NCBI GenBank assembly: GCA_965277805.1
Contig: OZ255842.1
Coordinates: forward strand, 2,080,001 to 2,144,000
Direction: 5' to 3'
From: Candidatus Lustribacter sp.
Lineage (GTDB): Bacteria; Vulcanimicrobiota; Vulcanimicrobiia; Vulcanimicrobiales; Vulcanimicrobiaceae
Length of the DNA: 64,000 bases
In this document: positions 1 through 64,000 of the stretch, piece after piece
How the letters are laid out: every line of letters begins with the position of its first letter
Position numbering within the stretch: the stretch's first letter is position 1
Notes under the pieces: generated by a model
What the model was told of the DNA's origin: nothing
Seen by the model: only the letters and a program-made list of their open reading frames with translations
Databases searched by the model: none
Position numbers and translations under genes: made by a program

Positions 1-46
1 CTACGACGCCTACCGCGCAGCGCAGCTGAAAGCGGGCGTCACGTGA
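1..46 (+). CDS. 3' end of an upstream gene (partial, unidentified)
   Basis: Open frame YDAYRAAQLKAGVT ending TGA at 44-46, overlapping the GTG of the next gene (GTGA coupling). Confidence 0.5.
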   Translation, partial: YDAYRAAQLKAGVT

Positions 47-510
47 TCGTCACCGAGCAAGTCATCGCGATAGAACCGCTGACCGTGCGCCGGCGCGTGC
101 GGTTCGGTGAGTGCGATCCGGCCGGCGTCGCATACACCGCGCGCTTTTCGGAGTACGTCGTCTCGGCGATGGACCTATTCTTTCAAGAACTGGTCGGCGG
201 CCCGTTCCCCGACCGCTTCCCCGGCATCGACACGCCGATCAAAGCGCTGGCGTTCGTGTTCGCGGCACCGCTGCGCCCCAACGACGAGTTCGACATGGTT
301 GTCACGGCCGGAGACATTCGAGAGCACAGCTTCGACCTGCACATCACGGCCACGCGCAGCGACGGCATCCTCGCGTTCACCGCCTCGGTGACGCCGATCT
401 GCATCGACCCAGCCGACCGCCGCCGTGTCGGCATCCCCGCTCCCGTGCGCGCCGCGCTCGAGAGCCACCAACGAACAGGAACGGCGAATGGCTCCTCGCT
501 TCCCCATTGA
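43..510 (+). CDS. Acyl-CoA thioesterase, hotdog fold (4HBT/YbgC-like)
   Basis: VRFGECDPAGVAYTARF motif typical of 4HBT-type thioesterases; coupled to a CoA/AMP ligase. Confidence 0.85.
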   Translation: MIVTEQVIAIEPLTVRRRVRFGECDPAGVAYTARFSEYVVSAMDLFFQELVGGPFPDRFPGIDTPIKALAFVFAAPLRPNDEFDMVVTAGDIREHSFDLHITATRSDGILAFTASVTPICIDPADRRRVGIPAPVRAALESHQRTGTANGSSLPH

Positions 511-2161
511 CGGTGTCCGCTTTCGGCCGAGCACCGAGGTCGAAACGTACTTCGCGAACGGCTCTTGGGTGCGCGCGACCGCCGGCGACTTACTGCGCGC
601 CGCTGGGCATGACGTGCCCGAGAAAACCGCCGTCATCGGCGACGACGGCACGCTGAGCTTCGGCGAGCTCGATCGCCGATCGGAATCGGTCGCTGCGGCG
701 CTGATCGAAAGCGGGTTGCGCCCCGGCGATCGGGCACTCTTTCAGGTCGGCTCTAACAGCGCGATCTTCATTGCCCTCTACGGCTGCTTCAAGGCCGGCG
801 TGGTGCCGGTTTGCTCGCTGCCGCAATTTCGCGAGATCGAGATCGGCCAACTCGCCGAGCGCACGCGACCGGCGGCATACGTCGTTCAAGCCGACGTGCA
901 CCCGTCGTTCGATCAAGCGGCGTTTGCGCGGCGCATGCAAGCGGCGCACGGCATCAGGCAACTCATCATCGTCAACGGCCTCGCGCAACCGGGTGAGTAC
1001 GAGCTCGATGCGATGTCCGAACGCTTCGACGTCGCGGCCGCGCGCGCGATCGTCGCGCCATGGGACCCAAATCCCGAAGATCTGATTCAGCTTCAGCTTT
1101 CGGGCGGCTCGACCGGTTTGCCGAAAGTCATACCGAAATTCCACGGAGAGTATCTCGCCTCGACCAAGGCCCTCGGCGACCGCTTCGGCGTGGGCGAGGA
1201 CGATGTCATGCTGTGGGCCCTGCCGCTCATTCACAACGCCGGCATGCTTTATGTCATCATGCCGGCCTGCGTCTTTCGCCGCACGGCGGTCGTCCAGTCG
1301 CGTTTCGAGATTCGCAGCTTCCTCGCGGCGATCGGCACGCATCGCGTGACCTTCAGCGGCAGCATCGGCCCGATCGCCGCGCGCATACTCGAGATCGACG
1401 ACATCGCGAACTACGACCTCTCGAGTCTGCGTCAGTTTTTCGCGCTCAATCAAGCCGACGCGGTCCAAGCGCACACCGGCGTTCCGGCCAGCAACATGTT
1501 CGGGATCACCGAAGGGATGTATTGCGTGTCCGCGTTGACCGATCCGATCTCGGCACGCCACGACACCGTCGGCTACCCGATCGACGCGGCCAACGAGATT
1601 CGCCTCGTCTCCGAGAACGGCGAAGAGGTACCGACGGGCGCCGTCGGCGAGCTGACGTTCCGCGGCCCGCATATTCTGACCGGGTACTTCAACGATCCCG
1701 CAGCGGACGCGGCGTGCTTCACGCCCGACGGCTGGTTCAAGACCGGTGACCTCATGTTCGCAACGGAACTCGAAGGCACACTGCGCTACGCGTTCGCCGG
1801 CCGGCTCAAGGACAACATCAACCGCGGTGGCGAGAAATTCGGCGCCGAGGAAGTGGAGACGCTGATCGCCCGCCATCCGGCGATTGCCGATGCTCGCGTC
1901 GTCGCGATGCCGGACAAGCACCTCGGCGAGCGCGCGTGCGCGTACCTGATCCTCCTGCCGGGCAAGAGCGCGCCTAAGCTGGGCGAGCTAGGCGAGTTTC
2001 TTCTGGCCTTCGGGTTAGCCAAATACAAGCTTCCCGAACGTCTCGAGATCATGGATGAGTTTCCGCTCACTCGCGTCGGCAAAGTCGACAAGGCGGCGCT
2101 GCGAGCGATGATCGCCGGGAAGCTCGCCTCAGAAACACCATGCGAAGGAGCACTTTCGTGA
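488..2161 (+). CDS. AMP-dependent aryl-acid ligase (DhbE/EntE-like adenylate-forming enzyme)
   Basis: QLSGGSTGLPKVIP AMP-binding loop, GWFKTGD, GRLKDNINRGGEK, LTRVGKVDK; start placed at ATG 488. Confidence 0.9.
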   Translation: MAPRFPIDGVRFRPSTEVETYFANGSWVRATAGDLLRAAGHDVPEKTAVIGDDGTLSFGELDRRSESVAAALIESGLRPGDRALFQVGSNSAIFIALYGCFKAGVVPVCSLPQFREIEIGQLAERTRPAAYVVQADVHPSFDQAAFARRMQAAHGIRQLIIVNGLAQPGEYELDAMSERFDVAAARAIVAPWDPNPEDLIQLQLSGGSTGLPKVIPKFHGEYLASTKALGDRFGVGEDDVMLWALPLIHNAGMLYVIMPACVFRRTAVVQSRFEIRSFLAAIGTHRVTFSGSIGPIAARILEIDDIANYDLSSLRQFFALNQADAVQAHTGVPASNMFGITEGMYCVSALTDPISARHDTVGYPIDAANEIRLVSENGEEVPTGAVGELTFRGPHILTGYFNDPAADAACFTPDGWFKTGDLMFATELEGTLRYAFAGRLKDNINRGGEKFGAEEVETLIARHPAIADARVVAMPDKHLGERACAYLILLPGKSAPKLGELGEFLLAFGLAKYKLPERLEIMDEFPLTRVGKVDKAALRAMIAGKLASETPCEGALS

Positions 2162-2757
2162 ACGCCACCGATCGCTTGACGCTACACGGCGTCCACCACA
2201 CCGCGTTTCCGACCTGGAAGCCAAAGACGACAGTCGAGTTCTACCGCGATACGCTCGGCTTGCCGATCAGGCACGCGATTACGGCCAAAGGCTGGGGCCG
2301 CAAGAATGAAACGCATCCCGATTTCCTGCACTTTTTCTTCGAGACCGGCGAGGAAAACATGCTCGCGTTCTTTTACTACATCGGAACCGAGCCCAATCCG
2401 GCGCTGACCGCGTTGCGCGGCTACCTTGCGCTCTCACGCCACACGGCGTGGGCTGCCAAAGACGTCGACGAGCTGCACCGCTGGCGCGACCGCATCGCGG
2501 CGGCCGGCGTGCGCGTTAGCGAAGCGATCGAACACGAGATTCTCCACTCGATCTATTTCCGCGATCCCAACGGCTACGACATGGAAATCACGATCCAGCT
2601 GCGGCCGCTCACCGCGCGTGACACGCGCGACGCGGAGTTGAGCGTGCAGGCGATGCTCGAAGTTTTCGGCGACGACAACCCGAGCGGGGCGACGATCAAC
2701 GACTTCTGGCAGCGTAAAGGACAGCTCGTCCGCGCACAGAGCGGGCTCGCACAATGA
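2158..2757 (+). CDS. VOC/glyoxalase family protein
   Basis: GVHHTAF, HTAW, SIYFRDPNGYDMEIT metal-binding pattern; GTG at 2158 overlaps the previous TGA. Confidence 0.85.
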   Translation: MNATDRLTLHGVHHTAFPTWKPKTTVEFYRDTLGLPIRHAITAKGWGRKNETHPDFLHFFFETGEENMLAFFYYIGTEPNPALTALRGYLALSRHTAWAAKDVDELHRWRDRIAAAGVRVSEAIEHEILHSIYFRDPNGYDMEITIQLRPLTARDTRDAELSVQAMLEVFGDDNPSGATINDFWQRKGQLVRAQSGLAQ

Positions 2758-3908
2758 GGCGCTTCGCTGCGCTCCTGGGGCTGTTTGCGCTCGTCGCCGC
2801 CGGACCGCAAACGCCGTACGAGATCAATGTGCTCGTCCCCGTCACCGGTGCGGGGGCGTTTCTCGGCAGCTCGTACGAGCAGTCGCTGCAGGCGCTGGAG
2901 AGCACGGTCAATGCCAGTGGCGGCCTGCGCGGCCGCCCGGTGAAGTTCGTGGTCAACGACTCGGCAACGACCGGTCAAGTCGGTTTGCAAATCGTCAACG
3001 GACTGATCGGCAAACATGTTACGCTTTTCATCGACGGTGGCCCGAGCCCGGTCTGCAATGCGACGATTCCGATCGTGCAAGCGGCCGGTCCGCTCGACTA
3101 TTGCCTCTCGCCAGTCATTGCGCCAACGCCGCACAGCTACGTGTTCTCCGCCGGCGCTTCGGCCAACGACCTCGCCGCGGTGGCCGTACGCTACCTGCGC
3201 GCGAAGGGTCTTAAGCGCTTGGCGATGCTGACGACGACCGACTCCACCGGGCAGGCGTACGAACGCGCGATCGGGACGGCACTTGCGTTGCATGAGAACC
3301 GGGACGTCCACCTTCTCGTAAGCGAACATTTCAATCCGGCGGACCTTTCGGTAGCGGCGCAACTCGCGCGCATTCAAGCCGCGAAGCCGTCGGCACTGAT
3401 GCTGTGGGCAACGGGAACGCCGCTGGGCACGGCACTCCACGGGTTCAAAGACACCGGACTCGAGATTCCGGTCCTCACGAGCAACTCGAACATGACCTAC
3501 GCCCAGATGAAGAGCTACGCCGGCGAGTTGCCGCGCGACTTCTGGTTCACGTCGCTGCGCGGTTTGTTGCCGGAAGACACGGCGGCCGGCCCGTTGCGCA
3601 GCGCACAAACCGTCTACGTCCACGCCTTTGAGAAACTGCACGTACGACCGGACATCGGCCATAGCCTGATCTGGGATCCGGCCATGGTGTTCGTTGACGC
3701 GCTACGCCACGTCGGCACTGACGCAACGGCCGCGCAACTGCATGACTACATCGAAAGCCTGCACTCATGGGTCGGCACCAACGGCGTGTACGATTTCGCT
3801 GCCGGCGATCAGCGCGGACTCGGCGATGGGTCGATCGTCGTGGCGCGCTGGGATGTGGCCAAAGACACCTGGGTGCAGATCAGCGCACCGAAGGGCGCCC
3901 TTCGTTGA
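2754..3908 (+). CDS. ABC substrate-binding protein, branched-chain amino acid (PBP1/LivJ) family
   Basis: Signal peptide; PVTGAGAFLG, VNASGGLRGRPVKFVVND; ATGA coupling. Confidence 0.85.
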   Translation: MRRFAALLGLFALVAAGPQTPYEINVLVPVTGAGAFLGSSYEQSLQALESTVNASGGLRGRPVKFVVNDSATTGQVGLQIVNGLIGKHVTLFIDGGPSPVCNATIPIVQAAGPLDYCLSPVIAPTPHSYVFSAGASANDLAAVAVRYLRAKGLKRLAMLTTTDSTGQAYERAIGTALALHENRDVHLLVSEHFNPADLSVAAQLARIQAAKPSALMLWATGTPLGTALHGFKDTGLEIPVLTSNSNMTYAQMKSYAGELPRDFWFTSLRGLLPEDTAAGPLRSAQTVYVHAFEKLHVRPDIGHSLIWDPAMVFVDALRHVGTDATAAQLHDYIESLHSWVGTNGVYDFAAGDQRGLGDGSIVVARWDVAKDTWVQISAPKGALR

Positions 3909-4597
3909 ACCGGCCGCGCAAGATGCGCCGGGAGCTCGTGGAGAACGAGCTTCTCGAGCGTGCGGCCGAACTCTTCGGCACGCGCGGCTTCAACGGCACG
4001 ACGCTGCAAGACGTCGCCGACACGGTCGGCCTCACACGTGCGACGTTCTATCACTACTTCGACAGTAAGGAAGCGCTCCTGGCGGCACTGGTCGAGGACA
4101 TTGCGGTCGCGCGGGCCACGGAGATCAAAGGGATCCGCTCAAATCCCTCGCTTTCTGCGGCCATCAAACTGGCTGCGGTGACGCGCATGATGGTGCTCAA
4201 CGTGACGAGCCAAGCAGCCCGCTTCCGGTTGCTGTTGCAAACGGAGAACGAGCTTCCGCCCGACCTGGCAACGAAGTACGCGCGTGGGCGGCGCGAAACG
4301 CTTAAGGAACTGGTCGCGCTCTTCGAAGAGGGCTTCCGCTCGGGCGATTTGCGCCCGATGGAGCCGCACCTCGCGGCGTTCGCACTGCTGGGTATGTGCA
4401 ATTGGACCGCGTGGTGGTTCAACCCCGAACACCAATCGGCCGAGGCGGTCGCCGATCAGTTCAGCGAAACGGCGTTGGCCGCCTATGCTCTGCCGCAGGG
4501 CGCGGCGCGACAGGGCGGCGGTATAGGCGATTCGATTCAACGCATGCGCGATGAGCTCGCCCAGCTCGAGCGTTTGACTCAAACGGAGAAGTCCTGA
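3905..4597 (+). CDS. TetR/AcrR family regulator (KstR2-like)
   Basis: AAELFGTRGFNGTTLQDVADTVGLTRATFYHYFDSKE HTH; LGMCNWTAWWF; start TTG 3905 or ATG 3923. Confidence 0.9.
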   Translation: MNRPRKMRRELVENELLERAAELFGTRGFNGTTLQDVADTVGLTRATFYHYFDSKEALLAALVEDIAVARATEIKGIRSNPSLSAAIKLAAVTRMMVLNVTSQAARFRLLLQTENELPPDLATKYARGRRETLKELVALFEEGFRSGDLRPMEPHLAAFALLGMCNWTAWWFNPEHQSAEAVADQFSETALAAYALPQGAARQGGGIGDSIQRMRDELAQLERLTQTEKS

Positions 4598-4842
4598 TGA
4601 CGTGTTCCATTTGCGTATTGCGCGTGCCCGAATTCGACGCGATAGCGCGGGAACTCGCGAAGCTTGGCGGCGTGTCTCTGGCCGAACGCGGCGATTACCT
4701 GATCGCCGAAGCCCACGGCGAGATCGCACTCGAGCGCTCCGCGACCGGTGTCGGCCAGGCGGTATGGTTCGGCGCCCTGACCGGGGGCATGAGCGGCACG
4801 GTGCTGGAGTTCAGCGCAGAGCTCTTGCGCGTCGCGCCATGA
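4597..4842 (+). CDS. Small hypothetical protein (81 aa)
   Basis: Start and stop both overlap neighbouring genes (TGATG, ATGA); codon use matches the operon. Confidence 0.7.
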   Translation: MTCSICVLRVPEFDAIARELAKLGGVSLAERGDYLIAEAHGEIALERSATGVGQAVWFGALTGGMSGTVLEFSAELLRVAP

Positions 4843-5762
4843 TTGACGTTCACCACCATTTCGAGCCAAGCGGCCGCAACGTCGACGGCACGCCCTGGTC
4901 GATTACCGCGGCGGTCGACGAGTTGGACCGTAACGGCATCGCCACGGCCATCGCATACGCCGGGCCGGTCTTTGAAGAGGGCACAAAAGGCGCCGAGGAT
5001 GCGCGCGCGATGAACGAGTGGGCCACCGCCCTGTGCCGCGCGCATCCGGGACGCTTCGGTCTCTTCGCGTCGATTCCGATGAACGATGCCGACCGTGCGC
5101 TCGGAGAGATCACCTACGCACTCGACGTCTTGCACGCCGACGGCATCGGCATCTCGACGCACTATGGCGAGCAGGGTTTGGGTGAAGCGCGCTTTCAGCC
5201 GATTTTCGAAGAGCTCGATCGCCGTGGCGCCGTCGTGTACGTTCACCCGGCCGGTGCGCCGTGCGAATCGCCCGTGACGCCGGTCTACGAAAATCCGCTT
5301 ATCTCGGCGCCCTGGATCGAGTTTCCAGCCAACACCGCGCGAACAATGTTGAGCCTGTGGTCGACGCAGACGACGCGCCGGCTGCGGAGCGTGAAGTTCA
5401 TCTTCTGCCATGGCGGGGGCGTCATGCCGATCTTGCTCGGCCGCATCGCCGGTTTCCAGAATTGGGCTAACGTCGGCGAGGCGAAACTGCACGAGCTTTT
5501 TCCCGACGGTATCTACGCCGAGTACGCAAAGTTTTACCTCGACTGCGCGCAAGCCTATGCACCTGAAACCTTCGCGCTGCTCCGCTCGATCGTCCCCGCG
5601 ACCCGTCTGCTGTACGGCTCCGACTATAGCTACTTCCCGATCGCGCATAGCGTGGAGCAATTCATGCGACTAGACCTACCCGACGCCGACCGGCACCTGG
5701 TGCGCGGCGGGAACGCCTCGACGCTCTTTTCTCGCTTTGCTCCGCCTGCGGAGGCACCGTGA
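4839..5762 (+). CDS. Amidohydrolase-2 family protein (ACMSD/LigW-like decarboxylase or hydratase)
   Basis: IDVHHH, VYVHP, CHGGG, LYGSDY motifs; ATG 4839. Confidence 0.9.
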   Translation: MIDVHHHFEPSGRNVDGTPWSITAAVDELDRNGIATAIAYAGPVFEEGTKGAEDARAMNEWATALCRAHPGRFGLFASIPMNDADRALGEITYALDVLHADGIGISTHYGEQGLGEARFQPIFEELDRRGAVVYVHPAGAPCESPVTPVYENPLISAPWIEFPANTARTMLSLWSTQTTRRLRSVKFIFCHGGGVMPILLGRIAGFQNWANVGEAKLHELFPDGIYAEYAKFYLDCAQAYAPETFALLRSIVPATRLLYGSDYSYFPIAHSVEQFMRLDLPDADRHLVRGGNASTLFSRFAPPAEAP

Positions 5763-6473
5763 ATGGTTCACCCGACCGCGGGCGCCGGCCACCGGATCGA
5801 TCGGTCTAGCCCAATGACTGAGTCGCGGCCGCAGCCAATTGGCGCCGGCGAACGCCTCGCGTTCCTAGGCGTGACCATCGTGAATACAACCGATGGTACC
5901 TCGCAGAACGACATGCTCGTGTCCGTTGAAAACGGGAAGATCGATGCCATTACACCGGCGCCCAGGTTTGTGGCGGACCGTTCGACCCGGGTCATCGACG
6001 CACGCGGCAAATTTATGATTCCTGGCTACAACGATCTGCATGCCCACCCGCTGGGCTCGAGTGACCCCGAAGGCAGTCTTACGCTCTTGCTGGCCAACGG
6101 CGTCACGGGCTTTCGTGAGATGGGCGCGTGGAATGATATGCTTGAGCGGCGCCGCGCGGGGACGTTAATATCATGCACGGCGCCGGAACTGCTCGAGCTC
6201 GCCGGCGAGGGCATCAATCCCGGCAGTGTTTCAACGCCCGAAGCCGCTGCGGCAGCCGTCCAGAGCCAAATTCGCCGCGGCGCTGATTTAATTAAGCTCC
6301 TCGACTATACTCCGGCCATTTTCGACGCCATCGTTGCCGAGTGCAAGCATGTCAACATGCGCTTTATGGTCATCTCTCGCCGACGGTTGACGTGCGCAAA
6401 GCGGCGCGCATGGGTATGTCCACCATACGGGACGCACGTAATTGTCAGCCGCCCGCCGGGATCGCATCGATGA
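5763..6473 (+). pseudogene. Truncated, frameshifted amidohydrolase (Amidohydro_1 N-terminal part)
   Basis: IDARGKFMIPGYNDLHAH and LLANGVTGFREMG present; after ~6365 the plausible sequence continues in a shifted frame (GHLSPTVDVRKAARMGMSTI, 6368-6427) and the C-terminal half is absent. Confidence 0.7.
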
Positions 6474-6495
6474 TTGACCGAAACCCACAGCGGCG

Positions 6496-7092
6496 ATGAA
6501 AGCAGTGCGTGATAGCGAACTCCTCATCCCGGATGGGGTTGTTTCTTACTACGAGCAAGTCAAAGGCAAACCGTACGATGCCACGTCCGTACGGCTCTTA
6601 TTTTTGGTGCGTGCCCTCGCTCAGCGGATCAATGACATTTCGGCAATCTGGCTTGAGCCGTTCGGACTGACGCCGTTATCTTACAATGTGCTCGCACGGT
6701 TGCTCGCGACGCCCGGGAATGCGATAACGCTCAGCACGCTTAGCCGCTCGCTTCACACGCGAGCAGCGACAATTACGTCTCTGATCAATGCACTCGAGCG
6801 AGAGAGTCTCGTGCGCCGGGTCGCGCACTCGACCGACGGACGCGCGACCCTCGCCAAGTTGACCGCAGCAGGTCGGCGCGTCGCCGAAAAGGCTACTGAC
6901 ACGCAGCACCGCCACATACTCGAAGCACTTCAAACTCTGCGCCCCCGCCACCGCGAGTTTGCGCTCGAGATACTCCTTGAGATTGGCAATGCATTAGGAA
7001 CCGAACAGAAGCGCCTGCGCGGCGATCGGCGACCGCCTTCGAGCCGCAAGGCTCTCACTGGTCGCCGTGGTGCCAAAGCCAACGACTTTTGA
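6496..7092 (+). CDS. MarR family regulator
   Basis: ATITSLINALERESLVRRVAHSTDGRATLAKLTAAGR winged helix. Confidence 0.9.
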   Translation: MKAVRDSELLIPDGVVSYYEQVKGKPYDATSVRLLFLVRALAQRINDISAIWLEPFGLTPLSYNVLARLLATPGNAITLSTLSRSLHTRAATITSLINALERESLVRRVAHSTDGRATLAKLTAAGRRVAEKATDTQHRHILEALQTLRPRHREFALEILLEIGNALGTEQKRLRGDRRPPSSRKALTGRRGAKANDF

Positions 7093-7117
7093 CGCACGCC
7101 GCTCCCGCAACCGGGCG

Positions 7118-8038
7118 CTATTTCGGGGGCTTCGTGCTACTCAGAAAGGCTTCGATCTTGGCCGTCACAATTTCGGGCTTCTCGAGGTTAGTATAATGGC
7201 CGGCATCCGCGACCCATTCCAAGCGCGCATCCGCAAAGAGCGCGACTCCGGGGTTAACCGGATCGTCGTAATAGAACCGCGGCTGGCCATCATCTTTATC
7301 GCCTTGCAGCAGCAACACGGGAAACTTCATGCGCGGAATGAGCCGGCTCGTGCGATCCAGTCGCTCCTTCTCGAAGGACGAAGATTGAAAGTAGCGGATT
7401 ACGGCGTGCTCAAGACCTGGATAGCTCATCTCCATCTTGAAACGCTCGAGTTGCTCCGGTGGCACGGGATTCTTCAGCATCTTCAGTAGGCGGTATTCGA
7501 AGTAAAAATCCGGATCACCATAAATTGCCGGGCCGAAAATAGGATCAGCAAAATACGTCGCTTGCGGCGAGTTGTCCGCGCGCCAGATGTGCAGGATCTG
7601 TTGCATGCGCACATATCGTAAGACGCGCTCAGGGTGATTGCCGCTAAGGTAATCCGCAAGCACCGCACCACGATCATGCGCGACGATGTTGAAGCGTTTC
7701 AAGCCGAGCGTGTCGAGCAGCGCCAGCATCTCTTCCGCGACATTCTCCCAGCGCCAATCGCCGGGGCGCTTGTCACCTTGGCCATAGCCCTTCAGATCGA
7801 CGGCAATAATGTGAAACCGATTGGCGAACGCTTCGATCTGCCGATGCCAGGAATACCAACTCTCCGGATTGCCGTGCAAAAAGAGGATCGTTTCGTTCTT
7901 TCGGTCTCCGGCCTCGACATAGTGCCAGCGGATTGGAATCACGGCACCCGGCGCTTCAATGAAGTGGTGAACTACCGCAACGTCATTACTAACTTGTTCG
8001 ACTTGGCCTTCGACGTTCGGAACGACGCTACGCTTCAA
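7118..8038 (-). CDS. Alpha/beta hydrolase, epoxide hydrolase/dehalogenase-like
   Basis: FLHGNPESWYSW, DLKGYG, AHDRGA (Asp nucleophile), AGHY; start probably TTG 8038. Confidence 0.85.
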   Translation of the reverse strand: MKRSVVPNVEGQVEQVSNDVAVVHHFIEAPGAVIPIRWHYVEAGDRKNETILFLHGNPESWYSWHRQIEAFANRFHIIAVDLKGYGQGDKRPGDWRWENVAEEMLALLDTLGLKRFNIVAHDRGAVLADYLSGNHPERVLRYVRMQQILHIWRADNSPQATYFADPIFGPAIYGDPDFYFEYRLLKMLKNPVPPEQLERFKMEMSYPGLEHAVIRYFQSSSFEKERLDRTSRLIPRMKFPVLLLQGDKDDGQPRFYYDDPVNPGVALFADARLEWVADAGHYTNLEKPEIVTAKIEAFLSSTKPPK

Positions 8039-8054
8039 TCGGGATCCATGCTTC

Positions 8055-8942
8055 CTAGTTGACGGCAGCGGCCGGTTCGACGACCGGGGCGACGGCCTTT
8101 GCGTGCACGCGCATTGTGCCGATACGCTCGATCGTTGCGACGATCGTATCGCCCGGTTCAACGGGGCCGACGCCCGCCGGCGTTCCTGTCATGATCACGT
8201 CACCAGGATACAGCGTGTGGAACTCCGAGGCCCAGGCGATGAGTTCCTGGACGTTCATAATCAGATGCCGCGTGTTCGATTGCTGGCGGCACTCGCCATT
8301 CACAAAAAGTTCGATAGCTAACGCGTTCGGATCAACGATTTCATCGGCGGTTACGAGCCAGGGTCCAAGGACGCCGTAGCCGTCGACGGACTTGCGGAAG
8401 CTTCGATCTTCCTTGCCGCGCGGAGTCATATCGAGCGCCACGGCATACCCGGCTACATAATCCAATGCGGATTCAACGCGCACACGGTCCGCGGTCTTCC
8501 CGATAACGACCCCGAGCTCGAGTTCGTGGTCCGTCCGGCGATCAGGAAAGCGCAGCGAGACACCGTCACCAGGGCCGACCAACGATGATGACGCTTTCAG
8601 GAACAATCCGGCCTGCTGGATGCGCGCTAAAGCGTGCGGAAAAGCCGCAAGATTACTTTGCGCCTCATCGAGATGTGACTCGTAGTTGACGGGCGCACCG
8701 ATGATCTTCGTCGGATTTGCGACCACGCTCGCGAACGAAGCGGCGTCGGCCGGCCCAATTTCGCTCAACGTCGGCGTCGCGTCGATCGCTCTGACTACTG
8801 TATCGAGCTGCGCGATGAGCTGATCGGCCCGCGGATACGGCCACGATTGCGACTCGAGAACCGCGAGCGCTTCGCTTGCATCGTAGCATTTGCCGTCGCG
8901 AACGACAACGAGTTCCCCCGAGGTCAAGCGCCCGATGCGCAT
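8055..8942 (-). CDS. Fumarylacetoacetate hydrolase family protein
   Basis: NYESH, FLKASSS, DHELELGVVIGK, PGDVIMTGTPAGVG; ATG 8942. Confidence 0.92.
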   Translation of the reverse strand: MRIGRLTSGELVVVRDGKCYDASEALAVLESQSWPYPRADQLIAQLDTVVRAIDATPTLSEIGPADAASFASVVANPTKIIGAPVNYESHLDEAQSNLAAFPHALARIQQAGLFLKASSSLVGPGDGVSLRFPDRRTDHELELGVVIGKTADRVRVESALDYVAGYAVALDMTPRGKEDRSFRKSVDGYGVLGPWLVTADEIVDPNALAIELFVNGECRQQSNTRHLIMNVQELIAWASEFHTLYPGDVIMTGTPAGVGPVEPGDTIVATIERIGTMRVHAKAVAPVVEPAAAVN

Positions 8943-8943
8943 A

Positions 8944-9894
8944 TTAGGTTGGCTCCTCCGTGCGATAGACATCGAGCGCACGCATGAGCGGCACATCGTC
9001 GTAGCGCATGAGGTAGGCGGTCTCAGCGCCGGCGTTAACATGCGAAAACGAATGCCATGACGGGACGACGAACGTGTCGCGCGCTTTCCATTCGATCGTC
9101 TGATCGCCGATCGTCGACGAGCCCGACCCCTTGACCACGTGATAGATCGAACTTGCGGTTTCGCGCCGGACGGGCGAAGCGTGCCCCACGGCGGCTCGCT
9201 CGGCTTGCGCGCCCATCGTGCGTGATACCGACGCCCCCGTCTCGCGATGACGGTATTCGCGGGTGGCAAAAGCGGCAGGATCCGAATCGAGTTCACGCTG
9301 CATCTCGGCCCAAGGATAGATGAGTGCAGACTCCGCGGCGCGCGGTACTGACGGGTATTGCTCAGCCGAGAAAAAACGGGTGAAGTGGACTGGCAACCAC
9401 TGATAGAGGGGAACATCCAGTCCGTCGAGCCATACCATCGGCGTTTCGGACTCGTTACCGTGATCGTGGAATTGCATCGACGGCGTGAGGACGAGGTCGC
9501 CGGGCCGCATATCGAAGCGTTCTCCCCCGACGCCGGTGTATGCAACGTCACCTTCAATGATGAAACGCATAGCGAAGGCCGTATGCTTGTGGGCGCGCGC
9601 GATCTCACCGGGCAGGATAAGTTGCAACCCGGCGTAGATCGTGTCGGTGGTAAACGGCAGCCGGTTGATTCCGGGATTCAGCAGCATCGCCACTCGTCGC
9701 TCGGCGTCCGCCGTGCTCACGAGCTCCCCGGATCGTTCGAGGAGCGGGCGCATGTCCGTATACTTCCACAGGCACGGTACGGCAACGGCGGCGGGTTCGC
9801 GGCGATTCACTTGATTGATATTGGTCCAAAGCGCGCCGGAGTTGTGGAGGCGCAGGTCCTCGTACAGAGACTCGAGGCCATCGGTTGTGATCAT
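8944..9894 (-). CDS. Gentisate 1,2-dioxygenase-like bicupin
   Basis: AERRVAMLLNPG, YAGLQLILPGEIARAHKH, HDHGN, WLDGLDVP; ATG 9894. Confidence 0.9.
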   Translation of the reverse strand: MITTDGLESLYEDLRLHNSGALWTNINQVNRREPAAVAVPCLWKYTDMRPLLERSGELVSTADAERRVAMLLNPGINRLPFTTDTIYAGLQLILPGEIARAHKHTAFAMRFIIEGDVAYTGVGGERFDMRPGDLVLTPSMQFHDHGNESETPMVWLDGLDVPLYQWLPVHFTRFFSAEQYPSVPRAAESALIYPWAEMQRELDSDPAAFATREYRHRETGASVSRTMGAQAERAAVGHASPVRRETASSIYHVVKGSGSSTIGDQTIEWKARDTFVVPSWHSFSHVNAGAETAYLMRYDDVPLMRALDVYRTEEPT

Positions 9895-9998
9895 GTCGCG
9901 CTCCCGTGCTGAAGGAAAATATTTACGCTTCGTACCAATTACCATCATAATGCCCGGTAAAAGGCTCGTCAAGCCCATGTTGTCAGGGGGATAATGCC

Positions 9999-10991
9999 TT
10001 GGACACCCGACTGCGTTTGACACTCGCCGTTTGCGACTACGACCACGTACGCGATCTCACGTCGGGTTTCGTTCAGCCGGAAGGCATCGACATTCTTCCG
10101 TTCGATTTGCCGATCGAAGAGATCTTCTGGCGCCAACTCAAGTACAGCGAGTTCGACGTTACGGAACTGTCTTTTGGCATGTATACCTCGCTCGTTTCGC
10201 GTGGTAACCACGATTTTGTCGGCATACCGGTCTTCCCCTCACGCGTTTTTCGGCACGGAGCGATCTTTGTCAGGAAAGATTCCGGCCTCTCGACCCCGAG
10301 TGATTTTCGCGGCAAGCGCGTCGGGCTTGCGCAGTGGTCGCAAACGGCGGCAACGTTCGTACGAGGCATTTTTGTCGACCGCTACGATGTTCGCCTGTCA
10401 GACATCGAATGGGTGCAAGCGGGTGTGAACGATGCGGGTCGTGAGGATCCGGCGACTTTAAAACTGCCGGCCGGCATCCGGCTGACGTCCTATCCGCACC
10501 GTTCCCTCGACGAGATGATCGTCGCCGGCGATATCGACGCTATCATCAGTGCCAGGGCACCAAAAAGCGCGCTCGGGCCGAATCCAAACATCGTGCGCTT
10601 ATTCGAAAACTACGTTGAGATTGAACAGCGCTACTTCGAGGAGACCGGGATCTTCCCAATCATGCATCTTATCGCGATCAAACGTGCGACGTATGAAGCG
10701 AACCCCTGGATCGCGCGCAGCTTATATAAGGCGTTTGATCGAGCGCGTGCACGAAGCCGGGAGAGGTTGATCGATAGCACCGCCTCGCGCATCCCCGTTC
10801 CGTGGCTGCCGGACTTCGTCGGTCGCTCGGCAGCGCTACTTGGTCCGGATCCCTTCGCCTACGGCATCGAGCCGAATCGCACGACCCTCGAAGCATTCAC
10901 GCGATATGCGCACGAGCAGGGCGTAGCCCATCGTCTCCTGGCCGTCGAAGAACTCTTCGCCCCGGAAATGCAAACCGAATATCGCGTTTGA
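9999..10991 (+). CDS. 4,5-dihydroxyphthalate decarboxylase-like protein
   Basis: LAVCDYD, FDVTELS, IPVFPSRVFRHG, GIFPIMH, YGIEPNR. Confidence 0.85.
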   Translation: MDTRLRLTLAVCDYDHVRDLTSGFVQPEGIDILPFDLPIEEIFWRQLKYSEFDVTELSFGMYTSLVSRGNHDFVGIPVFPSRVFRHGAIFVRKDSGLSTPSDFRGKRVGLAQWSQTAATFVRGIFVDRYDVRLSDIEWVQAGVNDAGREDPATLKLPAGIRLTSYPHRSLDEMIVAGDIDAIISARAPKSALGPNPNIVRLFENYVEIEQRYFEETGIFPIMHLIAIKRATYEANPWIARSLYKAFDRARARSRERLIDSTASRIPVPWLPDFVGRSAALLGPDPFAYGIEPNRTTLEAFTRYAHEQGVAHRLLAVEELFAPEMQTEYRV

Positions 10992-10997
10992 CGGGAG

Positions 10998-12170
10998 TCA
11001 TTTAAGCTTACCACCCGGTTGACTCGCGGGAACGACCGTTCCGGTCGCCGGGGAATACTTCACGACGATCACGGAGTCCGGCCCCAGCCCGTGCTGGTCC
11101 CCGCTCCGAAAGTCGTACAGTCCGTTCACGCTGGCGAAGTCGTGCAGATTCTCGATATAGCTGTGAACCTGGTCGGCGGTTGCATCCGGCCCGAGTTGGT
11201 TGAAGGCCGAGACGACGATGCTGGCTGCACCCCAGACGCTAGCGATTGCCGCGGTTGGAGCCACCCCAGCCGTCTTGAGCGCGTCGGTGAAGGTCGCAAT
11301 CGCTTTTCTGACTGCCGGTGAGCCCTGCGACCCGGCGCCTTGGTAGAGGTCGCCGTCGAAGTACAGCTCTTTGGGGAGAAATGCCGCGGACTGCTCGAGC
11401 AGGGAATTGATGTTGCTGTTATTCCCGAACACCGGAACATTCAGGCCCGCATCGTGTAAGGAGCGCAGAACCGTCCCGAACGCCGGTCCGAGCGCGATGG
11501 TATACACGATTTGCGGGTTGAAGGTTTTCAACTTCTCAATTTGCGCGGAGATCGTCAAGTCAGCCGGGCTGAATCTCTCCACGTCGACGATCTGCAACGC
11601 GGGATACATCTTCAGGGTGTTGAGGATGGCAGCCGAGCCGAATTGGCCCGATGCATCCGTGGTGACCAAGAGTGCCACCCGATGGTAGCCCTTGTCGGTC
11701 ATGAATCGTCCCTGAGTGACCGCCATGACGTCGGCCGATTGCGCTGCTGAGAAGGCAAACCCGCCCTTCGGCGTCTGCAGTCCGGGCGTAAAGCAGTATT
11801 CGACCGGGCCCACGTTGCGCACCAGCGCCTCGGCCGCGGCGCACGGTCCGGTGGTGACGGGACCAAGAAACACGGGAGCGTGTTTTGCAACGATCGCGTT
11901 CACTAATTGCACGGCGACTTGCGGCGAGCTCGCATCGTCCAGGAACTCAAAATGTACGGGCCGGCCGCGGACTCCGCCGGACCGATTGACGACGGTTTCG
12001 TAGACTTGCAAGCCGGCTTTTTCTTGGGCTCCGACGTACGCGGCGGGACCCGTAAGCGACACGATCGCGTCGATCGTGAGAGCTTCATCGCTCGATGCGC
12101 TCGTCGGGGAAAGTCCCATGAGGAGCGCGAGACAGACGAGCAGCCGCAGACACTTGGAAGGCCAGTGCAT
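10998..12170 (-). CDS. ABC substrate-binding protein, PBP1/LivJ family
   Basis: Signal peptide; SLTGPAAYVG, VNRSGGVRGRPVHFEFLDD; paralogue of 2754 and 49893. Confidence 0.85.
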   Translation of the reverse strand: MHWPSKCLRLLVCLALLMGLSPTSASSDEALTIDAIVSLTGPAAYVGAQEKAGLQVYETVVNRSGGVRGRPVHFEFLDDASSPQVAVQLVNAIVAKHAPVFLGPVTTGPCAAAEALVRNVGPVEYCFTPGLQTPKGGFAFSAAQSADVMAVTQGRFMTDKGYHRVALLVTTDASGQFGSAAILNTLKMYPALQIVDVERFSPADLTISAQIEKLKTFNPQIVYTIALGPAFGTVLRSLHDAGLNVPVFGNNSNINSLLEQSAAFLPKELYFDGDLYQGAGSQGSPAVRKAIATFTDALKTAGVAPTAAIASVWGAASIVVSAFNQLGPDATADQVHSYIENLHDFASVNGLYDFRSGDQHGLGPDSVIVVKYSPATGTVVPASQPGGKLK

Positions 12171-12197
12171 ATTGTTAAAATCTCCGTCAGCGTGTTG

Positions 12198-12567
12198 CTA
12201 CGTCTTTGGTACGAGCGTAAAGTCGAACGGCATCGTAAGGAACGGCAAGGGCATGGAGAAGCGCTGAGCATCGATTTCCGTCGCCTCAATGTATGGCGCG
12301 ATCAGACCCTCTCGGACGCCGAACCCGGCATCTTTGCCGAGGAGCGGATCGCCCGCCGGGTAAATCGCGGATACGACCGTCTCGTAACCGTCTGCCCGGA
12401 GCATGGCGTGAATATGCGCCGGTCGCCCGGCCTTACGTCCCATCGCCCGAAGCATCTCACCGACGGTTTCTGTCGCTTGGCGCGTTTTCAACCGTCGCCA
12501 GCACGAGCCTCAGGGCGCTCTCTTCATTGAAATCGACGATGCCGGCGCTCGTTGTGGAAGCACTCAT
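12198..12567 (-). pseudogene. Internally deleted intradiol (hydroxyquinol/catechol 1,2-) dioxygenase
   Basis: ATG 12567 gives an N-terminal piece (MSASTTSAGIVDFNEESALRLVLATVENAP) joined out of frame to a C-terminal piece (VGEMLRAMGRKAGRPAHIH...GDPLLGKDAGFGVREGLI...FDFTL). Confidence 0.8.
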
Positions 12568-12570
12568 TTT

Positions 12571-13590
12571 TTATCCCTTAGAAGCTTCTGCGTACACGCG
12601 TAAGTAGTCGAGCACGACCTCTTTCGTGCGCGTGCGCGCGATACCGCACTCGGTGGAGATGCCGAAGCGTCCGACGTACTGCCGGGCGGCTTGCATGCGA
12701 GCCTTCGTGCCAGAAATGCCGTCGCTCGCGTGAACGAGCCCGAGAAACAATTCGGTCTCGGCCGGTAGGGCGAGATCGCGGAGCGGCGCAAAATAGGCAT
12801 CGTCCGTGCGGCCAGCCGGAACGGGCATGTGGATGTAGCTGATCGGGCGTGGCACCGCGCGCAGCAACAGCCCGGCCATCGACGCGAGCCGTTCGGTATC
12901 GCGCGGTTCGATGAAATGCTTGCCTTTATGATCGCCGTAGCACAAATGAAAGCCGAGACCAACGTCAGTTGGAACCGCCCCGCCGAGTCTTCCGAATGCT
13001 GCCGTTAGGCGATCTTCCAAATCGGGCGTCGCCGGCATGCGTGCCCAACCGCCGTCCCACATCAGCATCTCCATGCACACATCCCACTGAATCAACAGAT
13101 CCTCGTGCGGAATGGCCGCGCAGATCGTCTCGACTTCGCGTAGCATTGCGCGTTCGTATGCCGGCAAGATCACCGGCACCGCTTCACGCGCACAGTAGAC
13201 GACGACCACCGCCGTGGGCGTCGGCAGCGACACTTGAAAGCGGATCGACGGCGCTATGAGGCCTGCCGAGCGGGCTTTGAGAAAATCGACGTACGAGGTG
13301 CGCGCTTCGCGCGCGTACCCGAGTTCACCGAACCGGACGTCTTCGGGCGCGACATCCGGCGCAAGCGAAACGGCAGGGAACGCGCTTACCTGTTCGACCG
13401 GCGCGTCGTTCCTCAAGTACGGGTTTGAGGCGAGAACGGGATATTGCCAGAGGATCCAATGCCGCCGGCCACCCGGTTCGCCGTCCGGGATACTGCGCAA
13501 GTTCGAGCCGAGCATCGAGCCGATCGTCGCGAAGACGTCGTCGACCGTATCCAAGCCCACGCTGCCGACGAAGTGCACCGGATACGCCAT
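12571..13590 (-). CDS. URO-D/cobalamin-independent methionine synthase-fold protein
   Basis: HFVGSV, IPDGEPGGR, RFQVSLPTP, IQWDVC, GFHLCYGD, STECG; ATG 13590 with GGAG RBS. Confidence 0.7.
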   Translation of the reverse strand: MAYPVHFVGSVGLDTVDDVFATIGSMLGSNLRSIPDGEPGGRRHWILWQYPVLASNPYLRNDAPVEQVSAFPAVSLAPDVAPEDVRFGELGYAREARTSYVDFLKARSAGLIAPSIRFQVSLPTPTAVVVVYCAREAVPVILPAYERAMLREVETICAAIPHEDLLIQWDVCMEMLMWDGGWARMPATPDLEDRLTAAFGRLGGAVPTDVGLGFHLCYGDHKGKHFIEPRDTERLASMAGLLLRAVPRPISYIHMPVPAGRTDDAYFAPLRDLALPAETELFLGLVHASDGISGTKARMQAARQYVGRFGISTECGIARTRTKEVVLDYLRVYAEASKG

Positions 13591-13600
13591 GTTGTACTCC

Positions 13601-14809
13601 TTAATCCGTGCCGGTAATCGGCAGCAGGCCTTCGGGTCGAACGAACGACCGCAGCGGACGCCCTTCCGCCAGGGCCTTGAGCTCCGTGCTCCACAGCTTA
13701 CGCATCGCGATGATAGCGACGTCGGAACGTCCGAGGTGCTCGACGCCTTTGCGCCGGTCAGCGATGCGCCCCTGACCGGTTTGACAGACGTCGTCTTGCG
13801 CCATCGCAACATGGTGACAGAGCTGCGCCATGTCGTCGTAGCCGATGTCGCCGCGCAACACGGCCTGAGCTGCGACATGCGCCTCTTCCTCCGCGTTCGC
13901 AAACTGTTTCCAGCGCTCGGCGTATGCCGGATCGACCGTATCGCCATGAAGATGAACATTAATGAGACGCAATTCGAGGGTGCTTTCGTCGTCGATCGGC
14001 ACGCGATAGGCTAGGAAATCTTGCCAGGCAACCTCCGCCCGGTTCACTTTCTCCTCACCAGGCTTTTGAATATTGTCGGGATGGACAGTGAAGAGGCCGA
14101 TATTCGGCATGCCGAAAAGCACCTCGCGTTTGTGGCCATGGCGCGTGGCGATGCATTTCATGCCCCACGGGGTTTCCTCGGCCGCGATCTCGGGCAGCTG
14201 ATCGAAGTAGACTTTGGTGAACACCGATGTCCGGTGCGTGAACGCGAGATGGCCCTCGTCCATGAAGTTTTCCACGCACTGAAAGAAATTGCAAGCGCGC
14301 ACGCTCATGAGCGGCATGACGAGCTTTCCCCGCTCCCATTCGGGATACCGCGGAAACTCGGGCGGGTCGCCGCCGCCGAAGTACGCATAGATCAAACCGA
14401 GGTAATCGCGCGCGGGATAGCCGCCGATCTTGACGCGCTGCGCGTAGGTGCTGTCGGGCCCCTCGAGCGGCTGCTCGACGCATTGACCGTTCGCTTCGAA
14501 TTTCCAGCCATGGTACGGACATCGAATGCAGTCGCCTTCCACCCAGCCGGCGTTGAGTTGCGTTCCACGATGCGCGCAGGCTTGGTCGACACAGTGAATG
14601 TCGCCCGACTCGCCGCGGTAGAGCGCGTAGTTCTCACCCATGATGCGCAACGGACGCGCGCGCCCGGGCGCTACGCTCTCACTCAAAGCCACCGGATGCC
14701 AGAACGTGCGCATGTAGCGTCCCGCGATCGTACCGGGGCCGGTGTGGGCGAAATCGACGCCCTCGCCGGCGTCATTTACGGAGGCAGTTCCGGAGAGAGT
14801 GGTCGTCAT
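13601..14809 (-). CDS. Rieske non-heme iron oxygenase alpha subunit (phthalate 4,5-dioxygenase/LigXa-like), module 1
   Basis: CAHRG...CPYHG Rieske ligands; ENFMDEGHLAFTH iron site; TGPGTIAGRYMRTFWHPV. Confidence 0.92.
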   Translation of the reverse strand: MTTTLSGTASVNDAGEGVDFAHTGPGTIAGRYMRTFWHPVALSESVAPGRARPLRIMGENYALYRGESGDIHCVDQACAHRGTQLNAGWVEGDCIRCPYHGWKFEANGQCVEQPLEGPDSTYAQRVKIGGYPARDYLGLIYAYFGGGDPPEFPRYPEWERGKLVMPLMSVRACNFFQCVENFMDEGHLAFTHRTSVFTKVYFDQLPEIAAEETPWGMKCIATRHGHKREVLFGMPNIGLFTVHPDNIQKPGEEKVNRAEVAWQDFLAYRVPIDDESTLELRLINVHLHGDTVDPAYAERWKQFANAEEEAHVAAQAVLRGDIGYDDMAQLCHHVAMAQDDVCQTGQGRIADRRKGVEHLGRSDVAIIAMRKLWSTELKALAEGRPLRSFVRPEGLLPITGTD

Positions 14810-15810
14810 GAATACTCCTTACTTCGCGATTGAGCCAACGCGGCGCGTGCGATCTCTTCGTCTTCTTCGGCCGAGCGCGCTCCGGCGATCCCGAGCGCTC
14901 CCGCGACGCAACCAATTGCGTCAATGGTCGGCAGACCACCGGCAACGGCTAGAAAGGGAAAGCGAGCGAGACGCCCATACCCGGCTGCGTCCGCCGTCCA
15001 TGGACCTTCCGCGCCGCTGGGCGCTTGCAGGTTCACCGCTGTTGCCGCTTTGGCTTCTGCCAGATCCACCGTGATCGGCGCGGCGGAATCCATCCGGTCG
15101 AGCTGCACCAGATCGCCGTTACGGTCCGCGACCGCAGCACTGATGCGAACGCCTCGGCGCTGCGCTTCCGAAAACGCGGCGTCGACGACGGCCAGTGCCC
15201 AGGTCAGACGCTGCTGCTCGCGCGCCGGCGGCGGAGCGCTCAGACCCGTTCCGGAAGGCAGTGGATCGTACCGATTACCGTACGCCTTGCGCCAGCGCTC
15301 GAGATCGTCGCCGTGCTGTGGCGCATAATGATCCAGGCCGATCGCGTAGGAGATGATGAGGTCGATTGCATTCGCGGGCCGGCCTTCGACCAGAAACTTC
15401 TCCGGATCGACGCCGGGGGAACTGACCTCGGGCGGGATATCCGCTGCGGACGACATCGCTCCCACGTGCGCACCGTTGCGCGTGATCGGCATCGCGCCCG
15501 GTCCGGGGAAGCAGCGGTCGCGCAAGATGTCTTGATAGGCGGCGAAAACGCTCGGCGGCCGGCCGTAGATCCGTGCGGCGAAGCGGGCCGATGTTTCGCG
15601 GTTGGCCGCCGCCTCGTACGCCTTCGCGCGCGAGATGCCCATGCTGATCGATCCGGCGCCATCCATCCGCGACGCCGAAATGACGATGCCGCCCTCGTTG
15701 ACCACGACGAATGCGCCGCGCTGTCCGACGTCCTCGGCCTTGTCGACGGCACGCCGGAGCAGTTCACGCGCGTCGGCGAGCGAGAGCAGTGGAGCTTCGA
15801 ACCCCGTCAT
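14806..15810 (-). CDS. Tandem GlcG/HbpS-domain protein, module 1
   Basis: Two repeats of VV-D/N-xxG...RMDxA...AKA...GG/GA-LP; ATG 15810 coupled to the upstream stop. Confidence 0.8.
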   Translation of the reverse strand: MTGFEAPLLSLADARELLRRAVDKAEDVGQRGAFVVVNEGGIVISASRMDGAGSISMGISRAKAYEAAANRETSARFAARIYGRPPSVFAAYQDILRDRCFPGPGAMPITRNGAHVGAMSSAADIPPEVSSPGVDPEKFLVEGRPANAIDLIISYAIGLDHYAPQHGDDLERWRKAYGNRYDPLPSGTGLSAPPPAREQQRLTWALAVVDAAFSEAQRRGVRISAAVADRNGDLVQLDRMDSAAPITVDLAEAKAATAVNLQAPSGAEGPWTADAAGYGRLARFPFLAVAGGLPTIDAIGCVAGALGIAGARSAEEDEEIARAALAQSRSKEYS

Positions 15811-16412
15811 ACAAACGAACACGAGTCTTGGAATTCCAACCGAGGTAGCCGTCCGAACAACATATCCGGGTTACCGAATCCGACCGAACACAAGAAGTTC
15901 GAGCGATACGACGTGCCGGCCAAGAATGCTCGGTCGACGGCCTCGTGGTCGAATCCCGAGAGCGGCCCGCAATCGAGCCCCAGCGCACGCGCAGCGACGA
16001 TGAAATATGCACCCTGCAGGGTGGAATTGCGAAATGCCGTCGCTTCCGCGTACCCAGTGTCGTCCGCGTAATGGCCGCGCATGTCTTTGTGTGGAAAGAG
16101 CCGCGGCAGATGGTCGAAGAATCGCTCGTCGTAGGCGACGATCGCCGTTACAGGGGCGGACAGCACTTTCGGCTTGTTACCGGGGCTGACAGCCTCGGCC
16201 AGTTGCGCCTTCGCTTGAGCACTGCGCACAAAGATGAAGCGCGCCGGCTGCGAGTTCGTACTCGTGGGTCCGAGCTGGGCCAACCCGATCACCGCTCGGA
16301 GCAGCGCCTCGTCGACCTCCTTCGGCAACCAGCCGTTGTGGCTGCGCGCGGCCCGGAAGATCAAATCGAGACCCTGGTCGTCCAGGGCCCGACGATCGCA
16401 TTCGATATCCAT
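15807..16412 (-). CDS. rutE: Nitroreductase family, RutE-like malonic semialdehyde reductase
   Basis: ARSHNGW, GPTSTNSQPARFIFV, TAFRNSTLQGAY, GLDCGPLSGFD, SNFLCSVG, RLPRLEF. Confidence 0.8.
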   Translation of the reverse strand: MDIECDRRALDDQGLDLIFRAARSHNGWLPKEVDEALLRAVIGLAQLGPTSTNSQPARFIFVRSAQAKAQLAEAVSPGNKPKVLSAPVTAIVAYDERFFDHLPRLFPHKDMRGHYADDTGYAEATAFRNSTLQGAYFIVAARALGLDCGPLSGFDHEAVDRAFLAGTSYRSNFLCSVGFGNPDMLFGRLPRLEFQDSCSFV

Positions 16413-16435
16413 TAGCGCCTTCGCAGGTTCCTTTG

Positions 16436-16475
16436 TTTGAAGAATTTGTCTTTCAAGAATGTGTGTTTGAAGGTA
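16436..16475. promoter_or_regulatory. Candidate MarR operator in the divergent promoter
   Basis: TTTGAAGAAT/TTTCAAGAAT/TTTGAAGGTA at 15-bp spacing, forming TTGAA-N10-TTCAA and TTCAA-N10-TTGAA inverted repeats. Confidence 0.5.
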
Positions 16476-16525
16476 CTATGCATCTCGCGAGCCGAAACGT
16501 CAACCCTTCTCTAGGGGGTTATGCA

Positions 16526-17110
16526 GTGAAACCGCGGGACCACATCGACCTTGTGCGTAGGGCGGCGGGCATGCCGTCGTCCGACACGACGACGGTCGAA
16601 ATTACCAGCCGCCTTTTCCGGTTGTGCGCGCACTACGATCAACTCGTGTCGCCGCTCTACGCACGCCGCGGGCTGACGCGCGTCGAGCTGGATCTGCTTT
16701 GGGCGCTCGAACGCGCAGGCGATACGCCGCTGACGCCGACCAAGCTGGCGGCGCGGCAAATGTGCGCCTCGGGCACCCTCAGCAATCGCCTCGAAAAATT
16801 GGAGCGGCTGGGCCTGCTCACGCGTCAGGCGGATCCATCCGACCGGCGCGGCGTCCTGCTTGAGATCACCGAGCACGGCCGCACGATCGTCAACGAACTC
16901 AACGCGGCGCGCGAACGTATCGATGCACTTCTAATCCCCGGCCTGACCGTCGCGCAACGGCGCGCATTGGTGGACCTGCTGCGGACATCGCTCATTGCGG
17001 CCGAACAGATCGCGCAGCTGGAAACGGCGAGCGAGACGCCACCGTCCTCCGATGAAGAATCATCTGCACCGCAGCCAGCGCCGCTGCGCCGGACGCGTGC
17101 GGCCCGCTAA
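16526..17110 (+). CDS. MarR family regulator
   Basis: LTPTKLA, SGTLSNRLEKLERLGLLTRQADPSDRRGVLLEITEHG; GTG 16526 after AGGGGG. Confidence 0.9.
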   Translation: MKPRDHIDLVRRAAGMPSSDTTTVEITSRLFRLCAHYDQLVSPLYARRGLTRVELDLLWALERAGDTPLTPTKLAARQMCASGTLSNRLEKLERLGLLTRQADPSDRRGVLLEITEHGRTIVNELNAARERIDALLIPGLTVAQRRALVDLLRTSLIAAEQIAQLETASETPPSSDEESSAPQPAPLRRTRAAR

Positions 17111-17143
17111 CATTTCTGCAAACCGCTGTAAGGAAAGGCCCTG

Positions 17144-17527
17144 ATGCAGGTTACCAAAGACGATGTCATGCAAGCCAGCAAAGGCATGCTACAGAAGCAA
17201 TTCTACGTCGTGTTCAGTACGCCGACGAATGGGATTGGTCCCGTGATGGAAAACCTCGAGGCACACCTCGCGCACCAATGCAAGATCGAGGCGGACGGAA
17301 TCATGGTGGCGGCCGGCCCGTACTGGACCGATGACGAGAAGCAATGGGAAGGCGAGGGCATGTTCGTCATTCGTGCGCGATCCCTCGCGCATGCGAAGGA
17401 ACTTGCGGCGAGCGACCCGATGCACAAATGCGGAGCGCGGTCGTTCGTCGTCCGGCCATGGATGGTGAATGAAGGCGGCCTCACTATCCGGCTCACGTTC
17501 TCGGACGGGAAATTCGTTCTTGAGTAA
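17144..17527 (+). CDS. YciI family protein, module 1
   Basis: HLAHQ, AAGP, GMFVIRA, SDPMHKCGARSF; AAGGAAAGG RBS. Confidence 0.85.
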   Translation: MQVTKDDVMQASKGMLQKQFYVVFSTPTNGIGPVMENLEAHLAHQCKIEADGIMVAAGPYWTDDEKQWEGEGMFVIRARSLAHAKELAASDPMHKCGARSFVVRPWMVNEGGLTIRLTFSDGKFVLE

Positions 17528-17573
17528 CGACGTTCCTGAACGGTCTTCTCGCAGCGCCTCGGAGTTCTACTGA

Positions 17574-18764
17574 ATGCCGTCACTAGCGAAGCTCTCGGAG
17601 TCCACTCGCAACTCCGTTTTGACCCTGCCGGTCGACCTCCACGAGTCGAGCCCGTTCACGCGGCCCAAGAAGCCACTCAGCCAATCGCGGGTCGCGATCG
17701 TCACGACGGCCGGATTACACCGCCGCGACGACCGGCCGTTTACCGGCGGGGATCCGACCTTCCGAGCCATACCCTCAGGAACGCCGGCGTCAGAGATCGT
17801 GCAAAGCCACACCAGCATCGGGTTCGACCGGACCGCCGTGCTCGAGGACATCAACGTCGTTTTTCCGATCGAGCGGTTGCGCGAGATGCTTTCGGCGGGT
17901 CGCATCGGGGAGTTGGCGCCGACCTTCTATTCGTTCATGGGCGCGCAGCGTGACTGGTCACCGATCAGGGAGCGAACGGGACCCGAAGTTGCGAACCTGT
18001 TGGTCGGCGATGGTGTCGACGTCGTCTTACTTACACCAACTTGACCACTTTGCACGAACACGGTCAGTGTTCTCTCACGGGTCTTGGAAGAAAACGGGCT
18101 CACGACGGTCGCTTTGAGTCTGATCCGCGAACACACGGAAAAAGTGAAGCCTCCGCGCGCCGTGTACGTTCCCTTTCCGTTGGGTCTGCCGGTCGGTCAT
18201 CCCGGAAACGTTTCCGAACAGGAGGCCGTCTTGGACTTGGCATTTTCCACTCTCGATGCCGCCAGCGGCCCCGTGCTGCTCGACTATCGCGATGACTCGG
18301 CAGCCGAGGAGGCCGGCTCGCCGCTTCAGGCCTCCGACGTCGATGCGGACGAGCAGGCTCGGACGGCTGACTTCGCTACGGAAGTGACGTTGATGCGGCG
18401 CTATTGGGAGCAGCACGTCGCGGCGACCGGCCGCACCGGCGTCGGCTTATCGAACGTCCCGCCGCAGCGGTTCCGCGGCGTCGTGCGGTTTCTCGAAGCT
18501 CTTCTCACCGATCAAACGGCCGACTCGGACGAACGGCCGGCGGAGGTGCCGAGACCGCTGTTCATCCGGACGTGCCTCGAGGACCTACGCGTGATGTACA
18601 GTGAAGCGCGCTTGCAAACGCATCCACATGAGTCAAGTCAAGACCGGCAACGTTGGTTGCTCGGCTCGACCGCGCTCGGGCTCATGCTGCGCAGCCTGCG
18701 CGATACCTTCGACGCCTCGACCGATCCGCAGTTCAAAGCGCTCGCCTTCGGTATCGCGCGCTGA
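17574..18764 (+). CDS. GrdB/PrdB-like selenoprotein (396 aa, Sec157 in a UPLC motif, C-terminal extension)
   Basis: ORFs 17574..18044 and 18084..18764 are in one frame separated only by TGA 18042-18044; read-through gives VVLLTPT-U-PLCTNTVSVLSRVLEENGLTT, aligning with LVLLLPF-C-PACHRATGLVARALEARGLPT in the paralogue at 26580; RVAIVTTAG, GDPTFR, DINVVFPIERL, KPPR, PFPLG motifs. Confidence 0.85.
18056..18072 (+). promoter_or_regulatory. Candidate bacterial SECIS element
   Basis: GAACAC-GGTCA-GTGTTC: perfect 6-bp stem, 5-nt loop starting GG, beginning 11 nt after the in-frame UGA. Confidence 0.75.
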
Positions 18765-18768
18765 TTCG

Positions 18769-19152
18769 ATGGAAGAACAGGAGCGGTTCTCATCCTTACA
18801 CACATGGGCACGGCGCGCGGGAGACGTCGTGACGGTCGGTATCAGCGCCTACGCCGAACATCAATTGGGTGAGCTGCAATACGTCGGTCTACCGCGCGTC
18901 GGCTCTGCCGTTGTGAAAGACCAGTGCTTCGGTGAGGCTGAATCGACGAAGACCGTTTCCGACCTCTACGCTCCGTGCAGCGGCACCGTCGTTGCGGTCA
19001 ACTCCGAACTCATTGCCGATCCTGCGCTGGTCAATCGCGATCCGTATGGCGCGGGGTGGATAATACTGGTTGAGCCGTCGCAGCCCGGGGAATTCCACGA
19101 ATTGCTCGACCAGCCGGCGTACGACGCGTTCGTCGCCACGCAGGAGCATTGA
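18769..19152 (+). CDS. gcvH: Glycine cleavage H-type lipoyl carrier protein (standalone)
   Basis: VGISAYAEHQLG, AESTKTVSDLYAP (lipoyl Lys), VNRDPYGAGW. Confidence 0.9.
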   Translation: MEEQERFSSLHTWARRAGDVVTVGISAYAEHQLGELQYVGLPRVGSAVVKDQCFGEAESTKTVSDLYAPCSGTVVAVNSELIADPALVNRDPYGAGWIILVEPSQPGEFHELLDQPAYDAFVATQEH

Positions 19153-19197
19153 GGCATCCAAGCTATGCTTTCAACCTAAGATGATAAGCGAGGGGGC

Positions 19198-19501
19198 TTG
19201 TACCACGTGCTAAGATCCACATTCGTCTCTTCCAGTCTGAGCCTAACGGCAGCGGCGGAATTGCCGCTGCCGGTAGGCGCCCAATCTGTCGCGTTCGCTC
19301 CAGATGCCACCCGAAGCCGTCGGGCAGAGGTGGTTACGACAATGAACCTTGCGCGCCCGGGCGTTTCGCAGGCGTGGATCCCCTTGCCGTCAGTGAGCGC
19401 CCTAGCCGTTCTTGATGTATCCTCAAGCCGTGAACGCGGGCATCGCCTGCGACTGCCTCGATCCAAAGGCTGTCGCTTATTCGATCACGGTAACGGCCTA
19501 G
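19198..19501 (+). pseudogene. Remnant of a transglutaminase-like exported protein (both ends only)
   Basis: AQSVAFAP...EVVTTMNL...SQAWIPLPSV, then in another frame PFLMYPQAVNAG...DCLDPKAVAYSIT* (19406-19501); family recognised from memory. Confidence 0.5.
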
Positions 19502-19544
19502 TTTCTCTCTTCGAAGGCGACGCGACGTTCCCGAGGTACTCAAC

Positions 19545-20516
19545 ATGTCCGCTGCAATCCATTCGCTCGATCACTTTAGCTTCGCCGTCCCTGACGTAGC
19601 CGCCGCGGCTGCGTTCTACGAACGCTTCGGCCTCGATGTCCGCTCGGAAGGTACGGGTTTCACGCTGCGCGCGAGCGGCAGCGATCACGTTTGGGGTCGC
19701 ATTTACGAAGGCCCGCGAAAAGCCATCGGTTACCTCTCGTTCGGCGCGTACGAGCACGATATGCCGCAACTGCGCAAGCAAGTCGCCGGATGCGGAGTGG
19801 CGTTACTGCCGGCTCCGAAACGTGCCGTCGACGATGGCGGGGTGTGGTTCGAGGATCCGGACGGGACACTAATAGAGATTCGCGTCGGTCCGAAGGTCTC
19901 GCCTGACGTAAAAGCTGCGCTGAGCGCGACGTTTGCCCCGCCCGATGTCGCTGGTGCGCCCATGCGCTCCGACGCCAAGACGGTGCGGCCCGACCGTCTT
20001 TCGCACGTGCTCGTGTTCACGAGCGATGTCTCGCGCGCGATCGACTTTTATCGCGAGACCGTTGGCATGCAGCTCTCCGATCGGGCTCGGGACGGCATCG
20101 GGTTCATGCACGGCGCACACGGCAGCGACCATCACCTCGTCGCATTCGCGAAATCTGACGCTCGCGGATTTCATCATTGCAGTTGGAACGTAGCTTCGGT
20201 GAGCGATGTCGGCCTAGGTGCGATGCAAATGGCCGATGCGGGATACACTCGCGGGTGGGGAATGGGGCGGCACGTACTCGGGTCAAACTATTTTGACTAC
20301 ATCCGCGACCCGTGGGGAAGCTACTCCGAATATTCCTACGATATCGATTTCGTCACTCCGGGAGCGGTTGCGAAAGGCACGTGGAAAGCGACCGACGCAT
20401 CGCCCGAAAATGGCTTCTACTTGTGGGGGCCGTTGCCACCTGACGATTTCGCCTTTAATTACGAGTCGCCGTCGGCCGAATTACAACGGGACCTCGTCGC
20501 AAGCGAACCGCGGTAA
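19545..20516 (+). CDS. Two-domain VOC protein, extradiol dioxygenase-like
   Basis: HSLDHF, RLSHVL, SDHHLVAF, HHCSW, GMGRHVLGSNYFDYIRDPWGSYSEY. Confidence 0.9.
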   Translation: MSAAIHSLDHFSFAVPDVAAAAAFYERFGLDVRSEGTGFTLRASGSDHVWGRIYEGPRKAIGYLSFGAYEHDMPQLRKQVAGCGVALLPAPKRAVDDGGVWFEDPDGTLIEIRVGPKVSPDVKAALSATFAPPDVAGAPMRSDAKTVRPDRLSHVLVFTSDVSRAIDFYRETVGMQLSDRARDGIGFMHGAHGSDHHLVAFAKSDARGFHHCSWNVASVSDVGLGAMQMADAGYTRGWGMGRHVLGSNYFDYIRDPWGSYSEYSYDIDFVTPGAVAKGTWKATDASPENGFYLWGPLPPDDFAFNYESPSAELQRDLVASEPR

Positions 20517-20734
20517 GCGTGCGTCAAAAATGTAACGATGCGGCGATTTAGCGGTGCCAGCAGAACAATGAGCGGAATCATCGCTAACCAGGCAAAGAGC
20601 CATGCGCGGACCCATAGCAAGAACGTTGACTGCAAATGCAATAAGAGTCCTGTTGCGATCGCGGCTGTGACCGCTGTTGTTGCGCCGGACTGAATGGTTC
20701 CAAAAAGTAAATCAGCGTAACGCTTGTTGATCAT
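20459..20734 (-). CDS. Small membrane protein, DUF2798-like
   Basis: FGTIQSG, WVRAWLFAWLAMIPLIVLLAP, two hydrophobic segments. Confidence 0.6.
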   Translation of the reverse strand: MINKRYADLLFGTIQSGATTAVTAAIATGLLLHLQSTFLLWVRAWLFAWLAMIPLIVLLAPLNRRIVTFLTHAYRGSLATRSRCNSADGDS

Positions 20735-20790
20735 GCGCTCGTTCCAAGTCGCCAGCTGGCGTAAATTTTGTCTGCCCAATCGTACTGGCC

Positions 20791-21738
20791 TCAACCCGGA
20801 AAAATGAGCTCGGACGCTGGGAAGGCCGGAAATTTTTGGTACTTGGCGGCTAGATCGATCGACGGTTGAAGCTGCCCGGTCGCGAGCTTTTCGGCGAATG
20901 TCGCGCGGTGGACGTGGGCGACGAATTCCGGATCTTGCTTGAGCTTGCTGGCCACGATTGGTACGACTTTATCGGGATTTGCCTTCGCCCAGGCGGCCGA
21001 TTCGACCATGACGCGCGCAAATCGCGCGACGAGATCGGTATGCGCCTTCGCCCAGGTAGCTGTCGCGCACCATGCCGTTACTAGGTAGGGCGGTGCGAGA
21101 ACTTCGTCTCCTGACGTGAGCAACTTCGCTTGCCCCTTCTGGATTGCGATCGTGAAGAATGGCTCATTGAGCCACCCCGCATCGGCGCGTCCCGCAGCAA
21201 GGGTATCACCAATTGCGGGAAACGGGACCTCGAGAAACTTGATCGTGGCCGAATCACCGCCATTCTTGTCCATCCAAGCTCGCGGTATGAACTCGGCTAG
21301 CGATCCGAGTCCCGGAATCGCGATCGTCTTGCCCTGGAGGTCTCCTGGGCCCTTGATCGCCGAGTTCGGTGGCACGACGATCCCGCCCTGAACGAGGCCC
21401 TTTTCGACATCTCCTTGCGGCCCGACGATCACGAACGGCAGTCCCTTGGCATGGGCCAGTGCAAGATTCGTGATCGTCGCGTTCCCGATGTCGAACGTTC
21501 CAGCGAGTATCGCCGGCAAGATAGCCGCTCCGGTTGATAGCTGACCTATCTCCGCGCTGATCCCGGCCTTCGCAAAAAAGCCGTTCGCCTCGGCGTAATA
21601 CGGCTGGCACCCGGGCTCGATCGGGACAACTGCGACCTTCACCAACGGAAGGTCGACGGCGCGAGCGACGCCCCTGACACTTGGAAGAGCGAACGCTCCG
21701 GCTATAGCTTGTGCGGCTCGGTGGCGGGTGATGTTCAC
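20791..21738 (-). CDS. ABC substrate-binding protein, NitT/TauT (SsuA-like)
   Basis: YYAEANGFFAKAG, DLQGKTIA, EVPFP, GRADAG, EPF. Confidence 0.85.
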   Translation of the reverse strand: MNITRHRAAQAIAGAFALPSVRGVARAVDLPLVKVAVVPIEPGCQPYYAEANGFFAKAGISAEIGQLSTGAAILPAILAGTFDIGNATITNLALAHAKGLPFVIVGPQGDVEKGLVQGGIVVPPNSAIKGPGDLQGKTIAIPGLGSLAEFIPRAWMDKNGGDSATIKFLEVPFPAIGDTLAAGRADAGWLNEPFFTIAIQKGQAKLLTSGDEVLAPPYLVTAWCATATWAKAHTDLVARFARVMVESAAWAKANPDKVVPIVASKLKQDPEFVAHVHRATFAEKLATGQLQPSIDLAAKYQKFPAFPASELIFPG

Positions 21739-22634
21739 GGTGTGAATGCGCTCGGAAAGATATGAAGCATGACGATTTTCCGAGCGGCTTCAGAACTTCT
21801 TTGGTAGCACGTCTGCAGCGTTACTTTCATGCCGTCACCTTTGGCGTTGCAACATGAGGCTTGGCTAAGATAATTGCCCGGACCGTTCACTGTTGGAGAA
21901 AGTACCATCCGCGCGTTTGTAGCATAGGAATCTCGACAATATGAAGTGGAGTGGAAGTCCTAGTAGTCCCACTACCCCTCGCATAAGCCAGCTTGATCGC
22001 GCAACGTCAGCACGATGCGTTGAGCGCTCGGGCTCACATTCAGTCGGATGGGATGATCGTCGAGTGGGTGGCGACGGCTGCGCAGGTGACCGACGGACGG
22101 CGGCCGTTGCGGTCGCGTCGCGCGGACGTGCGCGCGAAGGGATGCAGGACGGCCTGTGCTTAAAGCGCGCTCGAAGGTCGAACTATTCCAGCTCGCGCAG
22201 TGTTGCCACGAACGCTTGAGCCGCTTGCAGAGTCATACCATGAAGCATCAGAATGACGACATTCAGTTCATCGTCTTGCACCGAAGACGCATGTGCGATG
22301 TTCTCTGAGCCGCCCATAATGTTGCCAAGAGCCCGCCCAAATGCAGAGCTCCAACCATTGTTGATTGCGGTTTGGCGGACTAGCCGCTTATACCATTTAA
22401 GCATGGAGGCCGCGCAGGACCAGTCCGAACAGTCGCTGCGTTTTAACTTGAGTCAAGATTTACGCCTTTGCGCGATGTTGCGCGACTACTTCGCTTGGGA
22501 ACGAATCGAACCTCGGTCTGCCTCACCAACACGGTGAGGTTTCGCCTCGGGCCGTGGCGCTAAATTCAAGAACAGCGTGACTACTCCGGATCCACGCTCA
22601 TCACGGGCAATGCGGTCCGAAATGGCGCGATGCC

Positions 22635-23492
22635 CTAATCGCCTTCTGACACTTCCCCGCGACGATCGCGAAGCCGCACTAGTCGCTGAAGCGCGCTGCT
22701 GCTTTCCTCATCAACGGGCGTCTGCAGGAACACCATGACCCCCGGAAGTGCGGGCGGCTCCAGCGTCATGGACCTCACCGCGATCGGTCCGGCGGCCGTT
22801 TCGAAAGTGATCGGCGTCGCCGGACCACGGCCCACGATCTTTTCCGACCACGCGCGCGTGAAGTCGGGTGAATCGGCGAGCGCGTCTAGCAGCTCGTCGA
22901 TACGCGCATCCGCACCGTGACGCGCGTACAATGAGCGAAAGATGGCCACCGGACCGAGCGACATCTCGTCCCAGCTCCGCACGATATGGCGGAGCGCCGG
23001 ATCCTTGAACATGCGCCAGATGTGATTGTTGGCTTTCCAATCGGTTGCGTCGCTGAACTCGTAGAGGGCCGCCGTGCGCCGATTCCAGGCAAGGTGATCC
23101 ATGCGGGCGTTGACCGCGAACGCGCTGCCGGTGAACGCGTGCAGCATCGCCTGGACATCGGCCGGAACCGCGGTGACCAGCTCGCCCCACGGCACGATCT
23201 GCCGTTCGGCCAGGCCGAAGACATAGCCCGACTCTTCCGGCGAAAGGCGCAGCACGCGAGAAATCCGCGTAAGGACTTCGGACGAGGGGCGTACTGGGCG
23301 CCCTTGCTCGAGCCAGGTGTACCAAACGACGCCAATGTGCGCCAGGCTGGCCACCTCCTCGCGACGCAAGCCACGCGCGATCCGGCGCGCACCTCGCTCT
23401 AAGCCGGCAGCCTCTGGCGCGATCGCCTGGCGCCGCGAGCGCAAGAACATGCCGAGCTCTTTGCGACGTGCGGCCGGGTCATCAGAATTCAT
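22635..23492 (-). CDS. XRE-HTH regulator with MmyB-like ligand-binding domain
   Basis: ELGMFLRSRR, GLRREEVASLAHIGVVWYTWLEQGR, LAWN. Confidence 0.9.
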   Translation of the reverse strand: MNSDDPAARRKELGMFLRSRRQAIAPEAAGLERGARRIARGLRREEVASLAHIGVVWYTWLEQGRPVRPSSEVLTRISRVLRLSPEESGYVFGLAERQIVPWGELVTAVPADVQAMLHAFTGSAFAVNARMDHLAWNRRTAALYEFSDATDWKANNHIWRMFKDPALRHIVRSWDEMSLGPVAIFRSLYARHGADARIDELLDALADSPDFTRAWSEKIVGRGPATPITFETAAGPIAVRSMTLEPPALPGVMVFLQTPVDEESSSALQRLVRLRDRRGEVSEGD

Positions 23493-23506
23493 GACAGCTC
23501 TTTGAG

Positions 23507-23529
23507 GAGTACTCGCAGTACTAGTACTG
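23507..23529. promoter_or_regulatory. Candidate operator of the MmyB-like regulator
   Basis: Three AGTACT palindromic hexamers clustered (GAGTACTC-G-CAGTACT-AGTACTG) between divergent starts. Confidence 0.4.
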
Positions 23530-23599
23530 TTTCTTGCCTTTGTGGCGGCCGCACTCCTGTGCTACAAAGCCTCGGACGGTACTTGCGGGGGATGCGCTC

Positions 23600-24607
23600 A
23601 TGACTGATTCCGGCACATTTTCGCTTGCCAAAGCCCGCGCATTGCTTTCGCGCGCCGTAGCAAAATGCGAGGCCTTTGGGCAATCCGGCACCTTCGTCGT
23701 CGTCGACGCCTCGGGCGCTCCGGTGAGCGTGGCGCGTATGGACGGCTGCGCCCCCTCGGCGCTGCCGCTGGTTCGTGCGAAGGCGTTCGCCACCGCCGCG
23801 AACGGCGAGCCGAGCGCGCTCTTCGCCGCACGCATGGAGAAGTTCGGTCCCCACACGTTTGCGAGCTATCAGGCCGTTCTGCGCGACCAGCCGTTTCCGG
23901 GCGCCGGCGGTGTACCGGTGCGGGAGAACGGGAGGATCGTCGGAGCGATTGCGACCGGCCTGCGCATCGGGCCGTTCGTCAAGTTGCCCGGCATCTCGCC
24001 GTCGCAACTGATCGCCGACGGCAAGCCGGGCAATCTCGAGGATACGATCATCAGCTACGCGCTCGGCGTACCGTACAATCCGCAGCACGGCGATGACGCT
24101 GCGCGCTGGACCGAAGCCTATGGCGCGCCGCCGGACCCGGCGGAAAAAGGAACGGCCATGGACCCGGTTCCGGAAGCGAGCGCGCAACCCGAACTCGCGC
24201 GCGCGCGCGCAATTGCCGATCGCGTGATCGCGCGCGCCACGGAAAAGGGCGCGCGCGTGGCCGTTGCGGTTGTCGATGCGGCCGGCGATGCCGTCACGCT
24301 CGATCGCATGGACGGCGCGCCGCCGATGGGGGTCGACGTCGCCGCAGCCACCGCGACCGCCGCCGTCAATTTTGGCATGGCGTCGGGGGCGATCGCAGCC
24401 GACCGCCACTATTCGAGCGTTCTCGACAGCGTGCTCACAACCGTCCCATACCGGATGCTGACGTTGCCCGGCGGATGTCCGATTCGCAGCGGAACGGCGG
24501 TGCTCGCTGCCATCGGTGTGTATTGTCATGATCTCGACCTCGCCGCCGAGCTTGCGCAGAGTGCGGCGGATTGGGTCTTACCGCAATTCGAAGGAAGTGG
24601 TCAATGA
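23600..24607 (+). CDS. Tandem GlcG/HbpS-domain protein, module 2
   Basis: VVVDASG...RMDG...AKA, then VVDAAG...RMDGA; shares IISYAxG...YxPQHGDD linker with the 14806 gene. Confidence 0.8.
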   Translation: MTDSGTFSLAKARALLSRAVAKCEAFGQSGTFVVVDASGAPVSVARMDGCAPSALPLVRAKAFATAANGEPSALFAARMEKFGPHTFASYQAVLRDQPFPGAGGVPVRENGRIVGAIATGLRIGPFVKLPGISPSQLIADGKPGNLEDTIISYALGVPYNPQHGDDAARWTEAYGAPPDPAEKGTAMDPVPEASAQPELARARAIADRVIARATEKGARVAVAVVDAAGDAVTLDRMDGAPPMGVDVAAATATAAVNFGMASGAIAADRHYSSVLDSVLTTVPYRMLTLPGGCPIRSGTAVLAAIGVYCHDLDLAAELAQSAADWVLPQFEGSGQ

Positions 24608-25809
24608 TAGAACAGGATCGCATCGACATCGACATCGCTCCGCTCACCGATCCTGGCACGGTCGACTATGTCCACACCGGCCCCGGCACCTTGGCCGGCA
24701 CCTACTTACGGCGCTTTTGGCACCCCGTCTATTGCAGCCGTAACCTCGAGCCCGGCTTCGCTAAGCCGCTGACGATCATGAGCCAGAAATTGGCGCTGTA
24801 CCGCAGCCAGGAAGGCCAGGTCCACTGCGTCGACAACCGCTGTGCGCATCGCGGCGCGATGCTCAGCACGGGCTGGGTCGAGGGCGACGTCATCCGCTGC
24901 CCCTATCATGGCTGGGCGTACGGGGCCGATGGCAGGTGCGTGGAGCAGCCGATGGAACGAGCGACATTCGCCAAGCATATTCGCATCGGCGGCTACCCGA
25001 CGCAAGAATATCTCGGCTTCATCTGGCTCTATCTCGGCAACGGCGAACCGCCCCCGTTTATACGCTATCCCGAATGGGAGAATGCGCCCTTCGTTTCCGC
25101 TCAGATCGACACGCGGCCATGCAATTGGTTTCAGAACATCGAGAACTATCAAGACGAAGCTCACGTTTGGTTCACGCACAAGCGCTCCGCGCTCGAAGGC
25201 CTCGATCTGAACCATCTGCCGCAGCTCTCGTGTGAGAAAACGCCCTGGGGCTTGCGTATGATCGCAAAGAAACAGGACGGCAACGACCGCATCGTGCAGT
25301 TCGGTATGCCCAACATCTGCATGTTCGCCGTGCATCCGGACAACATTAAACGCCAGGGCGAAGAACGCAACGCCGACGAGACAGCGTGGCAGATGTTCCT
25401 CGACTACCGGGTGCCGGTGGACGATTTCTCGCATCTGCAAGTGCACTGTATCGCGACGTTCATGAACGGGACGCCCAGCGAAGAGTACAAGAAGCGCTGG
25501 AAAGACTTCGCGAACGCCGAAGCCGAGGCCCACGAGGTCGCGCAGAAAGTGCTGCGCGGCGAACTCCAGTACGATAGGATCGCCGAAATATGCCACCACG
25601 TGCCACTTGCGCAAGACGAAGTTGTGCAAGTGGGCCAGGGCGTCATTGCGGATCGCCGGCGCGGCATCGAAAATCTGGGCTCGACGGACGTCGGCGTCGT
25701 CGCGATCCGGCGACTGTATACGCAGGAGCTCACGGCGCTGGCCGAAGGCCGGCCGCTCGGGAATTTCGAGCGGCCGGAGGGACTGTTGCCCAAAGGCGGC
25801 GGCGACTAA
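24604..25809 (+). CDS. Rieske non-heme iron oxygenase alpha subunit, module 2
   Basis: CAHRG...CPYHG; ENYQDEAHVWFTH; paralogue of 13601 (VHPDNI, FANAExEAH, CHHV..AQD). Confidence 0.92.
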   Translation: MIEQDRIDIDIAPLTDPGTVDYVHTGPGTLAGTYLRRFWHPVYCSRNLEPGFAKPLTIMSQKLALYRSQEGQVHCVDNRCAHRGAMLSTGWVEGDVIRCPYHGWAYGADGRCVEQPMERATFAKHIRIGGYPTQEYLGFIWLYLGNGEPPPFIRYPEWENAPFVSAQIDTRPCNWFQNIENYQDEAHVWFTHKRSALEGLDLNHLPQLSCEKTPWGLRMIAKKQDGNDRIVQFGMPNICMFAVHPDNIKRQGEERNADETAWQMFLDYRVPVDDFSHLQVHCIATFMNGTPSEEYKKRWKDFANAEAEAHEVAQKVLRGELQYDRIAEICHHVPLAQDEVVQVGQGVIADRRRGIENLGSTDVGVVAIRRLYTQELTALAEGRPLGNFERPEGLLPKGGGD

Positions 25810-26192
25810 TGCCGGTTTCCAAAGAGGACATCCTTGAAGCCGGTAAAGGCATGCTGCAAAAGCAGTATTACGTCGTCTTCAGCACGCCGACGAACGGTAT
25901 CGGTCCCGTGATGGAAAATCTCGAGGCGCACCTCGCGCATCAATGTAAGATCGAGGCCGACGGCATTATGGTGGCGGCCGGACCGCACTGGACGGATGAC
26001 GAGACGCAGTGGGAGGGCGACGGGATGTTCGTCATCCGCGCACGGGACCTCGTGCACGCAAAGGAGCTTGCGGCGAGCGATCCGATGCACAAATGCGGAG
26101 CGCGGTCGTTCAAAGTCCGCCCGTGGCTGGTGTGCGAAGGCGGCTTTACCATACGGATCACGTTTTCGGACGGCAAATTCGCACTCGAGTAA
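25809..26192 (+). CDS. YciI family protein, module 2
   Basis: 127 aa, 108/127 identical to 17144..17527 by manual count; TAATG coupling. Confidence 0.88.
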   Translation: MPVSKEDILEAGKGMLQKQYYVVFSTPTNGIGPVMENLEAHLAHQCKIEADGIMVAAGPHWTDDETQWEGDGMFVIRARDLVHAKELAASDPMHKCGARSFKVRPWLVCEGGFTIRITFSDGKFALE

Positions 26193-26223
26193 CGTCGCGC
26201 TCATCGGCGGAAAGTGAAGGCTC

Positions 26224-26577
26224 ATGCTCTACCTCAGAATGTGTTTTGACAGTCCCGGTAAGGAACAGCTCCGCGATGCCACGCGGTCGGAGCACCGCGC
26301 CTACCTCGTCCCATTTCTGGCCCCCGGCGGGGACGTCCACATCGTTCAGGCCGGTCCCATGTGCGGCAGCGATGAGAGCGATCAGAACGTGGGCAGCTTT
26401 TTCGTCGTCGAAGCCACGTCGATAAAGGCGGTCGAGGCCTTTCACGCCGGCGATCCGTTCACGCAAAAAGGCGTGTTCGGAAACGCGACGGTCGTGCGGT
26501 GGGATCGGCACATCGACAGTAGCAGCGAATCGCACGCGACGTTCGCCGCACAAAACGCCCGGCCGGCTGTCGGATAA
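26224..26577 (+). CDS. YciI family protein (divergent)
   Basis: RSEHRAYL, QAGP, GSFFVVEA, GDPF. Confidence 0.85.
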   Translation: MLYLRMCFDSPGKEQLRDATRSEHRAYLVPFLAPGGDVHIVQAGPMCGSDESDQNVGSFFVVEATSIKAVEAFHAGDPFTQKGVFGNATVVRWDRHIDSSSESHATFAAQNARPAVG

Positions 26578-26579
26578 CG

Positions 26580-27458
26580 ATGCCGTACAGCTTCTCCCGC
26601 TTTCTGGCCGAACTGGGGCGATCGATTCCGATGCCCGAATTCGATCCGCCCACGCTCGTGCCGTTGCGCAAGCCCATCGCCGAGTCGACAATCGGGATGT
26701 TCGTCAGCTGCGGCGCGCAACTGCCCGAAGACCCGCCGCTGCTCGAGACGGAAGACATCACGTTCCGGTTGTTGCCACGCGACGTCCCGACCGATCGACT
26801 AGTCATTTCGCATCAAACGCTGGTACGGAAGTGGGCGGTAGAAGACCTGAACGTCGCATACCCGATCGACCGCATGAAGGAGCTGGAACGTGAGGGAACG
26901 TTCAAGCGGCTCGCGCACACAAACGTCTCAATGGTCGGTTCGATCGAGCGCTATACCGAATTGATGGAACAGACAGTGCCGCGGATGAAGGCCGTCTTTG
27001 ACTCGCAAGGTGTCGACCTCGTCTTGTTGCTGCCGTTCTGCCCCGCATGTCATCGGGCGACGGGCCTCGTCGCTCGGGCGTTGGAGGCCCGCGGGCTGCC
27101 GACCATTAGCACGAGCGTGCTGTGGGAAATGAGCGCTGCCGTCAAGCCGCCGCGCACGTGCTTCCTAGATTTTCCGCTAGGTTGCCCGGCCGGCAAGCCG
27201 CACGAAGTAGCGCAGCAGCGCGACATTCTCCGTCAAACGCTGCAACTCGCACCGGAGTTCGACGCCGACAGCTGGGCGATGAAGTCGCTGCCGTTTCAAT
27301 GGGATGCCGACGGAAGTCGCGACTGGGAGCGCGCGACAGAAGACCTCTACCGAAACGGTGGAATCAAGATTACCGATCGGCACATGGCGGCGCACGCAAA
27401 CGTCGGCGAGTCGTTACTTGGCAACGAGCGCGCCTTCGCAGTCAAATGTAACTGTTAA
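26580..27458 (+). CDS. GrdB/PrdB-like protein, cysteine form (CPAC), ending in CNC
   Basis: DLNVAYPIDRMKEL, GVDLVLLLPFCPACH, LEARGLPT, VKPPR, FPLGCPAGKP. Confidence 0.85.
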   Translation: MPYSFSRFLAELGRSIPMPEFDPPTLVPLRKPIAESTIGMFVSCGAQLPEDPPLLETEDITFRLLPRDVPTDRLVISHQTLVRKWAVEDLNVAYPIDRMKELEREGTFKRLAHTNVSMVGSIERYTELMEQTVPRMKAVFDSQGVDLVLLLPFCPACHRATGLVARALEARGLPTISTSVLWEMSAAVKPPRTCFLDFPLGCPAGKPHEVAQQRDILRQTLQLAPEFDADSWAMKSLPFQWDADGSRDWERATEDLYRNGGIKITDRHMAAHANVGESLLGNERAFAVKCNC

Positions 27459-27625
27459 TACGAACGGCCTATGTACCGTGCGCCATGCGCGAGCAGGCAT
27501 GTTAAAGTGATTCTTGCTTCGCACACCCGATCCACTTTAGCCACTGCGTGCTATGTGCGTCAGGTCATTGCTGGCGCTTGGCCGGTGTTCTGCGTGATGG
27601 GCTTACAACTGCGCACTCGAAAGGG

Positions 27626-27871
27626 TTACTTCTCTTTCGACGGATAGTGGACCGGGTCCAGAATTGCCCGGTCCGGTGCGCCACCTGCGGCAAACAACGG
27701 AAAATGAACCGAACAGTACTCGACGGTCAGCGCTTCAGAATCGCTTCCACAAGCGCTGCAACCGCAAGGCCACCAATGCGTACTAACGAGTCGACGGTTC
27801 GAATCGAAATCGACTGTTGTGGAAACGTGTCCGGACAAAGCCAGCCTAAGAATATGTAAGCCCTTCGTCAT
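27626..27871 (-). CDS. Small hypothetical protein with WPCGCSAC motif
   Basis: ATG 27871 preceded by GGGAGGG; Cys/His cluster. Confidence 0.45.
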   Translation of the reverse strand: MTKGLHILRLALSGHVSTTVDFDSNRRLVSTHWWPCGCSACGSDSEALTVEYCSVHFPLFAAGGAPDRAILDPVHYPSKEK

Positions 27872-28003
27872 CTGCCAGCCCTCCCGCCGATGTGACGACG
27901 TTCCACTTGGTGGAGAGAAAACACGATTCCTAGCGGTGGTCCGGGCGGCGACCGGTCGGACACATTTCGATCTTGGCGAACCGGCACACGACAATCGTAT
28001 CTA

Positions 28004-28311
28004 CTAGTGAACCAGTTTTAGGATCGGGCCAGGAACGGACGCCATATAACGCCAGCCAACCTTCTCGACCATGCTCTCGATCGTGAACGGCTTTTCGAGC
28101 GGCTGCATGACCAACGTGGAAAGCCCGGGCTGGGTGATCCGGAGATGAGCATGGCCGCGCGCACTCCGCTGCGAAACATGGCAACGGCGACGAGCCGGGC
28201 GCTTTCGGTGGCCTCCTGAGCCGACGTTCCCAGCGAGCAGATGCGTGGCTCCGTACTCGTCGCAACAAAGCGTTCCCCGCGCGGTGCGACAATCAAATGA
28301 AGCGAGTCCAT
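28004..28311 (-). pseudogene. Possible frameshifted small hypothetical gene
   Basis: GGAGG upstream of ATG 28311; protein-like sequence appears to switch frame near 28145. Confidence 0.3.
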
Positions 28312-28451
28312 GTGCTGCACACACCTCCGAGCAACGAACGAAAAGATGGGGGGACTCATCCTAGCAGGCGGAGCGACTGCCTGTCCGTACGACAGCGCGC
28401 CCTAGACTGTGTGTCTACTTGACAAGCAACACTCTCGACGATGCGCCACAA

Positions 28452-28886
28452 TTAATCCCCGCTATGTAGTTTAATAGCGGCAGACCGCCAACGTTGCAAG
28501 CGGATCGGAAGCACGGCGGTTACTTCGCATCTCAGGGGGTTGGCGACAACGTCGAGATTGCGGGCGAGTTGGTTCACGATGTACAAGCCTCGGCCGCCTT
28601 GAGCGTAGAGTGGTTGAGGACGGAGAGTCGAGAGATCGAAACAATCGCCGTCGTCGGTGACGCGCAGCGTCGCCCATTCATCCTCGATCAACTCGACCTT
28701 CACGCTCGTTCGCGCGCACTTCACCGCGTTCGCAACGAGTTCACCAAAAATCAACGCGCCATCGTAGCGGGCTAGTTCGCCGGTGGGATTCGTTTTCACC
28801 ATGCGTGAGAACTCGTGCCGAGCTGAAACGGCCCCTCTGAGATCGCCGCCCTTGATCCACCATTCCCGTGCCGTCCGTTTCGTCAC
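28452..28886 (-). CDS. HATPase_c anti-sigma-factor-like ATP-binding protein
   Basis: GELVANAVK, VTDDGDCF, GGRGLYIV. Confidence 0.8.
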   Translation of the reverse strand: MTKRTAREWWIKGGDLRGAVSARHEFSRMVKTNPTGELARYDGALIFGELVANAVKCARTSVKVELIEDEWATLRVTDDGDCFDLSTLRPQPLYAQGGRGLYIVNQLARNLDVVANPLRCEVTAVLPIRLQRWRSAAIKLHSGD

Positions 28887-29020
28887 ATCGCGTACCTCAC
28901 CGGTCTCATACCCAAATCAATGGCTCACTGCAAGCGGTTGCTGGTTTCCGTCCGGCTGTCTTATGCTCGTTGTTTCGAGCAATGCTTGCCTTGGCCTCAA
29001 ATGGGTACATTGGCACCCTT

Positions 29021-29758
29021 GTGATAAAATCGCAGCCGTCTCTGAACGACCTTTTAGCACATCTTCCTGACCGCGAATGGCACCTTCTGGCACCCCACGC
29101 GACGATCGTAAATCTTCATCACGCTGAGCAGATTTTTGATGACCATGATCCGGGAACGCTGACGTATTTTCCGCTCACGTCAATCGTTTCGATGATCGCC
29201 CAAATGGCCAACGGCGACGAATGCGAGTACGGGTGCATTGGTCGCGAAGGCATGCTGGGTTTGCACGTGGCCTTAGGAGCGCAACCCCTTCGGGGCCAAG
29301 GATTGTGCCAGCTGGAGGGAGCGGCAGTTCGTTTGGACGGAAAGATTCTGCAGAAACTTACGCACAACGGCGAAGCCCCCGAACTGCATCGCCTTTTGTT
29401 GCGCTATGCTCAGGCATCGATCAACGTGCTAGCGCAATCGGCGGCCTGCAATGCATTGCACAGTGTTTCAGCGCGGACAGCTCGGTGGCTGCTGCAAAGC
29501 CAAGACCGAGCGGGTGCAGATGAGTTTTCCTTGACACAAGAATTCTTGGCGCGAATGCTCGGCGTGCGCCGTGCGACGGTGACCGAAGTGGCTTTGGAAC
29601 TTCAGAAGCTCGGTATCATTACGTATACGCGCGGCCACATCACGGTTTTGGATCACGGCGCGCTCTTAGCAGTAAGCTGCGAATGCTACGAACTGATGAA
29701 GAATGAGTACGAACTTGTTTTCCAGGGTAGCGCGAATCACGCAAACCGGCGGACATAA
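29021..29758 (+). CDS. Crp/Fnr family regulator
   Basis: IGREGMLG, AQSAACNALH, LTQEFLARMLGVRRATVTE, CECY. Confidence 0.92.
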   Translation: MIKSQPSLNDLLAHLPDREWHLLAPHATIVNLHHAEQIFDDHDPGTLTYFPLTSIVSMIAQMANGDECEYGCIGREGMLGLHVALGAQPLRGQGLCQLEGAAVRLDGKILQKLTHNGEAPELHRLLLRYAQASINVLAQSAACNALHSVSARTARWLLQSQDRAGADEFSLTQEFLARMLGVRRATVTEVALELQKLGIITYTRGHITVLDHGALLAVSCECYELMKNEYELVFQGSANHANRRT

Positions 29759-29854
29759 TTGCCCTAGTTTTCGGACTGGCCATAAGGTGACTGGCGAAGC
29801 TTCTTCGAGTCGCCTACGTGGTACACGTTCCTGCGACGCCCTCGCCGAAGCGCC

Positions 29855-30037
29855 TTACGTCCTTTCAGAATCATAAATCGATGGGCCCGGACGCCGTACT
29901 TCGGCGATGGCCGCATCCAACGCCAGCCACGCGCTTAATTTACACGAGCAGTTGTTTGCGAACTGGTCGCCTCCACAACCCTGCATCTCGTGTTGGCTGA
30001 GTGTGTGGCCGCAGGGGCATTTGACCAGATTTGTCAC
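29855..30037 (-). CDS. Small Cys/His-rich protein (60 aa)
   Basis: CPCGHTLSQH...GCGG...CSC...LALDAAI; GTG overlaps the upstream TGA. Confidence 0.6.
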   Translation of the reverse strand: MTNLVKCPCGHTLSQHEMQGCGGDQFANNCSCKLSAWLALDAAIAEVRRPGPSIYDSERT

Positions 30038-30336
30038 GAGCGACGGTCTACGCGCCGCACGGTCATAGACGCTAGAACGTTGCGCCGCAGTCGCGCGTGC
30101 GATCCGTCGAACGATTTGATCCCGGCGTCGAGCGCCGCGACGTCCGAGCGCTTGCAATCACACGGGCCGCCACGCATCGCGACCCCACCACATCCCTGCG
30201 AATCGTGAAACGCTATGGTATGCCCGCATGCGCAATGAAGCGATTTCCTAAGACCTCGGCGATCAACGCCTTGATAACTATCCCTGCTGATATGCAACCT
30301 AGATACTCCGCTATCCGTTAGATGATTCCGGTCCAA
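30034..30336 (-). CDS. Small Cys/His-rich protein, paralogue of the downstream ORF (start uncertain)
   Basis: CACGHTIAFH...GCGG...CDC...AALDAGI. Confidence 0.6.
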   Translation of the reverse strand: MDRNHLTDSGVSRLHISRDSYQGVDRRGLRKSLHCACGHTIAFHDSQGCGGVAMRGGPCDCKRSDVAALDAGIKSFDGSHARLRRNVLASMTVRRVDRRS

Positions 30337-30529
30337 GAGGCCCGGTCAAGAGTCTAACGCAGCCGGCATCGGGGTCGATGTGCTTGGGAGCACACGCGCC
30401 ATGAAACTTTGGTTAAGGGTGTCTGGCATTGCGCCGCGTTGCGCGAGCCTGCCGAAGTTGCGAAGAATTGTTGCGTGTCCATCTCGCCCGCGCGAGGCAG
30501 TTTCCACATCGGGCGCCAAGCACTCCCGC

Positions 30530-32155
30530 ATGAGCGGTCCCGCGCGCAACGTGCTCTTCATCATGGCCGATCAGTTACGCTGGGACTATCTCTCGTGCGC
30601 GATGCCGGGCCGCGTGGCGACGCCGAACATCGACGCCCTCGCCAAGCGCGGCGTGCGCTTCGACCGCGCCTACGTGCAATCGCCGATCTGCGGCCCCTCG
30701 CGCATGTCGACGTACACCGGCACCTACATGCGCACGCACGGCACGACCTGGAACGACGTGCCGCTGCGCCTCGATGAATGGACGCTCGGCGACTACCTGC
30801 GCCCGCTCGGCATGCGCACGCAACTGGTCGGCAAGACGCACATGCGCGCCGACATCGACGCAATCGAGCGCCTCGGCATCGACCGCAACTCCGAGTGCGG
30901 CAAGCTCCTGATCGAATGCGGCTTCGAAGCCTTCGAACGCGACGACGGCCTCCATCCCGAATCGCCCGCCATCCCGCCCGAGCGCCATGCCCAACTCCGC
31001 TACAACCAATACCTCAACGCGCTCGGCTACGACGGCCCCAACCCCTGGCACACGTGGGCCAACTCGTGGGAAGACGCGGACGGCACGATCCGCTCGGGCT
31101 GGCTGCTCGACGCCGGCCCGCATCCCGCGCGCGTCGCGGCCGAACATTCCGAAACGCCGTACATGACGCGCCGCGCAATCGAGTGCATCGAACGGTCCGT
31201 CGGCGCGCCGTGGTGCATCCACCTTTCGTTTATCAAGCCGCACTGGCCGTACATCGCGCCCGCACCGTATCACGCGCTCTACGGACCGGACGCTGTCCCG
31301 CCGGCCGTGCGCGGCGGAGGCGAGCGCCGAGCGCACCCGGTCCTCGACGCGTTCCAGCAACTGCACTACTCGCGAAGCTTCCAGCGCGACGACGTACGCC
31401 GCGCCGTCATCCCCGCCTACATGGGCCTGATCAAACAGATCGACGACGAGCTCGGCAAACTCTTCGCCTACCTCGAATCACACGCGTTGCTCGATTCGAC
31501 GATGATCGTCTTCACGAGCGATCACGGCGACTTTCTCGGCGATCACTGGCTCGGTGAAAAGGACTTCTTCCACGAACCCTCCGCCCGCGTTCCGCTGATC
31601 ATCGCCGATCCGCGCAAGGAAGCCGACGTCACGCGCGGCACGGCCAGCACGGCCCTCGTCGAGCAGATCGATCTCGCGCCGACGTTCATCGAATTCGCCG
31701 GCGGCACGCCCGCCTACCACCGCCTGCAAGGCCGCGCCCTCACGCCGCTGCTCCACGGAGCGGTGCCGCCCGATTGGCGCAGCGCCGCCTTCAGCGAGTT
31801 CGACTACGCGATCAACGGCGTGCGCCAAATCCTCGACACGCCGATCGATCGCTCGAAGATGCAGATGGTCGTCACCGATCGCTGGAAGCTGATGGCGTTC
31901 GACGGCTATCCGCCGATGGCGTTCGATCTGCACGACGACCCGCACGAACTCCACGACCGCGGCACCGATCCCGGCGCAGCGCACGCCGTCGCCGATCTGC
32001 GCGAACGCCTCGACGACTGGGCCGAACGCGTCCGCCGTCCCACCGAATCCGTCGCGAGCCTCGAACGCCGCACTGGTACGCAAACCGCCCGCGGCATCCT
32101 CATCGGCATCGTGGATGAGGACGATCTCGTGCGGCAAAAAAACTGCGGCGGATAA
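30530..32155 (+). CDS. Sulfatase/phosphonate monoester hydrolase family
   Basis: NVLFIMADQLR, CGPSR (formylglycine motif), VGKTH, KPHWPY, SDHGDFLGDH. Confidence 0.92.
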   Translation: MSGPARNVLFIMADQLRWDYLSCAMPGRVATPNIDALAKRGVRFDRAYVQSPICGPSRMSTYTGTYMRTHGTTWNDVPLRLDEWTLGDYLRPLGMRTQLVGKTHMRADIDAIERLGIDRNSECGKLLIECGFEAFERDDGLHPESPAIPPERHAQLRYNQYLNALGYDGPNPWHTWANSWEDADGTIRSGWLLDAGPHPARVAAEHSETPYMTRRAIECIERSVGAPWCIHLSFIKPHWPYIAPAPYHALYGPDAVPPAVRGGGERRAHPVLDAFQQLHYSRSFQRDDVRRAVIPAYMGLIKQIDDELGKLFAYLESHALLDSTMIVFTSDHGDFLGDHWLGEKDFFHEPSARVPLIIADPRKEADVTRGTASTALVEQIDLAPTFIEFAGGTPAYHRLQGRALTPLLHGAVPPDWRSAAFSEFDYAINGVRQILDTPIDRSKMQMVVTDRWKLMAFDGYPPMAFDLHDDPHELHDRGTDPGAAHAVADLRERLDDWAERVRRPTESVASLERRTGTQTARGILIGIVDEDDLVRQKNCGG

Positions 32156-32182
32156 CGCCGGCGAATTGTCGTATCTGGCGGG

Positions 32183-33217
32183 ATGCGAACTACACAAGTT
32201 CGTTGGGTTCACGTTTGTCTGACGGCTCTCGCGGCGCTCCTTACGAACTGCGGGGGCGGTGGCGGCGGACAAGCAAGCGCTGGCTCCCAATTGGCCCCGG
32301 CGACGCCCGCCGGCACGGCCGAAGTCGACATCGTCATCATGATTCCGCGAGCAGCCGCTGCAACGAGCCGCGCCCCGCAATACGTCTCACCCGCAACGGC
32401 CGGCATCAGCGTCACCGTTAGCGGACAGACAACCAGCGGGCCCTGCCCGGCCTCATCGACGACGTGCAGCTTCGGTGTCGTCGCGCCGCTGGGCACCGAT
32501 ACGTTTACGATTTCCGCGTACGATGCGTCCTCAGCGCTGCTGGGAACCGGAAGCACTACGGCGACCATCCTGGCGAACGGCGTCAATACGATTTCGGTGA
32601 CGTTCGATGGGATCGTGTCATCGCTCAGCGTCAACCTCTCACCGAGTACGCTGACGGTCGGCCTGCCGGCAACGACGACGCTCTCGGTCGTAGCGAAGGA
32701 CGCCGCCGGGTACGTGATCTTGCAGCCCGGCAATTACGAGCAGCCGATCCGAATCACAACCTCGCCGCCGCTGCCCGCGCCGCTGACGTTCGGCGGACCA
32801 ACGACCATTGCCGCAATCCCGGCAACGACGACGATGATTCCGGTCGATTATTCGGGCGCGCTCGCCGCCGGACCGATCACCTTCACGGCAACGTCCGGCA
32901 CGGTCTCGGGATCGGCTTCGCTCACCATTCCGCCGCCGGGACCGCTGACCGTATCACCCGGCACCGTGCAATTCACGACCGTGCCCGGCGCTGCGTCGAT
33001 CTCGGTGAGCCAGAACAACTATAACGGCGGCTTTGTCTTTACGCAGTCACCGCCCGGAAGTTGCTCGGGGGTCGTGTCGCTCGGAACCTTCTCCGGCGGT
33101 TTGCTGCCGTTAACGTCGCTCGGCGTGGGCACGTGCACCGTGATCGTCTCGAACTCGCTCGGCGCCAGCACGCCGGTGACGGTCAACGTCGAGACGACGA
33201 CCTTGGTGGGTTCATGA
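32183..33217 (+). CDS. Ser/Thr-rich lipoprotein with Ig-like repeats
   Basis: Lipobox LLTNC followed by a Gly run; PQYVSPAT; beta-rich. Confidence 0.75.
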   Translation: MRTTQVRWVHVCLTALAALLTNCGGGGGGQASAGSQLAPATPAGTAEVDIVIMIPRAAAATSRAPQYVSPATAGISVTVSGQTTSGPCPASSTTCSFGVVAPLGTDTFTISAYDASSALLGTGSTTATILANGVNTISVTFDGIVSSLSVNLSPSTLTVGLPATTTLSVVAKDAAGYVILQPGNYEQPIRITTSPPLPAPLTFGGPTTIAAIPATTTMIPVDYSGALAAGPITFTATSGTVSGSASLTIPPPGPLTVSPGTVQFTTVPGAASISVSQNNYNGGFVFTQSPPGSCSGVVSLGTFSGGLLPLTSLGVGTCTVIVSNSLGASTPVTVNVETTTLVGS

Positions 33218-34848
33218 TGGTATCGTTCGTTCGTATTGCACTCGCTGCCGCGATGGTGAGCCTAGCCGCCTGTGGCGGCGGCGGCGGAACCGGATCGTCG
33301 ATACCATCGGCGACCCCAACCAAGGCCGCCGCCCAAACGGTCGCGGTAACGTTCACCATCACCATTCCGCGCGCGACCAGCAGCACGAGCCGTCACCTGC
33401 AATACATTTCCGCCAGCACGGCGTCGGCCAGCGTCAGCGTCAACGCGGGCGCGCCGGTCAACGCGGCGTGTTCGACCACCTGCACGCTGACCATCAACGC
33501 GCCGGTCGGTCTCGATACCTTCGCCGCCTCGCTGTACGACGCGTCGCACGTGCTCCTGTCCCAAGGGTCGACATCGGCGACGATCGGCGCAACGATCGCG
33601 AACGTGGTTGCCATTGCCTTCGGTGGCCAGGTCGCGAAAATCCAGCTTGCGTCGGCGGTCACGCACCTCGTGCCGGGAACGTTAGCGACGACGGCCACCG
33701 TCAGCGTGACCGTTCTCGATGCCGACAACAACACGATCGTCGGCACCGATCCGTACGCGAACCCGATCACGTTGAGCGATAGCGACGTCTCCGGCAACAC
33801 GACCGTATCGGCCACCTCCATCACCTCGCCCGCCGTCAGCAGCGTTACGTTCACGTACAACGGTTCCGGAACGCTGGCCGGCAACACCGTCACGATAACG
33901 CCGTCGGCAACCGGCGCCGGCACGATTACGCCGGTAAGCTTTAGCGTTTACCCGCACCACACGATTCTCGAATACGCTATTCCCGGCGGAGACTTTCCTG
34001 ATTCGGTCGCGACCGGATCCGATGGCAACCTGTGGTTCGGTCAGCAGAACGTCTCGAAGGTGGGGTACGTCACTCCAGACGGCACGGTCCAGCAATTTTC
34101 GGTCCCGAGCGGCGGGATCGCGTTCATTTGCAAGGGCTCTGACGGCAACATCTGGTTCACCGAGCCGCTGGCCGATAAAATCGGGCGCGTTACGCCGGCT
34201 GGCGTCGTGACCGAGTTCAACGTGCCGACGGCGAACGCGCAACCCGAAGGCATCGCGTCAGGCTCGAGCGGCAACCTTTACTTCGCCGAATTCGGCGCGG
34301 GTAACTCCGGCCGTCTCGGGCAGATCACGACGAGCGGCGTCGTGACGGAGTCTGCGCAAATCCCAACCATGCCCCAGCTCGATAATGTCGCCATGGGCCC
34401 AGACGGCCGAATGTGGGTATCCGAGCCTTTTGCTGGCGGCGCGCTGATGCTCGATGCGTTCTCGCAGACGGACCTCTCGTATACGCAATACTCGATTCCG
34501 GGCGGCGCGCAGCTGCGCAATGTCGTCAACGGGCCGCTCGGCGCCCTCTGGGTCCTGGACGCGGCCAATCACAAGCTCGATCCGGTAGACACCAGCAACG
34601 GCATCTTTGCGGCCCAACTGCCGCTCGTTGACGTCGAGCCGCAGGGACTCGCCGTCGGTTCGGACGGCAACCTGTATTACGGCGGCGATAACACGAACGT
34701 CATCGGCGCGGTGACGACAGCCGGCGTGGAAACCGATTATGCTATTCCCACCGGTAGTGCGGTCCCGAGCGACCTTACCTCGGGTCCGGACGGAAACATT
34801 TGGTTCGCCGAGTTCTCAGCAAACAAGATCGGCCGCCTGATTCTCTAA
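33214..34848 (+). CDS. Lipoprotein with Ig-like stalk and Vgb (virginiamycin B lyase)-like beta-propeller
   Basis: Lipobox SLAAC; repeated G-S/P-DGN-L/I-WF-x-E blades; ATGA coupling. Confidence 0.8.
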   Translation: MMVSFVRIALAAAMVSLAACGGGGGTGSSIPSATPTKAAAQTVAVTFTITIPRATSSTSRHLQYISASTASASVSVNAGAPVNAACSTTCTLTINAPVGLDTFAASLYDASHVLLSQGSTSATIGATIANVVAIAFGGQVAKIQLASAVTHLVPGTLATTATVSVTVLDADNNTIVGTDPYANPITLSDSDVSGNTTVSATSITSPAVSSVTFTYNGSGTLAGNTVTITPSATGAGTITPVSFSVYPHHTILEYAIPGGDFPDSVATGSDGNLWFGQQNVSKVGYVTPDGTVQQFSVPSGGIAFICKGSDGNIWFTEPLADKIGRVTPAGVVTEFNVPTANAQPEGIASGSSGNLYFAEFGAGNSGRLGQITTSGVVTESAQIPTMPQLDNVAMGPDGRMWVSEPFAGGALMLDAFSQTDLSYTQYSIPGGAQLRNVVNGPLGALWVLDAANHKLDPVDTSNGIFAAQLPLVDVEPQGLAVGSDGNLYYGGDNTNVIGAVTTAGVETDYAIPTGSAVPSDLTSGPDGNIWFAEFSANKIGRLIL

Positions 34849-34859
34849 TAGAACATCTC

Positions 34860-35717
34860 ATGGTTGACGTCATCCCCTACGGCCCGACGTTCGTCGCCGA
34901 AGTGCGCGGCATCGACTTCACGCAGCCCGTGAGCGACGCAACGGCACAGCAAGTTCACCAAGCGTTGATGGACCATAAAGTGCTGTTCTTCCGCGACGCC
35001 GAGATGACGCCCGAACAGCACGTCGCGTTCGGCAAGAAATTCGGTGAACTCACGATCCATCCGTTCGTGCCGCACCTCGAACACCTGCCCGAAGTGCTCG
35101 TCCTCGACAACCATCAAGACAACCCCGTCTTCTCCACCGACGTCTGGCATTCAGACGAAACGTTCCGCATCGATCCGCCGATGGGATCGATCCTGCGCTG
35201 CATCACGATCCCCGAACGCGGCGGCGACACGCTCTGGGCCGACATGGCCGCCGCCTACAGCGGTCTCAGCAGCAAGATGCAGCACCTGATCGACGATCTC
35301 GAAGCGATCCACGACTTTCAGAACTTCCGCCACAAGTTCGACGACCTCTCACCGCGCGAACGCCACGAACGCCTAGCAAAAATGGAAGAGGAACTCCCGA
35401 ACCCGACGCACCCCGTCGTCACCGCGCACCCAGCCACCGGTCAAAAAATTCTCTTCGTCAACCCTCAATTCACGCTCGCAATCAAAGGCATGTCGGAAAC
35501 CGAAAGCCGCGCACTCCTAACGCAGCTCTTCATGCAGGCAATGATCCCCGAATACCAGTTCCGCTTCCACTGGCAACCCAACTCCATGGTCTTCTGGGAC
35601 AACCGAGGCACCCAACACTACGCCGCCAACGACTACTACCCCAACCGCCGCACCATGCAAAGAGTAACCATAAAAACCGAACACCCCGCGCACGACCTAA
35701 AGTCATCCCGAGCTTGA
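34860..35717 (+). CDS. TauD/TfdA alpha-ketoglutarate-dependent dioxygenase
   Basis: WHSDE, GGDTLW, HPVV..HP.TG, WDNRGTQHYA; stop codon lies inside the REP copy. Confidence 0.92.
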   Translation: MVDVIPYGPTFVAEVRGIDFTQPVSDATAQQVHQALMDHKVLFFRDAEMTPEQHVAFGKKFGELTIHPFVPHLEHLPEVLVLDNHQDNPVFSTDVWHSDETFRIDPPMGSILRCITIPERGGDTLWADMAAAYSGLSSKMQHLIDDLEAIHDFQNFRHKFDDLSPRERHERLAKMEEELPNPTHPVVTAHPATGQKILFVNPQFTLAIKGMSETESRALLTQLFMQAMIPEYQFRFHWQPNSMVFWDNRGTQHYAANDYYPNRRTMQRVTIKTEHPAHDLKSSRA

Positions 35718-35732
35718 CGAGGGACCGCCACC
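35702..35732 (+). repeat. REP-like palindrome, copy 1
   Basis: GTCATCCCGAGCTTGACGAGGGACCGCCACC. Confidence 0.85.
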
Positions 35733-35735
35733 ATC

Positions 35736-36215
35736 TTGCCCACGAGATTCTCCGTCCGCCTACCACTCATGCTCGCGCTCCTCGGAGTCGCGCTCCAAGG
35801 CCGCGCCACAGCCGCCGTCCTCACCACCCACACGCAAACGTTCATCGGTGCCGAGGGCTCGTTGAAATTCCCAGGCGGCGTACCCCAGTGCGACACATCA
35901 GCAAAAGGCATCGACGCACTGACGCTCCCGGAGGCCACTCTCGCACCCACATCAGCAGCCACGCAGCTGGCGTGGACGCCCTCGGGTAGTCAATCGAGCG
36001 CGTACCAAATCACAGTAACCGATCCCACCGGCGCAGTCGCAACAACGTGGCAGATCGGCGCAAACTCAACCGCGCAAGTCTCGTTTTTCAAATCCGGCGA
36101 GCCGGCCGGCGCGTGGTCGCTCCGCGAGTCGGGACTTCCCTCGAGCATCTGCTCCAACGGCTCGCTCATGGGCAGCCCCGGCACCGCTACCGGCACCGCC
36201 GCCTGGTATCAGTAG
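35736..36215 (+). CDS. Hypothetical secreted protein (start possibly ATG 35769)
   Basis: Signal-peptide-like N-terminus, two Cys, beta-rich. Confidence 0.6.
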   Translation: MPTRFSVRLPLMLALLGVALQGRATAAVLTTHTQTFIGAEGSLKFPGGVPQCDTSAKGIDALTLPEATLAPTSAATQLAWTPSGSQSSAYQITVTDPTGAVATTWQIGANSTAQVSFFKSGEPAGAWSLRESGLPSSICSNGSLMGSPGTATGTAAWYQ

Positions 36216-37261
36216 CTCACGAAACCGGCCGGTACGCCCGCTAACCCTTCTTCGATGTCCAGCGCGCAGCGCATGATCAGCGCGAGCAAATGGCTGCGGA
36301 CGAGCCGATAACCGCCGGTGATGTCGAGCACGCCCAGAATCGCCTGCGTATCCGGATCGCGGATCGGCGCCGCCGTGCACGTAAGGTGTTGCCAACCGTC
36401 GCAAAAATGCTCGGCGGCCATCAACTGCAACGGGCGGCCGTCGGCAAGCGCGGTCCCGATCGCGTTGGTGCCTGCGGCGCCTTCGCTCCAGTCGGCGCCC
36501 GCAACGAATTCAAGCCGCTCCAAGAGATGCACGACGGCACGATCGCCTTCGATGTGGAGTATTCGACCCGCACTGTCGGTCAACACGACGACATAGCCCG
36601 AACCGGCAAGGTGATCGACGAGAAAGGTCACCACCGGACGAGCCGCACGCAACAGCCGTTCGCTCGCAAGCAGCAAGTCATCGAGTTCCGCGGCGCGCGT
36701 GATCAACAGCGGTGCGATCGCGCGCGCCGCGTCAACGGCCGCAGCCCGGCTGCGCAGCCACGACGTCACGATGCGCGCGCGGCCGCCCGGTCGAAGTTCA
36801 CCCGTCTGGAGGAAGCGTTCGCGGATGCGCATCAAGTTGCGCGCGGTCTGCTCGATCTCGGCCGGTGTGGCGATCGACAACGCGATGCCCGGTGCGGCCG
36901 CAAGCGTGAGGATCTCCGGATTCGCCGTGATATCCACCGTCGACGCGCCCGCCAGACCGATGTCCGGCAGCGCCATGCGCAGCAGCCCGAGCCGGTCGGG
37001 AACGTCGAGCGCGAAGACGTCGGCCAGGCGGCCGGCCAGCGCCGCCGAGGCGTGTGACCCACCGGCTTCCAGCAACGCATACCACGTCCGGCTCACGCCG
37101 ACTGCCTCCGAGACCTCTTCCTGCGTCACCGGGCGCCCAACCCGCGAGGGCAAACGCTCGTAGGATCCGAGCTGCGTTACCGCCGGATTGGTCGCAAGCC
37201 GTAGCCTCCGCAGGAAGCTCCCAAAGCTGAGATCGGTCGTAGTAAAGCAGCCCTTTGCAAT
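36209..37261 (-). CDS. XRE-HTH plus AcoR-type GAF domain regulator (5' end uncertain)
   Basis: VGRPVTQEEVSEAVGVSRTWY HTH; WSEGAAGTNAIGTAL, AEHF, CTAAPIRDP GAF; frame stays homologous upstream of TTG 37153 (FGSFLRRLRL). Confidence 0.8.
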   Translation of the reverse strand: MAKGCFTTTDLSFGSFLRRLRLATNPAVTQLGSYERLPSRVGRPVTQEEVSEAVGVSRTWYALLEAGGSHASAALAGRLADVFALDVPDRLGLLRMALPDIGLAGASTVDITANPEILTLAAAPGIALSIATPAEIEQTARNLMRIRERFLQTGELRPGGRARIVTSWLRSRAAAVDAARAIAPLLITRAAELDDLLLASERLLRAARPVVTFLVDHLAGSGYVVVLTDSAGRILHIEGDRAVVHLLERLEFVAGADWSEGAAGTNAIGTALADGRPLQLMAAEHFCDGWQHLTCTAAPIRDPDTQAILGVLDITGGYRLVRSHLLALIMRCALDIEEGLAGVPAGFVSY

Positions 37262-38238
37262 CGAGCTATTTTTTCACCTTCGGCGGCAAAGGAGGGGTCG
37301 TAAAGGTCGGCCATGGGCGGCAGCGCGGGAATGATGCCGAACCCGACCTGATATTTCCCGATCGCGGCGATCCCCGACGGCGAGAGCTTTAGGTTCGGAT
37401 CGTAGGCTTTCCACTTGCCGAAATCGATATCCCAAGCCCGGGCGGCAATCAGCGGATCGATGTGCGCGCTGGCAACGAGCGCCGCGACGGACGCCGCCTT
37501 GTGCGCATAGCCGTACTGCATCCCACGGTGCACGGCGCGCAAAAACTTCACCAGCAGCGGGCGATTCTTTTCGGCCCAACTCGTGTTGGCGAAGATGCAG
37601 GCGAAGGCCCAATCCTGGGTCGTATCGACCGCACTGCCGAGAATGCGATCGCCGGCAGCTTCAGCCACCAAATCGTAGGGTTCGTTCAGCATCGCGCCTT
37701 GCACGTTGCCGCTGTTGAGGCCGGCGATGCGCTCAGTGCTGTTGCCGCTGATCACGATGGAGAAATCGTCGAGTTTGAGGTTATGCGCTGCGGCCATCGT
37801 CGTGAAAGCGATTGCGGTGACGTCTTGTTTCGTCGCGAGCATGACCGACTTGCCCTTGAGGTCGGCCCACGTCTTGATGTCCGGAGCGACGACGAGCGAG
37901 TAGGGGTTCACGCTGAACATCGGCGCGACGATCTTGATCGGAAGCTGATGCGCGATCGCGACGATTTCGGAATCGCACCCGTTGGCGCCGAGATTGACGG
38001 CGCCGGTCGCAACTTGGCTGACGACATTGGGCGGCGTTCCGCCCACGACCATCGTCACCGCGATGCCCTCGTCCTTATAGAAGCCTTGCGATTCCGCCAG
38101 GATCAACGGCCACCCCGCCGTGCCCGGCGCGACCAGCGCAAAGGTCAGTTCGGTGAGACCGCTTTGAGCGACGGCCGGGCGAGGCCCGGCGAACGAGGCC
38201 AGGCTTGCCAGCAAGACGAGCGCGATCGCGCGCATCAT
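37177..38238 (-). CDS. ABC substrate-binding protein, NitT/TauT family
   Basis: GFYKDEGI, IKTWADLKGK, RIAGLNSGNVQGAML; 3' end may be over-extended. Confidence 0.85.
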   Translation of the reverse strand: MMRAIALVLLASLASFAGPRPAVAQSGLTELTFALVAPGTAGWPLILAESQGFYKDEGIAVTMVVGGTPPNVVSQVATGAVNLGANGCDSEIVAIAHQLPIKIVAPMFSVNPYSLVVAPDIKTWADLKGKSVMLATKQDVTAIAFTTMAAAHNLKLDDFSIVISGNSTERIAGLNSGNVQGAMLNEPYDLVAEAAGDRILGSAVDTTQDWAFACIFANTSWAEKNRPLLVKFLRAVHRGMQYGYAHKAASVAALVASAHIDPLIAARAWDIDFGKWKAYDPNLKLSPSGIAAIGKYQVGFGIIPALPPMADLYDPSFAAEGEKIARLQRAALLRPISALGASCGGYGLRPIRR

Positions 38239-38241
38239 CGT

Positions 38242-39900
38242 CTAATCTCCCGGTTCGAGTTTGACGATCGATGCGCCCTGATTGCTGCCGACCCAGAACG
38301 TCACCGGGTTCGTCGTGTTGTCGACGAACACGCGGCGCACGTTCGTCGCGCGCGGCAACAAGTACTCGACGGCCTTGCCGCTCTTCGAATCGAGCCGCGT
38401 AATGAGGTCGGTCGACATGTTGCCCGTCCACAATTCGCCGTGCTTGTCCTGGACCGCGTCGTAGGGATCGCTCCAGGTGGTCGGAAGCTTCCACTCCGTC
38501 ATCTTGCCGGTGTTTGCGTCGTACATGCCGATCTGATCGCCGGCAAACTCCGCAAACGTCAGCTGGTTTTTGTCGTTGAAGTGTCCGCGGCGCAGCCGGA
38601 CGTTCTTGGTCGGCGTCGGAATCATCGAGAGCGCTTTGGTTTGATAATCGACTTTCCCGAGGTAGTTGCCGTCGGTCTGGCTGAAGTCGAGCGCATAGGC
38701 GTTGTTGTGTGCGTCGGTGAGCACGCCGTAGAGCGTTTCCGAATGCAGCCCGGTGTTGTCGGTAATCTTGAACGGCCCGTACGTCTGCCACTGATTCGTT
38801 GCCGGGTCCAAGAGGTGGACGGTGTTCTTGTCGACGTCGTTGGTGATCACGAGGCCGTTCGGCAGCGGATCGACCATCGCGATCTGGGAGGCGTTATCGT
38901 TCAAGTCGGGCGGCAGCGAGAACGTCTTGAAGGTCTTCGTTTTCGGATCGAATTCGGCGACGCCGGCCTGCAACAGCATTCCCATCCAGATATTACCGGA
39001 CTTGTCCATTTCGAGGTCCAGCGAGCCCGCAGGAAATTGCGGTTTGAGACGCGGCAGCGTGTATTCCGTGACCACGCCGGTACGCGGATCGAGTTCGCCC
39101 AGCACTTGCGCCGCAAAATCCGAGTACCACGCCATGCCGTGCGCATCGAGGATCACGTCGTGCGGTTCGGTCAGCGCGCGCGGCAGGTCGTACTCCGTGA
39201 CGATCGCGTGCGTCGCGCCGCCGCTCGGGCGCGGGTGCGTCTTGAGCGGATACTTCCACGAGCCGCTGCTCAAGTTGATGCTCGCGATGTATTCCGCGAG
39301 CGAGCGCAGTTGTGCCGGATCTTGTTTGCGCGGTGGCGAGAGCCGGCGGTCGGGCGACAGCGGCTGCGCGCCGGGCGCGAACCCGCTCATCATCGGGATA
39401 ATCTGCACGAGCTGATTCGCCGTATAGTGCGTCGTCACGATCCGGAAGATCGTGTGGCAGCCCATGCAGTCGATCAGCCGCTTCTTCTCGTCGGGCGTGC
39501 CGGGCATGCTCGTCAGCCAGTCTCCGTTGCTGAGCTGCGCGGCGAGGTCGGTCGTCTTCTTCAGGCGAAGGTCGGCGCTCGTCGTGGCCGAGCCGAGCGT
39601 GACCGCGTTGGATCCGTCGAGGTCATAACCGGCCGCGCGAATCGTGAGGGCATACGCGCCCGGACCGAGTCTCGCCGCGGGGAAGCTGTAACGGCCATTT
39701 GCGTCGCTCACGACGGTGGTCGTGACGTTCGAGCCGTTCAGCCGGGCGCTGACCAGCACGCCTTCCATCGCCCCCTCTTCGGCTGAGCTGACGGTCCCCG
39801 TCAGCGCGACGCCGGGCGTCTGCGCATGAAGTCCGCTAGCGGCCGTAATGAGCAGGACGGCAAAGGCGAGCGCGACGATGACGAGCAACGGTTTGCGCAC
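38242..39900 (-). CDS. Exported protein: carboxypeptidase-regulatory-like domain, c-type heme motif, Vgb-like propeller
   Basis: LTGTVSS..EGAMEGVLVSA, SDANGRYSF; CMGCH; TEYDLPR..TEPHDV. Confidence 0.8.
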   Translation of the reverse strand: MRKPLLVIVALAFAVLLITAASGLHAQTPGVALTGTVSSAEEGAMEGVLVSARLNGSNVTTTVVSDANGRYSFPAARLGPGAYALTIRAAGYDLDGSNAVTLGSATTSADLRLKKTTDLAAQLSNGDWLTSMPGTPDEKKRLIDCMGCHTIFRIVTTHYTANQLVQIIPMMSGFAPGAQPLSPDRRLSPPRKQDPAQLRSLAEYIASINLSSGSWKYPLKTHPRPSGGATHAIVTEYDLPRALTEPHDVILDAHGMAWYSDFAAQVLGELDPRTGVVTEYTLPRLKPQFPAGSLDLEMDKSGNIWMGMLLQAGVAEFDPKTKTFKTFSLPPDLNDNASQIAMVDPLPNGLVITNDVDKNTVHLLDPATNQWQTYGPFKITDNTGLHSETLYGVLTDAHNNAYALDFSQTDGNYLGKVDYQTKALSMIPTPTKNVRLRRGHFNDKNQLTFAEFAGDQIGMYDANTGKMTEWKLPTTWSDPYDAVQDKHGELWTGNMSTDLITRLDSKSGKAVEYLLPRATNVRRVFVDNTTNPVTFWVGSNQGASIVKLEPGD

Positions 39901-39976
39901 GTGAACTCCCTCCAGGGCGAATAGTCGCTCCTATCGCGCACGGAAACCCATGTCCCCTCCAGAAGGGCATCCCATT

Positions 39977-40930
39977 ATGCCGAAAGCAGTGCAGCTCTCC
40001 GCCTACGGCGGACTCGACCAAGTGAAGATCGTCGACGTCGCAAAACCGGAACCCCAAGCGGGCGAGGTCGTCGTGCGCGTGATCGCCGCGGGCACGAACC
40101 CCGGCGAAATCTCGATTCGCGAAGGATACCTCAAGGAGATGTATCCGATGGAGTTTCCGTTCGGGCAAGGCTCTGATTTTTCCGGACGCGTCGATTCCGC
40201 CGGTGCCGGCGTAACGGAGTTTGCGCCGGGCGACGCGGTCATGGGATGGTCCGAGCTGCGCGCCGCGCAGGCGGAATACGTCGCGGTTCCCACGTCACAA
40301 CTTATCGCGAAGCCGCCCGCGCTCGACTGGTACCGCGCCGGCAGCCTGAAGGTCGTCGCATCGACCGCCGTCGCCGCGGTGCGCGCCGTCGCGTTGAAGC
40401 CGGGCGACACCGTGGCCGTCGGTGGTGCAGCGGGCGGCGTCGGCTCCATCGCCGTGCAGCTCGCGCAACGCACCGGCGCGCGCGTCATCGGCATTGCGAG
40501 CAACCAGAGCGCGGCGTTTCTGCGTTCGGTCGGGGTCGAACCCGTCGCGTACGGCGACGGTCTCGCCGACCGTTTGCGGGCGGCGGCCCCGAACGGGATT
40601 ACCGCGTTCATCGACCTCTTCGGTAACGGTTACATCGACCTCGCTGTATCGCTCGGCGTTCCGCCCGCACGCATCAATACGATCATCGATTTCGCCGGCG
40701 CACAAAAGGTCGGCGCGAAGACGGATGGTTCGGGCGCCGCGAACACGCGCGAGGTCTTAGCATCCGTTGCAAACCCGATTGCATGGGGCGACATCAAGAT
40801 GCCCCTGGAGGCGATTTACCCGTTCGCGATGGTGAAGGACGCGTATACCGAACTCGCGCGGCGCAAAGCCCACGGCAAAATCGTGATCGCACTCGACGAA
40901 TCCGTCACGAAACCGCTGCGCCCGAACTAA
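39977..40930 (+). CDS. NADP-dependent MDR oxidoreductase (quinone reductase-like)
   Basis: AAGTNP, GSDFSG, GGAAGGVGSIAVQLA, HGKIVI. Confidence 0.9.
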   Translation: MPKAVQLSAYGGLDQVKIVDVAKPEPQAGEVVVRVIAAGTNPGEISIREGYLKEMYPMEFPFGQGSDFSGRVDSAGAGVTEFAPGDAVMGWSELRAAQAEYVAVPTSQLIAKPPALDWYRAGSLKVVASTAVAAVRAVALKPGDTVAVGGAAGGVGSIAVQLAQRTGARVIGIASNQSAAFLRSVGVEPVAYGDGLADRLRAAAPNGITAFIDLFGNGYIDLAVSLGVPPARINTIIDFAGAQKVGAKTDGSGAANTREVLASVANPIAWGDIKMPLEAIYPFAMVKDAYTELARRKAHGKIVIALDESVTKPLRPN

Positions 40931-40933
40931 CCG

Positions 40934-42019
40934 TTACCGCGAAGCGGAGAGAATCTCGACTTCTTTCTTCTGCCCTTCGAGCGCCTCGGGGTGCGCCGAC
41001 CACCAATTCATGTCGATCGTGGTGAACTTCACCCCGCTGCGCCGGTACGGCTCGAGAAACTGACTCGTCTTCGAGCCGGGAAGCATGTCGTTGTCCATGC
41101 GCATCGCGTCGTAAAACAGCGACTGCCCGGGCTGGCTCAACATGTAGAGCACGAACAGCACCGCGGCATTGGGGTGCGGCGTGTTCTTTGGAATCGCCAA
41201 GTAGTAGTAGCGGATCTGCGCGCCGTCGCTCGGGACGTAGAAGTTGACGGGCGCCCCCTTTTCCTTGAGCAAGCGCGGCCCTTGGCTCGAGCAGTCCTCG
41301 ACGAACGCCGCGTACTCGCCGCTGGCAATGCGATCGTCGTCGCCGCAGCGCACGAGGCCGGCCTGGAGTGAGACGAGCTTGCGCACCGCGTCGAGCGCTT
41401 TCGCTTGGCCCCAGAAATCGGTTGCCGAGAGCACGTCGAACCCGGACGCGTTCGGCGGCGTCGCGAGCTTACCGGTCCATTGCGGCGTCAGCAAGCCCTG
41501 GATCGTCGACGGCGGATGCGGCATCAGCGTCGGATTGTACACCACCACCGGAATCGACGTTCCCGTGCGAATGATCCGTCCGCCGCCTTCGATGAACGCG
41601 GGCGTGATGCGATGATCGCGCGCGAGCGACGGCCACGGCACGATGTAGAACATGTCGTGCGGCAAGAGCGGCGCGAGCGACTGCGCGGACGAAAACAGAA
41701 TGTCGCTCGACGATGGCTGCCCCGCGCTGAACTCGGTAAAGAGCTGATTTCCTTGCCGCGCCATCTCCGGGCCGGCCGCAAATCGATACGTCAGGTGCAA
41801 GCCCCAGAGCTTGTTGAACGCGTCCATATGCCGCCGCGCGACATCGGCATCGCCCATCACCGACGCGCTCCACGTCAGATCGATCGTCCCCTCGCGCGCC
41901 GCACCGGCGATGATCTCATTGAGATTCTTCCCAAGCTGGGCCCCCGACTGCGCCCGCACAGCAGACCCCATCAAAACCGCCAAAACAAGAAGCGTAGCGA
42001 ACCCGCGAATCCACCCCAT
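40934..42019 (-). CDS. ABC substrate-binding protein, PBP2 (Fe3+/AfuA-like)
   Basis: AAREGTI, VVYNP, WTGKLA, PHPNAAVLF. Confidence 0.8.
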   Translation of the reverse strand: MGWIRGFATLLVLAVLMGSAVRAQSGAQLGKNLNEIIAGAAREGTIDLTWSASVMGDADVARRHMDAFNKLWGLHLTYRFAAGPEMARQGNQLFTEFSAGQPSSSDILFSSAQSLAPLLPHDMFYIVPWPSLARDHRITPAFIEGGGRIIRTGTSIPVVVYNPTLMPHPPSTIQGLLTPQWTGKLATPPNASGFDVLSATDFWGQAKALDAVRKLVSLQAGLVRCGDDDRIASGEYAAFVEDCSSQGPRLLKEKGAPVNFYVPSDGAQIRYYYLAIPKNTPHPNAAVLFVLYMLSQPGQSLFYDAMRMDNDMLPGSKTSQFLEPYRRSGVKFTTIDMNWWSAHPEALEGQKKEVEILSASR

Positions 42020-42038
42020 GCGATCCTCCTGACTGCTA

Positions 42039-42067
42039 TGTCATCCCGAGCTTGTCGAGGGACCGCC
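42039..42067 (+). repeat. REP-like palindrome, copy 2
   Basis: TGTCATCCCGAGCTTGTCGAGGGACCGCC in a divergent intergenic gap. Confidence 0.9.
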
Positions 42068-42096
42068 GCGATCCTTGCCAAACCGACCCAACGGTA

Positions 42097-43818
42097 ATGA
42101 AAGACGCGGTATTGCCACGTCCGCGGAAGCGCGGCGGCGATCGTTCATTCGTCGTCGCGACCGGCGTCTTGGTCGCGATCGGCTCAGCGCTGATCCTCTG
42201 CCTGCTCGCGATCCTCGTGGCGCAAAGCCTCTCATCCAGCAGCAACTACGCCAACCTCGCCAGCCCCGCCGTCGTCCGCATTCTCCTCAATTCGGTCGAG
42301 CTCGCGGCGATCGCAACGGTTGTCGCCTTCTTCTTCGCGCTGCCCATCGCATGGCTCGTCGAACGCACAAACGTGCAAGGCAAAGCCGCAATCGTCAGCA
42401 TCATGCTCGTATCGATGCTTGTCCCCGGCTTCGCAATCGCCATGGGCTGGCTATTCTTACTCCACCCGCAGATCGGCTTGATCAACCGCCTCTCCGCCGC
42501 AGCCTTCGGCCCCTCGCACCCGGTACTCAACGTCGTCACGATCACCGGCATGGGCATCATCATGGGCTTCCAGCTCGCGCCGGTTGCGTTTCTGATGGTC
42601 AGCGCCGCACTGCGCTCGCTCGACTACCGGTTGGAAGAGGCCGCATCGATCGCCGGCGCTCCCGACGTCGCAGCGATTCGCCGCATCGTATTGCCCCTGA
42701 TCCGGCCGGCACTCGTGTCGTCGGCCATCTACGTGTTCATCATCGCGTTCGGCACGTTCGACGTTCCCGCCATCATCGGCTGGGGCAACCGCATCTTCAC
42801 CTTCAGCACCTACGTCTACCTCACAACGAATCCGCAAGCCGGCTTGCCCGATTACGGACGGGCCGGCGCGTTGAGCGTCGCCGTGCTGGGCGCCGCACTG
42901 CTGCTCACGGTCTGGTCGCGCTACCTCTCGCTCGACACCAAACGGTTCGCGGTGGTCTCGGGCAAAGGCTATCAGACCACGCAGCTCGCGCTCGGGCGCT
43001 GGGCGTTCCCGGCTTACGCGTTCGTCGCCGTCTACCTCATCATCGGCATCTTGCTTCCGCTGGCCATCGTGCTGTGGGAATCGTTTCTGCCGTTCGTGCA
43101 GCCGATCTCGGCGACGGCGCTGCACGTCGCGAACCTCGCCAACTACAACGCCATCTTCGGCGACGCGTTCTTCAGCGGGCTCGCCAACAGTGCGCTCTTG
43201 ATGCTCGTCGTGCCGCCGATCGTGCTCATCTTCAGCTTCGCCTTCTCCTGGATCGGCTTTCGCACGCAGCTGCGCGGGCGCGCCCTGCTCGACGGCATCG
43301 CATTCTTGCCGCACGCCGTCCCGAGCGTCATCATGGCCGTCGGCGTGATTCTACTCTCGCTCTATGGGCTCAACCATGTCGTCCAACTCTATGGGACGAT
43401 TTGGATCATCGTGCTGGCCTATAGCGTCAGCTGGGTGAGTTACGGTACGCGCATGACGAACTCGGGTTTGCTGCAACTCTCGCGCGAACTCGAGGAATCC
43501 GCGAACGTGAGCGGAGCGAACACCTGGGCGACGGTGCGGACGATCGTGCTGCCGCTGATCGCGCGCACGCTTTCGCTTGCCTGGGTGTATCTGGTAATCC
43601 TCGCCGGCCGCGAACTCACGCTCGCCGTGTTGCTGACGACGCCGGGAAACACGACCGTCCCCGCGTTCGTGTGGATTACGTGGCTCAACGGCGGCCTCAC
43701 CCGCGGCGCCGCTGCCACGGTGTGTTACCTCATCTGCCTCTCGCCGCTCATCGTCGGGTACAGCTTTCTGCTCAACCGCACGCGCCGTTCAAGCACCACC
43801 GTCGGGAGCCCGGTATGA
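42097..43818 (+). CDS. ABC permease, FbpB-type with two MSD halves
   Basis: LEEAASIAGA and LEESANVSGA EAA motifs. Confidence 0.9.
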   Translation: MKDAVLPRPRKRGGDRSFVVATGVLVAIGSALILCLLAILVAQSLSSSSNYANLASPAVVRILLNSVELAAIATVVAFFFALPIAWLVERTNVQGKAAIVSIMLVSMLVPGFAIAMGWLFLLHPQIGLINRLSAAAFGPSHPVLNVVTITGMGIIMGFQLAPVAFLMVSAALRSLDYRLEEAASIAGAPDVAAIRRIVLPLIRPALVSSAIYVFIIAFGTFDVPAIIGWGNRIFTFSTYVYLTTNPQAGLPDYGRAGALSVAVLGAALLLTVWSRYLSLDTKRFAVVSGKGYQTTQLALGRWAFPAYAFVAVYLIIGILLPLAIVLWESFLPFVQPISATALHVANLANYNAIFGDAFFSGLANSALLMLVVPPIVLIFSFAFSWIGFRTQLRGRALLDGIAFLPHAVPSVIMAVGVILLSLYGLNHVVQLYGTIWIIVLAYSVSWVSYGTRMTNSGLLQLSRELEESANVSGANTWATVRTIVLPLIARTLSLAWVYLVILAGRELTLAVLLTTPGNTTVPAFVWITWLNGGLTRGAAATVCYLICLSPLIVGYSFLLNRTRRSSTTVGSPV

Positions 43819-44903
43819 TCTCGATTACCGACCTGCAGCAAGTCTACCGCGACGGCGCGACCACGCACGCGGCGCTGCGCGGCGTGAGCGTCGACGTTGC
43901 CGCCGGCGAATTCCTGGCGCTGCTCGGACCGAGCGGCTGCGGCAAAACGACGCTGCTGCGCTGCATCGCCGGGTTGACGGAACCCGAAAGCGGCACGATC
44001 GCAATCGACGGCGAGACCGTGTACTCCGCAACGGAGCAGATCAACGTCCCTGCGCGCATGCGCGACATCGGCATGGTGTTCCAGTCATACGCGATCTGGC
44101 CGCACATGACGGTCGCGCAAAATGCTGCGTTTCCGCTGCGCTACCGGCGCCCCGAACTCAACCCAACCCAAGTCCGCGAACGCACGGCCGAGGTCCTACG
44201 GCTCGTGCATCTCGACGCCCTAGCCGAACGCCCCGCGCCCGCGTTGAGCGGCGGTCAGCAGCAGCGCCTAGCGCTCGCGCGCGCCCTGATTTCCGACCCG
44301 AAGGTGCTGCTGCTCGACGAGCCGCTGAGCAACCTCGACGCGCGCTTACGCGAAGAGATGCGCTTCGAGCTGCGCGCGCTGACAAAACGCCTCGGCGTGA
44401 CGACCATCCTCGTGACGCACGAGCAAGCCGAAGCGCTGAGCCTCGCCGACGTCGTCGCGGTCATGGACGACGGCCGCTTCATGCAAATCTCGAGCCCGCG
44501 CGAACTCTACGACCGCCCGCGCACGGAATTCGTCGCCGGCTTCGTCGGCCGTGCGAACCTGATCCCTGCCGAAGTCATCGCCGGCGCCGTCAACGGTTCG
44601 CCCCAGTGGGTCTCCGTCTCAACCCCCTACGGCATCGTCGAATGCTACACCGAACGCCCGCGCACCACCGGCGAACGCGCCACCCTAGCCGTCCAACCCG
44701 AATCAATATCCATCGCACCACCAAGCGACGGCACCGCAATCGGCACGATCGAAGGCGCAGCCTTCATCGGCGACGCCACCGAACTCGTCATCCGCATAAA
44801 CGAATCAATCCTAATCGCCAAAGTAACCACCGCCAACGCCCCCGCACCAGGCGCGACCGTAACAATCCGTATCCAATCCCAAACGTGCACGTTACTGAAT
44901 TAG
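43815..44903 (+). CDS. ABC ATP-binding protein (FbpC/PotA-like)
   Basis: GPSGCGKT, LSGGQQQR, LLLDEPLSNLD. Confidence 0.95.
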   Translation: MISITDLQQVYRDGATTHAALRGVSVDVAAGEFLALLGPSGCGKTTLLRCIAGLTEPESGTIAIDGETVYSATEQINVPARMRDIGMVFQSYAIWPHMTVAQNAAFPLRYRRPELNPTQVRERTAEVLRLVHLDALAERPAPALSGGQQQRLALARALISDPKVLLLDEPLSNLDARLREEMRFELRALTKRLGVTTILVTHEQAEALSLADVVAVMDDGRFMQISSPRELYDRPRTEFVAGFVGRANLIPAEVIAGAVNGSPQWVSVSTPYGIVECYTERPRTTGERATLAVQPESISIAPPSDGTAIGTIEGAAFIGDATELVIRINESILIAKVTTANAPAPGATVTIRIQSQTCTLLN

Positions 44904-44925
44904 CAACGCTTCACTGAATTAGCAA
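44894..44925 (+). repeat. 13-bp direct repeat spanning the stop codon
   Basis: ACTGAATTAGCAA at 44894 and 44913, separated by CGCTTC. Confidence 0.8.
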
Positions 44926-44942
44926 GGCAGACGCCCCCCAAC

Positions 44943-44974
44943 TGTCATCCCGAGCTTGTCGAGGGACCGCCACC
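44943..44974 (+). repeat. REP-like palindrome, copy 3
   Basis: TGTCATCCCGAGCTTGTCGAGGGACCGCCACC between convergent genes. Confidence 0.9.
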
Positions 44975-44991
44975 ATCGCGCCCGCTAGGCG

Positions 44992-45975
44992 CTAAATTCT
45001 AGCGAACAGCTCGTCAACGCTGAGGTGCCGCTTCGTATACCCCTGCTCGTACCCATAGCGCGCAAACGCCGCAATCCCATCGCGATTCCCGTCAAGCCCA
45101 TGCGTATACATCGTCGGCCCCAACAACCGCCGCTGCCGCTCAAGCGCCTCAATCCCACCAAACACGCTAAGAAACTTCGGTTTGAGATACGCCTTATCCA
45201 CGAGCGCTTGCGCGTTACGGAAAGCCTCGACCCAACTCCCGACAATCCACGGCTCGCGCTCGAGCAAATCTTCGTGCACAACGACAACATGCGTCATCGG
45301 CGCACACCCGATCGTCCGAATATGCGCTTCACCCTCCGCAATATGATCTGCAAAGATCCGGCGAATCCGCGGATCGCCCGCATTGAACGCCGGCGGAGCA
45401 TTCGGCAAGAACAGCGCATCGACGCGCCCTTCGAGCAACATCTTCTCCGGATCGCCCGCGTTGAAGTTCACCTTCACGCCGTCCGGAAAAACATAACCCG
45501 CGCCTTCATCCTCGAGGCTCGAGAACCACTCGCAGTCTTGCGGCTTGAGCCCATAGCGATCGCCGCAGATGCCGCGCAGCCAAAGGTTCACCGTCAGCCG
45601 GTACGCTTCGCTGCCGATACGGCGGCCCTTGAGCTCGGCCGGCGACTGATACGGAGAATCCGAACGAACGTAGATGTGCGAGAGCGGCGGCATGCGCAGC
45701 GGAAAGATCGGCAACGCCCACACCGGCTCCCCACGATCGCGCGCCATGATATACCACGAGAACGACATCTCCGTCACATCGAAATCGAGATACACCGGCC
45801 GCAAACAGAACTCGCCGCCCTCAGCCAGCGAGTACGTGGGCGAAATCCCAGGCACCTTAACCATGCCGTCGGAAAGCGGCCGCGTTCGGTCGTAATCGCA
45901 AAACGCAACGTTCAGCGGTAAGCTAAGCCGCGGCAGCCCCTCGACACCAGTCGTCCGCTCGTTCAAAAGCTCCAT
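44992..45975 (-). CDS. 4,5-dihydroxyphthalate decarboxylase-like protein 2
   Basis: CDYDRTRPL, FDVTEMSFS, LPIFPLR, PMTHVVV, YEQG. Confidence 0.8.
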   Translation of the reverse strand: MELLNERTTGVEGLPRLSLPLNVAFCDYDRTRPLSDGMVKVPGISPTYSLAEGGEFCLRPVYLDFDVTEMSFSWYIMARDRGEPVWALPIFPLRMPPLSHIYVRSDSPYQSPAELKGRRIGSEAYRLTVNLWLRGICGDRYGLKPQDCEWFSSLEDEGAGYVFPDGVKVNFNAGDPEKMLLEGRVDALFLPNAPPAFNAGDPRIRRIFADHIAEGEAHIRTIGCAPMTHVVVVHEDLLEREPWIVGSWVEAFRNAQALVDKAYLKPKFLSVFGGIEALERQRRLLGPTMYTHGLDGNRDGIAAFARYGYEQGYTKRHLSVDELFARI

Positions 45976-46003
45976 CCCGAAAGATTCGCCCGCAGGCCCC
46001 TCC

Positions 46004-46035
46004 TGTCATCCCGAGCTCGTCGAGGGGCCGCCCCC
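46004..46035 (+). repeat. REP-like palindrome, copy 4
   Basis: TGTCATCCCGAGCTCGTCGAGGGGCCGCCCCC; supplies the MFS stop codon. Confidence 0.9.
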
Positions 46036-47256
46036 GGACACGCCCAGTTCGTGATCGATATTGCCGATCAAAAACGCGATCGGAAGACAGCCGAGGATGA
46101 GCGCCACGCCGGCGGCGACGAGCAGCGGCACGAGGAAGCTGCCGCTGCTCGTGACCAGAAGTCCGGTGACGATCGGCGCGAACGAGCCGCCGACGTTTCC
46201 GCCGAAGTTATGCAAGGCCGCCAGGGATCCGACGAGTTTGGGCGGCGCGATGTCCACCGGAATCGCCTGAAGCGCCGCCGTCGAAAAACTGAACCCCGCC
46301 ACGGCCAGCGTCAACGACGTGACGGCTGCGAATGTCCCGGCGGCAAACGCTCCATAGATCGTAAAGACCGTTGCCGCGATGAGACCCGCGATCGAGATGC
46401 TCTTGCGCGCGATCGTGACGCGCATTCCCCGCGCGATCAGTGCGTCGCCCAACCAGCCACCGATGATCGTGACGACGAAACCCACAACGAACGGCAGCAT
46501 CCCGACGAAGCCGCTGTTCAAGATCGAGAGATGCCGCTGAAGAACGAGATAGCCCGGCAGCCACGTTGCAAAGACGTAGTAAATGTAGAGATAGCCGGCA
46601 TTCCCGAGCATCATGCCCCACGTCGTGCGATAGCGCAGCAACTGCGCCCACGCGAACGGTTCGCTCGTTCCGGGCAAGCCCGCGGGGCGGTAGACAGCGA
46701 GAAACAGCACGACCCAAACGATGCCGAGCAAGCCGGTGAGGTAAAACACCCACGGCAATCCCAGCGCGTGCAAAATGATCGCGGCGAAGGGAATGCCGAG
46801 TGCGAGGCCGATCTTGTTGCCGGCAAAAAACGCTCCGACTGCCCGGGTTCGTTCGTTGATCGGAAACGATTCACGAATCACGCGCTGGCCGGCTGGAATC
46901 ATCGGTCCCTCGCCGATGCCGACGAGGGCGCGAAAAACGGCGAGCGGCGCGAAGGCCGTCGTCACGCCGCAGAGGATCGTCCCGACCGACCACGCCGTCA
47001 CGCCCGCCCCGTATGCAATGCGCGGGCGCACCCGATCGACGAACGGTCCTGCGAAAAGAATCGCGACGGTGAAGACCCAGTTGAAGATCGAGAAGAGCAC
47101 GCCCAGACTCGCCGCGCTGTAGCCGAAGTCTCGAATGAGCACCGGCGCCGCAACGGACAGGTTGACGCGGTCGATATAGGCGATCGTTTGTGCGGCCACC
47201 AGCAGCGTTAAGATCCGCCACAAGTATCCGCGAGCTGGGGCCATCGGGTTCACCAT
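46006..47256 (-). CDS. MFS transporter, anion:cation symporter family
   Basis: YIDRVNLSVA, GIGEGP, FPINERTRA, TWLPGYL. Confidence 0.9.
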   Translation of the reverse strand: MVNPMAPARGYLWRILTLLVAAQTIAYIDRVNLSVAAPVLIRDFGYSAASLGVLFSIFNWVFTVAILFAGPFVDRVRPRIAYGAGVTAWSVGTILCGVTTAFAPLAVFRALVGIGEGPMIPAGQRVIRESFPINERTRAVGAFFAGNKIGLALGIPFAAIILHALGLPWVFYLTGLLGIVWVVLFLAVYRPAGLPGTSEPFAWAQLLRYRTTWGMMLGNAGYLYIYYVFATWLPGYLVLQRHLSILNSGFVGMLPFVVGFVVTIIGGWLGDALIARGMRVTIARKSISIAGLIAATVFTIYGAFAAGTFAAVTSLTLAVAGFSFSTAALQAIPVDIAPPKLVGSLAALHNFGGNVGGSFAPIVTGLLVTSSGSFLVPLLVAAGVALILGCLPIAFLIGNIDHELGVSGGGPSTSSG

Positions 47257-47313
47257 CGACGTTTACCCAAGCGGCTGCTCGTATAAGCCGCACCGCTCGG
47301 GTATACTCTCCCA

Positions 47314-47766
47314 ATGAGAGCAATCTGCCTGTGGGACGGTTCGGGTCGCGCGATGGCGGCGCTGCAACAGGTCGTCCCCTTGTTTCGAGCACAGGCGCTC
47401 TCCCACGTCGAGATCATGATGCTCGTGTGGCCGCAGCGCGACAGCGCCATGTGGCGCGATATCCTCGAACGCCAAGTCGTCACAAGCGATCTGCACCGCG
47501 CAGCGGCCGAGATCTCGACCGAATACGGCGAGCGCCTGCGCAAGACCATTCTGCCGACAGCAGAGACGGTGCACGTGTCGATCGTCGACGCGGACACCGT
47601 GCCCGCCGTCAGAAAGGCCGTTGTCGAGCTTCGAGCCGACATCATCTTCCTCGTGCTAGGAAGCGTCAAGCCCGACAGCCAGGTCGCCAACAATCTGCGC
47701 GAGATCCTGCACGAAAACATCGTCCCGCTCTGGGTCCTACACGCCCCTGCCCGACCGGCGGCTTAG
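47314..47766 (+). CDS. Universal stress protein-like
   Basis: WDGS near the N-terminus, ADIIFLVLGS, VPLWVL. Confidence 0.55.
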   Translation: MRAICLWDGSGRAMAALQQVVPLFRAQALSHVEIMMLVWPQRDSAMWRDILERQVVTSDLHRAAAEISTEYGERLRKTILPTAETVHVSIVDADTVPAVRKAVVELRADIIFLVLGSVKPDSQVANNLREILHENIVPLWVLHAPARPAA

Positions 47767-48395
47767 CGGCGGAGCTTGCTCTTTAAGTAAAGGGCCGTCA
47801 TCGCGCGCAGTTCCGCGATGGCGCCCGCGTTCTGCTCAACGTCGAGCGATTTTATCGCCTTCATATTCTGCAACAACACGACCGCCATGTCGTTCGCCAT
47901 CGCATCGCTGAGCGTGGCATCGCGAAGCTTCAGCGAAGTGACGACACCGCGCAGCGACCGATCGTGGAATTCTCCCCGCCACGTATTCGCATCCGAGCGC
48001 GCATCGAGCAGGGCAATGATGCACGGCGACTCGCCGCGCACGCTGGCAAAAACGTCGAGCAAATCATCCGCAAATTCCTCAACGCTCGACGACCCCGCCC
48101 GCCGATCGGCTTTCTCAAACGCCGCATCCACCAGTTCCCGATACCGCACGATGAGCGCATCCGCCAACGCGTCCTTATTCGGAAAAAACCGGTAGAGCGA
48201 GCCAATCTGCGCGCCCGCCCGGGACGCAATTTCGGCCATCGTCGCCGCCTCGAACCCGCGCTCGGCGATCACGTCAGCGCCCGCCCGCAGCAATTCTGCG
48301 ACCCGGCGCTTGCCCGTACTCCTCTGCGGTTCGAGAGCTGCTCGCCCGCGCGCCTCAGCGATTTTTGCCAAATTCGTCTCGGATTGTGAAACCAT
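47763..48395 (-). CDS. TetR family regulator
   Basis: GFEAATMAEIASRAGAQIGSLYRFFPNKD; start ATG 48395, just downstream of the operators. Confidence 0.9.
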   Translation of the reverse strand: MVSQSETNLAKIAEARGRAALEPQRSTGKRRVAELLRAGADVIAERGFEAATMAEIASRAGAQIGSLYRFFPNKDALADALIVRYRELVDAAFEKADRRAGSSSVEEFADDLLDVFASVRGESPCIIALLDARSDANTWRGEFHDRSLRGVVTSLKLRDATLSDAMANDMAVVLLQNMKAIKSLDVEQNAGAIAELRAMTALYLKSKLRR

Positions 48396-48402
48396 AAGTA
48401 AT

Positions 48403-48443
48403 TTGAGGATGTCCTCAAGTACAATGCTTGAGGATACACTCAT
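48403..48443. promoter_or_regulatory. Tandem TetR operators
   Basis: Palindrome TTGAGGA-TG-TCCTCAA (48403-48418) and degenerate copy TTGAGGATACACTCAT (48428-48443). Confidence 0.7.
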
Positions 48444-48524
48444 CTATAACCCACCCAATGCGCTACCCTTTGCAGCGCTGCTGAAAGCCGATCTCGAGGA
48501 CGACGGGCTGGAGTTCTACCTCCG

Positions 48525-48816
48525 CATGTCCCGCGACATCGAAACGGTGGCCGCCGAAACGGAGCGTCGCACGGACGGCGCCGACCTTGCCGACGCCCTC
48601 CTAACCGCGCTGGTCGCGACCCCGGCGGGGCGCACGGCGTCCTGGCGGCAGTTCTACCGGGGCGTCCGACGGCTCGTCGCCGGATTCGCGCCCCGCGAAC
48701 ACGTGCCGGCGTTCAAGCGCCTGCGCCAGTTCGTCCGCGAAAATGCCGACCTCGCCGAGACCCTCGCAATCGTCCACCTCGAACGGGACGCCTACCACCG
48801 AGCCATCAGCGCCTAG
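48525..48816 (+). CDS. Hypothetical protein (start uncertain, possibly a 5'-truncated gene)
   Basis: Typical high-GC3 codon pattern from ~48475 to TAG 48816. Confidence 0.5.
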
Positions 48817-48823
48817 CCGCCCA

Positions 48824-48855
48824 TGTCATCCCGAGCTTGTCGAGGGACCGCCACC
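48824..48855 (+). repeat. REP-like palindrome, copy 5
   Basis: TGTCATCCCGAGCTTGTCGAGGGACCGCCACC; supplies the Rieske oxygenase stop codon. Confidence 0.9.
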
Positions 48856-49893
48856 AGACTCGCTTGACTGCAGCTTCGCCAACACGCGCTGCACGCGCGT
48901 TGCGCCCGCATCGACGGAGAACAGTGCCGGACGGCGTCCGGGCCGGCTATCCATGCGCGCCTGCTGAGCTTCGATCATCGGCTTGTCCTGTTCGGCGAAC
49001 GCAAAGCGCCGCGCCGCCGAGATCGTCTCGCGCAGTGCGAGATCGTCTTCGCGCGAGCGCGGCTGAACGCCGAACCGCACCGCAGCAAAATGGTAGTGCG
49101 TCGAGCGCCGGCTCTCGGGCGTGAGCAAGTGGAGCCCGAAGTAGCCCGCGCCGCTCGCCTTCTCGCTCCCCGGTGCGCGGACGCCCGTATCGAGAATCAT
49201 GCACCCCACCGGCATCCAGTGCATCTCGGTCCAGCTATCCACATTCTTGCCGTCGGCACGAAAGAGCGCATCGAACAGCGACGGCACTGCCGCGTCATAG
49301 GCCCAACGCGAGATCATGACGTGATCGCCGATCTGCGTGACGTCGACGGCGTCGTCGACGGATCCGCTCAGCACGCCGCCGTGCAGAAACGGAACGTGGC
49401 TCAGGTCGAGCAGATTGTTGGTGATGATCTCATAGTCGGCGTCGATCGTCATGTAGTCGCGCACGCTGATGTGCAGCGGATCGGCCTCGTCGAGCAGATG
49501 GTAGTCGGGAATATCGTCCACGTTCCCATCGCCGGACCCCATCCAAATCCACGCCAGCGAGTAGCGCTCGACGACGCGGTACGGTCGCGCCTTCGCCGTG
49601 GGCGGTATCTTGTGGTCCCCGTGCGGATTGTACACGCACGACCCGGTACGATCGAAGTGCAGCCCGTGATAGCCGCATTCGAGGATATCGCCTTCGAGCA
49701 GATGCCCGCGCGAGAGCGGCGCAAACCGGTGCGGGCACATGTCTTCCAGCCCGACAACCCCTCCCGCCGCGTCGCGGAAAAAGACGATCGGTTCTTCGAG
49801 AATCGTCCGCGCGAGCAAAGCACCGGGTGCAAGATCGGCCGACCAGAAGGCAACGTACCAGGCGTTGCGGATGAACGGTCCGGTCGCATCCAT
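48826..49893 (-). CDS. Rieske oxygenase, VanA-like O-demethylase family
   Basis: RNAWYVA, CPHRFAPLS, CGYHG, NLLDLSHVPFLH, HLLTPE, EQDKPMIEAQQ. Confidence 0.92.
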   Translation of the reverse strand: MDATGPFIRNAWYVAFWSADLAPGALLARTILEEPIVFFRDAAGGVVGLEDMCPHRFAPLSRGHLLEGDILECGYHGLHFDRTGSCVYNPHGDHKIPPTAKARPYRVVERYSLAWIWMGSGDGNVDDIPDYHLLDEADPLHISVRDYMTIDADYEIITNNLLDLSHVPFLHGGVLSGSVDDAVDVTQIGDHVMISRWAYDAAVPSLFDALFRADGKNVDSWTEMHWMPVGCMILDTGVRAPGSEKASGAGYFGLHLLTPESRRSTHYHFAAVRFGVQPRSREDDLALRETISAARRFAFAEQDKPMIEAQQARMDSRPGRRPALFSVDAGATRVQRVLAKLQSSESGGGPSTSSG

Positions 49894-51092
49894 TATTTGG
49901 CGAGGCCCAATCGAATGCCGGTTTTGAGCGGCGTTCCGCCGGGCTTGCTCACCGCGACGAACGTTGCCTTCGCGGGGTCGTACTCGACCATCATCACGCC
50001 GTCGTCGGAAATACCGTGCATGTTGCCGGTGGTAAAGTCGTACGTCCCGCCGATGCCGGCCATGCCGCGCACGTGCAAGATGTAGTCACGCAACTGCGCG
50101 GCGGTGGCGTTCGTGCCGAGCTTTCGCAAGCCCGCAACGATCAGGCTGGCCGGATCCCACGCGTAGTTATCGTTCGGGGTCATGATCGCACCGGCGGCAC
50201 TGTAAGCGGTCCGGTAGATCTGCAGCGCTTTGGCGAACTTGCCGGCTTGGGAGAGATCAAGTCCCCACGACGGCGGTGCATTGAAGGCCACCTGCACCGG
50301 GAGCGAATCATTGAACGGAGATAACACCTTCAAGTCCATGTTCGCACTCGACGTAACGACCGGCGTCTTCATGCCGGCATTCGCCATGCTGCGCAACACC
50401 GTCTGAAACGCCGCGCCGTTCGAATTCACGTACAGGTATTCCGGCCGCGCCGCTTTGAGGCGTGCGATCTGCGCGTCAATCGTCAACGCGCCAGGGTCGA
50501 AATGCTCGAGGTCGACGACTTCCATCCCTTTGAGGTCGGGATTCGTCATCGCGACGGCGAGCAATTTCTCACTGTTCATGCCGGTCGCGTCGGTCATGAC
50601 GATCACGCCGAGACGCTTGGTGCCTTGATCGTGCACGTACTTGAGCGAGACATGCTGCGTGTGCGTGATGTACGCCCCGGCTCCGAAGAGATACGTGCCG
50701 GTCTCACCCGGAAAGCCCGGCGAGAAGCAGTACTCGATGGGACCGTTGGCGGAAGCGAGCGGCGCGACCGCGTTGCATTCCTGTTGATTGCTCGGACCCA
50801 AAACGACCGGCACGTGCTTGGCCACGATCTGGTTGTAAAGTTGCACGGCGAGTTGCGGCTGCGACTGGTTATCGAGCACCTCGAAGTGCACGGGCCGGCC
50901 GTTGATGCCGCCATCCCGGTTCACGACCTTCTCGTACACGCCGAGCGCCGTCGCCATTTCCTGACCGAAATACGCGGCCGGCCCCGTCAACGGTGAGATC
51001 GCGTAAACCGTATACGGGTCCGGCGTCGCAGCACGCCCGCTTGCCGTCAAGAGCGCGAGCGCAAGCGCGAATCCGGCCAGTGGCTTCAGCAT
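49893..51092 (-). CDS. ABC substrate-binding protein, PBP1/LivJ family
   Basis: PLTGPAAYFG, VNRDGGINGRPVHFEVLD; ATG 51092. Confidence 0.85.
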   Translation of the reverse strand: MLKPLAGFALALALLTASGRAATPDPYTVYAISPLTGPAAYFGQEMATALGVYEKVVNRDGGINGRPVHFEVLDNQSQPQLAVQLYNQIVAKHVPVVLGPSNQQECNAVAPLASANGPIEYCFSPGFPGETGTYLFGAGAYITHTQHVSLKYVHDQGTKRLGVIVMTDATGMNSEKLLAVAMTNPDLKGMEVVDLEHFDPGALTIDAQIARLKAARPEYLYVNSNGAAFQTVLRSMANAGMKTPVVTSSANMDLKVLSPFNDSLPVQVAFNAPPSWGLDLSQAGKFAKALQIYRTAYSAAGAIMTPNDNYAWDPASLIVAGLRKLGTNATAAQLRDYILHVRGMAGIGGTYDFTTGNMHGISDDGVMMVEYDPAKATFVAVSKPGGTPLKTGIRLGLAK

Positions 51093-52318
51093 TCGTGGAG
51101 CATTGGGGGTCGCACACCCAGCCGTTCGGCACCCGTGGCAGTCACCGCCACCGTATCGCCCCACCGCGCCAGTTCTCGCTGGCCATCGTCACGGTCGCCG
51201 TCATGGGTGTAGGGTTTGATGGCAAACGAACAGCCCGCTTCGATAACACGGTCGAGGAAGCTCTCCGGATAACGCCGGCCGGCGACCAGCAACGGACCGT
51301 CGTCGCCGGTACCGCGCCCGTGTCCGCCCAGCCCCGTCCACACCGTAGAGTCCGGCTTTTTCTGAAGACCGGCCGCGATCAGTTCGCGCACCGTGACGCC
51401 CGGCTTGAGAATCGCCATCACCCGGTCGAACGCCTCGACCGATCGCTTGTGCGCGTCGATCGTTTCCGGATGCGCCTTCCCGAGCGTGAGCGTTTGATCG
51501 ATCTGCGCGATGTAACCGCTCCAACGGCCGTCGACTTCGAGCGAAAACATATCACCGGCTTGAAACGAGCGCGTCGTCGGCTGCTCGATACGGTGGTACG
51601 GAGCCTCACGCGGACCGCTCACCCAGCCGAACATCGGCGTGAACGTGCCGCCGGCTTCCGCGTTGGCCAACATCATGCGGCCGAAAACGTGTCGTTCCGG
51701 CACGCCGATGCGGGCCGTTTCGACTGCCTCCGCCAGCGTTTGTTCGGCCACCCAGGTGGCCTTGCGCAAGAACGCGATTTCCTCATCCGACTTCACGTAA
51801 CGGGCCTGACCGAGGATGCCGCTGGCACTGACGAAGTCCGCCTTGGGAAATGCCGCCTTGAGCATTTCGACGGACGCGTGGTTCACTTCACCCTCGCGCG
51901 ACCGCACGTGAATGAGGTCGGTCGACGTGAGGCCGGCGATTGCGATTCGGGCTTTCTCGAACCCGCCGCGTTCTTGCATCCAAGCGATTAGGCACGATCC
52001 GCTTTCACCACGCGGCCAGGCGCGAATATCGTCGAACCAATTCGACGACGGCCACACGCCGCCGCGCGAATGCCACGCCGTGACGCCGCCCTCGAACGGA
52101 AACGCGACCGTTTGATCTTCGCCGTTATCGCCGAGCTGGGTGAGATAACGATGGTTAGCCGAACCTCGTCCATGCGCGTTCGTATTCGACATGCACACGA
52201 TCAAGTCGACCTTTTCCGCGTCCATCAGACTGCGTACGCGAGCCCAGCGGCGATCGCGCTCGGCGATCGAGAAGACGGGATTACTCCAGTCCGGTGACCA
52301 TTTCTTCGCATCCGGCAT
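51086..52318 (-). CDS. M24 (Xaa-Pro peptidase/creatinase) family protein
   Basis: ERDRRWARVR, RYVKSDEEI, GYIAQ, GHGRG. Confidence 0.8.
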   Translation of the reverse strand: MPDAKKWSPDWSNPVFSIAERDRRWARVRSLMDAEKVDLIVCMSNTNAHGRGSANHRYLTQLGDNGEDQTVAFPFEGGVTAWHSRGGVWPSSNWFDDIRAWPRGESGSCLIAWMQERGGFEKARIAIAGLTSTDLIHVRSREGEVNHASVEMLKAAFPKADFVSASGILGQARYVKSDEEIAFLRKATWVAEQTLAEAVETARIGVPERHVFGRMMLANAEAGGTFTPMFGWVSGPREAPYHRIEQPTTRSFQAGDMFSLEVDGRWSGYIAQIDQTLTLGKAHPETIDAHKRSVEAFDRVMAILKPGVTVRELIAAGLQKKPDSTVWTGLGGHGRGTGDDGPLLVAGRRYPESFLDRVIEAGCSFAIKPYTHDGDRDDGQRELARWGDTVAVTATGAERLGVRPPMLHEC

Positions 52319-52319
52319 C

Positions 52320-53381
52320 TTAGGCTTTGACGAGTCCGAATTTCGGAATAACTTCTTCGCCGAAGAGTTGCATCGAACGCATTTTCACATCCCGCGGCAT
52401 CGATGTGATCTGATGCTGCGCGAGCAAAATGTCGTAGCCGCAACGCTCTTGCTGCGCGCGGATCTGGCGCACGACGGTCTCGGGCGAACCGATGAACGCT
52501 AACCCTTCGTCGATCCAGAACTCGTATGACTTTGCCGTCTCGAGATAGATGCGCGCCATCTCGAGCATGACCGGGTTCTTCTCCTCGGGCTTCAGCGAGA
52601 GCGCTCGCGCCACGCCTTGCTCGCCGAGCAGGCCTTTGAGCATGTGCGGTTCCGCGTTCTTGCGCGCTTCGGCGTCGGTCTCCGCCACGTGAACGTGACG
52701 GACGAGCAGCGTGCGCGGCAGCGGCTGCGAGGGCTTCTTCTCCGCCCACATGTCGCGGAAGAGCTGAAACTTCTCCGCCGTCGTTTTCTCGGCATCGAGA
52801 TTTTGCGCCATGTTGAAGCCGTGCTCGACCGCGTAGGCGATCGACGTCGCGCTGTGCGCGCCGACCCATACCGGCGGATGCGGTTTCTGAAACGGATGCG
52901 GTTGCACGACGGCATTCTTAAACTTGAAATACTCGCCCTCGTGGGTCACCTCTCGACCGCTCCACGCCTCGAGGACAACATCCATGACTTCGTTGCCGAG
53001 TTCGCGGCGGTGCTCGTAGTCGAGAAACCACGGCTGGAACTCCGGCAAGCGCGTCCCATACCCAAGTGCAAACTCGAGGCGTCCACGCGAGAGCTGGTCG
53101 ACCATCGCCGTGTCCTGCGCCAAGCGGATCGGGTGATGCATGGGCAATTGCAACACCATCGCGCCGATGCGAAGCGTGGTCGTGGCCGCCGCGATGGCAG
53201 TGAGATACACGGCCGGCGATGTAATCACCGGGAATCGGGCGTTCTGGTGCTCGATGAAGAAATAGTACCGGTACCCGAGCTTCTCGCACAGGGCGGCGTC
53301 GCCGATATGCGTGTGGTAGGCGTCGCCGGCGCTGCCCGACTCAGCGCCGACCGTATCGAAAAGGCCGAATTCGAGGTTCAT
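52320..53381 (-). CDS. LLM-class flavin-dependent monooxygenase
   Basis: IEHQ, HHPIRLAQD, DQLSRGRLEFALGYG, PFQKPHPPVW, GSPETV. Confidence 0.92.
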   Translation of the reverse strand: MNLEFGLFDTVGAESGSAGDAYHTHIGDAALCEKLGYRYYFFIEHQNARFPVITSPAVYLTAIAAATTTLRIGAMVLQLPMHHPIRLAQDTAMVDQLSRGRLEFALGYGTRLPEFQPWFLDYEHRRELGNEVMDVVLEAWSGREVTHEGEYFKFKNAVVQPHPFQKPHPPVWVGAHSATSIAYAVEHGFNMAQNLDAEKTTAEKFQLFRDMWAEKKPSQPLPRTLLVRHVHVAETDAEARKNAEPHMLKGLLGEQGVARALSLKPEEKNPVMLEMARIYLETAKSYEFWIDEGLAFIGSPETVVRQIRAQQERCGYDILLAQHQITSMPRDVKMRSMQLFGEEVIPKFGLVKA

Positions 53382-54430
53382 GCGGTTCCCATTCTGCTTG
53401 CAGGACCGGACCCACTTTGCCCAGGCTTGCGAATTCTGTAAGATCCTTGCGCTTTGGCCGGCAGCACGGGCTTTTGGAGCGGAACGTATTCGGAGAGGAA
53501 GGCCCGCGCGTCGTACTGTTTGTCGATGACCCCGTATTTGTAGGCAAAGTCCAACGGCGTCTGCACGTCGGCAACCGTAATGGTTTCCGCGATGACCGTA
53601 CGAACGCCGGCTCGAATCTGGGCTGGATCCTGCTTGGTAAACTGCGCTACCATGTCGACGGTCTCGCTTTGGTGGCGATTGGCGTATTGCGCGCCGGCGC
53701 TGAGCCCCGTGACGAATGCCTTTACGGTCGCCGGATTCTTGGCAATGTAGTCGAGCGATGCCACCCAGCACGACAGCAAAAAGCGCGGTGCGACCACGTC
53801 GAGCGGCTTTGCAAGCACGCGAATGCGCCCCGACTGCATCGCTCGCGTGAGGAAAGGCGGCCTCAATACAGCCGTGTCGATCCGTCCCTCGAGGAGCGCC
53901 GCAAGAATTTCGCTCGCGTTGAGTGCGAGCGCACGCAGCGATTTACCGTCGGCTTCATTCCGATCCATCCAAACCCGCGTCGCCACGACGCTGATTTCCG
54001 AAGGGGTGTCGCCCCCCATCACCTTGCCGTTGAGATCGCGCGCCCGATGGATATCCGCATCAGAACGCACGACAAGCCATGCATCGCAGTGATTGGTATC
54101 ATAGAGCGCGATCGGTGCAACGACACGCAACGGAATTCCATGTCCAACGGCCGAGAACACCGGAAACAAACTGCCCGAACCGAACTCGCCCGAACCGCCG
54201 ACGACCCCTGCGATGATCGCCGCCCCGCTTCCCATCGGATCCAACTCGATCTGCACCCCGAGCCGGCTAAAAATCCCAGCCTGCATCGGATAAAGCACTT
54301 GCTTGATCGCATCGCTCGCAAACGAAAGCACTCGCAACGTCGGCAACGTCTGCGCCCCGGCGCCGCTACCAAGGGCAACAGCCGCAAACGGCGCGGCCGC
54401 AGCCAACCGAACGAAGTCGCGACGATAAAC
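53378..54430 (-). CDS. ABC substrate-binding protein, NitT/TauT family, with Tat-like signal (start uncertain)
   Basis: In-frame YRRDFVRLAAAA upstream of TTG 54406; RDLNGK, GRIDTA. Confidence 0.8.
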   Translation of the reverse strand, partial: VYRRDFVRLAAAAPFAAVALGSGAGAQTLPTLRVLSFASDAIKQVLYPMQAGIFSRLGVQIELDPMGSGAAIIAGVVGGSGEFGSGSLFPVFSAVGHGIPLRVVAPIALYDTNHCDAWLVVRSDADIHRARDLNGKVMGGDTPSEISVVATRVWMDRNEADGKSLRALALNASEILAALLEGRIDTAVLRPPFLTRAMQSGRIRVLAKPLDVVAPRFLLSCWVASLDYIAKNPATVKAFVTGLSAGAQYANRHQSETVDMVAQFTKQDPAQIRAGVRTVIAETITVADVQTPLDFAYKYGVIDKQYDARAFLSEYVPLQKPVLPAKAQGSYRIRKPGQSGSGPASRMGTA

Positions 54431-55392
54431 TAGCGTGCAGGTTTCTCCACGGCAGGATTGACGATCTCAGCTGCAGCGAATGTCTTCGCAATCAGCCCGT
54501 ATTTCGCCGACATGTCGATCGCCGGCTGCAGGTCCGAGGGCTCGAGGTACACGGGATCCTCGGAGCCGACGCTACGGGCAACCGTTTTTACGTCGATGCC
54601 GCTAAACTTCGCGACCAATTCATCGGCGCGCGCCGAGTTTGCTTTGGCGGCAACGTTCGCTTCCCGCATCGCCGCTGCAAAACGGCGTACGGCATCCGGG
54701 TTTTGTTCGACGAAGCTGGTCGTCGCCGCCCAACCGGAAAACGCGAAATGTTTCGCGATGCCGTCGTACGCTTTGCCGAGGACGCGATACTTGCCCGAGT
54801 CCACCGCAGCCGTCGAAAAAGGCGGAACGAGGGCGGTTGCCTCGATCCGCCCCGCGTCCAGCGCCGGCAGCATCGCGGAGTTCGACAACTCGATCACGTG
54901 CACGGATTTCGAATCGCCGCCATTGGCATCGATCCACGCCAAGGTCGAGAGCGCATTGAGGTCTTGCAAACTCTGCGAGGAGATCGTCTTGCCGTTGAGA
55001 TCGCGGGCCGACTTGATCGGTGAGTTTTTCAGAACGAACAGCAGCGCAAACGGCATCTCGGTATTGTACATGCCGCCGGGCGCGATGTACTGCAGGTTGA
55101 TCCCTTTGACGTGCGCCTGCGCGACCGAGATGACGTTGACGTAGTCTGCTTGGAGCGAGTTTCCGATCAGCCCGGATAACGGTGAGCCGCCGCCGCTGCC
55201 CGTCAGCACGATTTGGACATCGAGGCCGTACTTCTTGAAGATTCCAGCATCGACACCGAAGAGAGCCGTTCGTGCGCCGATCGTCGGTCCTGAAGCGATC
55301 TGCATCGAGACGACCGCCTGCCCCCCGGCGGGCCCGCCCATGCCGGCGGCGAGCGCGGCCGCGCACGCGAAAACGAATGTCCGGAAATTCAA
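54430..55392 (-). CDS. ABC substrate-binding protein, NitT/TauT family
   Basis: GIFKKYGLDV, SARDLNGKTI, GRIEAT; TTGA coupling. Confidence 0.85.
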   Translation of the reverse strand: MNFRTFVFACAAALAAGMGGPAGGQAVVSMQIASGPTIGARTALFGVDAGIFKKYGLDVQIVLTGSGGGSPLSGLIGNSLQADYVNVISVAQAHVKGINLQYIAPGGMYNTEMPFALLFVLKNSPIKSARDLNGKTISSQSLQDLNALSTLAWIDANGGDSKSVHVIELSNSAMLPALDAGRIEATALVPPFSTAAVDSGKYRVLGKAYDGIAKHFAFSGWAATTSFVEQNPDAVRRFAAAMREANVAAKANSARADELVAKFSGIDVKTVARSVGSEDPVYLEPSDLQPAIDMSAKYGLIAKTFAAAEIVNPAVEKPAR

Positions 55393-55907
55393 TCGACCGG
55401 ATCCGCTACGTGGTCGACGCGAGCGTCGAGGTATGCGGTCGATCCCGAGCGCTGCAAGCGCTCCTCTGCCGGCACGGCGCTGTAATTGGCGTAGTCGTTG
55501 TCGCGTTCGCGCGCGAAGCCCTCAACTTGGAGCAACTGGAGCGGCTCGTCGGAGCAGCTCTCAAACGAATACATCACACCGCGCGGAACGTAGACGCCTT
55601 CGAGCGGCCCGTACTCACCAACGACCGTATCGTTCTCGCTATAAAAACGTGCCCGCCCGCTCAGCACCATCCAGAGCCCGTCCATTGCCGCATGCGAATG
55701 CAGCGTCGTCTCTCCACCGCGGTTGATTACTTGGATGAAGCCGAACATCAAGTCGCTCGTGAAGAGGCGGGTAATGGCTTTCGGGCGCTCGCCGATGTCG
55801 GGCGGCGCGTAGCGAAACTCTTGGATCTTCGGCTCGTACGGGGGCAGACCGGTGAACGAGAACTTACTCTTGAGCAAAGCACGGGTCTCGGTATCGATTT
55901 CCTTCAT
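55389..55907 (-). CDS. Cupin domain protein
   Basis: GGETTLHSHAAMDGLWMVLSG, VPRGVMYSF. Confidence 0.85.
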   Translation of the reverse strand: MKEIDTETRALLKSKFSFTGLPPYEPKIQEFRYAPPDIGERPKAITRLFTSDLMFGFIQVINRGGETTLHSHAAMDGLWMVLSGRARFYSENDTVVGEYGPLEGVYVPRGVMYSFESCSDEPLQLLQVEGFARERDNDYANYSAVPAEERLQRSGSTAYLDARVDHVADPVD

Positions 55908-55963
55908 ACGTCCCCCTGACGGTACGTTGAAATTCGTGGCCCGCGAGGGCGCGCCTTTTCCGA

Positions 55964-56710
55964 TTAGTTAAATGCGGCCCCGCCATCAACAACGAGCGTC
56001 TGCCCGGTAATAAAATCGCTCTCCCCCGAGCACAGAAAGATCACCGCCCCGACAATATCGCCCGGAGTTTCGACGCGCCGCAGCGCTCGCGTAGCTACAG
56101 TCGCAGCACCACGCTCATTTGGCTCCGTGCCTTCCGGCGGTGTATTCCCCGGTGCCACGACGTTGACGCAAATGTTATCGCCCCCGAGCTCACGCGCCAT
56201 CACGCGCGACATCGCGATGACCGCGCCCTTAGAAGCGACATAGTGCATCAATCCGGTGCTGCCCTTAAAGACCGTACCGGATGCAATGTTGACGATCTTC
56301 CCGTGCTTCTGCCGCCGCATGACCGGCGCCACCGCGCGTACGCACTCAAACGTTCCCCGGACGTTCACGCTCATCACGCGATCCCACTCCCCGGAGGAGA
56401 TCTGCTCGAAGGGCTGCGGCTTCAACGTCGTAAAAAGGCCGGCATTGTTCACGAGCGCATCGATCCGTCCGAACGCCTTGTCGGCCCGCTCCACCAACTC
56501 CCCAATCGCGCTCGCCGACGTAATATCTGCAGCACAGCTGAGCACCTCTCCGCCGGACGCGCGAATCTCCGCAGCAACCTCTACCGGATCGGTGAGGTCG
56601 CAGAGAACGGCGATCGCACCTTCGGCAGCTACCGCCTTACCGTAAGCCTTGCCGATCCCCTGACGCGCCCCCGTCACCAAAACAACCCGCCCACCAAGCC
56701 GTCCGCTCAT
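55964..56710 (-). CDS. SDR family oxidoreductase
   Basis: TGARQGIG, NNAG, YVASKG, ITGQTLVVDGG. Confidence 0.92.
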   Translation of the reverse strand: MSGRLGGRVVLVTGARQGIGKAYGKAVAAEGAIAVLCDLTDPVEVAAEIRASGGEVLSCAADITSASAIGELVERADKAFGRIDALVNNAGLFTTLKPQPFEQISSGEWDRVMSVNVRGTFECVRAVAPVMRRQKHGKIVNIASGTVFKGSTGLMHYVASKGAVIAMSRVMARELGGDNICVNVVAPGNTPPEGTEPNERGAATVATRALRRVETPGDIVGAVIFLCSGESDFITGQTLVVDGGAAFN

Positions 56711-56757
56711 CTCGTCTTGGTAAGACCACATCGCCGTCTGATCCTCCGGAGAATTAC

Positions 56758-57204
56758 GTGATCTACAAAAGAATACTCGTCGGAATCGACGGGTCGGATC
56801 CATCAAAGCTCGCGCTCAAAACGGCGATCGAACTCGCCAAAGCCGCCAACGCCGCGCTCGCGATCATCACGGTGCACGACGAGCGGTTCCTCGAGAGCAG
56901 CGCCACTCCCGAAGATTTCTCAAACATCACCGCGGTCATCGAAACCGACGAAGAACTCGGCAAGGCGCTCCTCGAACGCGCGCGCTCGCAAGCCGCCGCC
57001 GCCGGCATTTCGGACGTAAGCGTGCGAATGCTCGAAGGGGAACCATCCGCACATATCGTGGACGCGGCCAAAGACTTCCACGCGGATCTCATCGTCGTGT
57101 CGACGCACGAGCGCACCGGCCTTGCGCGACTCTTCGTCGGCAGCGTTTCCGAACACGTCATCCGCCACGCGACGTGTAGCGTCTTGGTCGCGCGCCCGTC
57201 CTAA
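56758..57204 (+). CDS. Universal stress protein (UspA family)
   Basis: ILVGIDGS, ADLIVV, GSVSEHVIRHATCSVLV. Confidence 0.92.
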   Translation: MIYKRILVGIDGSDPSKLALKTAIELAKAANAALAIITVHDERFLESSATPEDFSNITAVIETDEELGKALLERARSQAAAAGISDVSVRMLEGEPSAHIVDAAKDFHADLIVVSTHERTGLARLFVGSVSEHVIRHATCSVLVARPS

Positions 57205-57213
57205 CGCCCGCGG

Positions 57214-57831
57214 TTAGGGAAGCATCGCATCCGCGAGGTCGTCCGCGCCGCGTTCCCGCAACGTTTCAGCCGCCCCAAGCCGATCGCGTTGTTCCTTGTT
57301 CTGGCTCAGCTTCGATTTGCCGCGCAGTGACGTCACGGTGACCTCGAGACCAACGATGTTCCGGAGCATTTCCTCAAGGTAGTCAGGCATCGCATCGCTC
57401 ATGCGCCACGGAACCGGTTCGCCGGCTTCATGAATCTTTGTCAGCTGTCCGACGATACCGCGCAAAAATGCCTCGTCGTGCCGCCATGTAATCGTACCGC
57501 GCGCGTGAACCACCCGGTAGTTCCACGTCGGAACCTGCCGATGCGATTCGTGTTTGCTCGGGTACCAGTTCGGCGAAACGTAATGCTGCGGCCCCTGAAA
57601 TACGACGAGCACCTCGGCACCGTCCGGTACCAGTCGCCATACGTCGTTCGCCCGCGCCACGTGCGCGCGCAAAAGCCCGTTTGCACCACCCGCCGCGTCG
57701 AATACGAACGGCAGGTGATTGGCGAGCAGACCGCTCGACCCGTTCGCGATGAGCGTCGCGAACGGGTACTCGGTCATCAGCGCCTGAACCGCTTCGGCGC
57801 TCGGTTCACCGAAGTGCTCAGGAACGTACAT
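57214..57831 (-). CDS. paiB: FMN-binding negative transcriptional regulator PaiB
   Basis: MYVPEHF, HVARAN, YVSPNWY, VPTWNY, KLSQN. Confidence 0.9.
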   Translation of the reverse strand: MYVPEHFGEPSAEAVQALMTEYPFATLIANGSSGLLANHLPFVFDAAGGANGLLRAHVARANDVWRLVPDGAEVLVVFQGPQHYVSPNWYPSKHESHRQVPTWNYRVVHARGTITWRHDEAFLRGIVGQLTKIHEAGEPVPWRMSDAMPDYLEEMLRNIVGLEVTVTSLRGKSKLSQNKEQRDRLGAAETLRERGADDLADAMLP

Positions 57832-57839
57832 GTGACCGT

Positions 57840-58367
57840 CTATTCGGTGTGCTCGCCGCCGACCGCGGTTTCGTAGAGGAACCAGATGCGGCGTTCGCTC
57901 TCGTCGATGAAGTTCTCGAGCAGCGACGCGGTCGCGACGTCGCCGGCCTCGTCGACGAGGCTGTGCAGCTCGCGCATCCGCGAGACCAGATCCTTGTTGT
58001 CCTCGACGAGCTGGCGCAGCATCGCGTGCGGCTCGACGTACTCGCGATCGTCGTCGTCCACCTTCGTGATCTTAGCGATCTGGCCAACACTGCGCAGCGC
58101 CGGCTGGCCAAGCTTGCGCCCGCGTTCCGCAAGCACGTCGATCATCGCGAAGATCTGATCGGCATGCTCGTCGAGCAACTCGTGATATTCCTTATAGTGG
58201 CTGCCCGAGACGTGCCAATGGTAGTTCTTCGTCTTGAAATAAAGTGCCACCACATCAGCCGTGACCGGCAACAGCGCTTCGCCGATCTTCCGGCGGTCGT
58301 CTTCCGGAAGATCCGAAGGCGTTCCCAATCGTGCTTGAAACTTCGAAACTTTGGTCGTGGTCGTCAC
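57840..58367 (-). CDS. dps: Dps DNA starvation/stationary-phase protection protein
   Basis: KTKNYHWHVSG, HELLDE, DVLAER, ERRIWFL. Confidence 0.93.
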   Translation of the reverse strand: MTTTTKVSKFQARLGTPSDLPEDDRRKIGEALLPVTADVVALYFKTKNYHWHVSGSHYKEYHELLDEHADQIFAMIDVLAERGRKLGQPALRSVGQIAKITKVDDDDREYVEPHAMLRQLVEDNKDLVSRMRELHSLVDEAGDVATASLLENFIDESERRIWFLYETAVGGEHTE

Positions 58368-58492
58368 GGACTCGTCTCCCTTAACTGCGAACTCCAGTGC
58401 CTAGAGGCAACAGGGTACACCCCCTCGCCGGTCTTTGCAAGGTGTTTTTCTTCGGAAGCGCTCTCACCATCGGGGCGAGAACACTGGCCGTA

Positions 58493-58750
58493 ATGGGTCC
58501 TCGTTGGGCCGCGCTGGCAGTGCTCTGCGTCGGCATGCTGATGATCGTGCTCGACAGCACGATCGTCAACGTGACGTTGCCGTCAATACAATCCGATCTC
58601 GGGTTCACCCCCGCGAATCTCGCCTGGGTCATCAACGGCTACATGATCCGGAGCTGTGCCTTTTTACGTTTGCGTCGTTACTGTGCGGGATCGCGTGGAC
58701 GCGGGAGTTGCTCGTCGGCGCGCCCCGGACTCATTCAAACGACGGCGTAA
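58493..58750 (+). pseudogene. Remnant of a DHA2 (EmrB/QacA) MFS efflux pump
   Basis: LMIVLDSTIVNVTLPSIQSDL...LAWVINGY, then in another frame LFTFASLLCGIAWTRELLVGA; the remainder is missing. Confidence 0.8.
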
Positions 58751-59467
58751 GTCGGCAGCGCATTCGGGCTCGCAATTCTCACAACGACGCCGTAACCGTC
58801 TTGCACGCTTAGTTATACTTGAACACGAATGGTTCGCGAGGCTGCGCTGCCGGCCGTCGCCGCGGTGGTGGCCGCCGTGTTCTTTGCGACGCGGCGCCGA
58901 TGGGTGCTCATGGCATTAGCGACCATCGTTGCAGGCATGCTCAAACCGAACGACGCGCTGGTGCGGTTGGCGACGCTGCGCGCGGCGATGGCATTCTACG
59001 TCGTCGGCGGGCGTGACCCGCACGAGTTTCGTCGATGCGTCCCGCTCGCATGCGCGCTCTTGCCGCTCATTCCCCCATACGAACACGAACCGGATACGGT
59101 CCTCGCTCTGTTGCAACCGTCAAAAACTGACCGTTGACCGCAACGCCCACGGTATCATCCGCTTTCGGCGACTGCGGGACGTCCGGATTCACCCACACGG
59201 TGCCGTCAGCAAACGTCGCCTTCTCCACCGCAACACGCATCTCCGAATTGAGCTCGTTCTCCGCAAATGAATGCTTGATGAACACCCCAGTCGCGAAAGA
59301 ACCGACATCGTCGAAGCGGTCAACAACATAATCCTTGGTCTCGAGAGCAAACACAACTTCGGTCGCGCCGTAGACCGCAATTGGCCCGAGCCGGCCGCAG
59401 GTGCGTTACTGTATCAGTTACGCCGCCCGTCTACCGGTCGGATGACCGCGCGCGAGAAGGCCTCTCC

Positions 59468-59761
59468 TCAGCAGAATCCCGGGTACAGGAGACGCAGCAG
59501 TGCCAGGCGATCGTCGCGGCCGAGCATAAGGGCGTCCGCGATCCGGCTCAGCAAGCGGGGCGAAACATCGCTTCGCCCGCCTTCGATGAGCGCGTACCAC
59601 ACGCGGCTCACACCGACGGCCTCCGCGAGTTCTTCCTGTGTAACAGCGCGCCCGATCCGGCGCTGCTGACGAAGGTGCGGTCCGATGGCCGGGGCCGTGG
59701 CGGAAAGCTGCTTGCGTCTCGCCTTGATAAAATTGCCGGCGTCAACTACGCGATCTGTCAT
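59468..59761 (-). CDS. XRE-HTH protein
   Basis: IGRAVTQEELAEAVGVSRVWYALIE; homologous to the N-terminus of the 36209 gene. Confidence 0.8.
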   Translation of the reverse strand: MTDRVVDAGNFIKARRKQLSATAPAIGPHLRQQRRIGRAVTQEELAEAVGVSRVWYALIEGGRSDVSPRLLSRIADALMLGRDDRLALLRLLYPGFC

Positions 59762-59936
59762 GCGCGAATGCTAGCCGAACAGCGGTCGCGCGGACAAGAC
59801 GAACCGTGATCCTATGAACGCAGGCTACCGTCATGCAACCGTATACAACCGCTGAACTGTCCGGACTCCAAACGGCTCTCTGCTCGGTACCGTACCAGAG
59901 GAGAGCCCGTACGCTGTGATATAGGAAACCAGCAGC

Positions 59937-60308
59937 ATGAAAACCATCAAGATTCCCAACGCCGATCACCCGATCACCGTCGAGCCGACCTCCGGCCGCG
60001 TCCGCGTGCTTTCGGGCGGCAAGGTTGTCGCCGATACACGCAATGCCCTCACGCTTCGCGAAAGCGACTATCCGCCAGTACAGTATATTCCGCGCAGCGA
60101 TGTTGACATGCAACTGCTCGCTCGCACGGACAATGCGACGTACTGCCCCTACAAAGGTGATGCGGCGTATTACAGCGTGACGCCCGGCGGCGAGCGCGCG
60201 ATCAATGCGGTCTGGACGTACGAAGCACCTTATGAGGCGGTCGCAAGCATCAAAGACCACCTCGCCTTCTACCCGGATCGCGTGGATGCGATCGAGCAGA
60301 CCGCCTAG
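59937..60308 (+). CDS. DUF427 family protein
   Basis: YIPRSDV, TYCPYKGDAAYY, AVWTYEAP, IKDHLAFY. Confidence 0.9.
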   Translation: MKTIKIPNADHPITVEPTSGRVRVLSGGKVVADTRNALTLRESDYPPVQYIPRSDVDMQLLARTDNATYCPYKGDAAYYSVTPGGERAINAVWTYEAPYEAVASIKDHLAFYPDRVDAIEQTA

Positions 60309-60727
60309 TCGTCGTCGAGCCCGTTGTCTTCCATATACTGTAAGAAATCGAGCGAGTACGTGATCTCGGGGTGCTCGGCGAGCCACGGATTTTCCTCGAT
60401 CGCCTCGACCCGGTTACCGAGATAGAGCTCGCGGTTGAGCGCGTAGTTGTTCCAGGCGTCGGCACCACCGGCAACGGCATGTTCTCGCACGTACGCCGCG
60501 ACGTCTTCGTCCGTTTTCGCTGCGGCTACGACGTCGCGAAGATCGTCGGGCTTGATGCCGAGGCTCTCGAGCATCCGCCCGGTGAAGCCTTCGATCGTGT
60601 AGCCCGCGAGATTCCCGCCCGGCAGCGACGCGCGAAACTTATCGATCGAGCGCGGCAGAAAGACGATGCCGGCAAGTTCGTCACGCGTCCGGCGCGGGTG
60701 TTGTTGGCTGAGATCGAGCGGTTCCAT
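60305..60727 (-). CDS. DUF5069-like protein
   Basis: LDLSQQHPR, LAGIVFLPRSIDKFRA.L.G. Confidence 0.7.
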   Translation of the reverse strand: MEPLDLSQQHPRRTRDELAGIVFLPRSIDKFRASLPGGNLAGYTIEGFTGRMLESLGIKPDDLRDVVAAAKTDEDVAAYVREHAVAGGADAWNNYALNRELYLGNRVEAIEENPWLAEHPEITYSLDFLQYMEDNGLDDD

Positions 60728-60789
60728 ACGCCGCCATCAACTCGTACCGCAAACGATCGTTTGCACTAACCTCGACGTTAGTACCCCTG

Positions 60790-61836
60790 TTAGAAGCCCC
60801 CATGATCATCTGAAAGAAAGAAGCGCATGATTTCGCGGCTTGCATCAGGGCCTGTCGGATCTGTGTATGAGCCGGATGCGCTCCCGCCCGACCACGCGTG
60901 CCCTGCGCCGTGAATCACCCATTGTTCGAAGACCGTCTGGCCACTCGCGTTCGTGTACGCTGTTTGCGTGTAGGCGCGGCCGCCGTCAACGTGCCCCGTT
61001 CTCACCCGTTGTTTGCTGTCCGTCATAGCCATCGCTGCGGAAAAACGATCGCCATTGCGCGGATGAACGGTGGCATCACGATCGCCATGAAAGACGATCG
61101 TCCGAATTGGGCGCTGCGTGAACGGCCGGCCCGCCTCGCGGACCCGGGAATCTCCCTCGCCGTCTTTCATCGCCGCGAATGCAGATCCGACGTCATGCGC
61201 TAATCCGCACGTAAGCCCTGAATGGACGGCTAGACCCTGGTACACGTCGGGATACGCGCCGGCGAGAACGGCGGCGGCGGCACCCCCGGCCGACATACCG
61301 GCCACATACACGCCTTTCGGGTCGATTGCGTAGTGCTGCATGACTTCACGCGTGATGCCGGCGATGATCGAGGGCTCACCTCGATCGCGCGCTTGATCGC
61401 CTCGCTTGAACCAATTCCAGCACTTCGAGGCATTCGCGCTCGCCGACTGTTCCGGATAAGCGATGAAGCAGGTGAATTCGTCGGCGAGTTCGTTCATACG
61501 CGTGCCGGCGGCAAAGTCGTCCGGTGATTGCGTGCAGCCATGAAGCATCACGATCAACGGACACGCTTGACCATGATAGTCTCGCGGAACATAGAGTTTG
61601 TACGCCCGCGTTCCGGCGGCGTTCCCGAACGATAATGACAAGAATTGGCCGGCCGGGTCGACCTCGCTTCGTTCCATCGCTACGGGCGGCAATGCGAGAG
61701 TAAGGATGGGTGCGCGGCGTTCGGGTACTGAGCCGCCGCGCAGTGTCTGTTGCAGGAGGGCAGTGGCAGCAACGAGATCGCCGGCGCGCGTCAGTTGCAG
61801 CGCCGCGCGCATATTGTTGAGCGGGAGAGGGTTCAT
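60790..61836 (-). CDS. PHB depolymerase family esterase (LpqC-like)
   Basis: MLHGCTQ, CWNWF, GMSAGG, FHGDRD, GHAWSGG. Confidence 0.92.
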   Translation of the reverse strand: MNPLPLNNMRAALQLTRAGDLVAATALLQQTLRGGSVPERRAPILTLALPPVAMERSEVDPAGQFLSLSFGNAAGTRAYKLYVPRDYHGQACPLIVMLHGCTQSPDDFAAGTRMNELADEFTCFIAYPEQSASANASKCWNWFKRGDQARDRGEPSIIAGITREVMQHYAIDPKGVYVAGMSAGGAAAAVLAGAYPDVYQGLAVHSGLTCGLAHDVGSAFAAMKDGEGDSRVREAGRPFTQRPIRTIVFHGDRDATVHPRNGDRFSAAMAMTDSKQRVRTGHVDGGRAYTQTAYTNASGQTVFEQWVIHGAGHAWSGGSASGSYTDPTGPDASREIMRFFLSDDHGGF

Positions 61837-61851
61837 AAGGTACTTTCAGTG

Positions 61852-62289
61852 CTAGGACGTCCGGTCAGCGAGAGCCGCTTTCACGGCGGGACTGGCTTGA
61901 ATGGCGCCAAGCACGGTGATAGAAGCAATGGTCGCGCGTGCGAGATCGGGCGTAACATCCGCTGCGATTCGAACCAGTCCCAGAACACGAATGTGCACCG
62001 AGCGTCCGGATTCACGTAACGATTCTAAAAATTTCCGGTCGTAGTCGTGCAATCCCAAGTCGAAATTCTTTCGGCTCACCGACTGCTTGAGGACGTCAGC
62101 ATGTTCGGTCAGCTGATTGCGGATTGCGGTCCGAATGAAATCGGTTCGATTGGAATAGAACCCATCGGCGACGATGAGATCGATTTGACCCAAGTCCACG
62201 AATCCGAGATTGATCGTTATTTTTTCCGTGTCAGCTGCGCGTAAGGCGCTAGCTTGCGGCCCCTTCTTGGAATTCATAACCATCCGCAT
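61852..62289 (-). CDS. CopG/Arc/MetJ ribbon-helix-helix regulator
   Basis: EKITINLGFVDLGQIDL, GFYSNRTDFIRTAIRNQL. Confidence 0.85.
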   Translation of the reverse strand: MRMVMNSKKGPQASALRAADTEKITINLGFVDLGQIDLIVADGFYSNRTDFIRTAIRNQLTEHADVLKQSVSRKNFDLGLHDYDRKFLESLRESGRSVHIRVLGLVRIAADVTPDLARATIASITVLGAIQASPAVKAALADRTS

Positions 62290-62460
62290 ACCATCCCGAC
62301 AGATGGTACGGATTCAGAATGCGGCTGTCAATGCGTGCTCGATTGCGAGCCCGCCGGCGCCGCATTCAAGTCGGCCATCGCTTGCCTGCTGACCTACATT
62401 GAAATCGAGACCGATTTGTAGAAGGCGCATGATATGTTCACGAAAGCTAGGAGGGCATAG

Positions 62461-62721
62461 ATGCAGCCGACTTGGGAACCGCACACCAAACACGGGCACC
62501 TCACGACCCAAAGCGATCTGCCCAGCACGGTCTTTGCCTTCCCCCGCGAACGCAAAGAACCACTGACCGACGCGCAACACGTTCGCAGTGCGATCGCGCG
62601 CTTCAACCAGGTCATCGGTGTTAGCGATGAAGAGCGCGACCTCGCCTTTGCCAACATCCAGAAGGCCGCCGAGTACTACGGCGTTAGGCTCGCCGAACGG
62701 TCGTGGCACGACCTCGCTTAG
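62461..62721 (+). CDS. Small conserved protein (DUF6582-like)
   Basis: LPSTVFAFPRERKEPLTDAQHVRSAIARFNQV; AGGAGG RBS. Confidence 0.75.
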   Translation: MQPTWEPHTKHGHLTTQSDLPSTVFAFPRERKEPLTDAQHVRSAIARFNQVIGVSDEERDLAFANIQKAAEYYGVRLAERSWHDLA

Positions 62722-62731
62722 CGCTCAGCCG

Positions 62732-64000
62732 TCAGCCCTGGTCCGCGCCCAATCGCCGCTCGATAACGAAGCCGTTCTGCCGTTCCGTCACGCCGCTGAA
62801 GGCCGGTGATGCGGCAACCGCCAGCGCGCCGTGCACATCGGCGGACGTGCAACGCGCCAGACTTCCCTCACGCTGTAAGCGCTGATTCACGAGTACGGCA
62901 AGCGCCTCAGCCGTCAACGCATCGCCGCTCCCATCGTTCGCCAGCGACATCTGATAGCTAAGCCCTTCTTGCATCACGTACCGCAATACGACATGCGCCC
63001 GCTGATGTGCCCCGTGCAAATGCTCCGCCCGAAACGTCGTCACGGCGTCCGCCGCGCGGCCCGGCGCAAACAACGGCGCGAGCTGCGACCACATGATCGG
63101 ATGATCGAGCTGACACTCGAGCACGGCAATCAGATCCTCGATCGTCCAAAGCGCGACCCGATGCGTCGCCAACTCTTCAGCAATGCCGCGCTCGTCAGGA
63201 AAATCCAATCCCAGCAACACGGCATACGTCGCCCCGACCGCATCACGCATCCGGGCCGCCTCCGCAACGAATGCAGAACTTCCGTGCAACTTCATCGACG
63301 CAACGGTCTTGCACTCAAATGCAACCTCATATGCAAGCGCCCCGAGCGGCGCCGTCGCAACCACATCCGGCTCGCCCTCGGCACCCAAGCGCTGGGCACT
63401 AAGCCCAAGATACGCCAATGCCTCGGCCACCGCGCGTTCGAACGGCGCGCCGATATTCGGCCCGTCCGCCGGATCCGCCGGCACGTTACGCACCACGGCC
63501 GCGCGCAACTGTGCGATCAACGCATCCAGCGCCGTACGATCGTGCTGCGGCTCAACGTGACCCGCAAATGGGTTCACCGGCACGTTCAGCCGGTACGTTC
63601 CATCCGGCAATAACAGAAATTCGGGTTTTTCGCCGCGATCGCGCTGTCGATCCAAAAGCGTCGCAATCCCATGCTGCACGTACGCCGGAATCGTCGATTT
63701 CGGCAACAGCCCGCGAGCAATGGCACTCGAGCAAATCTCGGCGGCCGAATGCGCCCGCTCATCGGCCAAAATCGCCCTCACCGCCGCAAGAATCTGCCCA
63801 TGCCCTTCCCCCGAAACCAACAACGCCTCCGTCACGAGGAGCTTGTCGTTCTCTGTCACCCCGAGCTCGTCGAGGGGCCGCCCCAACCGCTGCTTTCCAA
63901 TTCGCTGGACCTCAGCATCAAACACATCCTCGGTCATGCGCCCAAACGCCGCAACGTCGAGCGGAGCCGTCACAAGATCCAACTCATCCCAACGCACGGG
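62732..64000 (-). CDS. Winged-HTH (HARE-HTH-like) plus PD-(D/E)xK restriction-endonuclease-like protein, 5' partial
   Basis: FERAVAEAL..LG, GEPDVVA...AFECKT nuclease motif; HSAAEICSSAIARGLL HTH; frame open to the window edge. Confidence 0.7.
   Translation of the reverse strand, partial: PVRWDELDLVTAPLDVAAFGRMTEDVFDAEVQRIGKQRLGRPLDELGVTENDKLLVTEALLVSGEGHGQILAAVRAILADERAHSAAEICSSAIARGLLPKSTIPAYVQHGIATLLDRQRDRGEKPEFLLLPDGTYRLNVPVNPFAGHVEPQHDRTALDALIAQLRAAVVRNVPADPADGPNIGAPFERAVAEALAYLGLSAQRLGAEGEPDVVATAPLGALAYEVAFECKTVASMKLHGSSAFVAEAARMRDAVGATYAVLLGLDFPDERGIAEELATHRVALWTIEDLIAVLECQLDHPIMWSQLAPLFAPGRAADAVTTFRAEHLHGAHQRAHVVLRYVMQEGLSYQMSLANDGSGDALTAEALAVLVNQRLQREGSLARCTSADVHGALAVAASPAFSGVTERQNGFVIERRLGADQG
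63854..63884 (+). repeat. REP-like palindrome, copy 6 (intragenic, frame preserved)
   Basis: TGTCACCCCGAGCTCGTCGAGGGGCCGCCCC; read as GRPLDELGVT on the - strand. Confidence 0.85.

Follow-up and report, generated by a model that had tools for sequence, protein, structure and literature searches.

Tandem GlcG, Rieske oxygenase, YciI-type and GrdB-like genes occur together twice in the window (the whole 64,000-nucleotide stretch analysed here), which raises the question of whether the four families form a functional unit and, if so, what such a unit might do. The host is an uncultured soil-type bacterium, probably of Eremiobacterota/Vulcanimicrobiota. Pfam and NCBIfam searches confirmed the two gene sets proposed by the initial annotation and a third copy was added outside the window (genome positions 2,201,779-2,206,608, about 58 kb past it).

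Gene content and organization

Copy 1 is split divergently around a MarR-family regulator (16433-17110, plus strand; PF12802, PF01047; the coordinates are those of the longest ORF and the real start may be later), with the families and their positions agreeing with the initial reading. The minus-strand oxygenase operon is headed by a RutE-like FMN nitroreductase-family gene (15807-16412; NF003768, 272 bits against a cut-off of 152; PF00881), the stop of which overlaps the ATG (at 15810) of the tandem GlcG/HbpS-like gene (14806-15810, minus; two PF03928 stretches), whose own stop overlaps the ATG of the gene for a 402-aa Rieske oxygenase alpha subunit (13601-14809, minus; PF00355, 78.6 bits), both as ATGA overlaps. 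The last gene of the operon (12571-13593, minus), co-directional and 7 nt past the Rieske gene, encodes a 340-aa protein without Pfam or NCBIfam family that has two paralogues elsewhere in the genome. It is possibly MetE-like, as its nearest ESM Atlas clusters are labelled ‘hypothetical protein’ (0.98) and ‘Methionine synthase family protein’ (0.96), labels that we take as a lead only. In the same direction as the MarR gene follow, on the plus strand, a 127-aa YciI-type protein (‘a’; 17144-17527; PF03795, 33 bits), a 396-aa long PrdB/GrdB-like candidate selenoprotein (17574-18764; PF07355, 42.9 bits) and, 4 nt past it, a GcvH paralogue (lipoyl carrier; 18769-19152; PF01597, 119 bits; NF002270, 134 bits); a second GcvH is encoded elsewhere in the genome.

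A two-domain VOC-type extradiol dioxygenase-like protein (19545-20516, plus; PF00903, two stretches) is encoded downstream of copy 1, and in another genome of the genus an orthologue of it (65% identical) lies next to that of YciI. Between copies 1 and 2 lies a gene for an NMT1/THI5-type solute-binding protein (20791-21738, minus; PF09084), a 50% homologue of which is found upstream of a GlcG-Rieske pair in genome G369. Besides the extradiol dioxygenase, the aromatic-catabolic genes of the window comprise an FAA hydrolase, an Amidohydro_2 protein, a VanA-type Rieske protein and an intradiol dioxygenase remnant.

Copy 2 is, as described initially, a tightly spaced operon with a second YciI gene, divergent from an MmyB-like regulator (22635-23492, minus; PF17765, 106 bits) whose 86% paralogue adjoins copy 3. 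All its genes lie on the plus strand, beginning with the tandem GlcG/HbpS-like gene (23534-24607; two PF03928 stretches; longest ORF, the real start being probably later), whose stop overlaps the Rieske ATG (ATGA). The start of this second Rieske gene (24604-25809; PF00355, 82.7 bits) was placed at the ATG at 24604, since in copy 3 a stop codon precedes the corresponding Met. Its TAA overlaps by 1 nt (TAATG) the ATG of YciI ‘a’ (25809-26192), followed by a 117-aa YciI-type protein (‘b’, TftG-like; 26224-26577; PF03795, 51.7 bits) and, after a gap of 2 nt, by a 292-aa short PrdB-like protein with Cys (26580-27458). Such overlapping or 2-nt junctions imply selection for co-translation. Neither a reductase or ferredoxin gene nor a substrate clue was found in the operons.

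PrdB-like proteins and selenocysteine

For the proteins first called GrdB-like, the best curated model is PrdB (TIGR04483), matched with 147 (long protein) and 134 bits (short protein). The match to this D-proline reductase subunit of Clostridia spans about 200 residues and includes the Sec/Cys site, whereas neither score comes near the cut-off of 300 and the setting here is aerobic and oxygenase-rich. No PrdA/GrdE-type pyruvoyl partner gene was found in the window.

An in-frame TGA (18042-18044, plus) would place selenocysteine at residue 157 of the long protein, within T-P-T-U-P-L-C, and a SECIS-like hairpin (GAACAC-GGUCA-GUGUUC; 18056-18072, plus) starts 14 nt after the U of the UGA. Hairpins of this kind, with compensatory stem changes, recur in 13 folded long-type homologues, and selA, selB, selD and tRNA-Sec are all present in the genome. 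The U-x-x-C motif, the covarying hairpin and the decoding genes make it credible that this TGA is a selenocysteine codon. Among long homologues TGA occupies the motif in 69 of 81 instances, and among short ones in 14 of 80; the short protein of copy 2 carries C-P-A-C at this site, and a C-terminal C-N-C is invariant in the alignment. AlphaFold models are confident for both forms (pLDDT 87 for the long one, an alpha/beta domain with an extra helical C-terminal domain, and 88 for the short one), and in them the motif follows a beta-strand at the start of a helix.

A quick tree separated the Sec and the Cys protein into two clades, with the longest branches between them (SH-aLRT 100%), and both clades include Sec and Cys members. 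Judged by their sequences, the long and short proteins are thus two deeply separated subfamilies: of the ‘one Sec and one Cys version’ originally suggested, the Sec codon stands, while a single protein in two versions does not, and with each clade holding both kinds of residue the idea of a selenium-independent backup falls away. As the other components are only 47-55% identical, the copies may serve different substrates more than provide redundancy. With the PrdB-like gene of copy 1 in one clade and those of copies 2 and 3 in the other, either the pairing arose twice or one gene replaced the other.

A PrdB-like U-x-x-C selenoprotein family has been catalogued since 2005, in the Sargasso Sea (2005) and GOS (2008; pfam07355) data (PMC1088965, PMC2398784). 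Its motif is given as redox-active in Table 3 of PMC1088965, and both reports describe the family as abundant in aerobic communities, outside any proline-reductase context. The proteins examined here resemble this environmental stand-alone family in matching PF07355, in the U-x-x-C motif with a SECIS hairpin downstream of the UGA, in having Cys-containing homologues and in occurring in aerobic bacteria that lack proline-reductase genes. They differ in that two subfamilies are present, both inside Rieske/YciI operons, a context not seen at 160 other loci.

Relatives of the GlcG, Rieske and YciI proteins

Both halves of the tandem protein match PF03928 (DUF336), the family of the single-domain GlcG/HbpS/EfgA proteins, and the nearest solved chains are EfgA (the best; 6bws, E 4.3e-10), a GlcG-like protein without name and HbpS. 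Unlike in these, two domains are fused here through a linker in which Y166 and Q169 are invariant and H170 and D173 nearly so. The fusion is rare: 28 homologues were found in one search, and among the best 150 representatives 17 span the whole profile.

The best solved relatives of the operon Rieske proteins are alpha-only oxygenases of the phthalate family (phthalate dioxygenase, CarAa, NdmA, DdmC, KshA), with which they share the CxH...CxxH and mononuclear-iron motifs (CAH...CPYH and D-x2-H-x4-H in copy 1, invariant in the Rieske alignment). The nearest one to the copy-1 protein is the putative phthalate 4,5-dioxygenase alpha subunit 7fhr (E 5.5e-41, residues 21-192 only), whereas close relatives of the catalytic C-terminal half are lacking (weak LigXa_C and VanA_C matches, below cut-off). 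No description of a Rieske protein coupled to a tandem DUF336 protein was found in the literature searched.

The initially proposed likeness to TftG, the 5-chloro-2-hydroxyhydroquinone dehydrochlorinase (YCII family) of the Burkholderia 2,4,5-T pathway, holds for YciI ‘b’, which aligns with it end to end (4lbh, E 1e-10, residues 1-95 against 1-93); YciI ‘a’, unlike TftG, is only distantly YCII-like. The TftG product hydroxybenzoquinone is a quinone and needs a reductase, and the pathway, as outlined in PMC3975901, includes a hydroxybenzoquinone reductase and a benzenetriol dioxygenase. Similarly, a candidate reductant is encoded immediately after YciI ‘b’, with genes for ring-cleavage dioxygenases close by. 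The upstream oxygenase, however, is a Rieske enzyme here and the flavin monooxygenase TftD there, and the candidate reductant a PrdB-like thiol protein instead of an NADH quinone reductase.

Paralogy, co-location and distribution

Copies 2 and 3 (82% DNA identity over 4.8 kb) are one recent duplication. Between copies 1 and 2, BLASTP identities are 35% for the PrdB-like protein, 47% for the tandem GlcG, 55% for the Rieske protein and 85% for YciI ‘a’. The copy-1 YciI ‘a’ protein is 94% identical to that of copy 3, and its gene (83-85% DNA identity to the copy-2 and copy-3 genes) is no further from them than copies 2 and 3 are from each other. Copy-1 DNA likeness to both is limited to 17141-17532, i.e. 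the YciI gene. The assertion that linkage persists despite divergence is weakened by this confinement and by the common origin of copies 2 and 3.

The genome (5.53 Mb) holds only three tandem-GlcG and five PrdB-like genes, along with 92 Rieske genes. Each tandem-GlcG gene lies <2 kb from a PrdB-like gene (three of the five are so placed), and all three adjoin the three mutually closest Rieske paralogues of the genome. Since tandem-GlcG and PrdB-like genes are few and the former always lie <2 kb from one of the latter, the co-location exceeds chance: the probability of a PrdB-like gene falling <2 kb from a given site is estimated at ~0.5%, and this occurred at two independent loci. Counting against specific linkage, a random genome point is <5 kb from a Rieske gene 16% of the time.

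Co-occurrence of the four families in other genomes, the test set in advance by the initial annotation, gave a negative result: at none of 160 loci in other genomes and metagenomes do at least two of tandem GlcG, Rieske and YciI lie near a PrdB-like homologue. Of these loci, 80 surround long homologues in genomes, and 55 of them extend at least 3 kb to either side; the other 80 surround short homologues in metagenomes, 21 extending at least 3 kb to either side and 38 at least 3 kb upstream. A single partner family was seen at six (YciI at one, GlcG at one, Rieske at four), and the neighbours were otherwise varied and often housekeeping genes. The tandem GlcG and Rieske pair recurs in 2 of 347 other same-family genomes, with neither a YciI nor a PrdB-like gene nearby; the two genomes are G369 (62% and 70% identity) and G348, where GlcG is split. 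As far as searched, YciI ‘a’ is absent from these two genomes, and the short PrdB-like gene of G369 is on a different contig from its GlcG-Rieske cassette. Full-length tandem GlcG was found in none of six other same-genus genomes (completeness 72-97%), one of which (G145) gave a single-domain match only. G145 has a YciI ‘a’ orthologue, placed between an extradiol dioxygenase gene and genes for a SnoaL-like protein, an alpha/beta hydrolase and a Rieske protein, without the tandem GlcG and Rieske pair or a PrdB-like gene. The only unit seen beyond this genome is the rare tandem GlcG/HbpS-like gene with its translationally coupled phthalate-family Rieske alpha subunit gene. In line with the initial remark that the combination had not been described, no published pathway of such composition was found in the literature searched.

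Proposed pathway and alternatives

We tentatively favour the reading that the operons are a lineage-specific, recently amplified aromatic-catabolic family in a genome unusually rich in Rieske oxygenases, in which a GlcG-Rieske cassette would have gained YciI-type and PrdB-family proteins (U-x-x-C or C-x-x-C). We infer the substrate class and each chemical step as follows. An aromatic compound would be taken up by a solute-binding-protein-dependent transporter and hydroxylated by the Rieske enzyme, served by a reductase encoded elsewhere, with the tandem GlcG as an accessory protein that may bind a cofactor or a reactive intermediate. The YciI proteins, including the TftG-like one, might then remove a substituent by elimination or turn the hydroxylated hydroquinone into a quinone by tautomerisation. 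As TftG yields a quinone and one YciI is similar to it, the PrdB-like protein, with its dithiol or selenol-thiol, may reduce this quinone, or it may remove a substituent; the RutE-like flavoprotein of copy 1 could contribute too. Thioredoxin or, in copy 1, lipoyl-GcvH would re-reduce the PrdB-like protein, and the extradiol dioxygenase (19545-20516) would cleave the ring.

It is rather unlikely, yet worth weighing, that the genes are co-expressed but the PrdB-like proteins give general redox protection instead of acting as pathway enzymes, their thiols or selenols repairing or buffering peroxide or quinone-adduct damage from uncoupled Rieske turnover, much as stand-alone members of the family may do for peroxiredoxins or glutaredoxins. 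The varied, non-pathway neighbours of homologues elsewhere would fit such a role, as would the family's abundance in aerobic communities and a near-identical short gene at 1.53 Mb (92% identity to those of the operons) that stands alone. However, neither copy adjoins a peroxiredoxin or glutaredoxin gene, and both the 2-nt spacing from the TftG-like YciI gene and the presence of YciI beside PrdB-like genes of two subfamilies point to a specific pairing. We consider it unlikely that the four-family linkage lacks functional meaning and that only GlcG and Rieske form a unit. On this view a plastic catabolic region would have acquired its YciI and PrdB-like genes through duplications of gene size or through gene conversion, and the segment duplicated from copy 2 to give copy 3 would have inflated the pattern. 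The likeness of YciI ‘a’ and of the short PrdB-like genes between loci indeed ends at the gene ends, the 4.8-kb duplication and the lack of conservation of the set in the other genomes searched agree with this, and the intradiol dioxygenase remnant, truncated and located in copy 1, is a sign of rearrangement; against it stand the low chance of the PrdB-like placement at two independent loci and the copy-2 junctions. EfgA is a formaldehyde sensor. A demethylation pathway, in which the Rieske protein would be an O- or N-demethylase, the tandem GlcG would bind released formaldehyde as EfgA does, and the GcvH, MetE-like and PrdB-like proteins would process an amine or C1 product, appears improbable: EfgA as best solved relative, the demethylases NdmA and DdmC among the Rieske relatives, the GcvH paralogue with the possibly MetE-like protein in copy 1, and the C-N bond cleavage next to a carboxylate ascribed to the GrdB/PrdB family in PMC13188914 are outweighed by the lack of GcvH and MetE-like genes in copies 2 and 3, the pyruvoyl partner not found in the window, a demethylase likeness confined to the N-terminal Rieske half, and a YciI and ring-cleavage context that fits an aromatic hydroquinone route better.

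Returning to the aromatic-catabolic reading, the absence of the full combination from the other genomes searched suggests that these operons probably encode a breakdown pathway of local extent rather than a new system of wide distribution.

Gene organization of the two copies

All the genes named in the initial annotation were recovered by ORF listing and profile scans, arranged in two sets. Copy 1 is a divergon with a MarR gene (16433-17110, +) at its centre: the minus strand carries a RutE-like nitroreductase (15807-16412), a tandem GlcG/HbpS-like protein (14806-15810), a Rieske alpha subunit (13601-14809) and a fourth gene of no known family (12571-13593, 340 aa), while on the plus strand MarR is followed by YciI (17144-17527), a PrdB/GrdB-like gene with an in-frame TGA (17574-18764) and GcvH (18769-19152), with an extradiol-type dioxygenase gene 392 nt further on. 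Copy 2 is a single operon, divergent from an MmyB-like regulator (22635-23492), and is composed of tandem GlcG (23534-24607), Rieske (24604-25809), YciI 'a' (25809-26192), a second YciI, 'b' (26224-26577), and a PrdB-like gene with Cys (26580-27458). The base-by-base reading of the junctions showed ATGA overlaps between the RutE-like and GlcG genes of copy 1 and between GlcG and Rieske in both copies, a TAATG overlap between Rieske and YciI 'a' in copy 2, and a spacing of 2 nt between YciI 'b' and the PrdB-like gene. Between the two copies, protein identity amounted to 55% for Rieske, 47% for GlcG, 85% for YciI 'a' and 35% for the PrdB-like proteins. The copy-1 GcvH (the second in the genome) scored above the cut-offs of both NF002270 (134.1 vs 117) and TIGR00527 (116.4 vs 115.85).

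The fourth minus-strand gene of copy 1, co-directional with Rieske and 7 nt behind it, encodes a protein without Pfam or NCBIfam match that has two genomic paralogues (45% and 36%); a 'Methionine synthase family protein' cluster (0.96) is among its ESM Atlas neighbours, and its H-L-C-Y-G-D segment may resemble the MetE zinc site. Just downstream of this operon, a 97-aa ORF (12198-12491, -) matches only the C-terminal half of the intradiol dioxygenase profile PF00775 (positions 103-180 of 182) and is probably a truncated remnant of such an enzyme. Elsewhere in the window, two large beta-propeller proteins of the Vgb-lyase family (33061-34845 and 38242-39897) adjoin a sulfatase, a TauD-family dioxygenase and an NMT1 binding protein.

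The predicted selenocysteine codon

With TGA read as U, the copy-1 PrdB-like gene encodes a single 396-residue protein (the long PrdB-like type), in which T-P-T-U-P-L-C aligns to the P-F-C-P-A-C of the 292-aa copy-2 protein (the short type). A 6-bp hairpin (GAACAC-GGUCA-GUGUUC, 18056-18072) begins 14 nt past the U of the UGA, and its loop is presumably akin to that of the E. coli fdhF SECIS (GGUC). Hairpins at the same position, with differing but complementary stems, were found in the 13 long-type and 10 short-type homologues folded. The single-sequence fold of 18036-18110 was no stabler than shuffles (z 0.68); the case for a SECIS element stems from conservation and covariation in homologues; Rfam returned 0 matches at gathering score over the whole window, and thus the hairpin draws no support from a curated SECIS model. 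The genome encodes selA, selB, selD and one tRNA-Sec, so that the copy-1 gene combines the two marks of a bacterial selenoprotein gene (a hairpin after the UGA, and Sec machinery), and Sec incorporation is predicted.

Homologous loci were collected around long-type genes (80 loci, one-genome-per-species contigs) and short-type genes (80 loci, metagenomes). The motif site was occupied by TGA in 69 of 81 long-type instances and in 14 of 80 short-type ones, the rest being Cys codons, from which we conclude that both subfamilies are genuine Sec/Cys families. Five alphaproteobacterial loci (L013, L014, L026, L032, L044) harboured two adjacent long PrdB-like genes with TGA at U-x-x-C in both; in L017 the second adjacent match was a contig-end fragment, and TGA was seen only in the first gene. 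Most of the database homologues of the long protein (P0005-P0119) are fragments of ~220-230 aa that hold the post-TGA part only: gene callers routinely truncate this selenoprotein.

Two PrdB-like subfamilies

The long PrdB-like protein has an extra C-terminal helical domain (~residues 260-396; model pLDDT 87), and the short one ends in an invariant C-N-C (model pLDDT 88). Across metagenome proteins the short family retains 66-93% identity, with seven invariant cysteines (C44, C154, C157, C194, C202, C290 and C292, the last two belonging to the C-N-C) and four invariant histidines (H78, H158, H268, H272), which may form a metal or cluster site beyond the C-x-x-C pair.

In a quick maximum-likelihood tree of 38 rows, made up of 16 long loci (of 80), 11 short loci (of 80) and 11 rows for this genome and kin, with 64 long and 69 short loci left out, the longest internal branches lie between the long and the short clade, and SH-aLRT support is 100% on both sides of the split. 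The copy-1 protein grouped with long proteins from Eremiobacterota/Vulcanimicrobiota, and the three short Cys copies of this genome formed one tight cluster. This tree and the codon counts in both subfamilies rule out a single orthologue with a Sec and a Cys form. The Cys protein had been proposed as a selenium-independent backup; this was not borne out, since the two proteins fall in separate clades, each with Sec and Cys members, and although this genome has Sec in both of its long copies and Cys in all three short ones, short copies in kin genomes carry TGA.

Regarding family membership, both proteins missed the 300-bit cut-off of TIGR04483 (D-proline reductase PrdB), with 146.8 bits for the Sec and 134.4 for the Cys protein; both passed the gathering score of PF07355 (22), the long one at 42.9 and the short one only just, at 22.4 bits, and both have U/C-x-x-C at the conserved site of this family. 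PrdA (GrdE/PrdA family, PF09338) was absent from the 16 + 47 window ORFs scanned; the whole-genome PrdA/GrdE search gave no match and is uninformative, as its control was detected in 0 of 14 genomes. Foldseek matched neither PrdB-like model in the PDB at E <= 0.001, a PDB sequence search with the Sec protein gave 0 matches at E <= 0.01, and a wide VIA-align search with the short model returned only generic alpha/beta sandwiches (LacI-type, CheY-like, Rossmann-like) at Z <= 7.8, within chance range.

Rieske, GlcG and YciI proteins

Both Rieske proteins contain the PF00355 domain (78.6 and 82.7 bits) with the CxH...CxxH and 2-His-1-carboxylate motifs; C78, H80, C97, H100, D184, H187 and H192 are invariant in the Rieske alignment, and from the family motif we take D184, H187 and H192 to be the iron site. 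Their nearest solved relatives, phthalate-family alpha-only oxygenases, match the N-terminal half only, and hence the substrate is not readable from them. Neither ferredoxin nor an FNR-type reductase was present among the window ORFs scanned or in the operons. PF03928 matched the tandem GlcG proteins at 126.7 and 130.3 bits, in two stretches per protein, the halves being nearest to EfgA, a GlcG-like protein and HbpS. The predicted complex of the copy-1 Rieske and tandem GlcG proteins (score 0.02, mark 0.32) has no bearing either way. The YciI profile PF03795 was matched at 33, 33.9 and, for YciI 'b', 51.7 bits. Only YciI 'b' matches TftG, end to end (E 1e-10), with alignment of the His of '..AHLAYL..' and of 'DPFT', both of which we take to be catalytic in TftG-like enzymes; its dehydrochlorinase activity is putative.

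Genomic copies and the age of their pieces

The window lies within a single 5.53-Mb contig, and searching the genome with the window proteins (tblastn) located a copy 3 at 2,201,779-2,206,608, ~58 kb past the window end, which has the gene order of copy 2 and 82% DNA identity to it over 4.8 kb. Among public sequencing runs, 4 DNA runs, all from one study, and no RNA run were listed as containing the sequence. On a count of merged tblastn hits that span half of the query or more, the genome contains 3 tandem-GlcG, 5 PrdB-like and 8 YciI-like loci, 92 Rieske alpha-type genes and 275 NMT1/THI5-type solute-binding-protein genes, the last two families being very large expansions for a genome of this size. 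Each tandem-GlcG gene adjoins one of three mutually closest Rieske paralogues and has a PrdB-like gene within 2 kb. The fourth and fifth PrdB-like genes stand apart from the operons: a short one at 1.53 Mb (92% identical to the operon copies, amid binding-protein genes) and a long Sec copy at 3.86 Mb.

Third-codon-position identity between copies 1 and 2 was near saturation for Rieske (0.43) and GlcG (0.40). Among the three YciI 'a' genes it reached 0.56-0.65, comparable to the 0.63-0.69 of the other genes compared between copies 2 and 3. At the DNA level, copy 1 resembles copies 2 and 3 only over the YciI gene (17141-17532, 83-85%), plus a weak Rieske similarity, and the match of the solitary 1.53-Mb gene to the operon copies is confined to the gene (26581-27457). 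These blocks stop at gene boundaries, which suggests single-gene duplication or gene conversion among paralogues. Taken together, the third-position identities and the extent of DNA similarity indicate that the old paralogy is that of GlcG and Rieske; YciI 'a' and the short PrdB-like gene appear to have been moved or converted in units of single genes at a much later date. In the case of moves, YciI would have come to lie beside a PrdB-like gene on two occasions; in the case of gene conversion, the arrangement of copy 1 may be an old one.

Recurrence in other genomes

The tandem-GlcG family is rare. At least 28 homologues were found among 5.8 billion clustered proteins (scoring the 7,999 candidates that shared most words), and 75 representatives at E <= 1e-30 among 1.84 billion, the whole profile being spanned by 17 of the 150 best. 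One tandem-GlcG homologue (P0244, 59% identity) and one fragment of a long PrdB-like protein (P0009, 86% identity) each have a longest contig of 31,099 nt, in the same two sources, and may thus come from a single contig. It was detected in 2 of 400 other genomes sampled from the phylum, and a full profile match in 2 of 347 other genomes of the same taxonomic family and in 0 of 6 others of the same genus. In one such genome (G369) a binding protein and an ORF of no assigned identity precede tandem GlcG (62%) and Rieske (70%), followed by housekeeping genes, and a short PrdB-like gene lies on another contig; in a second (G348) the distance between a Rieske gene (39%) and a split GlcG is 1.5 kb. 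Neither of the two gave a match to YciI 'a'. In a same-genus genome (G145), the orthologue of YciI 'a' (83%) is clustered with genes for an extradiol dioxygenase (65% identical to the window's), a GntR regulator, a SnoaL-like protein, an alpha/beta hydrolase, an MFS transporter and a Rieske protein, and this cluster contains neither tandem GlcG nor a PrdB-like gene. The plasmid collection yielded no tblastn match to tandem GlcG. None was found at E <= 1e-20 in 401 Actinomycetota genomes, a weak negative (5 candidates scored per genome, no detection anywhere); in the ESM Atlas, Actinomycetota is the commonest phylum of a 353-aa HbpS-like cluster.

Seen from the PrdB-like side, flanks of at least 3 kb on both sides were available for 55 long and 21 short loci (at least 3 kb upstream for 38 short ones), and many loci are from kin. 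With all 16 window proteins as tblastn queries, the 80 long-type loci yielded one Rieske, three RutE-like and neither GlcG nor YciI genes (E <= 1e-6), and the 80 short-type loci two distant Rieske, one weak GlcG and seven binding-protein genes (E <= 1e-4). Profile HMMs, with the window as positive control, detected YciI in 1, GlcG in 1 and Rieske in 4 of the 160 loci. The initial annotation had made co-occurrence of the four families in other genomes a condition of its reading, and the neighbourhood check went against it: within the limits set by flank lengths, no locus of the 160 contained two of the other families.

Long-type neighbours were varied (DNA ligase, ArgRS, MurJ, GlnD, sulfatase, transporters), and GcvH was rejected as the usual partner (0 of 80 loci, tblastn, E <= 1e-6). 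Among L102-L172, the genes behind the short PrdB-like one included Amidohydro_2 in 32 loci, a di-haem-type cytochrome c in 24 and a PQQ dehydrogenase in 19, and a 208-aa ORF of no family preceded it in 20 loci; this is a different conserved context, probably that of one lineage. A different tandem HbpS-like protein (311 aa, L126:6-938) lies 2.4 kb upstream of a short PrdB-like gene, with a divergent phosphodiesterase gene in between, the sole such case among the 80 metagenome loci.

Proposed function

In the 2,4,5-T pathway, TftG converts chlorohydroxyhydroquinone to hydroxybenzoquinone, and the quinone is then reduced and the ring opened (as described in part of PMC3975901). In copy 2, the gene immediately behind the TftG-like YciI 'b' encodes a C-x-x-C PrdB-like protein; the candidates in copy 1 are its U-x-x-C protein, the FMN nitroreductase-family protein and a lipoyl carrier (lipoylation of GcvH being predicted). 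The setting of the window is aromatic-catabolic, with an extradiol dioxygenase, FAA hydrolase, Amidohydro_2, a VanA-type Rieske and the intradiol dioxygenase remnant. On the grounds of YciI 'b', the candidate thiol/selenol partners and this setting, we favour a route from hydroxylation to ring cleavage, in which a hydroxylated substrate would undergo elimination or tautomerisation to a quinone, the quinone would be reduced by thiol or selenol, and the ring would then be cleaved. Substituent removal stays a possible role, given that reductive C-F bond cleavage is proposed for a GrdB-like protein of Synergistota (in part of PMC10838667).

On a bolder, joint reading, the tandem GlcG would be an obligate new accessory subunit of a distinct Rieske clade, and the PrdB-like U-x-x-C/C-x-x-C proteins dedicated reductants working with YciI/TftG-type enzymes, either reducing a quinone or taking off a ring or alpha substituent reductively; in the Sec version, lipoyl-GcvH would donate the electrons. 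We consider this joint reading improbable as a whole. What stands of the earlier interpretation is that, within this genome, the genes have the appearance of true operons and their redox logic is plausible; the conserved four-family module and the backup pair do not stand.

Novelty and significance

In the Sargasso Sea data, 'proline reductase PrdB' with U-x-x-C (42 genes) was one of the most abundant selenoprotein families and also entered a table of thiol-dependent redox motifs (both from sections of PMC1088965), and the GOS data assigned 235 selenoproteins and 110 Cys homologues to the family (from a section of PMC2398784). In the passages cited from a 2026 review (PMC13188914), it is still described only through clostridial D-proline reductase. 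Our literature search (supplements outside its scope) found no paper tying a PrdB-like selenoprotein, GlcG/DUF336 or YciI to a Rieske oxygenase operon; combinations of YciI, Rieske and GlcG gave nothing relevant by title and abstract start, and for GrdB-like, PrdB-like or selenoprotein B-like proteins only fluoroacetate reduction in Synergistota was found.

What is new here is modest: a rare tandem GlcG + Rieske cassette, and one genome that wires two PrdB-like subfamilies to YciI and Rieske genes. The complete set seems confined to a single uncultured genome, which limits its value, as the function may not transfer to the whole family. The pairing of tandem GlcG with Rieske, of which we found no description, could reveal a new accessory role of DUF336 proteins. 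Stand-alone PrdB-like proteins belong to the most abundant selenoproteins in communities of aerobic microbes; the parts of the literature cited here continue to class them with proline reductase and show no function for them in aerobes. The placement of two PrdB-like subfamilies directly behind YciI/TftG-like genes, together with Rieske, provides a concrete candidate activity (quinone reduction or substituent removal), and the joint reading, if true, would assign the first biochemical role to this orphan selenoprotein family.

Follow-up and report, generated by a model that had tools for sequence, protein, structure and literature searches.

PrdB is the 26-kDa selenoprotein subunit of clostridial D-proline reductase (EC 1.21.4.1), and together with GrdB, GrdF and GrdH, the B proteins of glycine, sarcosine and betaine reductase (PF07355), it provides the closest described relatives of the gene reported here. 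The GrdB motif has been described in a review as UxxCxxC (PMC13188914), and a role in breaking the C-F bond of fluoroacetate has been proposed for the GrdB-like protein FarB, meaning that the selenocysteine (Sec) chemistry of the family is thought to reach leaving groups beyond nitrogen (PMC10838667). Catalogues of ocean metagenomes have listed selenoproteins named PrdB since 2005, and this environmental "proline reductase PrdB" family, described by pfam07355 and a UxxC motif, comprises 42 Sargasso Sea genes and, in the GOS data, 235 Sec and 110 Cys forms (PMC1088965, PMC2398784). Our literature search for a PrdB-like selenoprotein returned no paper, and a phrase search for GrdB/PrdB homologues returned none on aerobic stand-alone forms.

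We analysed a window of 64,000 nucleotides from a Candidatus Lustribacter genome, in which a complete selenoprotein gene is predicted on the plus strand at 17574..18764. Two ORFs, 17574..18044 (156 aa) and 18084..18764 (226 aa), lie in one common frame, and between position 17574 and the terminal TGA (18762-18764) the single in-frame stop is the TGA at 18042-18044. The initial annotation had claimed exactly this arrangement, and our frame check agreed with it. Read-through of the 396 codons preceding the terminal TGA reproduced the proposed product, a protein of 396 residues with the motif T-P-T-U-P-L-C, in which Sec would be residue 157 and the first residue of U-P-L-C. A Shine-Dalgarno-like GGAG (17561..17564, plus strand), read from the sequence, lies 9 nt upstream of the ATG at 17574, and this start is backed by an M-P-(S/R)-L N-terminus common to the orthologues in an alignment of 22 sequences. 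The TGC at 18051..18053 (plus strand) encodes Cys160, which is invariant in the same alignment and, by analogy with the family, would be the resolving cysteine of the UxxC. Downstream of Sec157 the motif reads U-P-L-C-T-N-T, that is, UxxCxxT. Differences fall mainly on third codon positions both upstream of the TGA (0.32, 0.26 and 0.55 per codon position) and downstream of it (0.39, 0.31 and 0.58), which is coding-type substitution. Contigs from three public runs, all of one sample and possibly the assembly's own source, showed 0 differences over the whole stretch, indicating that the TGA is not a sequencing error. TGC or TGT at this codon had been named in the initial annotation as evidence that would speak against recoding; the contigs retain the TGA.

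About 90 loci, spread over many phyla, have the TGA at this one codon. At the genus level it occupies the aligned codon in 8/8 full-length copies with 57-64% identity, these copies coming from 6 of the 7 other genomes of the genus and from a second copy in the present genome, and the family-level copy (n=1), at 38% identity, has it as well. One cross-phylum scan found TGA in 33/33 site-covering loci, labelled Methylomirabilota/Rokubacteria, Dehalococcoidia, Chloroflexota, Binatia, Terriglobia, Acidoferrum, Acidimicrobiia and Micromonosporaceae. A second scan, which included SAR202, Entotheonella, Thermoleophilaceae and Limnocylindria, found it in 56/56 loci; these locus sets overlap, and some of the 56 loci are probably from the same genomes as the genus-level set. 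Codon 157 is TGC in two actinomycete orthologues, from Umezawaea and Streptomyces, and three paralogues within the genome carry Cys at the aligned site. One of these is the short paralogue at 26580..27458 (plus strand, 292 aa), which reads L-P-F-C-P-A-C there, as had been reported; BLASTP aligned it with the selenoprotein across the TGA, at 35% identity over 190 residues (E 9e-39). Residue 157 in the homologues is thus Sec (TGA) or Cys and nothing else, neither Trp nor any other residue.

The minimal SECIS of E. coli fdhF is a 17-nt element located 11 nt from the UGA. A SECIS-type hairpin, GAACAC-GGUCA-GUGUUC, is found at 18056..18072 (plus strand), with its 5' arm at 18056-18061, its loop at 18062-18066 and its 3' arm at 18067-18072; it has 6 bp, measures 17 nt and starts 11 nt after the UGA, so that spacing and size match the minimal fdhF element. 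In each of the three stretches folded, the minimum-free-energy structure contained the hairpin. Its folding energy was no better than chance (z -0.55, 0.33 and 0.00 for the three stretches), with 59/200 shuffles of the 49-nt stretch (z -0.55) folding at least as well. What places the hairpin above chance is the conservation of the TGA together with covariation of the stem across relatives. The upper stem was paired in 48/48 cells, with changes on both sides in 3 of the 6 pairs, and a fourth compensatory pair was found in the second (56-locus) scan. Stem covariation amounted to 0.214 compared with 0.063 in shuffles, 1 of 500 shuffles being as high, and slid controls did not exceed 0.132. A perfect stem was seen in 38 of 42 Sec loci, and the two Cys forms keep only 3 and 4 of the 6 stem pairs. 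The stem lies within a coding motif, C-T-H-T-x-G-V, that is itself conserved, and the protein thus accounts for some of the conservation of the stem. At the stem wobble position 42/42 Sec loci have T, and the adjoining loop codon varies (GGC, GTC, GGT, GGG, GGA, GTG); these wobble counts and the compensatory changes address the protein-driven conservation but do not remove it. A permissive Rfam search of 17500-19200 gave two chance-level matches, neither of them a SECIS. The loop starts with GGUC in the window and in the genus, and with CGGNG or CGUGA in other phyla. The E. coli fdhF minimal SECIS has been printed with a GGUC loop (PMC10945757), and both elements are short stem-loops just 3' of the UGA whose loops open with GGUC; by contrast with the fdhF element, no bulged U is evident in the present hairpin and the stem sequence is unrelated. 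The hairpin of the initial annotation was thus recovered, and it is conserved with compensatory changes.

The genome, a single contig, encodes the machinery that such a gene would need. Searches for the four components proposed as a check on recoding found all of them above curated cut-offs: selA (481.9 bits), selB (269.8), selD (379.8) and tRNA-Sec (75.8 bits), the last also called by ARAGORN. The closest relatives of selA bear the label Ca. Lustribacter / Eremiobacterota, and our literature search found no paper combining Eremiobacterota with selenocysteine.

The surroundings of the gene are those of a catabolic island. On the plus strand, a MarR-family regulator (16433..17110) heads a run continued by a YCII-family gene (17144..17527; PF03795), which ends 46 nt upstream of the selenoprotein gene and shares 85% and 94% identity with the YCII genes in the two Cys-paralogue modules, then by the selenoprotein gene itself and by a second copy of the lipoyl carrier GcvH (18769..19152; PF01597, 1.1e-34; TIGR00527, 116.4 bits against a cut-off of 115.85). 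The GcvH gene begins 5 nt after the selenoprotein stop and encodes E-S-T-K around Lys61, which we take to be the lipoylation motif; a housekeeping gcvT-gcvH pair is located elsewhere (C1:5218298-5219757). Divergent from this run, profile matches identify a nitroreductase-family gene, an HbpS-like gene and a Rieske oxygenase gene (13601..16412, minus strand), the first of which matches the malonic semialdehyde reductase model with 272 bits. The Cys paralogue at 26580..27458, with its C-P-A-C, is the last gene of a module comprising an MmyB regulator, HbpS-like, Rieske, YCII, YCII and PrdB-like (Cys) genes. The selenoprotein gene is set among Rieske oxygenase and ring-cleavage (extradiol) dioxygenase genes, and the oxygenase-based island described earlier stands. 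A promoter and terminator scan of 16300-19600 gave no terminator-like site and one promoter-like site, on the minus strand.

Both actinomycete Cys forms lie among genes of similar character. The Umezawaea locus contains a dienelactone hydrolase, a muconate-cycloisomerase-like gene, DUF1330, the Cys form, GcvH and an FAD monooxygenase, and in Streptomyces the Cys form lies between DUF1330 and an intradiol dioxygenase, a dienelactone hydrolase and an Fe-alcohol-dehydrogenase-family gene. A small protein is encoded directly upstream at all three loci (the window, Umezawaea and Streptomyces); YCII and DUF1330 both have a dimeric alpha+beta-barrel fold. Across the wider family the neighbourhood varies. 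YCII, MarR and GcvH were found beside 0/42 other loci (E 1e-6), GcvH beside 1/92 loci, and clustering of flanking ORFs from 42 loci gave no universal partner. The recurrent neighbours, each at no more than 9/42 loci, were LivK-type ABC transporter genes, MFS transporters, 2-hydroxyacid dehydrogenase, luciferase-like monooxygenase and enoyl-CoA hydratase/3-hydroxyacyl-CoA dehydrogenase. In 13 Dehalococcoidia/SAR202 loci the other strand carries an enolase-superfamily gene 1.2-2.6 kb downstream; considered as a functional partner, it was rejected and read as synteny of that clade.

Taken as a sequence-based assignment, the gene at 17574-18764 is very probably a real selenoprotein gene of a long-form family within the GrdB/PrdB superfamily, and its product has the candidate function of a stand-alone selenol/thiol reductase. 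The best NCBIfam match is PrdB (TIGR04483; 146.8 bits, E 6.6e-43), over residues 26-224 and across the TGA. The match to PF07355 (GRDB; 43 bits against a gathering cut-off of 22) ends at residue 156, the last model position. The PrdB-like domain (approximately 26-224) is followed by an unnamed all-helical C-terminal domain (approximately 240-396), and the 22-sequence alignment is conserved from end to end. An AF2 model (pLDDT 89.7, pTM 0.90) places Sec157 and Cys160 where beta-strand 150-154 meets helix 158-173; when the PDB was searched with this model by Foldseek, 0 matches reached E <=0.001 and the best TM was 0.27. When the ESM Atlas was queried with residues 235-394 of a Cys homologue (P0033), the nearest clusters were unnamed "hypothetical proteins" of 172-229 aa, most likely split C-terminal halves of the same long PrdB-like family.

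Could a true selenoprotein of this kind serve instead as a general thiol-disulfide or peroxide-linked relay of the redoxin type, without cleaving a bond in a small molecule? Sequence and profile searches of solved structures matched glutaredoxins alone, over the strand-UxxC-helix segment, and in one case (L032) a peroxiredoxin-like frame that ends in FTPV-TGA comes after a short-form gene. The glutaredoxin matches, however, are weak and not significant (E 0.05-0.12), and beside the long form no redoxin partner was seen in the loci examined. Moreover, many charged or polar residues beyond the motif are invariant in the 22 sequences (R64, H79, D85, D92, R101, R185, H187, K192 and R195), and these residues together with the conserved extra domain of 160 residues suggest a specific substrate pocket. 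We therefore consider a redoxin-type relay unlikely, and favour a stand-alone reductase acting on a small substrate.

It is very improbable that this protein serves as PrdB in a true D-proline reductase, or as subunit B in a glycine, sarcosine or betaine reductase. It is homologous to PrdB over residues 26-224 and would carry Sec in a UxxC at the equivalent place, PrdB is its best-matching model, and JGI names its relatives accordingly. Its scores nevertheless fall below the curated cut-offs, both for PrdB (146.8 bits against the TIGR04483 equivalog cut-off of 300) and for the TIGR01918 selenoprotein-B subfamily (50.5 bits against 65.45). Unlike PrdB, it is longer by about 160 residues, the helical C-terminal domain, and it resides in an aerobic, oxygenase-rich context. 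With GrdB, GrdF and GrdH it shares the superfamily PF07355, but only the C-terminal third of these proteins of about 430 residues aligns (approximately 205-404 of 431-435 model positions), and its UxxCxxT differs from the UxxCxxC described for GrdB (PMC13188914). Nor were partner subunits found. For PrdA and GrdE there were 0 matches to TIGR04480 and PF09338 (GrdE/PrdA) in the genome (a single contig of 5.53 Mb, 95% complete), a search with no positive control because the family is absent from all 14 control genomes, and for GrdA there was no PF04723 match in the genome, the control genomes giving no positive either. The initial annotation had noted the lack of grdA, grdE and prdA near the gene, and profile searches found none anywhere in the genome; as the pyruvoyl partner subunits are missing, the protein does not appear to belong to a D-proline or glycine reductase. 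Finally, that the TGA is a true stop (two genes, a pseudogene or a sequencing error), or encodes another residue such as Trp or Gly, has a practically negligible probability: gene callers do give two ORFs and most database entries are halves, but the TGA is kept across phyla with coding-type substitution on both sides, relatives have Cys at the codon, the stem covaries, the three-run contigs are identical, TGA serves as an ordinary stop more often than any other codon in the window (22 of 47 called genes) and ends the selenoprotein gene itself, and ARAGORN gave only a tRNA-SeC with anticodon tca.

For the favoured stand-alone reductase, we propose that SelB with Sec-tRNA(Sec) would be recruited by the 17-nt hairpin, and that the UGA at 18042-18044 would be read as Sec, a recoding to which the sequence comparisons point. 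The selenolate of Sec157 would attack an electrophilic atom of a small substrate, Cys160 would resolve the adduct to give a selenenyl-sulfide, and a dithiol would re-reduce the latter. Selenolate and resolving-Cys chemistry and a dithiol donor are presumably as in PrdB, and by this analogy the catalytic cycle is a serious possibility that falls somewhat short of being probable. Within the cycle, the donor here would probably be lipoyl GcvH, a candidate electron donor because its second copy adjoins the selenoprotein stop and GcvH recurs in the Umezawaea Cys-form locus; as an assignment in its own right, the gene at 18769..19152 as dithiol donor is rather doubtful. A family member would here have joined a set of clustered catabolic genes of the aerobic, aromatic type. 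In its most extended form, the proposal holds that long PrdB-like proteins may be single-polypeptide Se/S reductases with no pyruvoyl partner and an orphan GcvH donor, whose substrate would be an intermediate in the aerobic breakdown of aromatic rings, from which they might, for example, reductively remove a substituent adjacent to a carboxylate or carbonyl; this we regard as a long shot.

In public collections the family is held mostly as halves cut at the UGA, as was anticipated for a selenoenzyme of 396 aa that standard pipelines would split in two. By our tally, 73 of the best 150 family matches in a representative protein library are halves cut at the Sec codon, and among the best 120 matches in another collection 104 are C-terminal halves named "hypothetical protein", indicating that the family is systematically mis-annotated in soil and marine genomes. 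The description of the gene as a "hidden selenoprotein" holds as far as the split annotation is concerned; "hidden" goes too far, since the family has long been catalogued (PMC1088965, PMC2398784) and both JGI and NCBI already name full-length relatives as PrdB or selenoprotein B, for instance "D-proline reductase (dithiol) PrdB" in JGI. The present gene has the features of the environmental PrdB genes, namely a pfam07355 domain, a predicted Sec in UxxC and no Stickland partners found. Resemblance to the Sargasso Sea and GOS genes extends to the coexistence of Sec and Cys forms and to oxic habitats without such partners, a match resting on published descriptions that may concern short forms, long forms or both; unlike them, the present gene belongs to a lineage of the soil/peat type.

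Sec is kept in every non-actinomycete locus examined of the long PrdB-like family, across many largely aerobic phyla, and the gene described here places selenium use in an Eremiobacterota-type organism. The Cys forms of cultured actinomycetes, located in aromatic-catabolism clusters and in one case adjoining GcvH, offer a practical route to the function of the enzyme. If the proposed role is true, selenium chemistry of the Stickland type would have been recruited into the oxygenase pathways of soil bacteria.

The two ORFs predicted on the forward strand at 17574..18044 (156 aa) and 18084..18764 (226 aa) share one frame, in which TGA 18042-18044 is the sole stop between 17574 and the terminal TGA, as the initial annotation had described. 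Translation of this UGA as U gives a 396-residue protein with the motif T-P-T-U-P-L-C, in which Sec is residue 157. The Cys paralogue in the window (26580-27458, 292 aa) has L-P-F-C-P-A-C at the aligned site, and the BLASTP alignment of the two proteins (35% identity over 190 residues, E 9e-39) runs unbroken through the TGA; both motifs had been read correctly. A Sec/Cys pair at one aligned position is a classical signature of a selenoprotein family, and Cys occupies the aligned site in three shorter paralogues of the same genome. An assembly error at the UGA was ruled out, since the contigs of three runs (all from one sample, possibly the source of the assembly itself) match the whole stretch with 0 differences. 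Genome-wide recoding of TGA was ruled out because ordinary stops in the window are most often TGA, which ends 22 of 47 heuristically called genes of at least 150 aa and also terminates the selenoprotein gene itself.

The window sits in a 5.53-Mb single-contig genome, in which selA (481.9 bits), the adjoining selB (269.8 bits; 303.5 once its C-terminal piece is included), selD (379.8 bits) and tRNA-Sec (75.8 bits, Rfam RF01852; called tRNA-SeC(tca) by ARAGORN) were all four found. A six-frame search of 41 genomes for the long form, the approximately 396-aa protein with an additional helical C-terminal domain, detected full-length copies in six of the seven other genomes of the genus and a second copy in the same genome (57-64% identity). 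Each of these genus-level copies contains exactly one TGA, at the same codon, within TP(T/S)-U-PLC, and a 38% identical copy from another genus of the family also has a TGA, in G-A-U-P-M-C. A pattern scan with one genome per species gave 34 loci, with labels including Methylomirabilota/Rokubacteria, Dehalococcoidia, Chloroflexota, Binatia, Terriglobia, Acidoferrum, Acidimicrobiia and Micromonosporaceae; all 33 that cover the Sec site have TGA there. The same was true of 56 of 56 additional loci, SAR202, Entotheonella, Thermoleophilaceae, Solirubrobacterales and Limnocylindria among them, obtained from the best 80 of 267 relatives in a family-alignment scan, although the three sets overlap and some of the 56 probably represent genomes of the 41-genome search. 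The full-length orthologues from Umezawaea (46% identical to the window protein) and Streptomyces have TGC at this codon, so that homologues at residue 157 carry either TGA (Sec) or Cys. Coding constraint extends across the UGA: among 21 orthologues, the differing bases at codon positions 1/2/3 were 0.32/0.26/0.55 upstream and 0.39/0.31/0.58 downstream, and in the 22-sequence alignment conservation reaches the final residue.

The 17-nt hairpin GAACAC-GGUCA-GUGUUC had also been placed correctly, at 18056-18072 (plus strand), 11 nt past the UGA. The minimal E. coli fdhF SECIS element is likewise 17 nt long and 11 nt from its UGA. The loop of the minimal E. coli element, given as GGUC in PMC10945757, is the start of the hairpin loop in the Lustribacter genus. 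No matching family was found by an Rfam search. The hairpin was present in the minimum-energy fold of all three stretches folded, with an unremarkable folding energy (z -0.55; 59 of 200 shuffles fold as well). Every element described in the initial annotation was borne out; whether it carries any meaning was judged by comparing genomes. When the nine closest copies are aligned, the upper stem of 6 bp is paired in 48 of 48 cells, and both partners are changed in three of the six pairs (G-C to U-A, C-G to A-U and A-U to G-C). The covariation score of the stem was 0.214. Shuffles gave 0.063 ± 0.030, with 1 of 500 reaching 0.214, and sliding the partner columns as a control gave at most 0.132. A perfect 6-bp stem occurs in 38 of 42 Sec-form loci, with five pairs in two and four pairs in another two; the 56 additional loci have six pairs in 22 cases and five in 34, and contribute a fourth compensatory pair (CACAC/GUGUG versus CACGC/GCGUG). 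Because the stem lies within conserved coding sequence, wobble positions were inspected. The codon whose third base is paired in the stem is NGT in all 42 Sec-form loci, while the preceding codon, with its third base in the loop, varies freely (GGC 11, GTC 10, GGT 8, GGG 8, GGA 3, GTG 2). A fixed stem wobble beside a free loop wobble is what selection on RNA structure would predict, and what selection on the protein would not. Both Cys-form orthologues have GGC as the stem codon, and their stems retain only 3 and 4 of the 6 pairs. Sequence comparison shows a single gene whose UGA is kept as a sense codon, equivalent to Cys, with a hairpin constrained by its structure and a complete Sec machinery in the genome. 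This supports the selenoprotein interpretation of the initial annotation, and 17574-18764 is almost certainly a real selenoprotein gene.

The gene belongs to a kind already known. 'Proline reductase PrdB' with UxxC is described as the third most abundant selenoprotein family of the Sargasso Sea (42 genes); it also ranks with the most abundant families of GOS, where 235 Sec and 110 Cys forms are assigned to pfam07355 (PMC1088965, PMC2398784). Full-length relatives are named 'D-proline reductase (dithiol) PrdB' by JGI, and the Umezawaea protein 'glycine/sarcosine/betaine reductase selenoprotein B family protein' by NCBI. Most relatives are found in pieces: 104 of the 120 best matches are C-terminal halves of 218-235 aa, nameless or called 'hypothetical protein'. 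The family profile matched 4016 proteins of a 50%-identity representative library at E <=0.001 (398 at <=1e-30), and of the best 150 of these, 62 begin just past the Sec codon and 11 stop just short of it. The match to PF07355 (Pfam GRDB; 43 bits, cut-off 22) ends at residue 156, which corresponds to the last position of the model (347 of 347). This model seems to stop at the selenocysteine and may help to perpetuate truncated annotations.

Which member of the family does the gene encode? Assignment as the D-proline reductase subunit PrdB was rejected, since the best NCBIfam match, PrdB TIGR04483 (146.8 bits, residues 26-224), is well below the 300-bit equivalog cut-off and PrdA has no match in the genome. 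Glycine-type protein B was rejected on the score for the selenoprotein-B subfamily TIGR01918 (50.5 bits, cut-off 65.45), the missing GrdA and the motif, which is UxxCxxT in place of the GrdB motif UxxCxxC given in PMC13188914. The searches for PrdA (TIGR04480), the GrdE/PrdA family (PF09338) and GrdA (PF04723) gave 0 matches in the genome, the control genomes being ones without these families and thus offering no positive control. The protein is a superfamily member, and sub-cut-off scores, missing partners and motif together make it neither of the two. A confident AlphaFold2 model from the 22-sequence alignment (pLDDT 89.7, pTM 0.90) puts Sec157 and Cys160 where strand 150-154 meets helix 158-173, and predicts an all-helical domain for residues ~240-396. 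PDB sequence searches found no outside relative of either domain (best E 0.05, glutaredoxins over the motif only), and a Foldseek search of the PDB with the model yielded no match at E <=0.001. With a natural Cys homologue as query, the ESM Atlas clusters nearest the C-terminal domain were unnamed 'hypothetical proteins' of 172-229 aa, most likely split halves of the same PrdB-like family.

On the plus strand, the selenoprotein gene follows a MarR regulator (16433-17110) and, directly, a YCII-family gene (17144-17527). A GcvH gene (18769-19152; TIGR00527 116.4 bits, cut-off 115.85) starts 5 nt after its stop, and an extradiol-type dioxygenase gene (19545-20516) comes after a 392-nt gap (19153-19544), which has no called gene and in which a scan detected neither a terminator-like site nor a promoter-like one on the plus strand. 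Divergent from this run, the minus strand carries genes for a nitroreductase-family protein, an HbpS-like protein and a Rieske oxygenase. A housekeeping gcvT-gcvH pair lies elsewhere (C1:5218298-5219757, on the genome's single contig), and the GcvH of the window is therefore a second copy; it keeps the E-S-T-K motif with Lys61, presumably the lipoylation site. Further upstream, a 97-aa ORF of the intradiol dioxygenase family (12198-12491, minus strand) matches only C-terminal profile positions 103-180 of 182 and may be a truncated gene or have a mis-set start; the adjoining ~1.1 kb at 12492-13600 has no ORF in the heuristic gene list.

The Cys paralogue closes a module (MmyB regulator, HbpS-like, Rieske, YCII, YCII, PrdB-like(Cys)) that occurs twice in the genome, at 22635-27458 of the window and at C1:2201779-2206608, with 81-94% protein identity between the copies. 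The YCII protein next to the Sec gene shares 85% and 94% identity with the first YCII of each module. One plus-strand YCII gene of the window copy spans 25809-26192. The third PrdB-like(Cys) copy (C1:1531289-1532164, 92% identical) is not accompanied by the module. The second Sec long-form copy (C1:3856659-3857819, locus L036/L078; 58% identical, TGA at the same codon) lies in a different setting, kept within the genus, with NAD(P)HX dehydratase/epimerase, MFS transporters and NAD-dependent DNA ligase. The window proteins, searched against the whole genome (tblastn, E 1e-8), gave 105 alignment rows with each Rieske oxygenase and 268 with the NMT1/THI5-like binding protein. Such rows are not equivalent to genes; they point to very large expansions of both families.

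None of the window neighbours is conserved beside orthologues. In 42 other loci (tblastn, E 1e-6) there was no YCII, MarR, nitroreductase or GcvH match, Rieske matches occurred in two and a glyoxalase match in one; among 92 loci, GcvH was found beside the Umezawaea gene only. Other flanks are heterogeneous (LivK-type ABC transporters, MFS transporters, dehydrogenases, a luciferase-like monooxygenase). An enolase-superfamily (MR_MLE) gene lies on the opposite strand 1.2-2.6 kb downstream in 13 Dehalococcoidia/Chloroflexota/SAR202 loci (L179, L180, L182-L185, L189, L195, L196, L198, L201, L205 and L207), which is probably clade synteny. Downstream of a short-form PrdB-like selenoprotein of ~225 aa (G-G-U-P-L-C-H-R-T) in a sister-family genome (L032, ~417 onward), the same frame continues with a peroxiredoxin-like stretch that ends in FFPLAFTPV-TGA; this stretch may represent another selenoprotein, with Sec as its peroxidatic residue. 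More telling are the Cys-form loci of the two cultured actinomycetes. In Umezawaea the order is dienelactone hydrolase, muconate-cycloisomerase-like enzyme, DUF1330, PrdB-like(Cys), GcvH and FAD monooxygenase-cytochrome b5; in Streptomyces it is CoA transferase, muconate-cycloisomerase-like enzyme, DUF1330, PrdB-like(Cys), intradiol dioxygenase, dienelactone hydrolase and an Fe-alcohol-dehydrogenase-family gene. With the window, three distant lineages therefore have the gene among aromatic-ring catabolic genes. GcvH directly follows it in two of the three (the window and Umezawaea), and a small protein directly precedes it in all three, YCII or DUF1330, which we take to be dimeric alpha+beta-barrel families.

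For decoding, SelB would bind the hairpin and deliver Sec-tRNA(Sec) to the UGA. The catalytic steps can be guessed from accounts of the family (PMC13188914, PMC9312934 and the FarB proposal in PMC10838667): the Sec157 selenolate would attack an electrophilic carbon bearing a leaving group, Cys160 would resolve the selenoether to a selenenyl-sulfide, and a dithiol would restore the enzyme. This scheme is our best-supported guess. With no pyruvoyl subunit, substrate activation must differ from that of PrdAB or GrdBE, and the conserved helical domain, together with the many invariant charged residues of the 22-sequence alignment, may form the substrate pocket instead. The lipoyl protein GcvH is a candidate dithiol donor at this locus, though a doubtful one. 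The main functional rival to catalysis by selenolate attack, a redoxin-type relay with no small-molecule substrate, seems to us rather unlikely.

The nearest relatives of selA are labelled Ca. Lustribacter / Eremiobacterota, and our literature search found no paper joining Eremiobacterota with selenocysteine. To a family already known, the locus thus adds a host lineage, the fact that Sec is kept without exception at the non-actinomycete loci examined, and the leads towards GcvH and aromatic catabolism.

What the first reader, a model, noticed from the sequence alone, without database searches (positions are those of the whole stretch)
18769..19152. Standalone lipoyl carrier (GcvH) 4 nt after the selenoprotein: candidate dithiol reductant
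Seen: gcvH with an intact lipoyl Lys follows the Sec gene directly; no gcvP, gcvT or lpd is in the window. The Cys copy has no gcvH but ends in C-N-C. Known: D-proline reductase can be driven by dithiols in vitro, and GcvH-like proteins act as redox/sulfur carriers elsewhere (LbpA of the sHdr system). Inference: dihydrolipoyl-GcvH recycles the UxxC centre in place of GrdA/thioredoxin.
Basis: partly seen in the sequence, partly recalled or inferred. Interest (0 to 1): 0.75.

Follow-up and report, generated by a model that had tools for sequence, protein, structure and literature searches.

The report
Selenoprotein paired with dedicated lipoyl carrier
A second, altered copy of the lipoic-acid carrier protein GcvH sits directly behind an uncharacterised selenium enzyme, and the same pair recurs on about two dozen environmental DNA fragments, so it is probably the enzyme's own redox partner and gives a way to test what this long-orphan enzyme family does.

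Summary
Window 18769-19152 encodes a 127-aa GcvH-fold protein with its lipoyl lysine (K61). It starts 4 nt after a 396-aa PrdB-like selenoprotein (17574-18764, UGA at 18042, motif U-P-L-C). It is not the cell's glycine-cleavage H protein: the canonical gcvT-gcvH and gcvP lie 3.1 Mb away, and the two H proteins are 42% identical.

The pairing is not general. I found no GcvH beside the selenoprotein's relatives in 34 of 34 loci from other genomes, nor beside the 6 same-genus orthologues.

The window GcvH does belong to a distinct subfamily of about 58 metagenomic clusters (52-89% identity).
- One member was read directly and overlaps the stop codon of a 74%-identical selenoprotein (GTGA).
- All 30 aligned members lack both acidic residues that hold the aminomethyl group in E. 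coli GcvH.
- All 30 carry a new invariant Cys nine residues after the lipoyl lysine.

Best reading (about 0.5): NADH -> Lpd -> lipoyl-GcvH2 -> U-x-x-C selenoprotein. This direction of electron flow is inferred, and the substrate is unknown. I found no report of the pairing in the searchable literature.

The parts
16433..17110 (+). MarR-family regulator, first gene of the same-strand run
   Evidence: Pfam MarR_2 44.6 bits and MarR 43.8 bits. Not conserved beside relatives.
17144..17527 (+). YciI-like protein, 46 nt upstream of the selenoprotein gene
   Evidence: Pfam YCII 33 bits. A second YciI gene (26224-26577) directly precedes the Cys-type PrdB-like copy. Absent upstream in L258.
17574..18764 (+). 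396-aa PrdB-like selenoprotein: PrdB-like domain (about residues 20-225) plus a helical C-terminal domain of about 170 aa. Sec157 is encoded by TGA 18042-18044, motif U-P-L-C.
   Evidence: TGA conserved in 29 of 29 homologues. AlphaFold model pLDDT 90.3, pTM 0.90. SelA is present in the genome.
18056..18072 (+). SECIS-like hairpin (6-bp stem, 5-nt loop) starting 12 nt after the UGA
   Evidence: The stem is present in 12 of 12 aligned homologues, with one pair showing compensatory change in 2 sequences. The single-sequence z-score is not significant, and the stem overlaps conserved codons.
18769..19152 (+). GcvH2: 127-aa lipoyl carrier of a distinct GcvH subfamily, with lipoyl K61 (18949-18951) and subfamily-invariant C70 (18976-18978)
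26580..27458 (+). Cys-type PrdB-like paralogue (292 aa, C-P-A-C, ends K-C-N-C). Comparison copy named in the finding, not part of the module.
   Evidence: Two more near-identical copies elsewhere in the genome also end K-C-N-C.

Best explanation
The two genes form a conserved module. The PrdB-like selenoprotein is a reductase whose Sec157/Cys160 pair becomes a selenosulfide on each turnover. GcvH2 is a lipoylated carrier descended from the glycine-cleavage H protein, and it has lost the pocket that holds the aminomethyl intermediate. Its dihydrolipoyl arm, possibly helped by the new Cys70, re-reduces the selenosulfide. GcvH2 is in turn reduced by the housekeeping dihydrolipoamide dehydrogenase with NADH, giving NADH -> Lpd -> lipoyl-GcvH2 -> U-x-x-C -> substrate.

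Shown: gene structure, paralogy, conserved linkage, and the residue changes. Inferred: lipoylation of GcvH2, physical contact between the two proteins, and the direction of electron flow. Unknown: the substrate.
For: 1. Second copy: the genome has 2 GCV_H hits. The other follows gcvT directly and gcvP lies 5 kb further on. The two copies are 42% identical.

2. Distinct subfamily: about 58 clusters are 52-89% identical to GcvH2, whereas every H protein in 40 relatives is at most 49% identical. In 347 other genomes of the family the best profile score is 146.8 bits, against 219.5 for the window.

3. Linkage read directly: in L258 a 74%-identical selenoprotein is followed by a 60%-identical GcvH2 whose GTG start overlaps the TGA stop.

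4. Linkage inferred: 22 of the 58 GcvH2-type clusters share their exact longest-contig length with a selenoprotein C-terminal fragment. Twelve of these contigs are 13.4 kb or shorter and six are 3.5 kb or shorter. All 22 fragments are at least 65% identical to the window's. None of the roughly 67 listed fragments at 64% or below matches. The method is validated by the 7800-nt contig of L258.

5. [quoted passage not shown] The profile alignment to the E. coli chain puts L and T at those positions, and 0 of 30 subfamily members have an acidic residue at either.

6. Retained and gained residues: K61 is invariant and Cys70 is invariant in 30 of 30. The four canonical sequences aligned have L, A, V, V at that position.

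7. Machinery exists elsewhere in the genome: a LipB/LplA-type gene next to an Lpd-like gene at C1:5281784-5282800.

8. Precedent: lipoylated proteins reduce Ohr (PMC5962072, passages), and NADH -> Lpd -> DlaT -> AhpD -> AhpC is described in PMC12028322 (passages). I recall, without a call to support it, that EC 1.21.4.1 D-proline reductase (dithiol) is written with dihydrolipoate as donor.
Against: - Most of the selenoprotein family has no GcvH nearby: 0 of 34 genome-contig loci within up to 4 kb, and 0 of 6 same-genus full-length orthologues or the genome's own second Sec copy. A dedicated lipoyl carrier is therefore not a family requirement.
- No Lpd, lipoyl ligase or other electron-input gene lies in the module.
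- GcvH2 and six other subfamily members still score above NCBIfam's GcvH equivalog cut-offs, so residual glycine-cleavage function is not excluded.
- One canonical-looking H protein (P0082) also has E-H-T-W.
- 22 of the 23 linked pairs rest on matching contig lengths, not on sequence I could read. On the six Mb-scale or >250-kb contigs this shows only the same replicon.
- No binding, expression or redox data exist.
- No fused form was found, which is weak evidence.
Confidence: 0.5

Rival explanations
1. GcvH2 is a group carrier, not the reductant. Like GrdA in glycine reductase, its dithiol arm (or Cys70) accepts a substrate-derived fragment from the selenoprotein and passes it on.
For: GrdB-type proteins work with a small carrier protein in glycine reductase (PMC13188914, passages). 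The linkage is tight and the genes are translationally coupled. The new invariant Cys lies beside the arm's exit path, 3 residues after the Tyr-70 equivalent (PMC7733448 passages).
Against: No GrdC/GrdD-like or other downstream acceptor gene is conserved. The genes after GcvH2 differ between the window (dioxygenase-like) and L258 (phosphoesterase). The pocket that protects a carried aminomethyl group is lost.
Confidence: 0.13
2. Electron flow is the reverse. The selenoprotein acts on GcvH2, reducing or repairing its lipoyl arm, for example after oxidation or adduct formation.
For: The U-x-x-C sits after a strand at a helix N-terminus, as in thioredoxin or glutaredoxin. There is a weak glutaredoxin match at residues 137-191, E 0.08. 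The linkage data do not give a direction.
Against: The selenoprotein would then need its own reductant, and none is encoded nearby. The B-type relatives exist without any dedicated GcvH.
Confidence: 0.1
3. GcvH2 is a sulfur or selenium carrier, like LbpA of the sHdr sulfur-oxidation system, and the pair handles a sulfur- or selenium-containing compound.
For: LbpA shows that GcvH-like lipoyl proteins have been recruited to non-glycine roles with dedicated partners (PMC6067878, abstract and passages). GcvH2 has an extra invariant Cys.
Against: No Hdr-like, DsrE-like or dedicated lipoate-ligase genes were found among the window ORFs scanned or in L258. GcvH2 scores as GcvH proper.
Confidence: 0.08
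4. GcvH2 is a spare H protein for glycine cleavage or lipoyl relay, and the linkage is hitch-hiking without functional coupling.
For: It scores above the GcvH equivalog cut-offs. The pair is absent from all 347 other species representatives of the family, so it may be a recently transferred block.
Against: The linkage persists while GcvH2 diverges from 89% to 56% and the selenoprotein from 90% to 65% identity. The start and stop codons overlap in L258. Both aminomethyl-locking acids are lost in 30 of 30. A canonical gcvH is already present beside gcvT.
Confidence: 0.1

Closest known systems
D-proline reductase PrdA/PrdB of Clostridium/Acetoanaerobium sticklandii (NCBIfam TIGR04483; EC 1.21.4.1, 'dithiol')
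   Same: Homologous Sec domain with U-x-x-C. The clostridial enzyme is driven by dithiols in vitro (recalled, no call).
   Different: The score of 146.8 is below the cut-off of 300. The protein is 396 aa rather than about 240, with an extra helical C-terminal domain. No PrdA/GrdE-type pyruvoyl subunit was found, though that search had no positive control. The host is a soil-type bacterium with many oxygenases in the window.
Environmental stand-alone 'proline reductase PrdB' selenoproteins (Zhang, Fomenko & Gladyshev 2005, PMC1088965; Zhang & Gladyshev 2008, PMC2398784; tables and passages read)
   Same: pfam07355, U-x-x-C, abundant in aerobic environments, function unknown. The window protein is a member.
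   Different: Those surveys list no partner. Here one clade has a dedicated GcvH-type neighbour.
Lipoyl-protein-driven thiol reductase chains: NADH -> Lpd -> DlaT -> AhpD -> AhpC (PMC12028322, passages) and Ohr reduced by lipoylated proteins (PMC5962072, passages)
   Same: A protein-bound dihydrolipoyl arm reduces a redox-active dithiol centre and is recycled by Lpd. This is the mechanism proposed here.
   Different: Those systems borrow E2 subunits of central metabolism. Here the carrier is a dedicated, diverged GcvH and the acceptor is a selenoprotein of another fold.
LbpA, the GcvH-like lipoate-binding protein of the sHdr sulfur-oxidation system (PMC6067878, abstract and passages)
   Same: A GcvH-fold lipoyl protein recruited away from glycine cleavage and genetically tied to its partner enzyme.
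   Different: No hdr genes and no dedicated ligase are present here. GcvH2 is much closer to true GcvH and scores above its cut-offs.
Canonical glycine-cleavage H protein (E. coli GcvH, PDB 3A7A/3A8I)
   Same: Same fold and length, same lipoyl-lysine hairpin; profile E-value 5e-40.
   Different: Glu-12 and Glu-14 are replaced by L and T, and V73 by Cys. It is not next to gcvT or gcvP.

Membership tests
GcvH (glycine cleavage system H protein, TIGR00527/NF002270/PF01597) | Scores above the curated HMM cut-offs | tested here: met
   NF002270 134.1 against 117; TIGR00527 116.4 against 115.85, only just over; PF01597 119.4 against 22.2. Six other subfamily members score 127-152 bits.
GcvH (glycine cleavage system H protein, TIGR00527/NF002270/PF01597) | Lipoyl-lysine in the E-S-x-K hairpin | tested here: met
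   K61 in A-E-S-T-K, invariant in 34 of 34 aligned sequences. Lipoylation itself was not tested.
GcvH (glycine cleavage system H protein, TIGR00527/NF002270/PF01597) | Acidic residues (E. coli Glu-12, Glu-14) that lock the aminomethyl-lipoyl arm in its cavity | tested here: not met
   L10 and T12 occupy these positions. 0 of 30 subfamily members are acidic at either position. The role of these residues is taken from PMC7733448 (passages).
GcvH (glycine cleavage system H protein, TIGR00527/NF002270/PF01597) | Encoded with, or as the sole partner of, gcvT and gcvP | tested here: not met
   gcvT-gcvH and gcvP lie at C1:5.218-5.226 Mb. The window copy is an extra one.
D-proline reductase PrdB (TIGR04483) | Score above the equivalog cut-off (300 bits) | tested here: not met
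   146.8 bits.
D-proline reductase PrdB (TIGR04483) | Sec in a U-x-x-C motif at the conserved site | tested here: met
   U157-P-L-C160. TGA conserved in 29 of 29 homologues.
D-proline reductase PrdB (TIGR04483) | Pyruvoyl partner subunit PrdA (PF09338 family) in the genome | tested here: inconclusive
   No PF09338 match in the genome, but the same search matched none of the 14 control genomes.
Environmental stand-alone PrdB-like selenoproteins (pfam07355, U-x-x-C) | PF07355 match ending at the Sec, about 400 aa, no Grd/Prd partners | tested here: met
   PF07355 residues 22-156 match profile positions 210-347 of 347. 34 homologous loci at 45-61% identity with variable neighbours.
LbpA (sHdr-associated lipoate-binding protein) | Linkage to hdr-like genes and dedicated lipoate-protein ligases | tested here: not met
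   None among the window ORFs scanned or in L258. The only LipB/LplA-type gene is at C1:5281784.

The most novel reading that the evidence does not exclude
A clade of the long-orphan PrdB-like selenoproteins, together with a purpose-built lipoyl carrier (GcvH2) and housekeeping Lpd, forms an NADH-driven reductase that depends on both selenium and lipoate. It works in aerobic soil bacteria without any pyruvoyl subunit. GcvH2's third thiol (Cys70) forms the transient selenosulfide or disulfide relay to Sec157. This would be the first physiological reductant assigned to any member of the family.
Probability: 0.3. Interest if true: 0.8.

Novelty: new variant of a known kind. Interest (0 to 1): 0.62.

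Why it matters
Stand-alone PrdB-like selenoproteins have ranked among the most abundant environmental selenoprotein families since 2005 (PMC1088965, PMC2398784). The surveys I read assign them no partner, reductant or substrate.

A co-inherited lipoyl carrier gives one clade a defined electron-input chain that can be rebuilt from purified parts: NADH, Lpd, lipoylated GcvH2 and the selenoprotein. That turns the search for a substrate into a simple NADH-oxidation assay.

It also adds a third case, after LbpA and the Ohr/AhpD systems, of lipoyl proteins serving as dedicated redox partners outside 2-oxoacid and glycine metabolism. And it flags a group of proteins that are currently annotated as ordinary "GcvH".

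Tried and rejected
**Complex prediction.** I stopped that step, so there is no result on binding.

**Expression.** The look-up of sequencing runs listed no RNA holder.

**Fold of the selenoprotein.**
- Foldseek against PDB gave nothing at E <= 0.001.
- VIA-align wide gave only generic Rossmann-like matches, Z <= 8.5, over residues 33-247.
- The PDB sequence profile gave only glutaredoxin at E 0.08.
- The C-terminal domain was not searched on its own.

**Fused forms.** None were found among proteins of 224-2000 aa, which is weak evidence.

**Subfamily in genome collections.**
- Genome contigs with P0002 and with the subfamily profile: best hits 54% and 52% identity, all canonical-looking.
- 400 genomes of the phylum: best 52%.
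- 347 other genomes of the family: none.

**Canonical operons.** L259 and L260 (54% and 52% identical) are ordinary gcvT-gcvH-gcvPA-gcvPB operons.

**Biotin/lipoate-ligase gene.** The family gene 4 kb from the genome's second Sec copy is BirA, and I judged it irrelevant.

**Composition.** GC content around the pair is unremarkable.

**Signals.** The promoter and terminator scan gave nothing useful.

**Lost analyses.** The script machine was lost. No ML tree, co-phylogeny, GC3 comparison or tblastn of loci L164-L243 could be done.

**Literature.** Searches found no paper linking PrdB/GrdB-type selenoproteins with GcvH or lipoyl proteins. Subscription journals are not covered, and supplements were not opened.

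Full report
**What is at the coordinates**

The ORF at 18769-19152 (+) encodes 127 aa. It begins 4 nt (TTCG) after the TGA stop (18762-18764) of the upstream gene.
- It matches Pfam GCV_H at 119.4 bits over residues 7-123.
- It passes NCBIfam's GcvH cut-offs: NF002270 134.1 against 117, and TIGR00527 116.4 against 115.85.
- The lipoyl lysine is K61 in A-E-S-T-K-T-V-S-D.
- An AlphaFold model built on 30 subfamily sequences has pLDDT 92.9.
- The subfamily profile hits solved GcvH structures at E 5e-40.

The upstream gene (17574-18764) reads through one TGA (18042-18044) to give 396 aa with T-P-T-U-P-L-C-T.
- Its first 225 residues or so are PrdB-like: TIGR04483 146.8 bits (cut-off 300), and PF07355 ending exactly at the Sec.
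- The rest is a confidently modelled helical domain. The whole model has pLDDT 90.3 and pTM 0.90.
- The TGA is conserved in 29 of 29 full-length homologues.
- A 6-bp hairpin 12 nt downstream is present in 12 of 12 aligned homologues.
- The genome encodes SelA.

**It is a second, non-canonical H protein**

The 5.53-Mb genome has two GCV_H matches. The other sits directly after gcvT, with the only GDC-P match 5 kb further on. The three Lpd-type matches and the only LipB/LplA-type gene are also far from the window. The two H proteins are 42% identical. So is the remark on the Cys copy: 26580-27458 has C-P-A-C and ends K-C-N-C, as do two near-identical paralogues elsewhere in the genome.

**Is the adjacency conserved? 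At first sight, no**
- 34 loci from other species' genomes encode 45-61% identical selenoproteins (Rokubacteria/Methylomirabilota, Binatia, Terriglobia, Dehalococcoidia, Acidimicrobiia). None has a GcvH within up to 4 kb, and their neighbours vary.
- Six of seven same-genus genomes have a 57-64% identical Sec orthologue, and the genome itself has a second Sec copy at 58%. None of them shares MarR, YciI, GcvH or the dioxygenase with the window.
- None of 109 GcvH loci examined has a PrdB-like neighbour.
- Among 40 relatives, 37 have a GcvH. Each has a single gene, at most 49% identical to the window copy.

These counts include the unpublished genomes G015 and G036 and G337, G258 and G431. They count only as negatives for GcvH2, except that G015 also has a weak PrdB-like hit.

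**A hidden subfamily changes the picture**

In the 5.8-billion-protein collection the window GcvH has closer relatives. About 58 clusters (P0003-P0061, leaving out the window's own P0005) are 52-89% identical. One of them is named by NCBI as coming from a Candidatus Aquilonibacter MAG (Vulcanimicrobiota).

Thirty of these align with 69% mean column identity and share a signature:
- x-H-[T/A/M/V/C]-W-A-R near the N-terminus;
- L-G-E-L-Q-Y-V-G-L-P;
- E-S-x-K-T;
- an invariant Cys in Y-A-P-C-S-G.

The subfamily was not found in the species-representative genomes searched: 80 best loci twice, 400 genomes of the phylum, and 347 other genomes of the family.

**Linkage in the subfamily**

The single subfamily hit in the metagenome contig collection, L258, could be read directly.
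- It holds a selenoprotein 74% identical to the window's, with the same T-P-T-U-P-L-C-T motif.
- A GcvH2 that is 60% identical follows it.
- The GcvH2 start codon GTG overlaps the selenoprotein's TGA stop as GTGA.

To reach further contexts I searched with the selenoprotein's C-terminal ORF, the fragment that gene callers report. I then compared the "longest contig" lengths of its hits with those of the GcvH hits.
- 22 GcvH2 clusters share an exact contig length with a selenoprotein fragment. Examples are 1480, 1789, 1797, 2653, 2844, 3493, 4973, 5632, 10358, 11163, 11817, 13439 ... 152958, 378558, 3864772 and 4633546.
- All 22 fragments are at least 65% identical to the window's.
- None of the roughly 67 listed fragments at 64% or below matches any of the 120 listed GcvH hits.
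- L258 validates the approach: its 7800-nt contig appears in both lists (P0141, and P0248 in P0047's cluster).
- On the six contigs of 3.5 kb or less the two genes must be neighbours. On the Mb-scale contigs the match shows only the same replicon.
- Identities fall together: GcvH2 from 89% to 56%, and the selenoprotein from 90% to 65%.

So a sub-clade of the selenoprotein family ("A-type") is co-inherited with GcvH2. The larger remainder ("B-type"), including this genome's second Sec copy, has no such neighbour.

**What the sequence says about function**

PMC7733448 (passages read) describes how the E. coli H protein locks the aminomethyl-lipoyl arm in a cavity by charged hydrogen bonds to Glu-12 and Glu-14. 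On release the arm passes Ser-67, Asp-68 and Tyr-70. The profile alignment to the E. coli chain places L and T at positions 12 and 14.
- In the 30 subfamily sequences neither position is ever acidic.
- The four canonical sequences aligned each keep at least one acid there. One of them, P0082, has E-H-T-W.
- Ser, Asp and Tyr are kept.
- The residue three after the Tyr, V73 in E. coli, is the invariant Cys70.

GcvH2 has therefore kept the arm and its hairpin, lost the feature specific to carrying an aminomethyl group, and gained a thiol near the arm's exit. This fits a dithiol/disulfide carrier better than a glycine-cleavage shuttle. However, GcvH2 still passes the GcvH HMM cut-offs, so some residual canonical function is not excluded.

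**Mechanism proposed**

NADH -> Lpd -> lipoyl-GcvH2 -> Sec157/Cys160 of the selenoprotein -> unknown substrate.

Precedents for a protein-bound dihydrolipoyl arm reducing a dithiol centre are Ohr (PMC5962072, passages) and Lpd-DlaT-AhpD-AhpC (PMC12028322, passages). LbpA shows that GcvH-like proteins can be dedicated to non-glycine partners (PMC6067878, abstract and passages). I recall, without a call to support it, that the EC entry for D-proline reductase (dithiol) names dihydrolipoate as donor.

Which steps are shown and which are inferred:
- Shown: the paralogy, the linkage and the residue changes.
- Inferred: lipoylation of GcvH2, contact between the proteins, and the direction of electron flow.
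- Unknown: the substrate.

The surroundings give only a loose hint about the substrate. The window holds three Rieske oxygenases, extradiol-dioxygenase-like genes, many solute-binding proteins, and a YciI gene before both the Sec and the Cys PrdB-like genes. Apart from an NMT1-type binding protein at 35% identity, these neighbours are not shared with L258.

**Limits**
- No RNA data were listed.
- The script machine was lost, so no tree or co-phylogeny was built.
- The tool that returns contigs for a given protein is closed.
- The selenoprotein has no informative structural neighbour.

**Known or new**

The selenoprotein family has been catalogued since 2005 (PMC1088965 and PMC2398784, tables and passages). 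A 2026 review lists only grdA-grdB and prdB-prdC as operon partners (PMC13188914, passages). Four searches found no paper that links this family to GcvH or lipoyl proteins.

Earlier notes of this scan describe the family as standing alone (for example e1-2372918). One note on a Burkholderiales genome mentions an orphan GcvH beside PrdB-like selenoproteins (e1-2832421). I did not check that note.

I rate this a new variant of a known kind, namely a lipoyl-protein-fed thiol/selenol reductase. It is confined to a small clade, but it makes the family's biochemistry testable.

Noticed in passing
window 17144-17527 and 26224-26577 (also 25590-26192): A YciI-like gene directly precedes both the Sec-type and the Cys-type PrdB-like genes in this window. 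The ORF before the second YciI has a weak YciI-like match. A Rieske oxygenase lies near each set (13601-14809, 24571-25809). This may be a recurring YciI/PrdB-like unit in this genome. It is not seen upstream in L258.
   Followed up: partly
window 26580-27458; L005 1453-2331; L007 1072-1950 (-): Three near-identical 292-aa Cys-type PrdB-like paralogues (C-P-A-C at the Sec site) all end in K-C-N-C. This could be a mobile C-terminal dithiol that replaces an external reductant.
   Followed up: partly
G000:C1:3856659-3857819 (-), locus L358 7657-8820: A second 396-aa Sec-type copy, 58% identical to the window's, has no GcvH nearby. It sits among housekeeping genes (enolase, BirA, Nnr-type, MFS transporters).
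   Followed up: yes
window 18769-19152: The protein collection holds a 107-aa version of this gene from the same 5,533,281-bp contig (P0005), so its source called a later start. The 127-aa start is supported because the conserved H-T-W-A-R block lies upstream of the shorter start and aligns with all relatives.
   Followed up: partly
L258 1452-1455: In the metagenome relative the GcvH2 start codon GTG overlaps the selenoprotein's TGA stop (GTGA), a translational-coupling arrangement. In the window the two genes are separated by 4 nt and have no obvious Shine-Dalgarno sequence.
   Followed up: yes
window 19198-19599 and 19545-20516: After GcvH2 come an ORF with no family match and a two-domain glyoxalase/extradiol-dioxygenase-like gene (weak HpaD and catechol 2,3-dioxygenase matches). 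L258 has a PF04185 phosphoesterase at this position instead. Both loci then have an NMT1-type binding protein on the opposite strand (35% identical).
   Followed up: partly
window 1-64000: The window reads as a catabolic region. It holds three Rieske oxygenases (one VanA-like), TauD, a luciferase-like monooxygenase, FAA hydrolase, an amidohydrolase, a sulfatase, two Vgb-lyase-like beta-propeller proteins, and at least eight solute-binding proteins, four of them NMT1-type.
   Followed up: no
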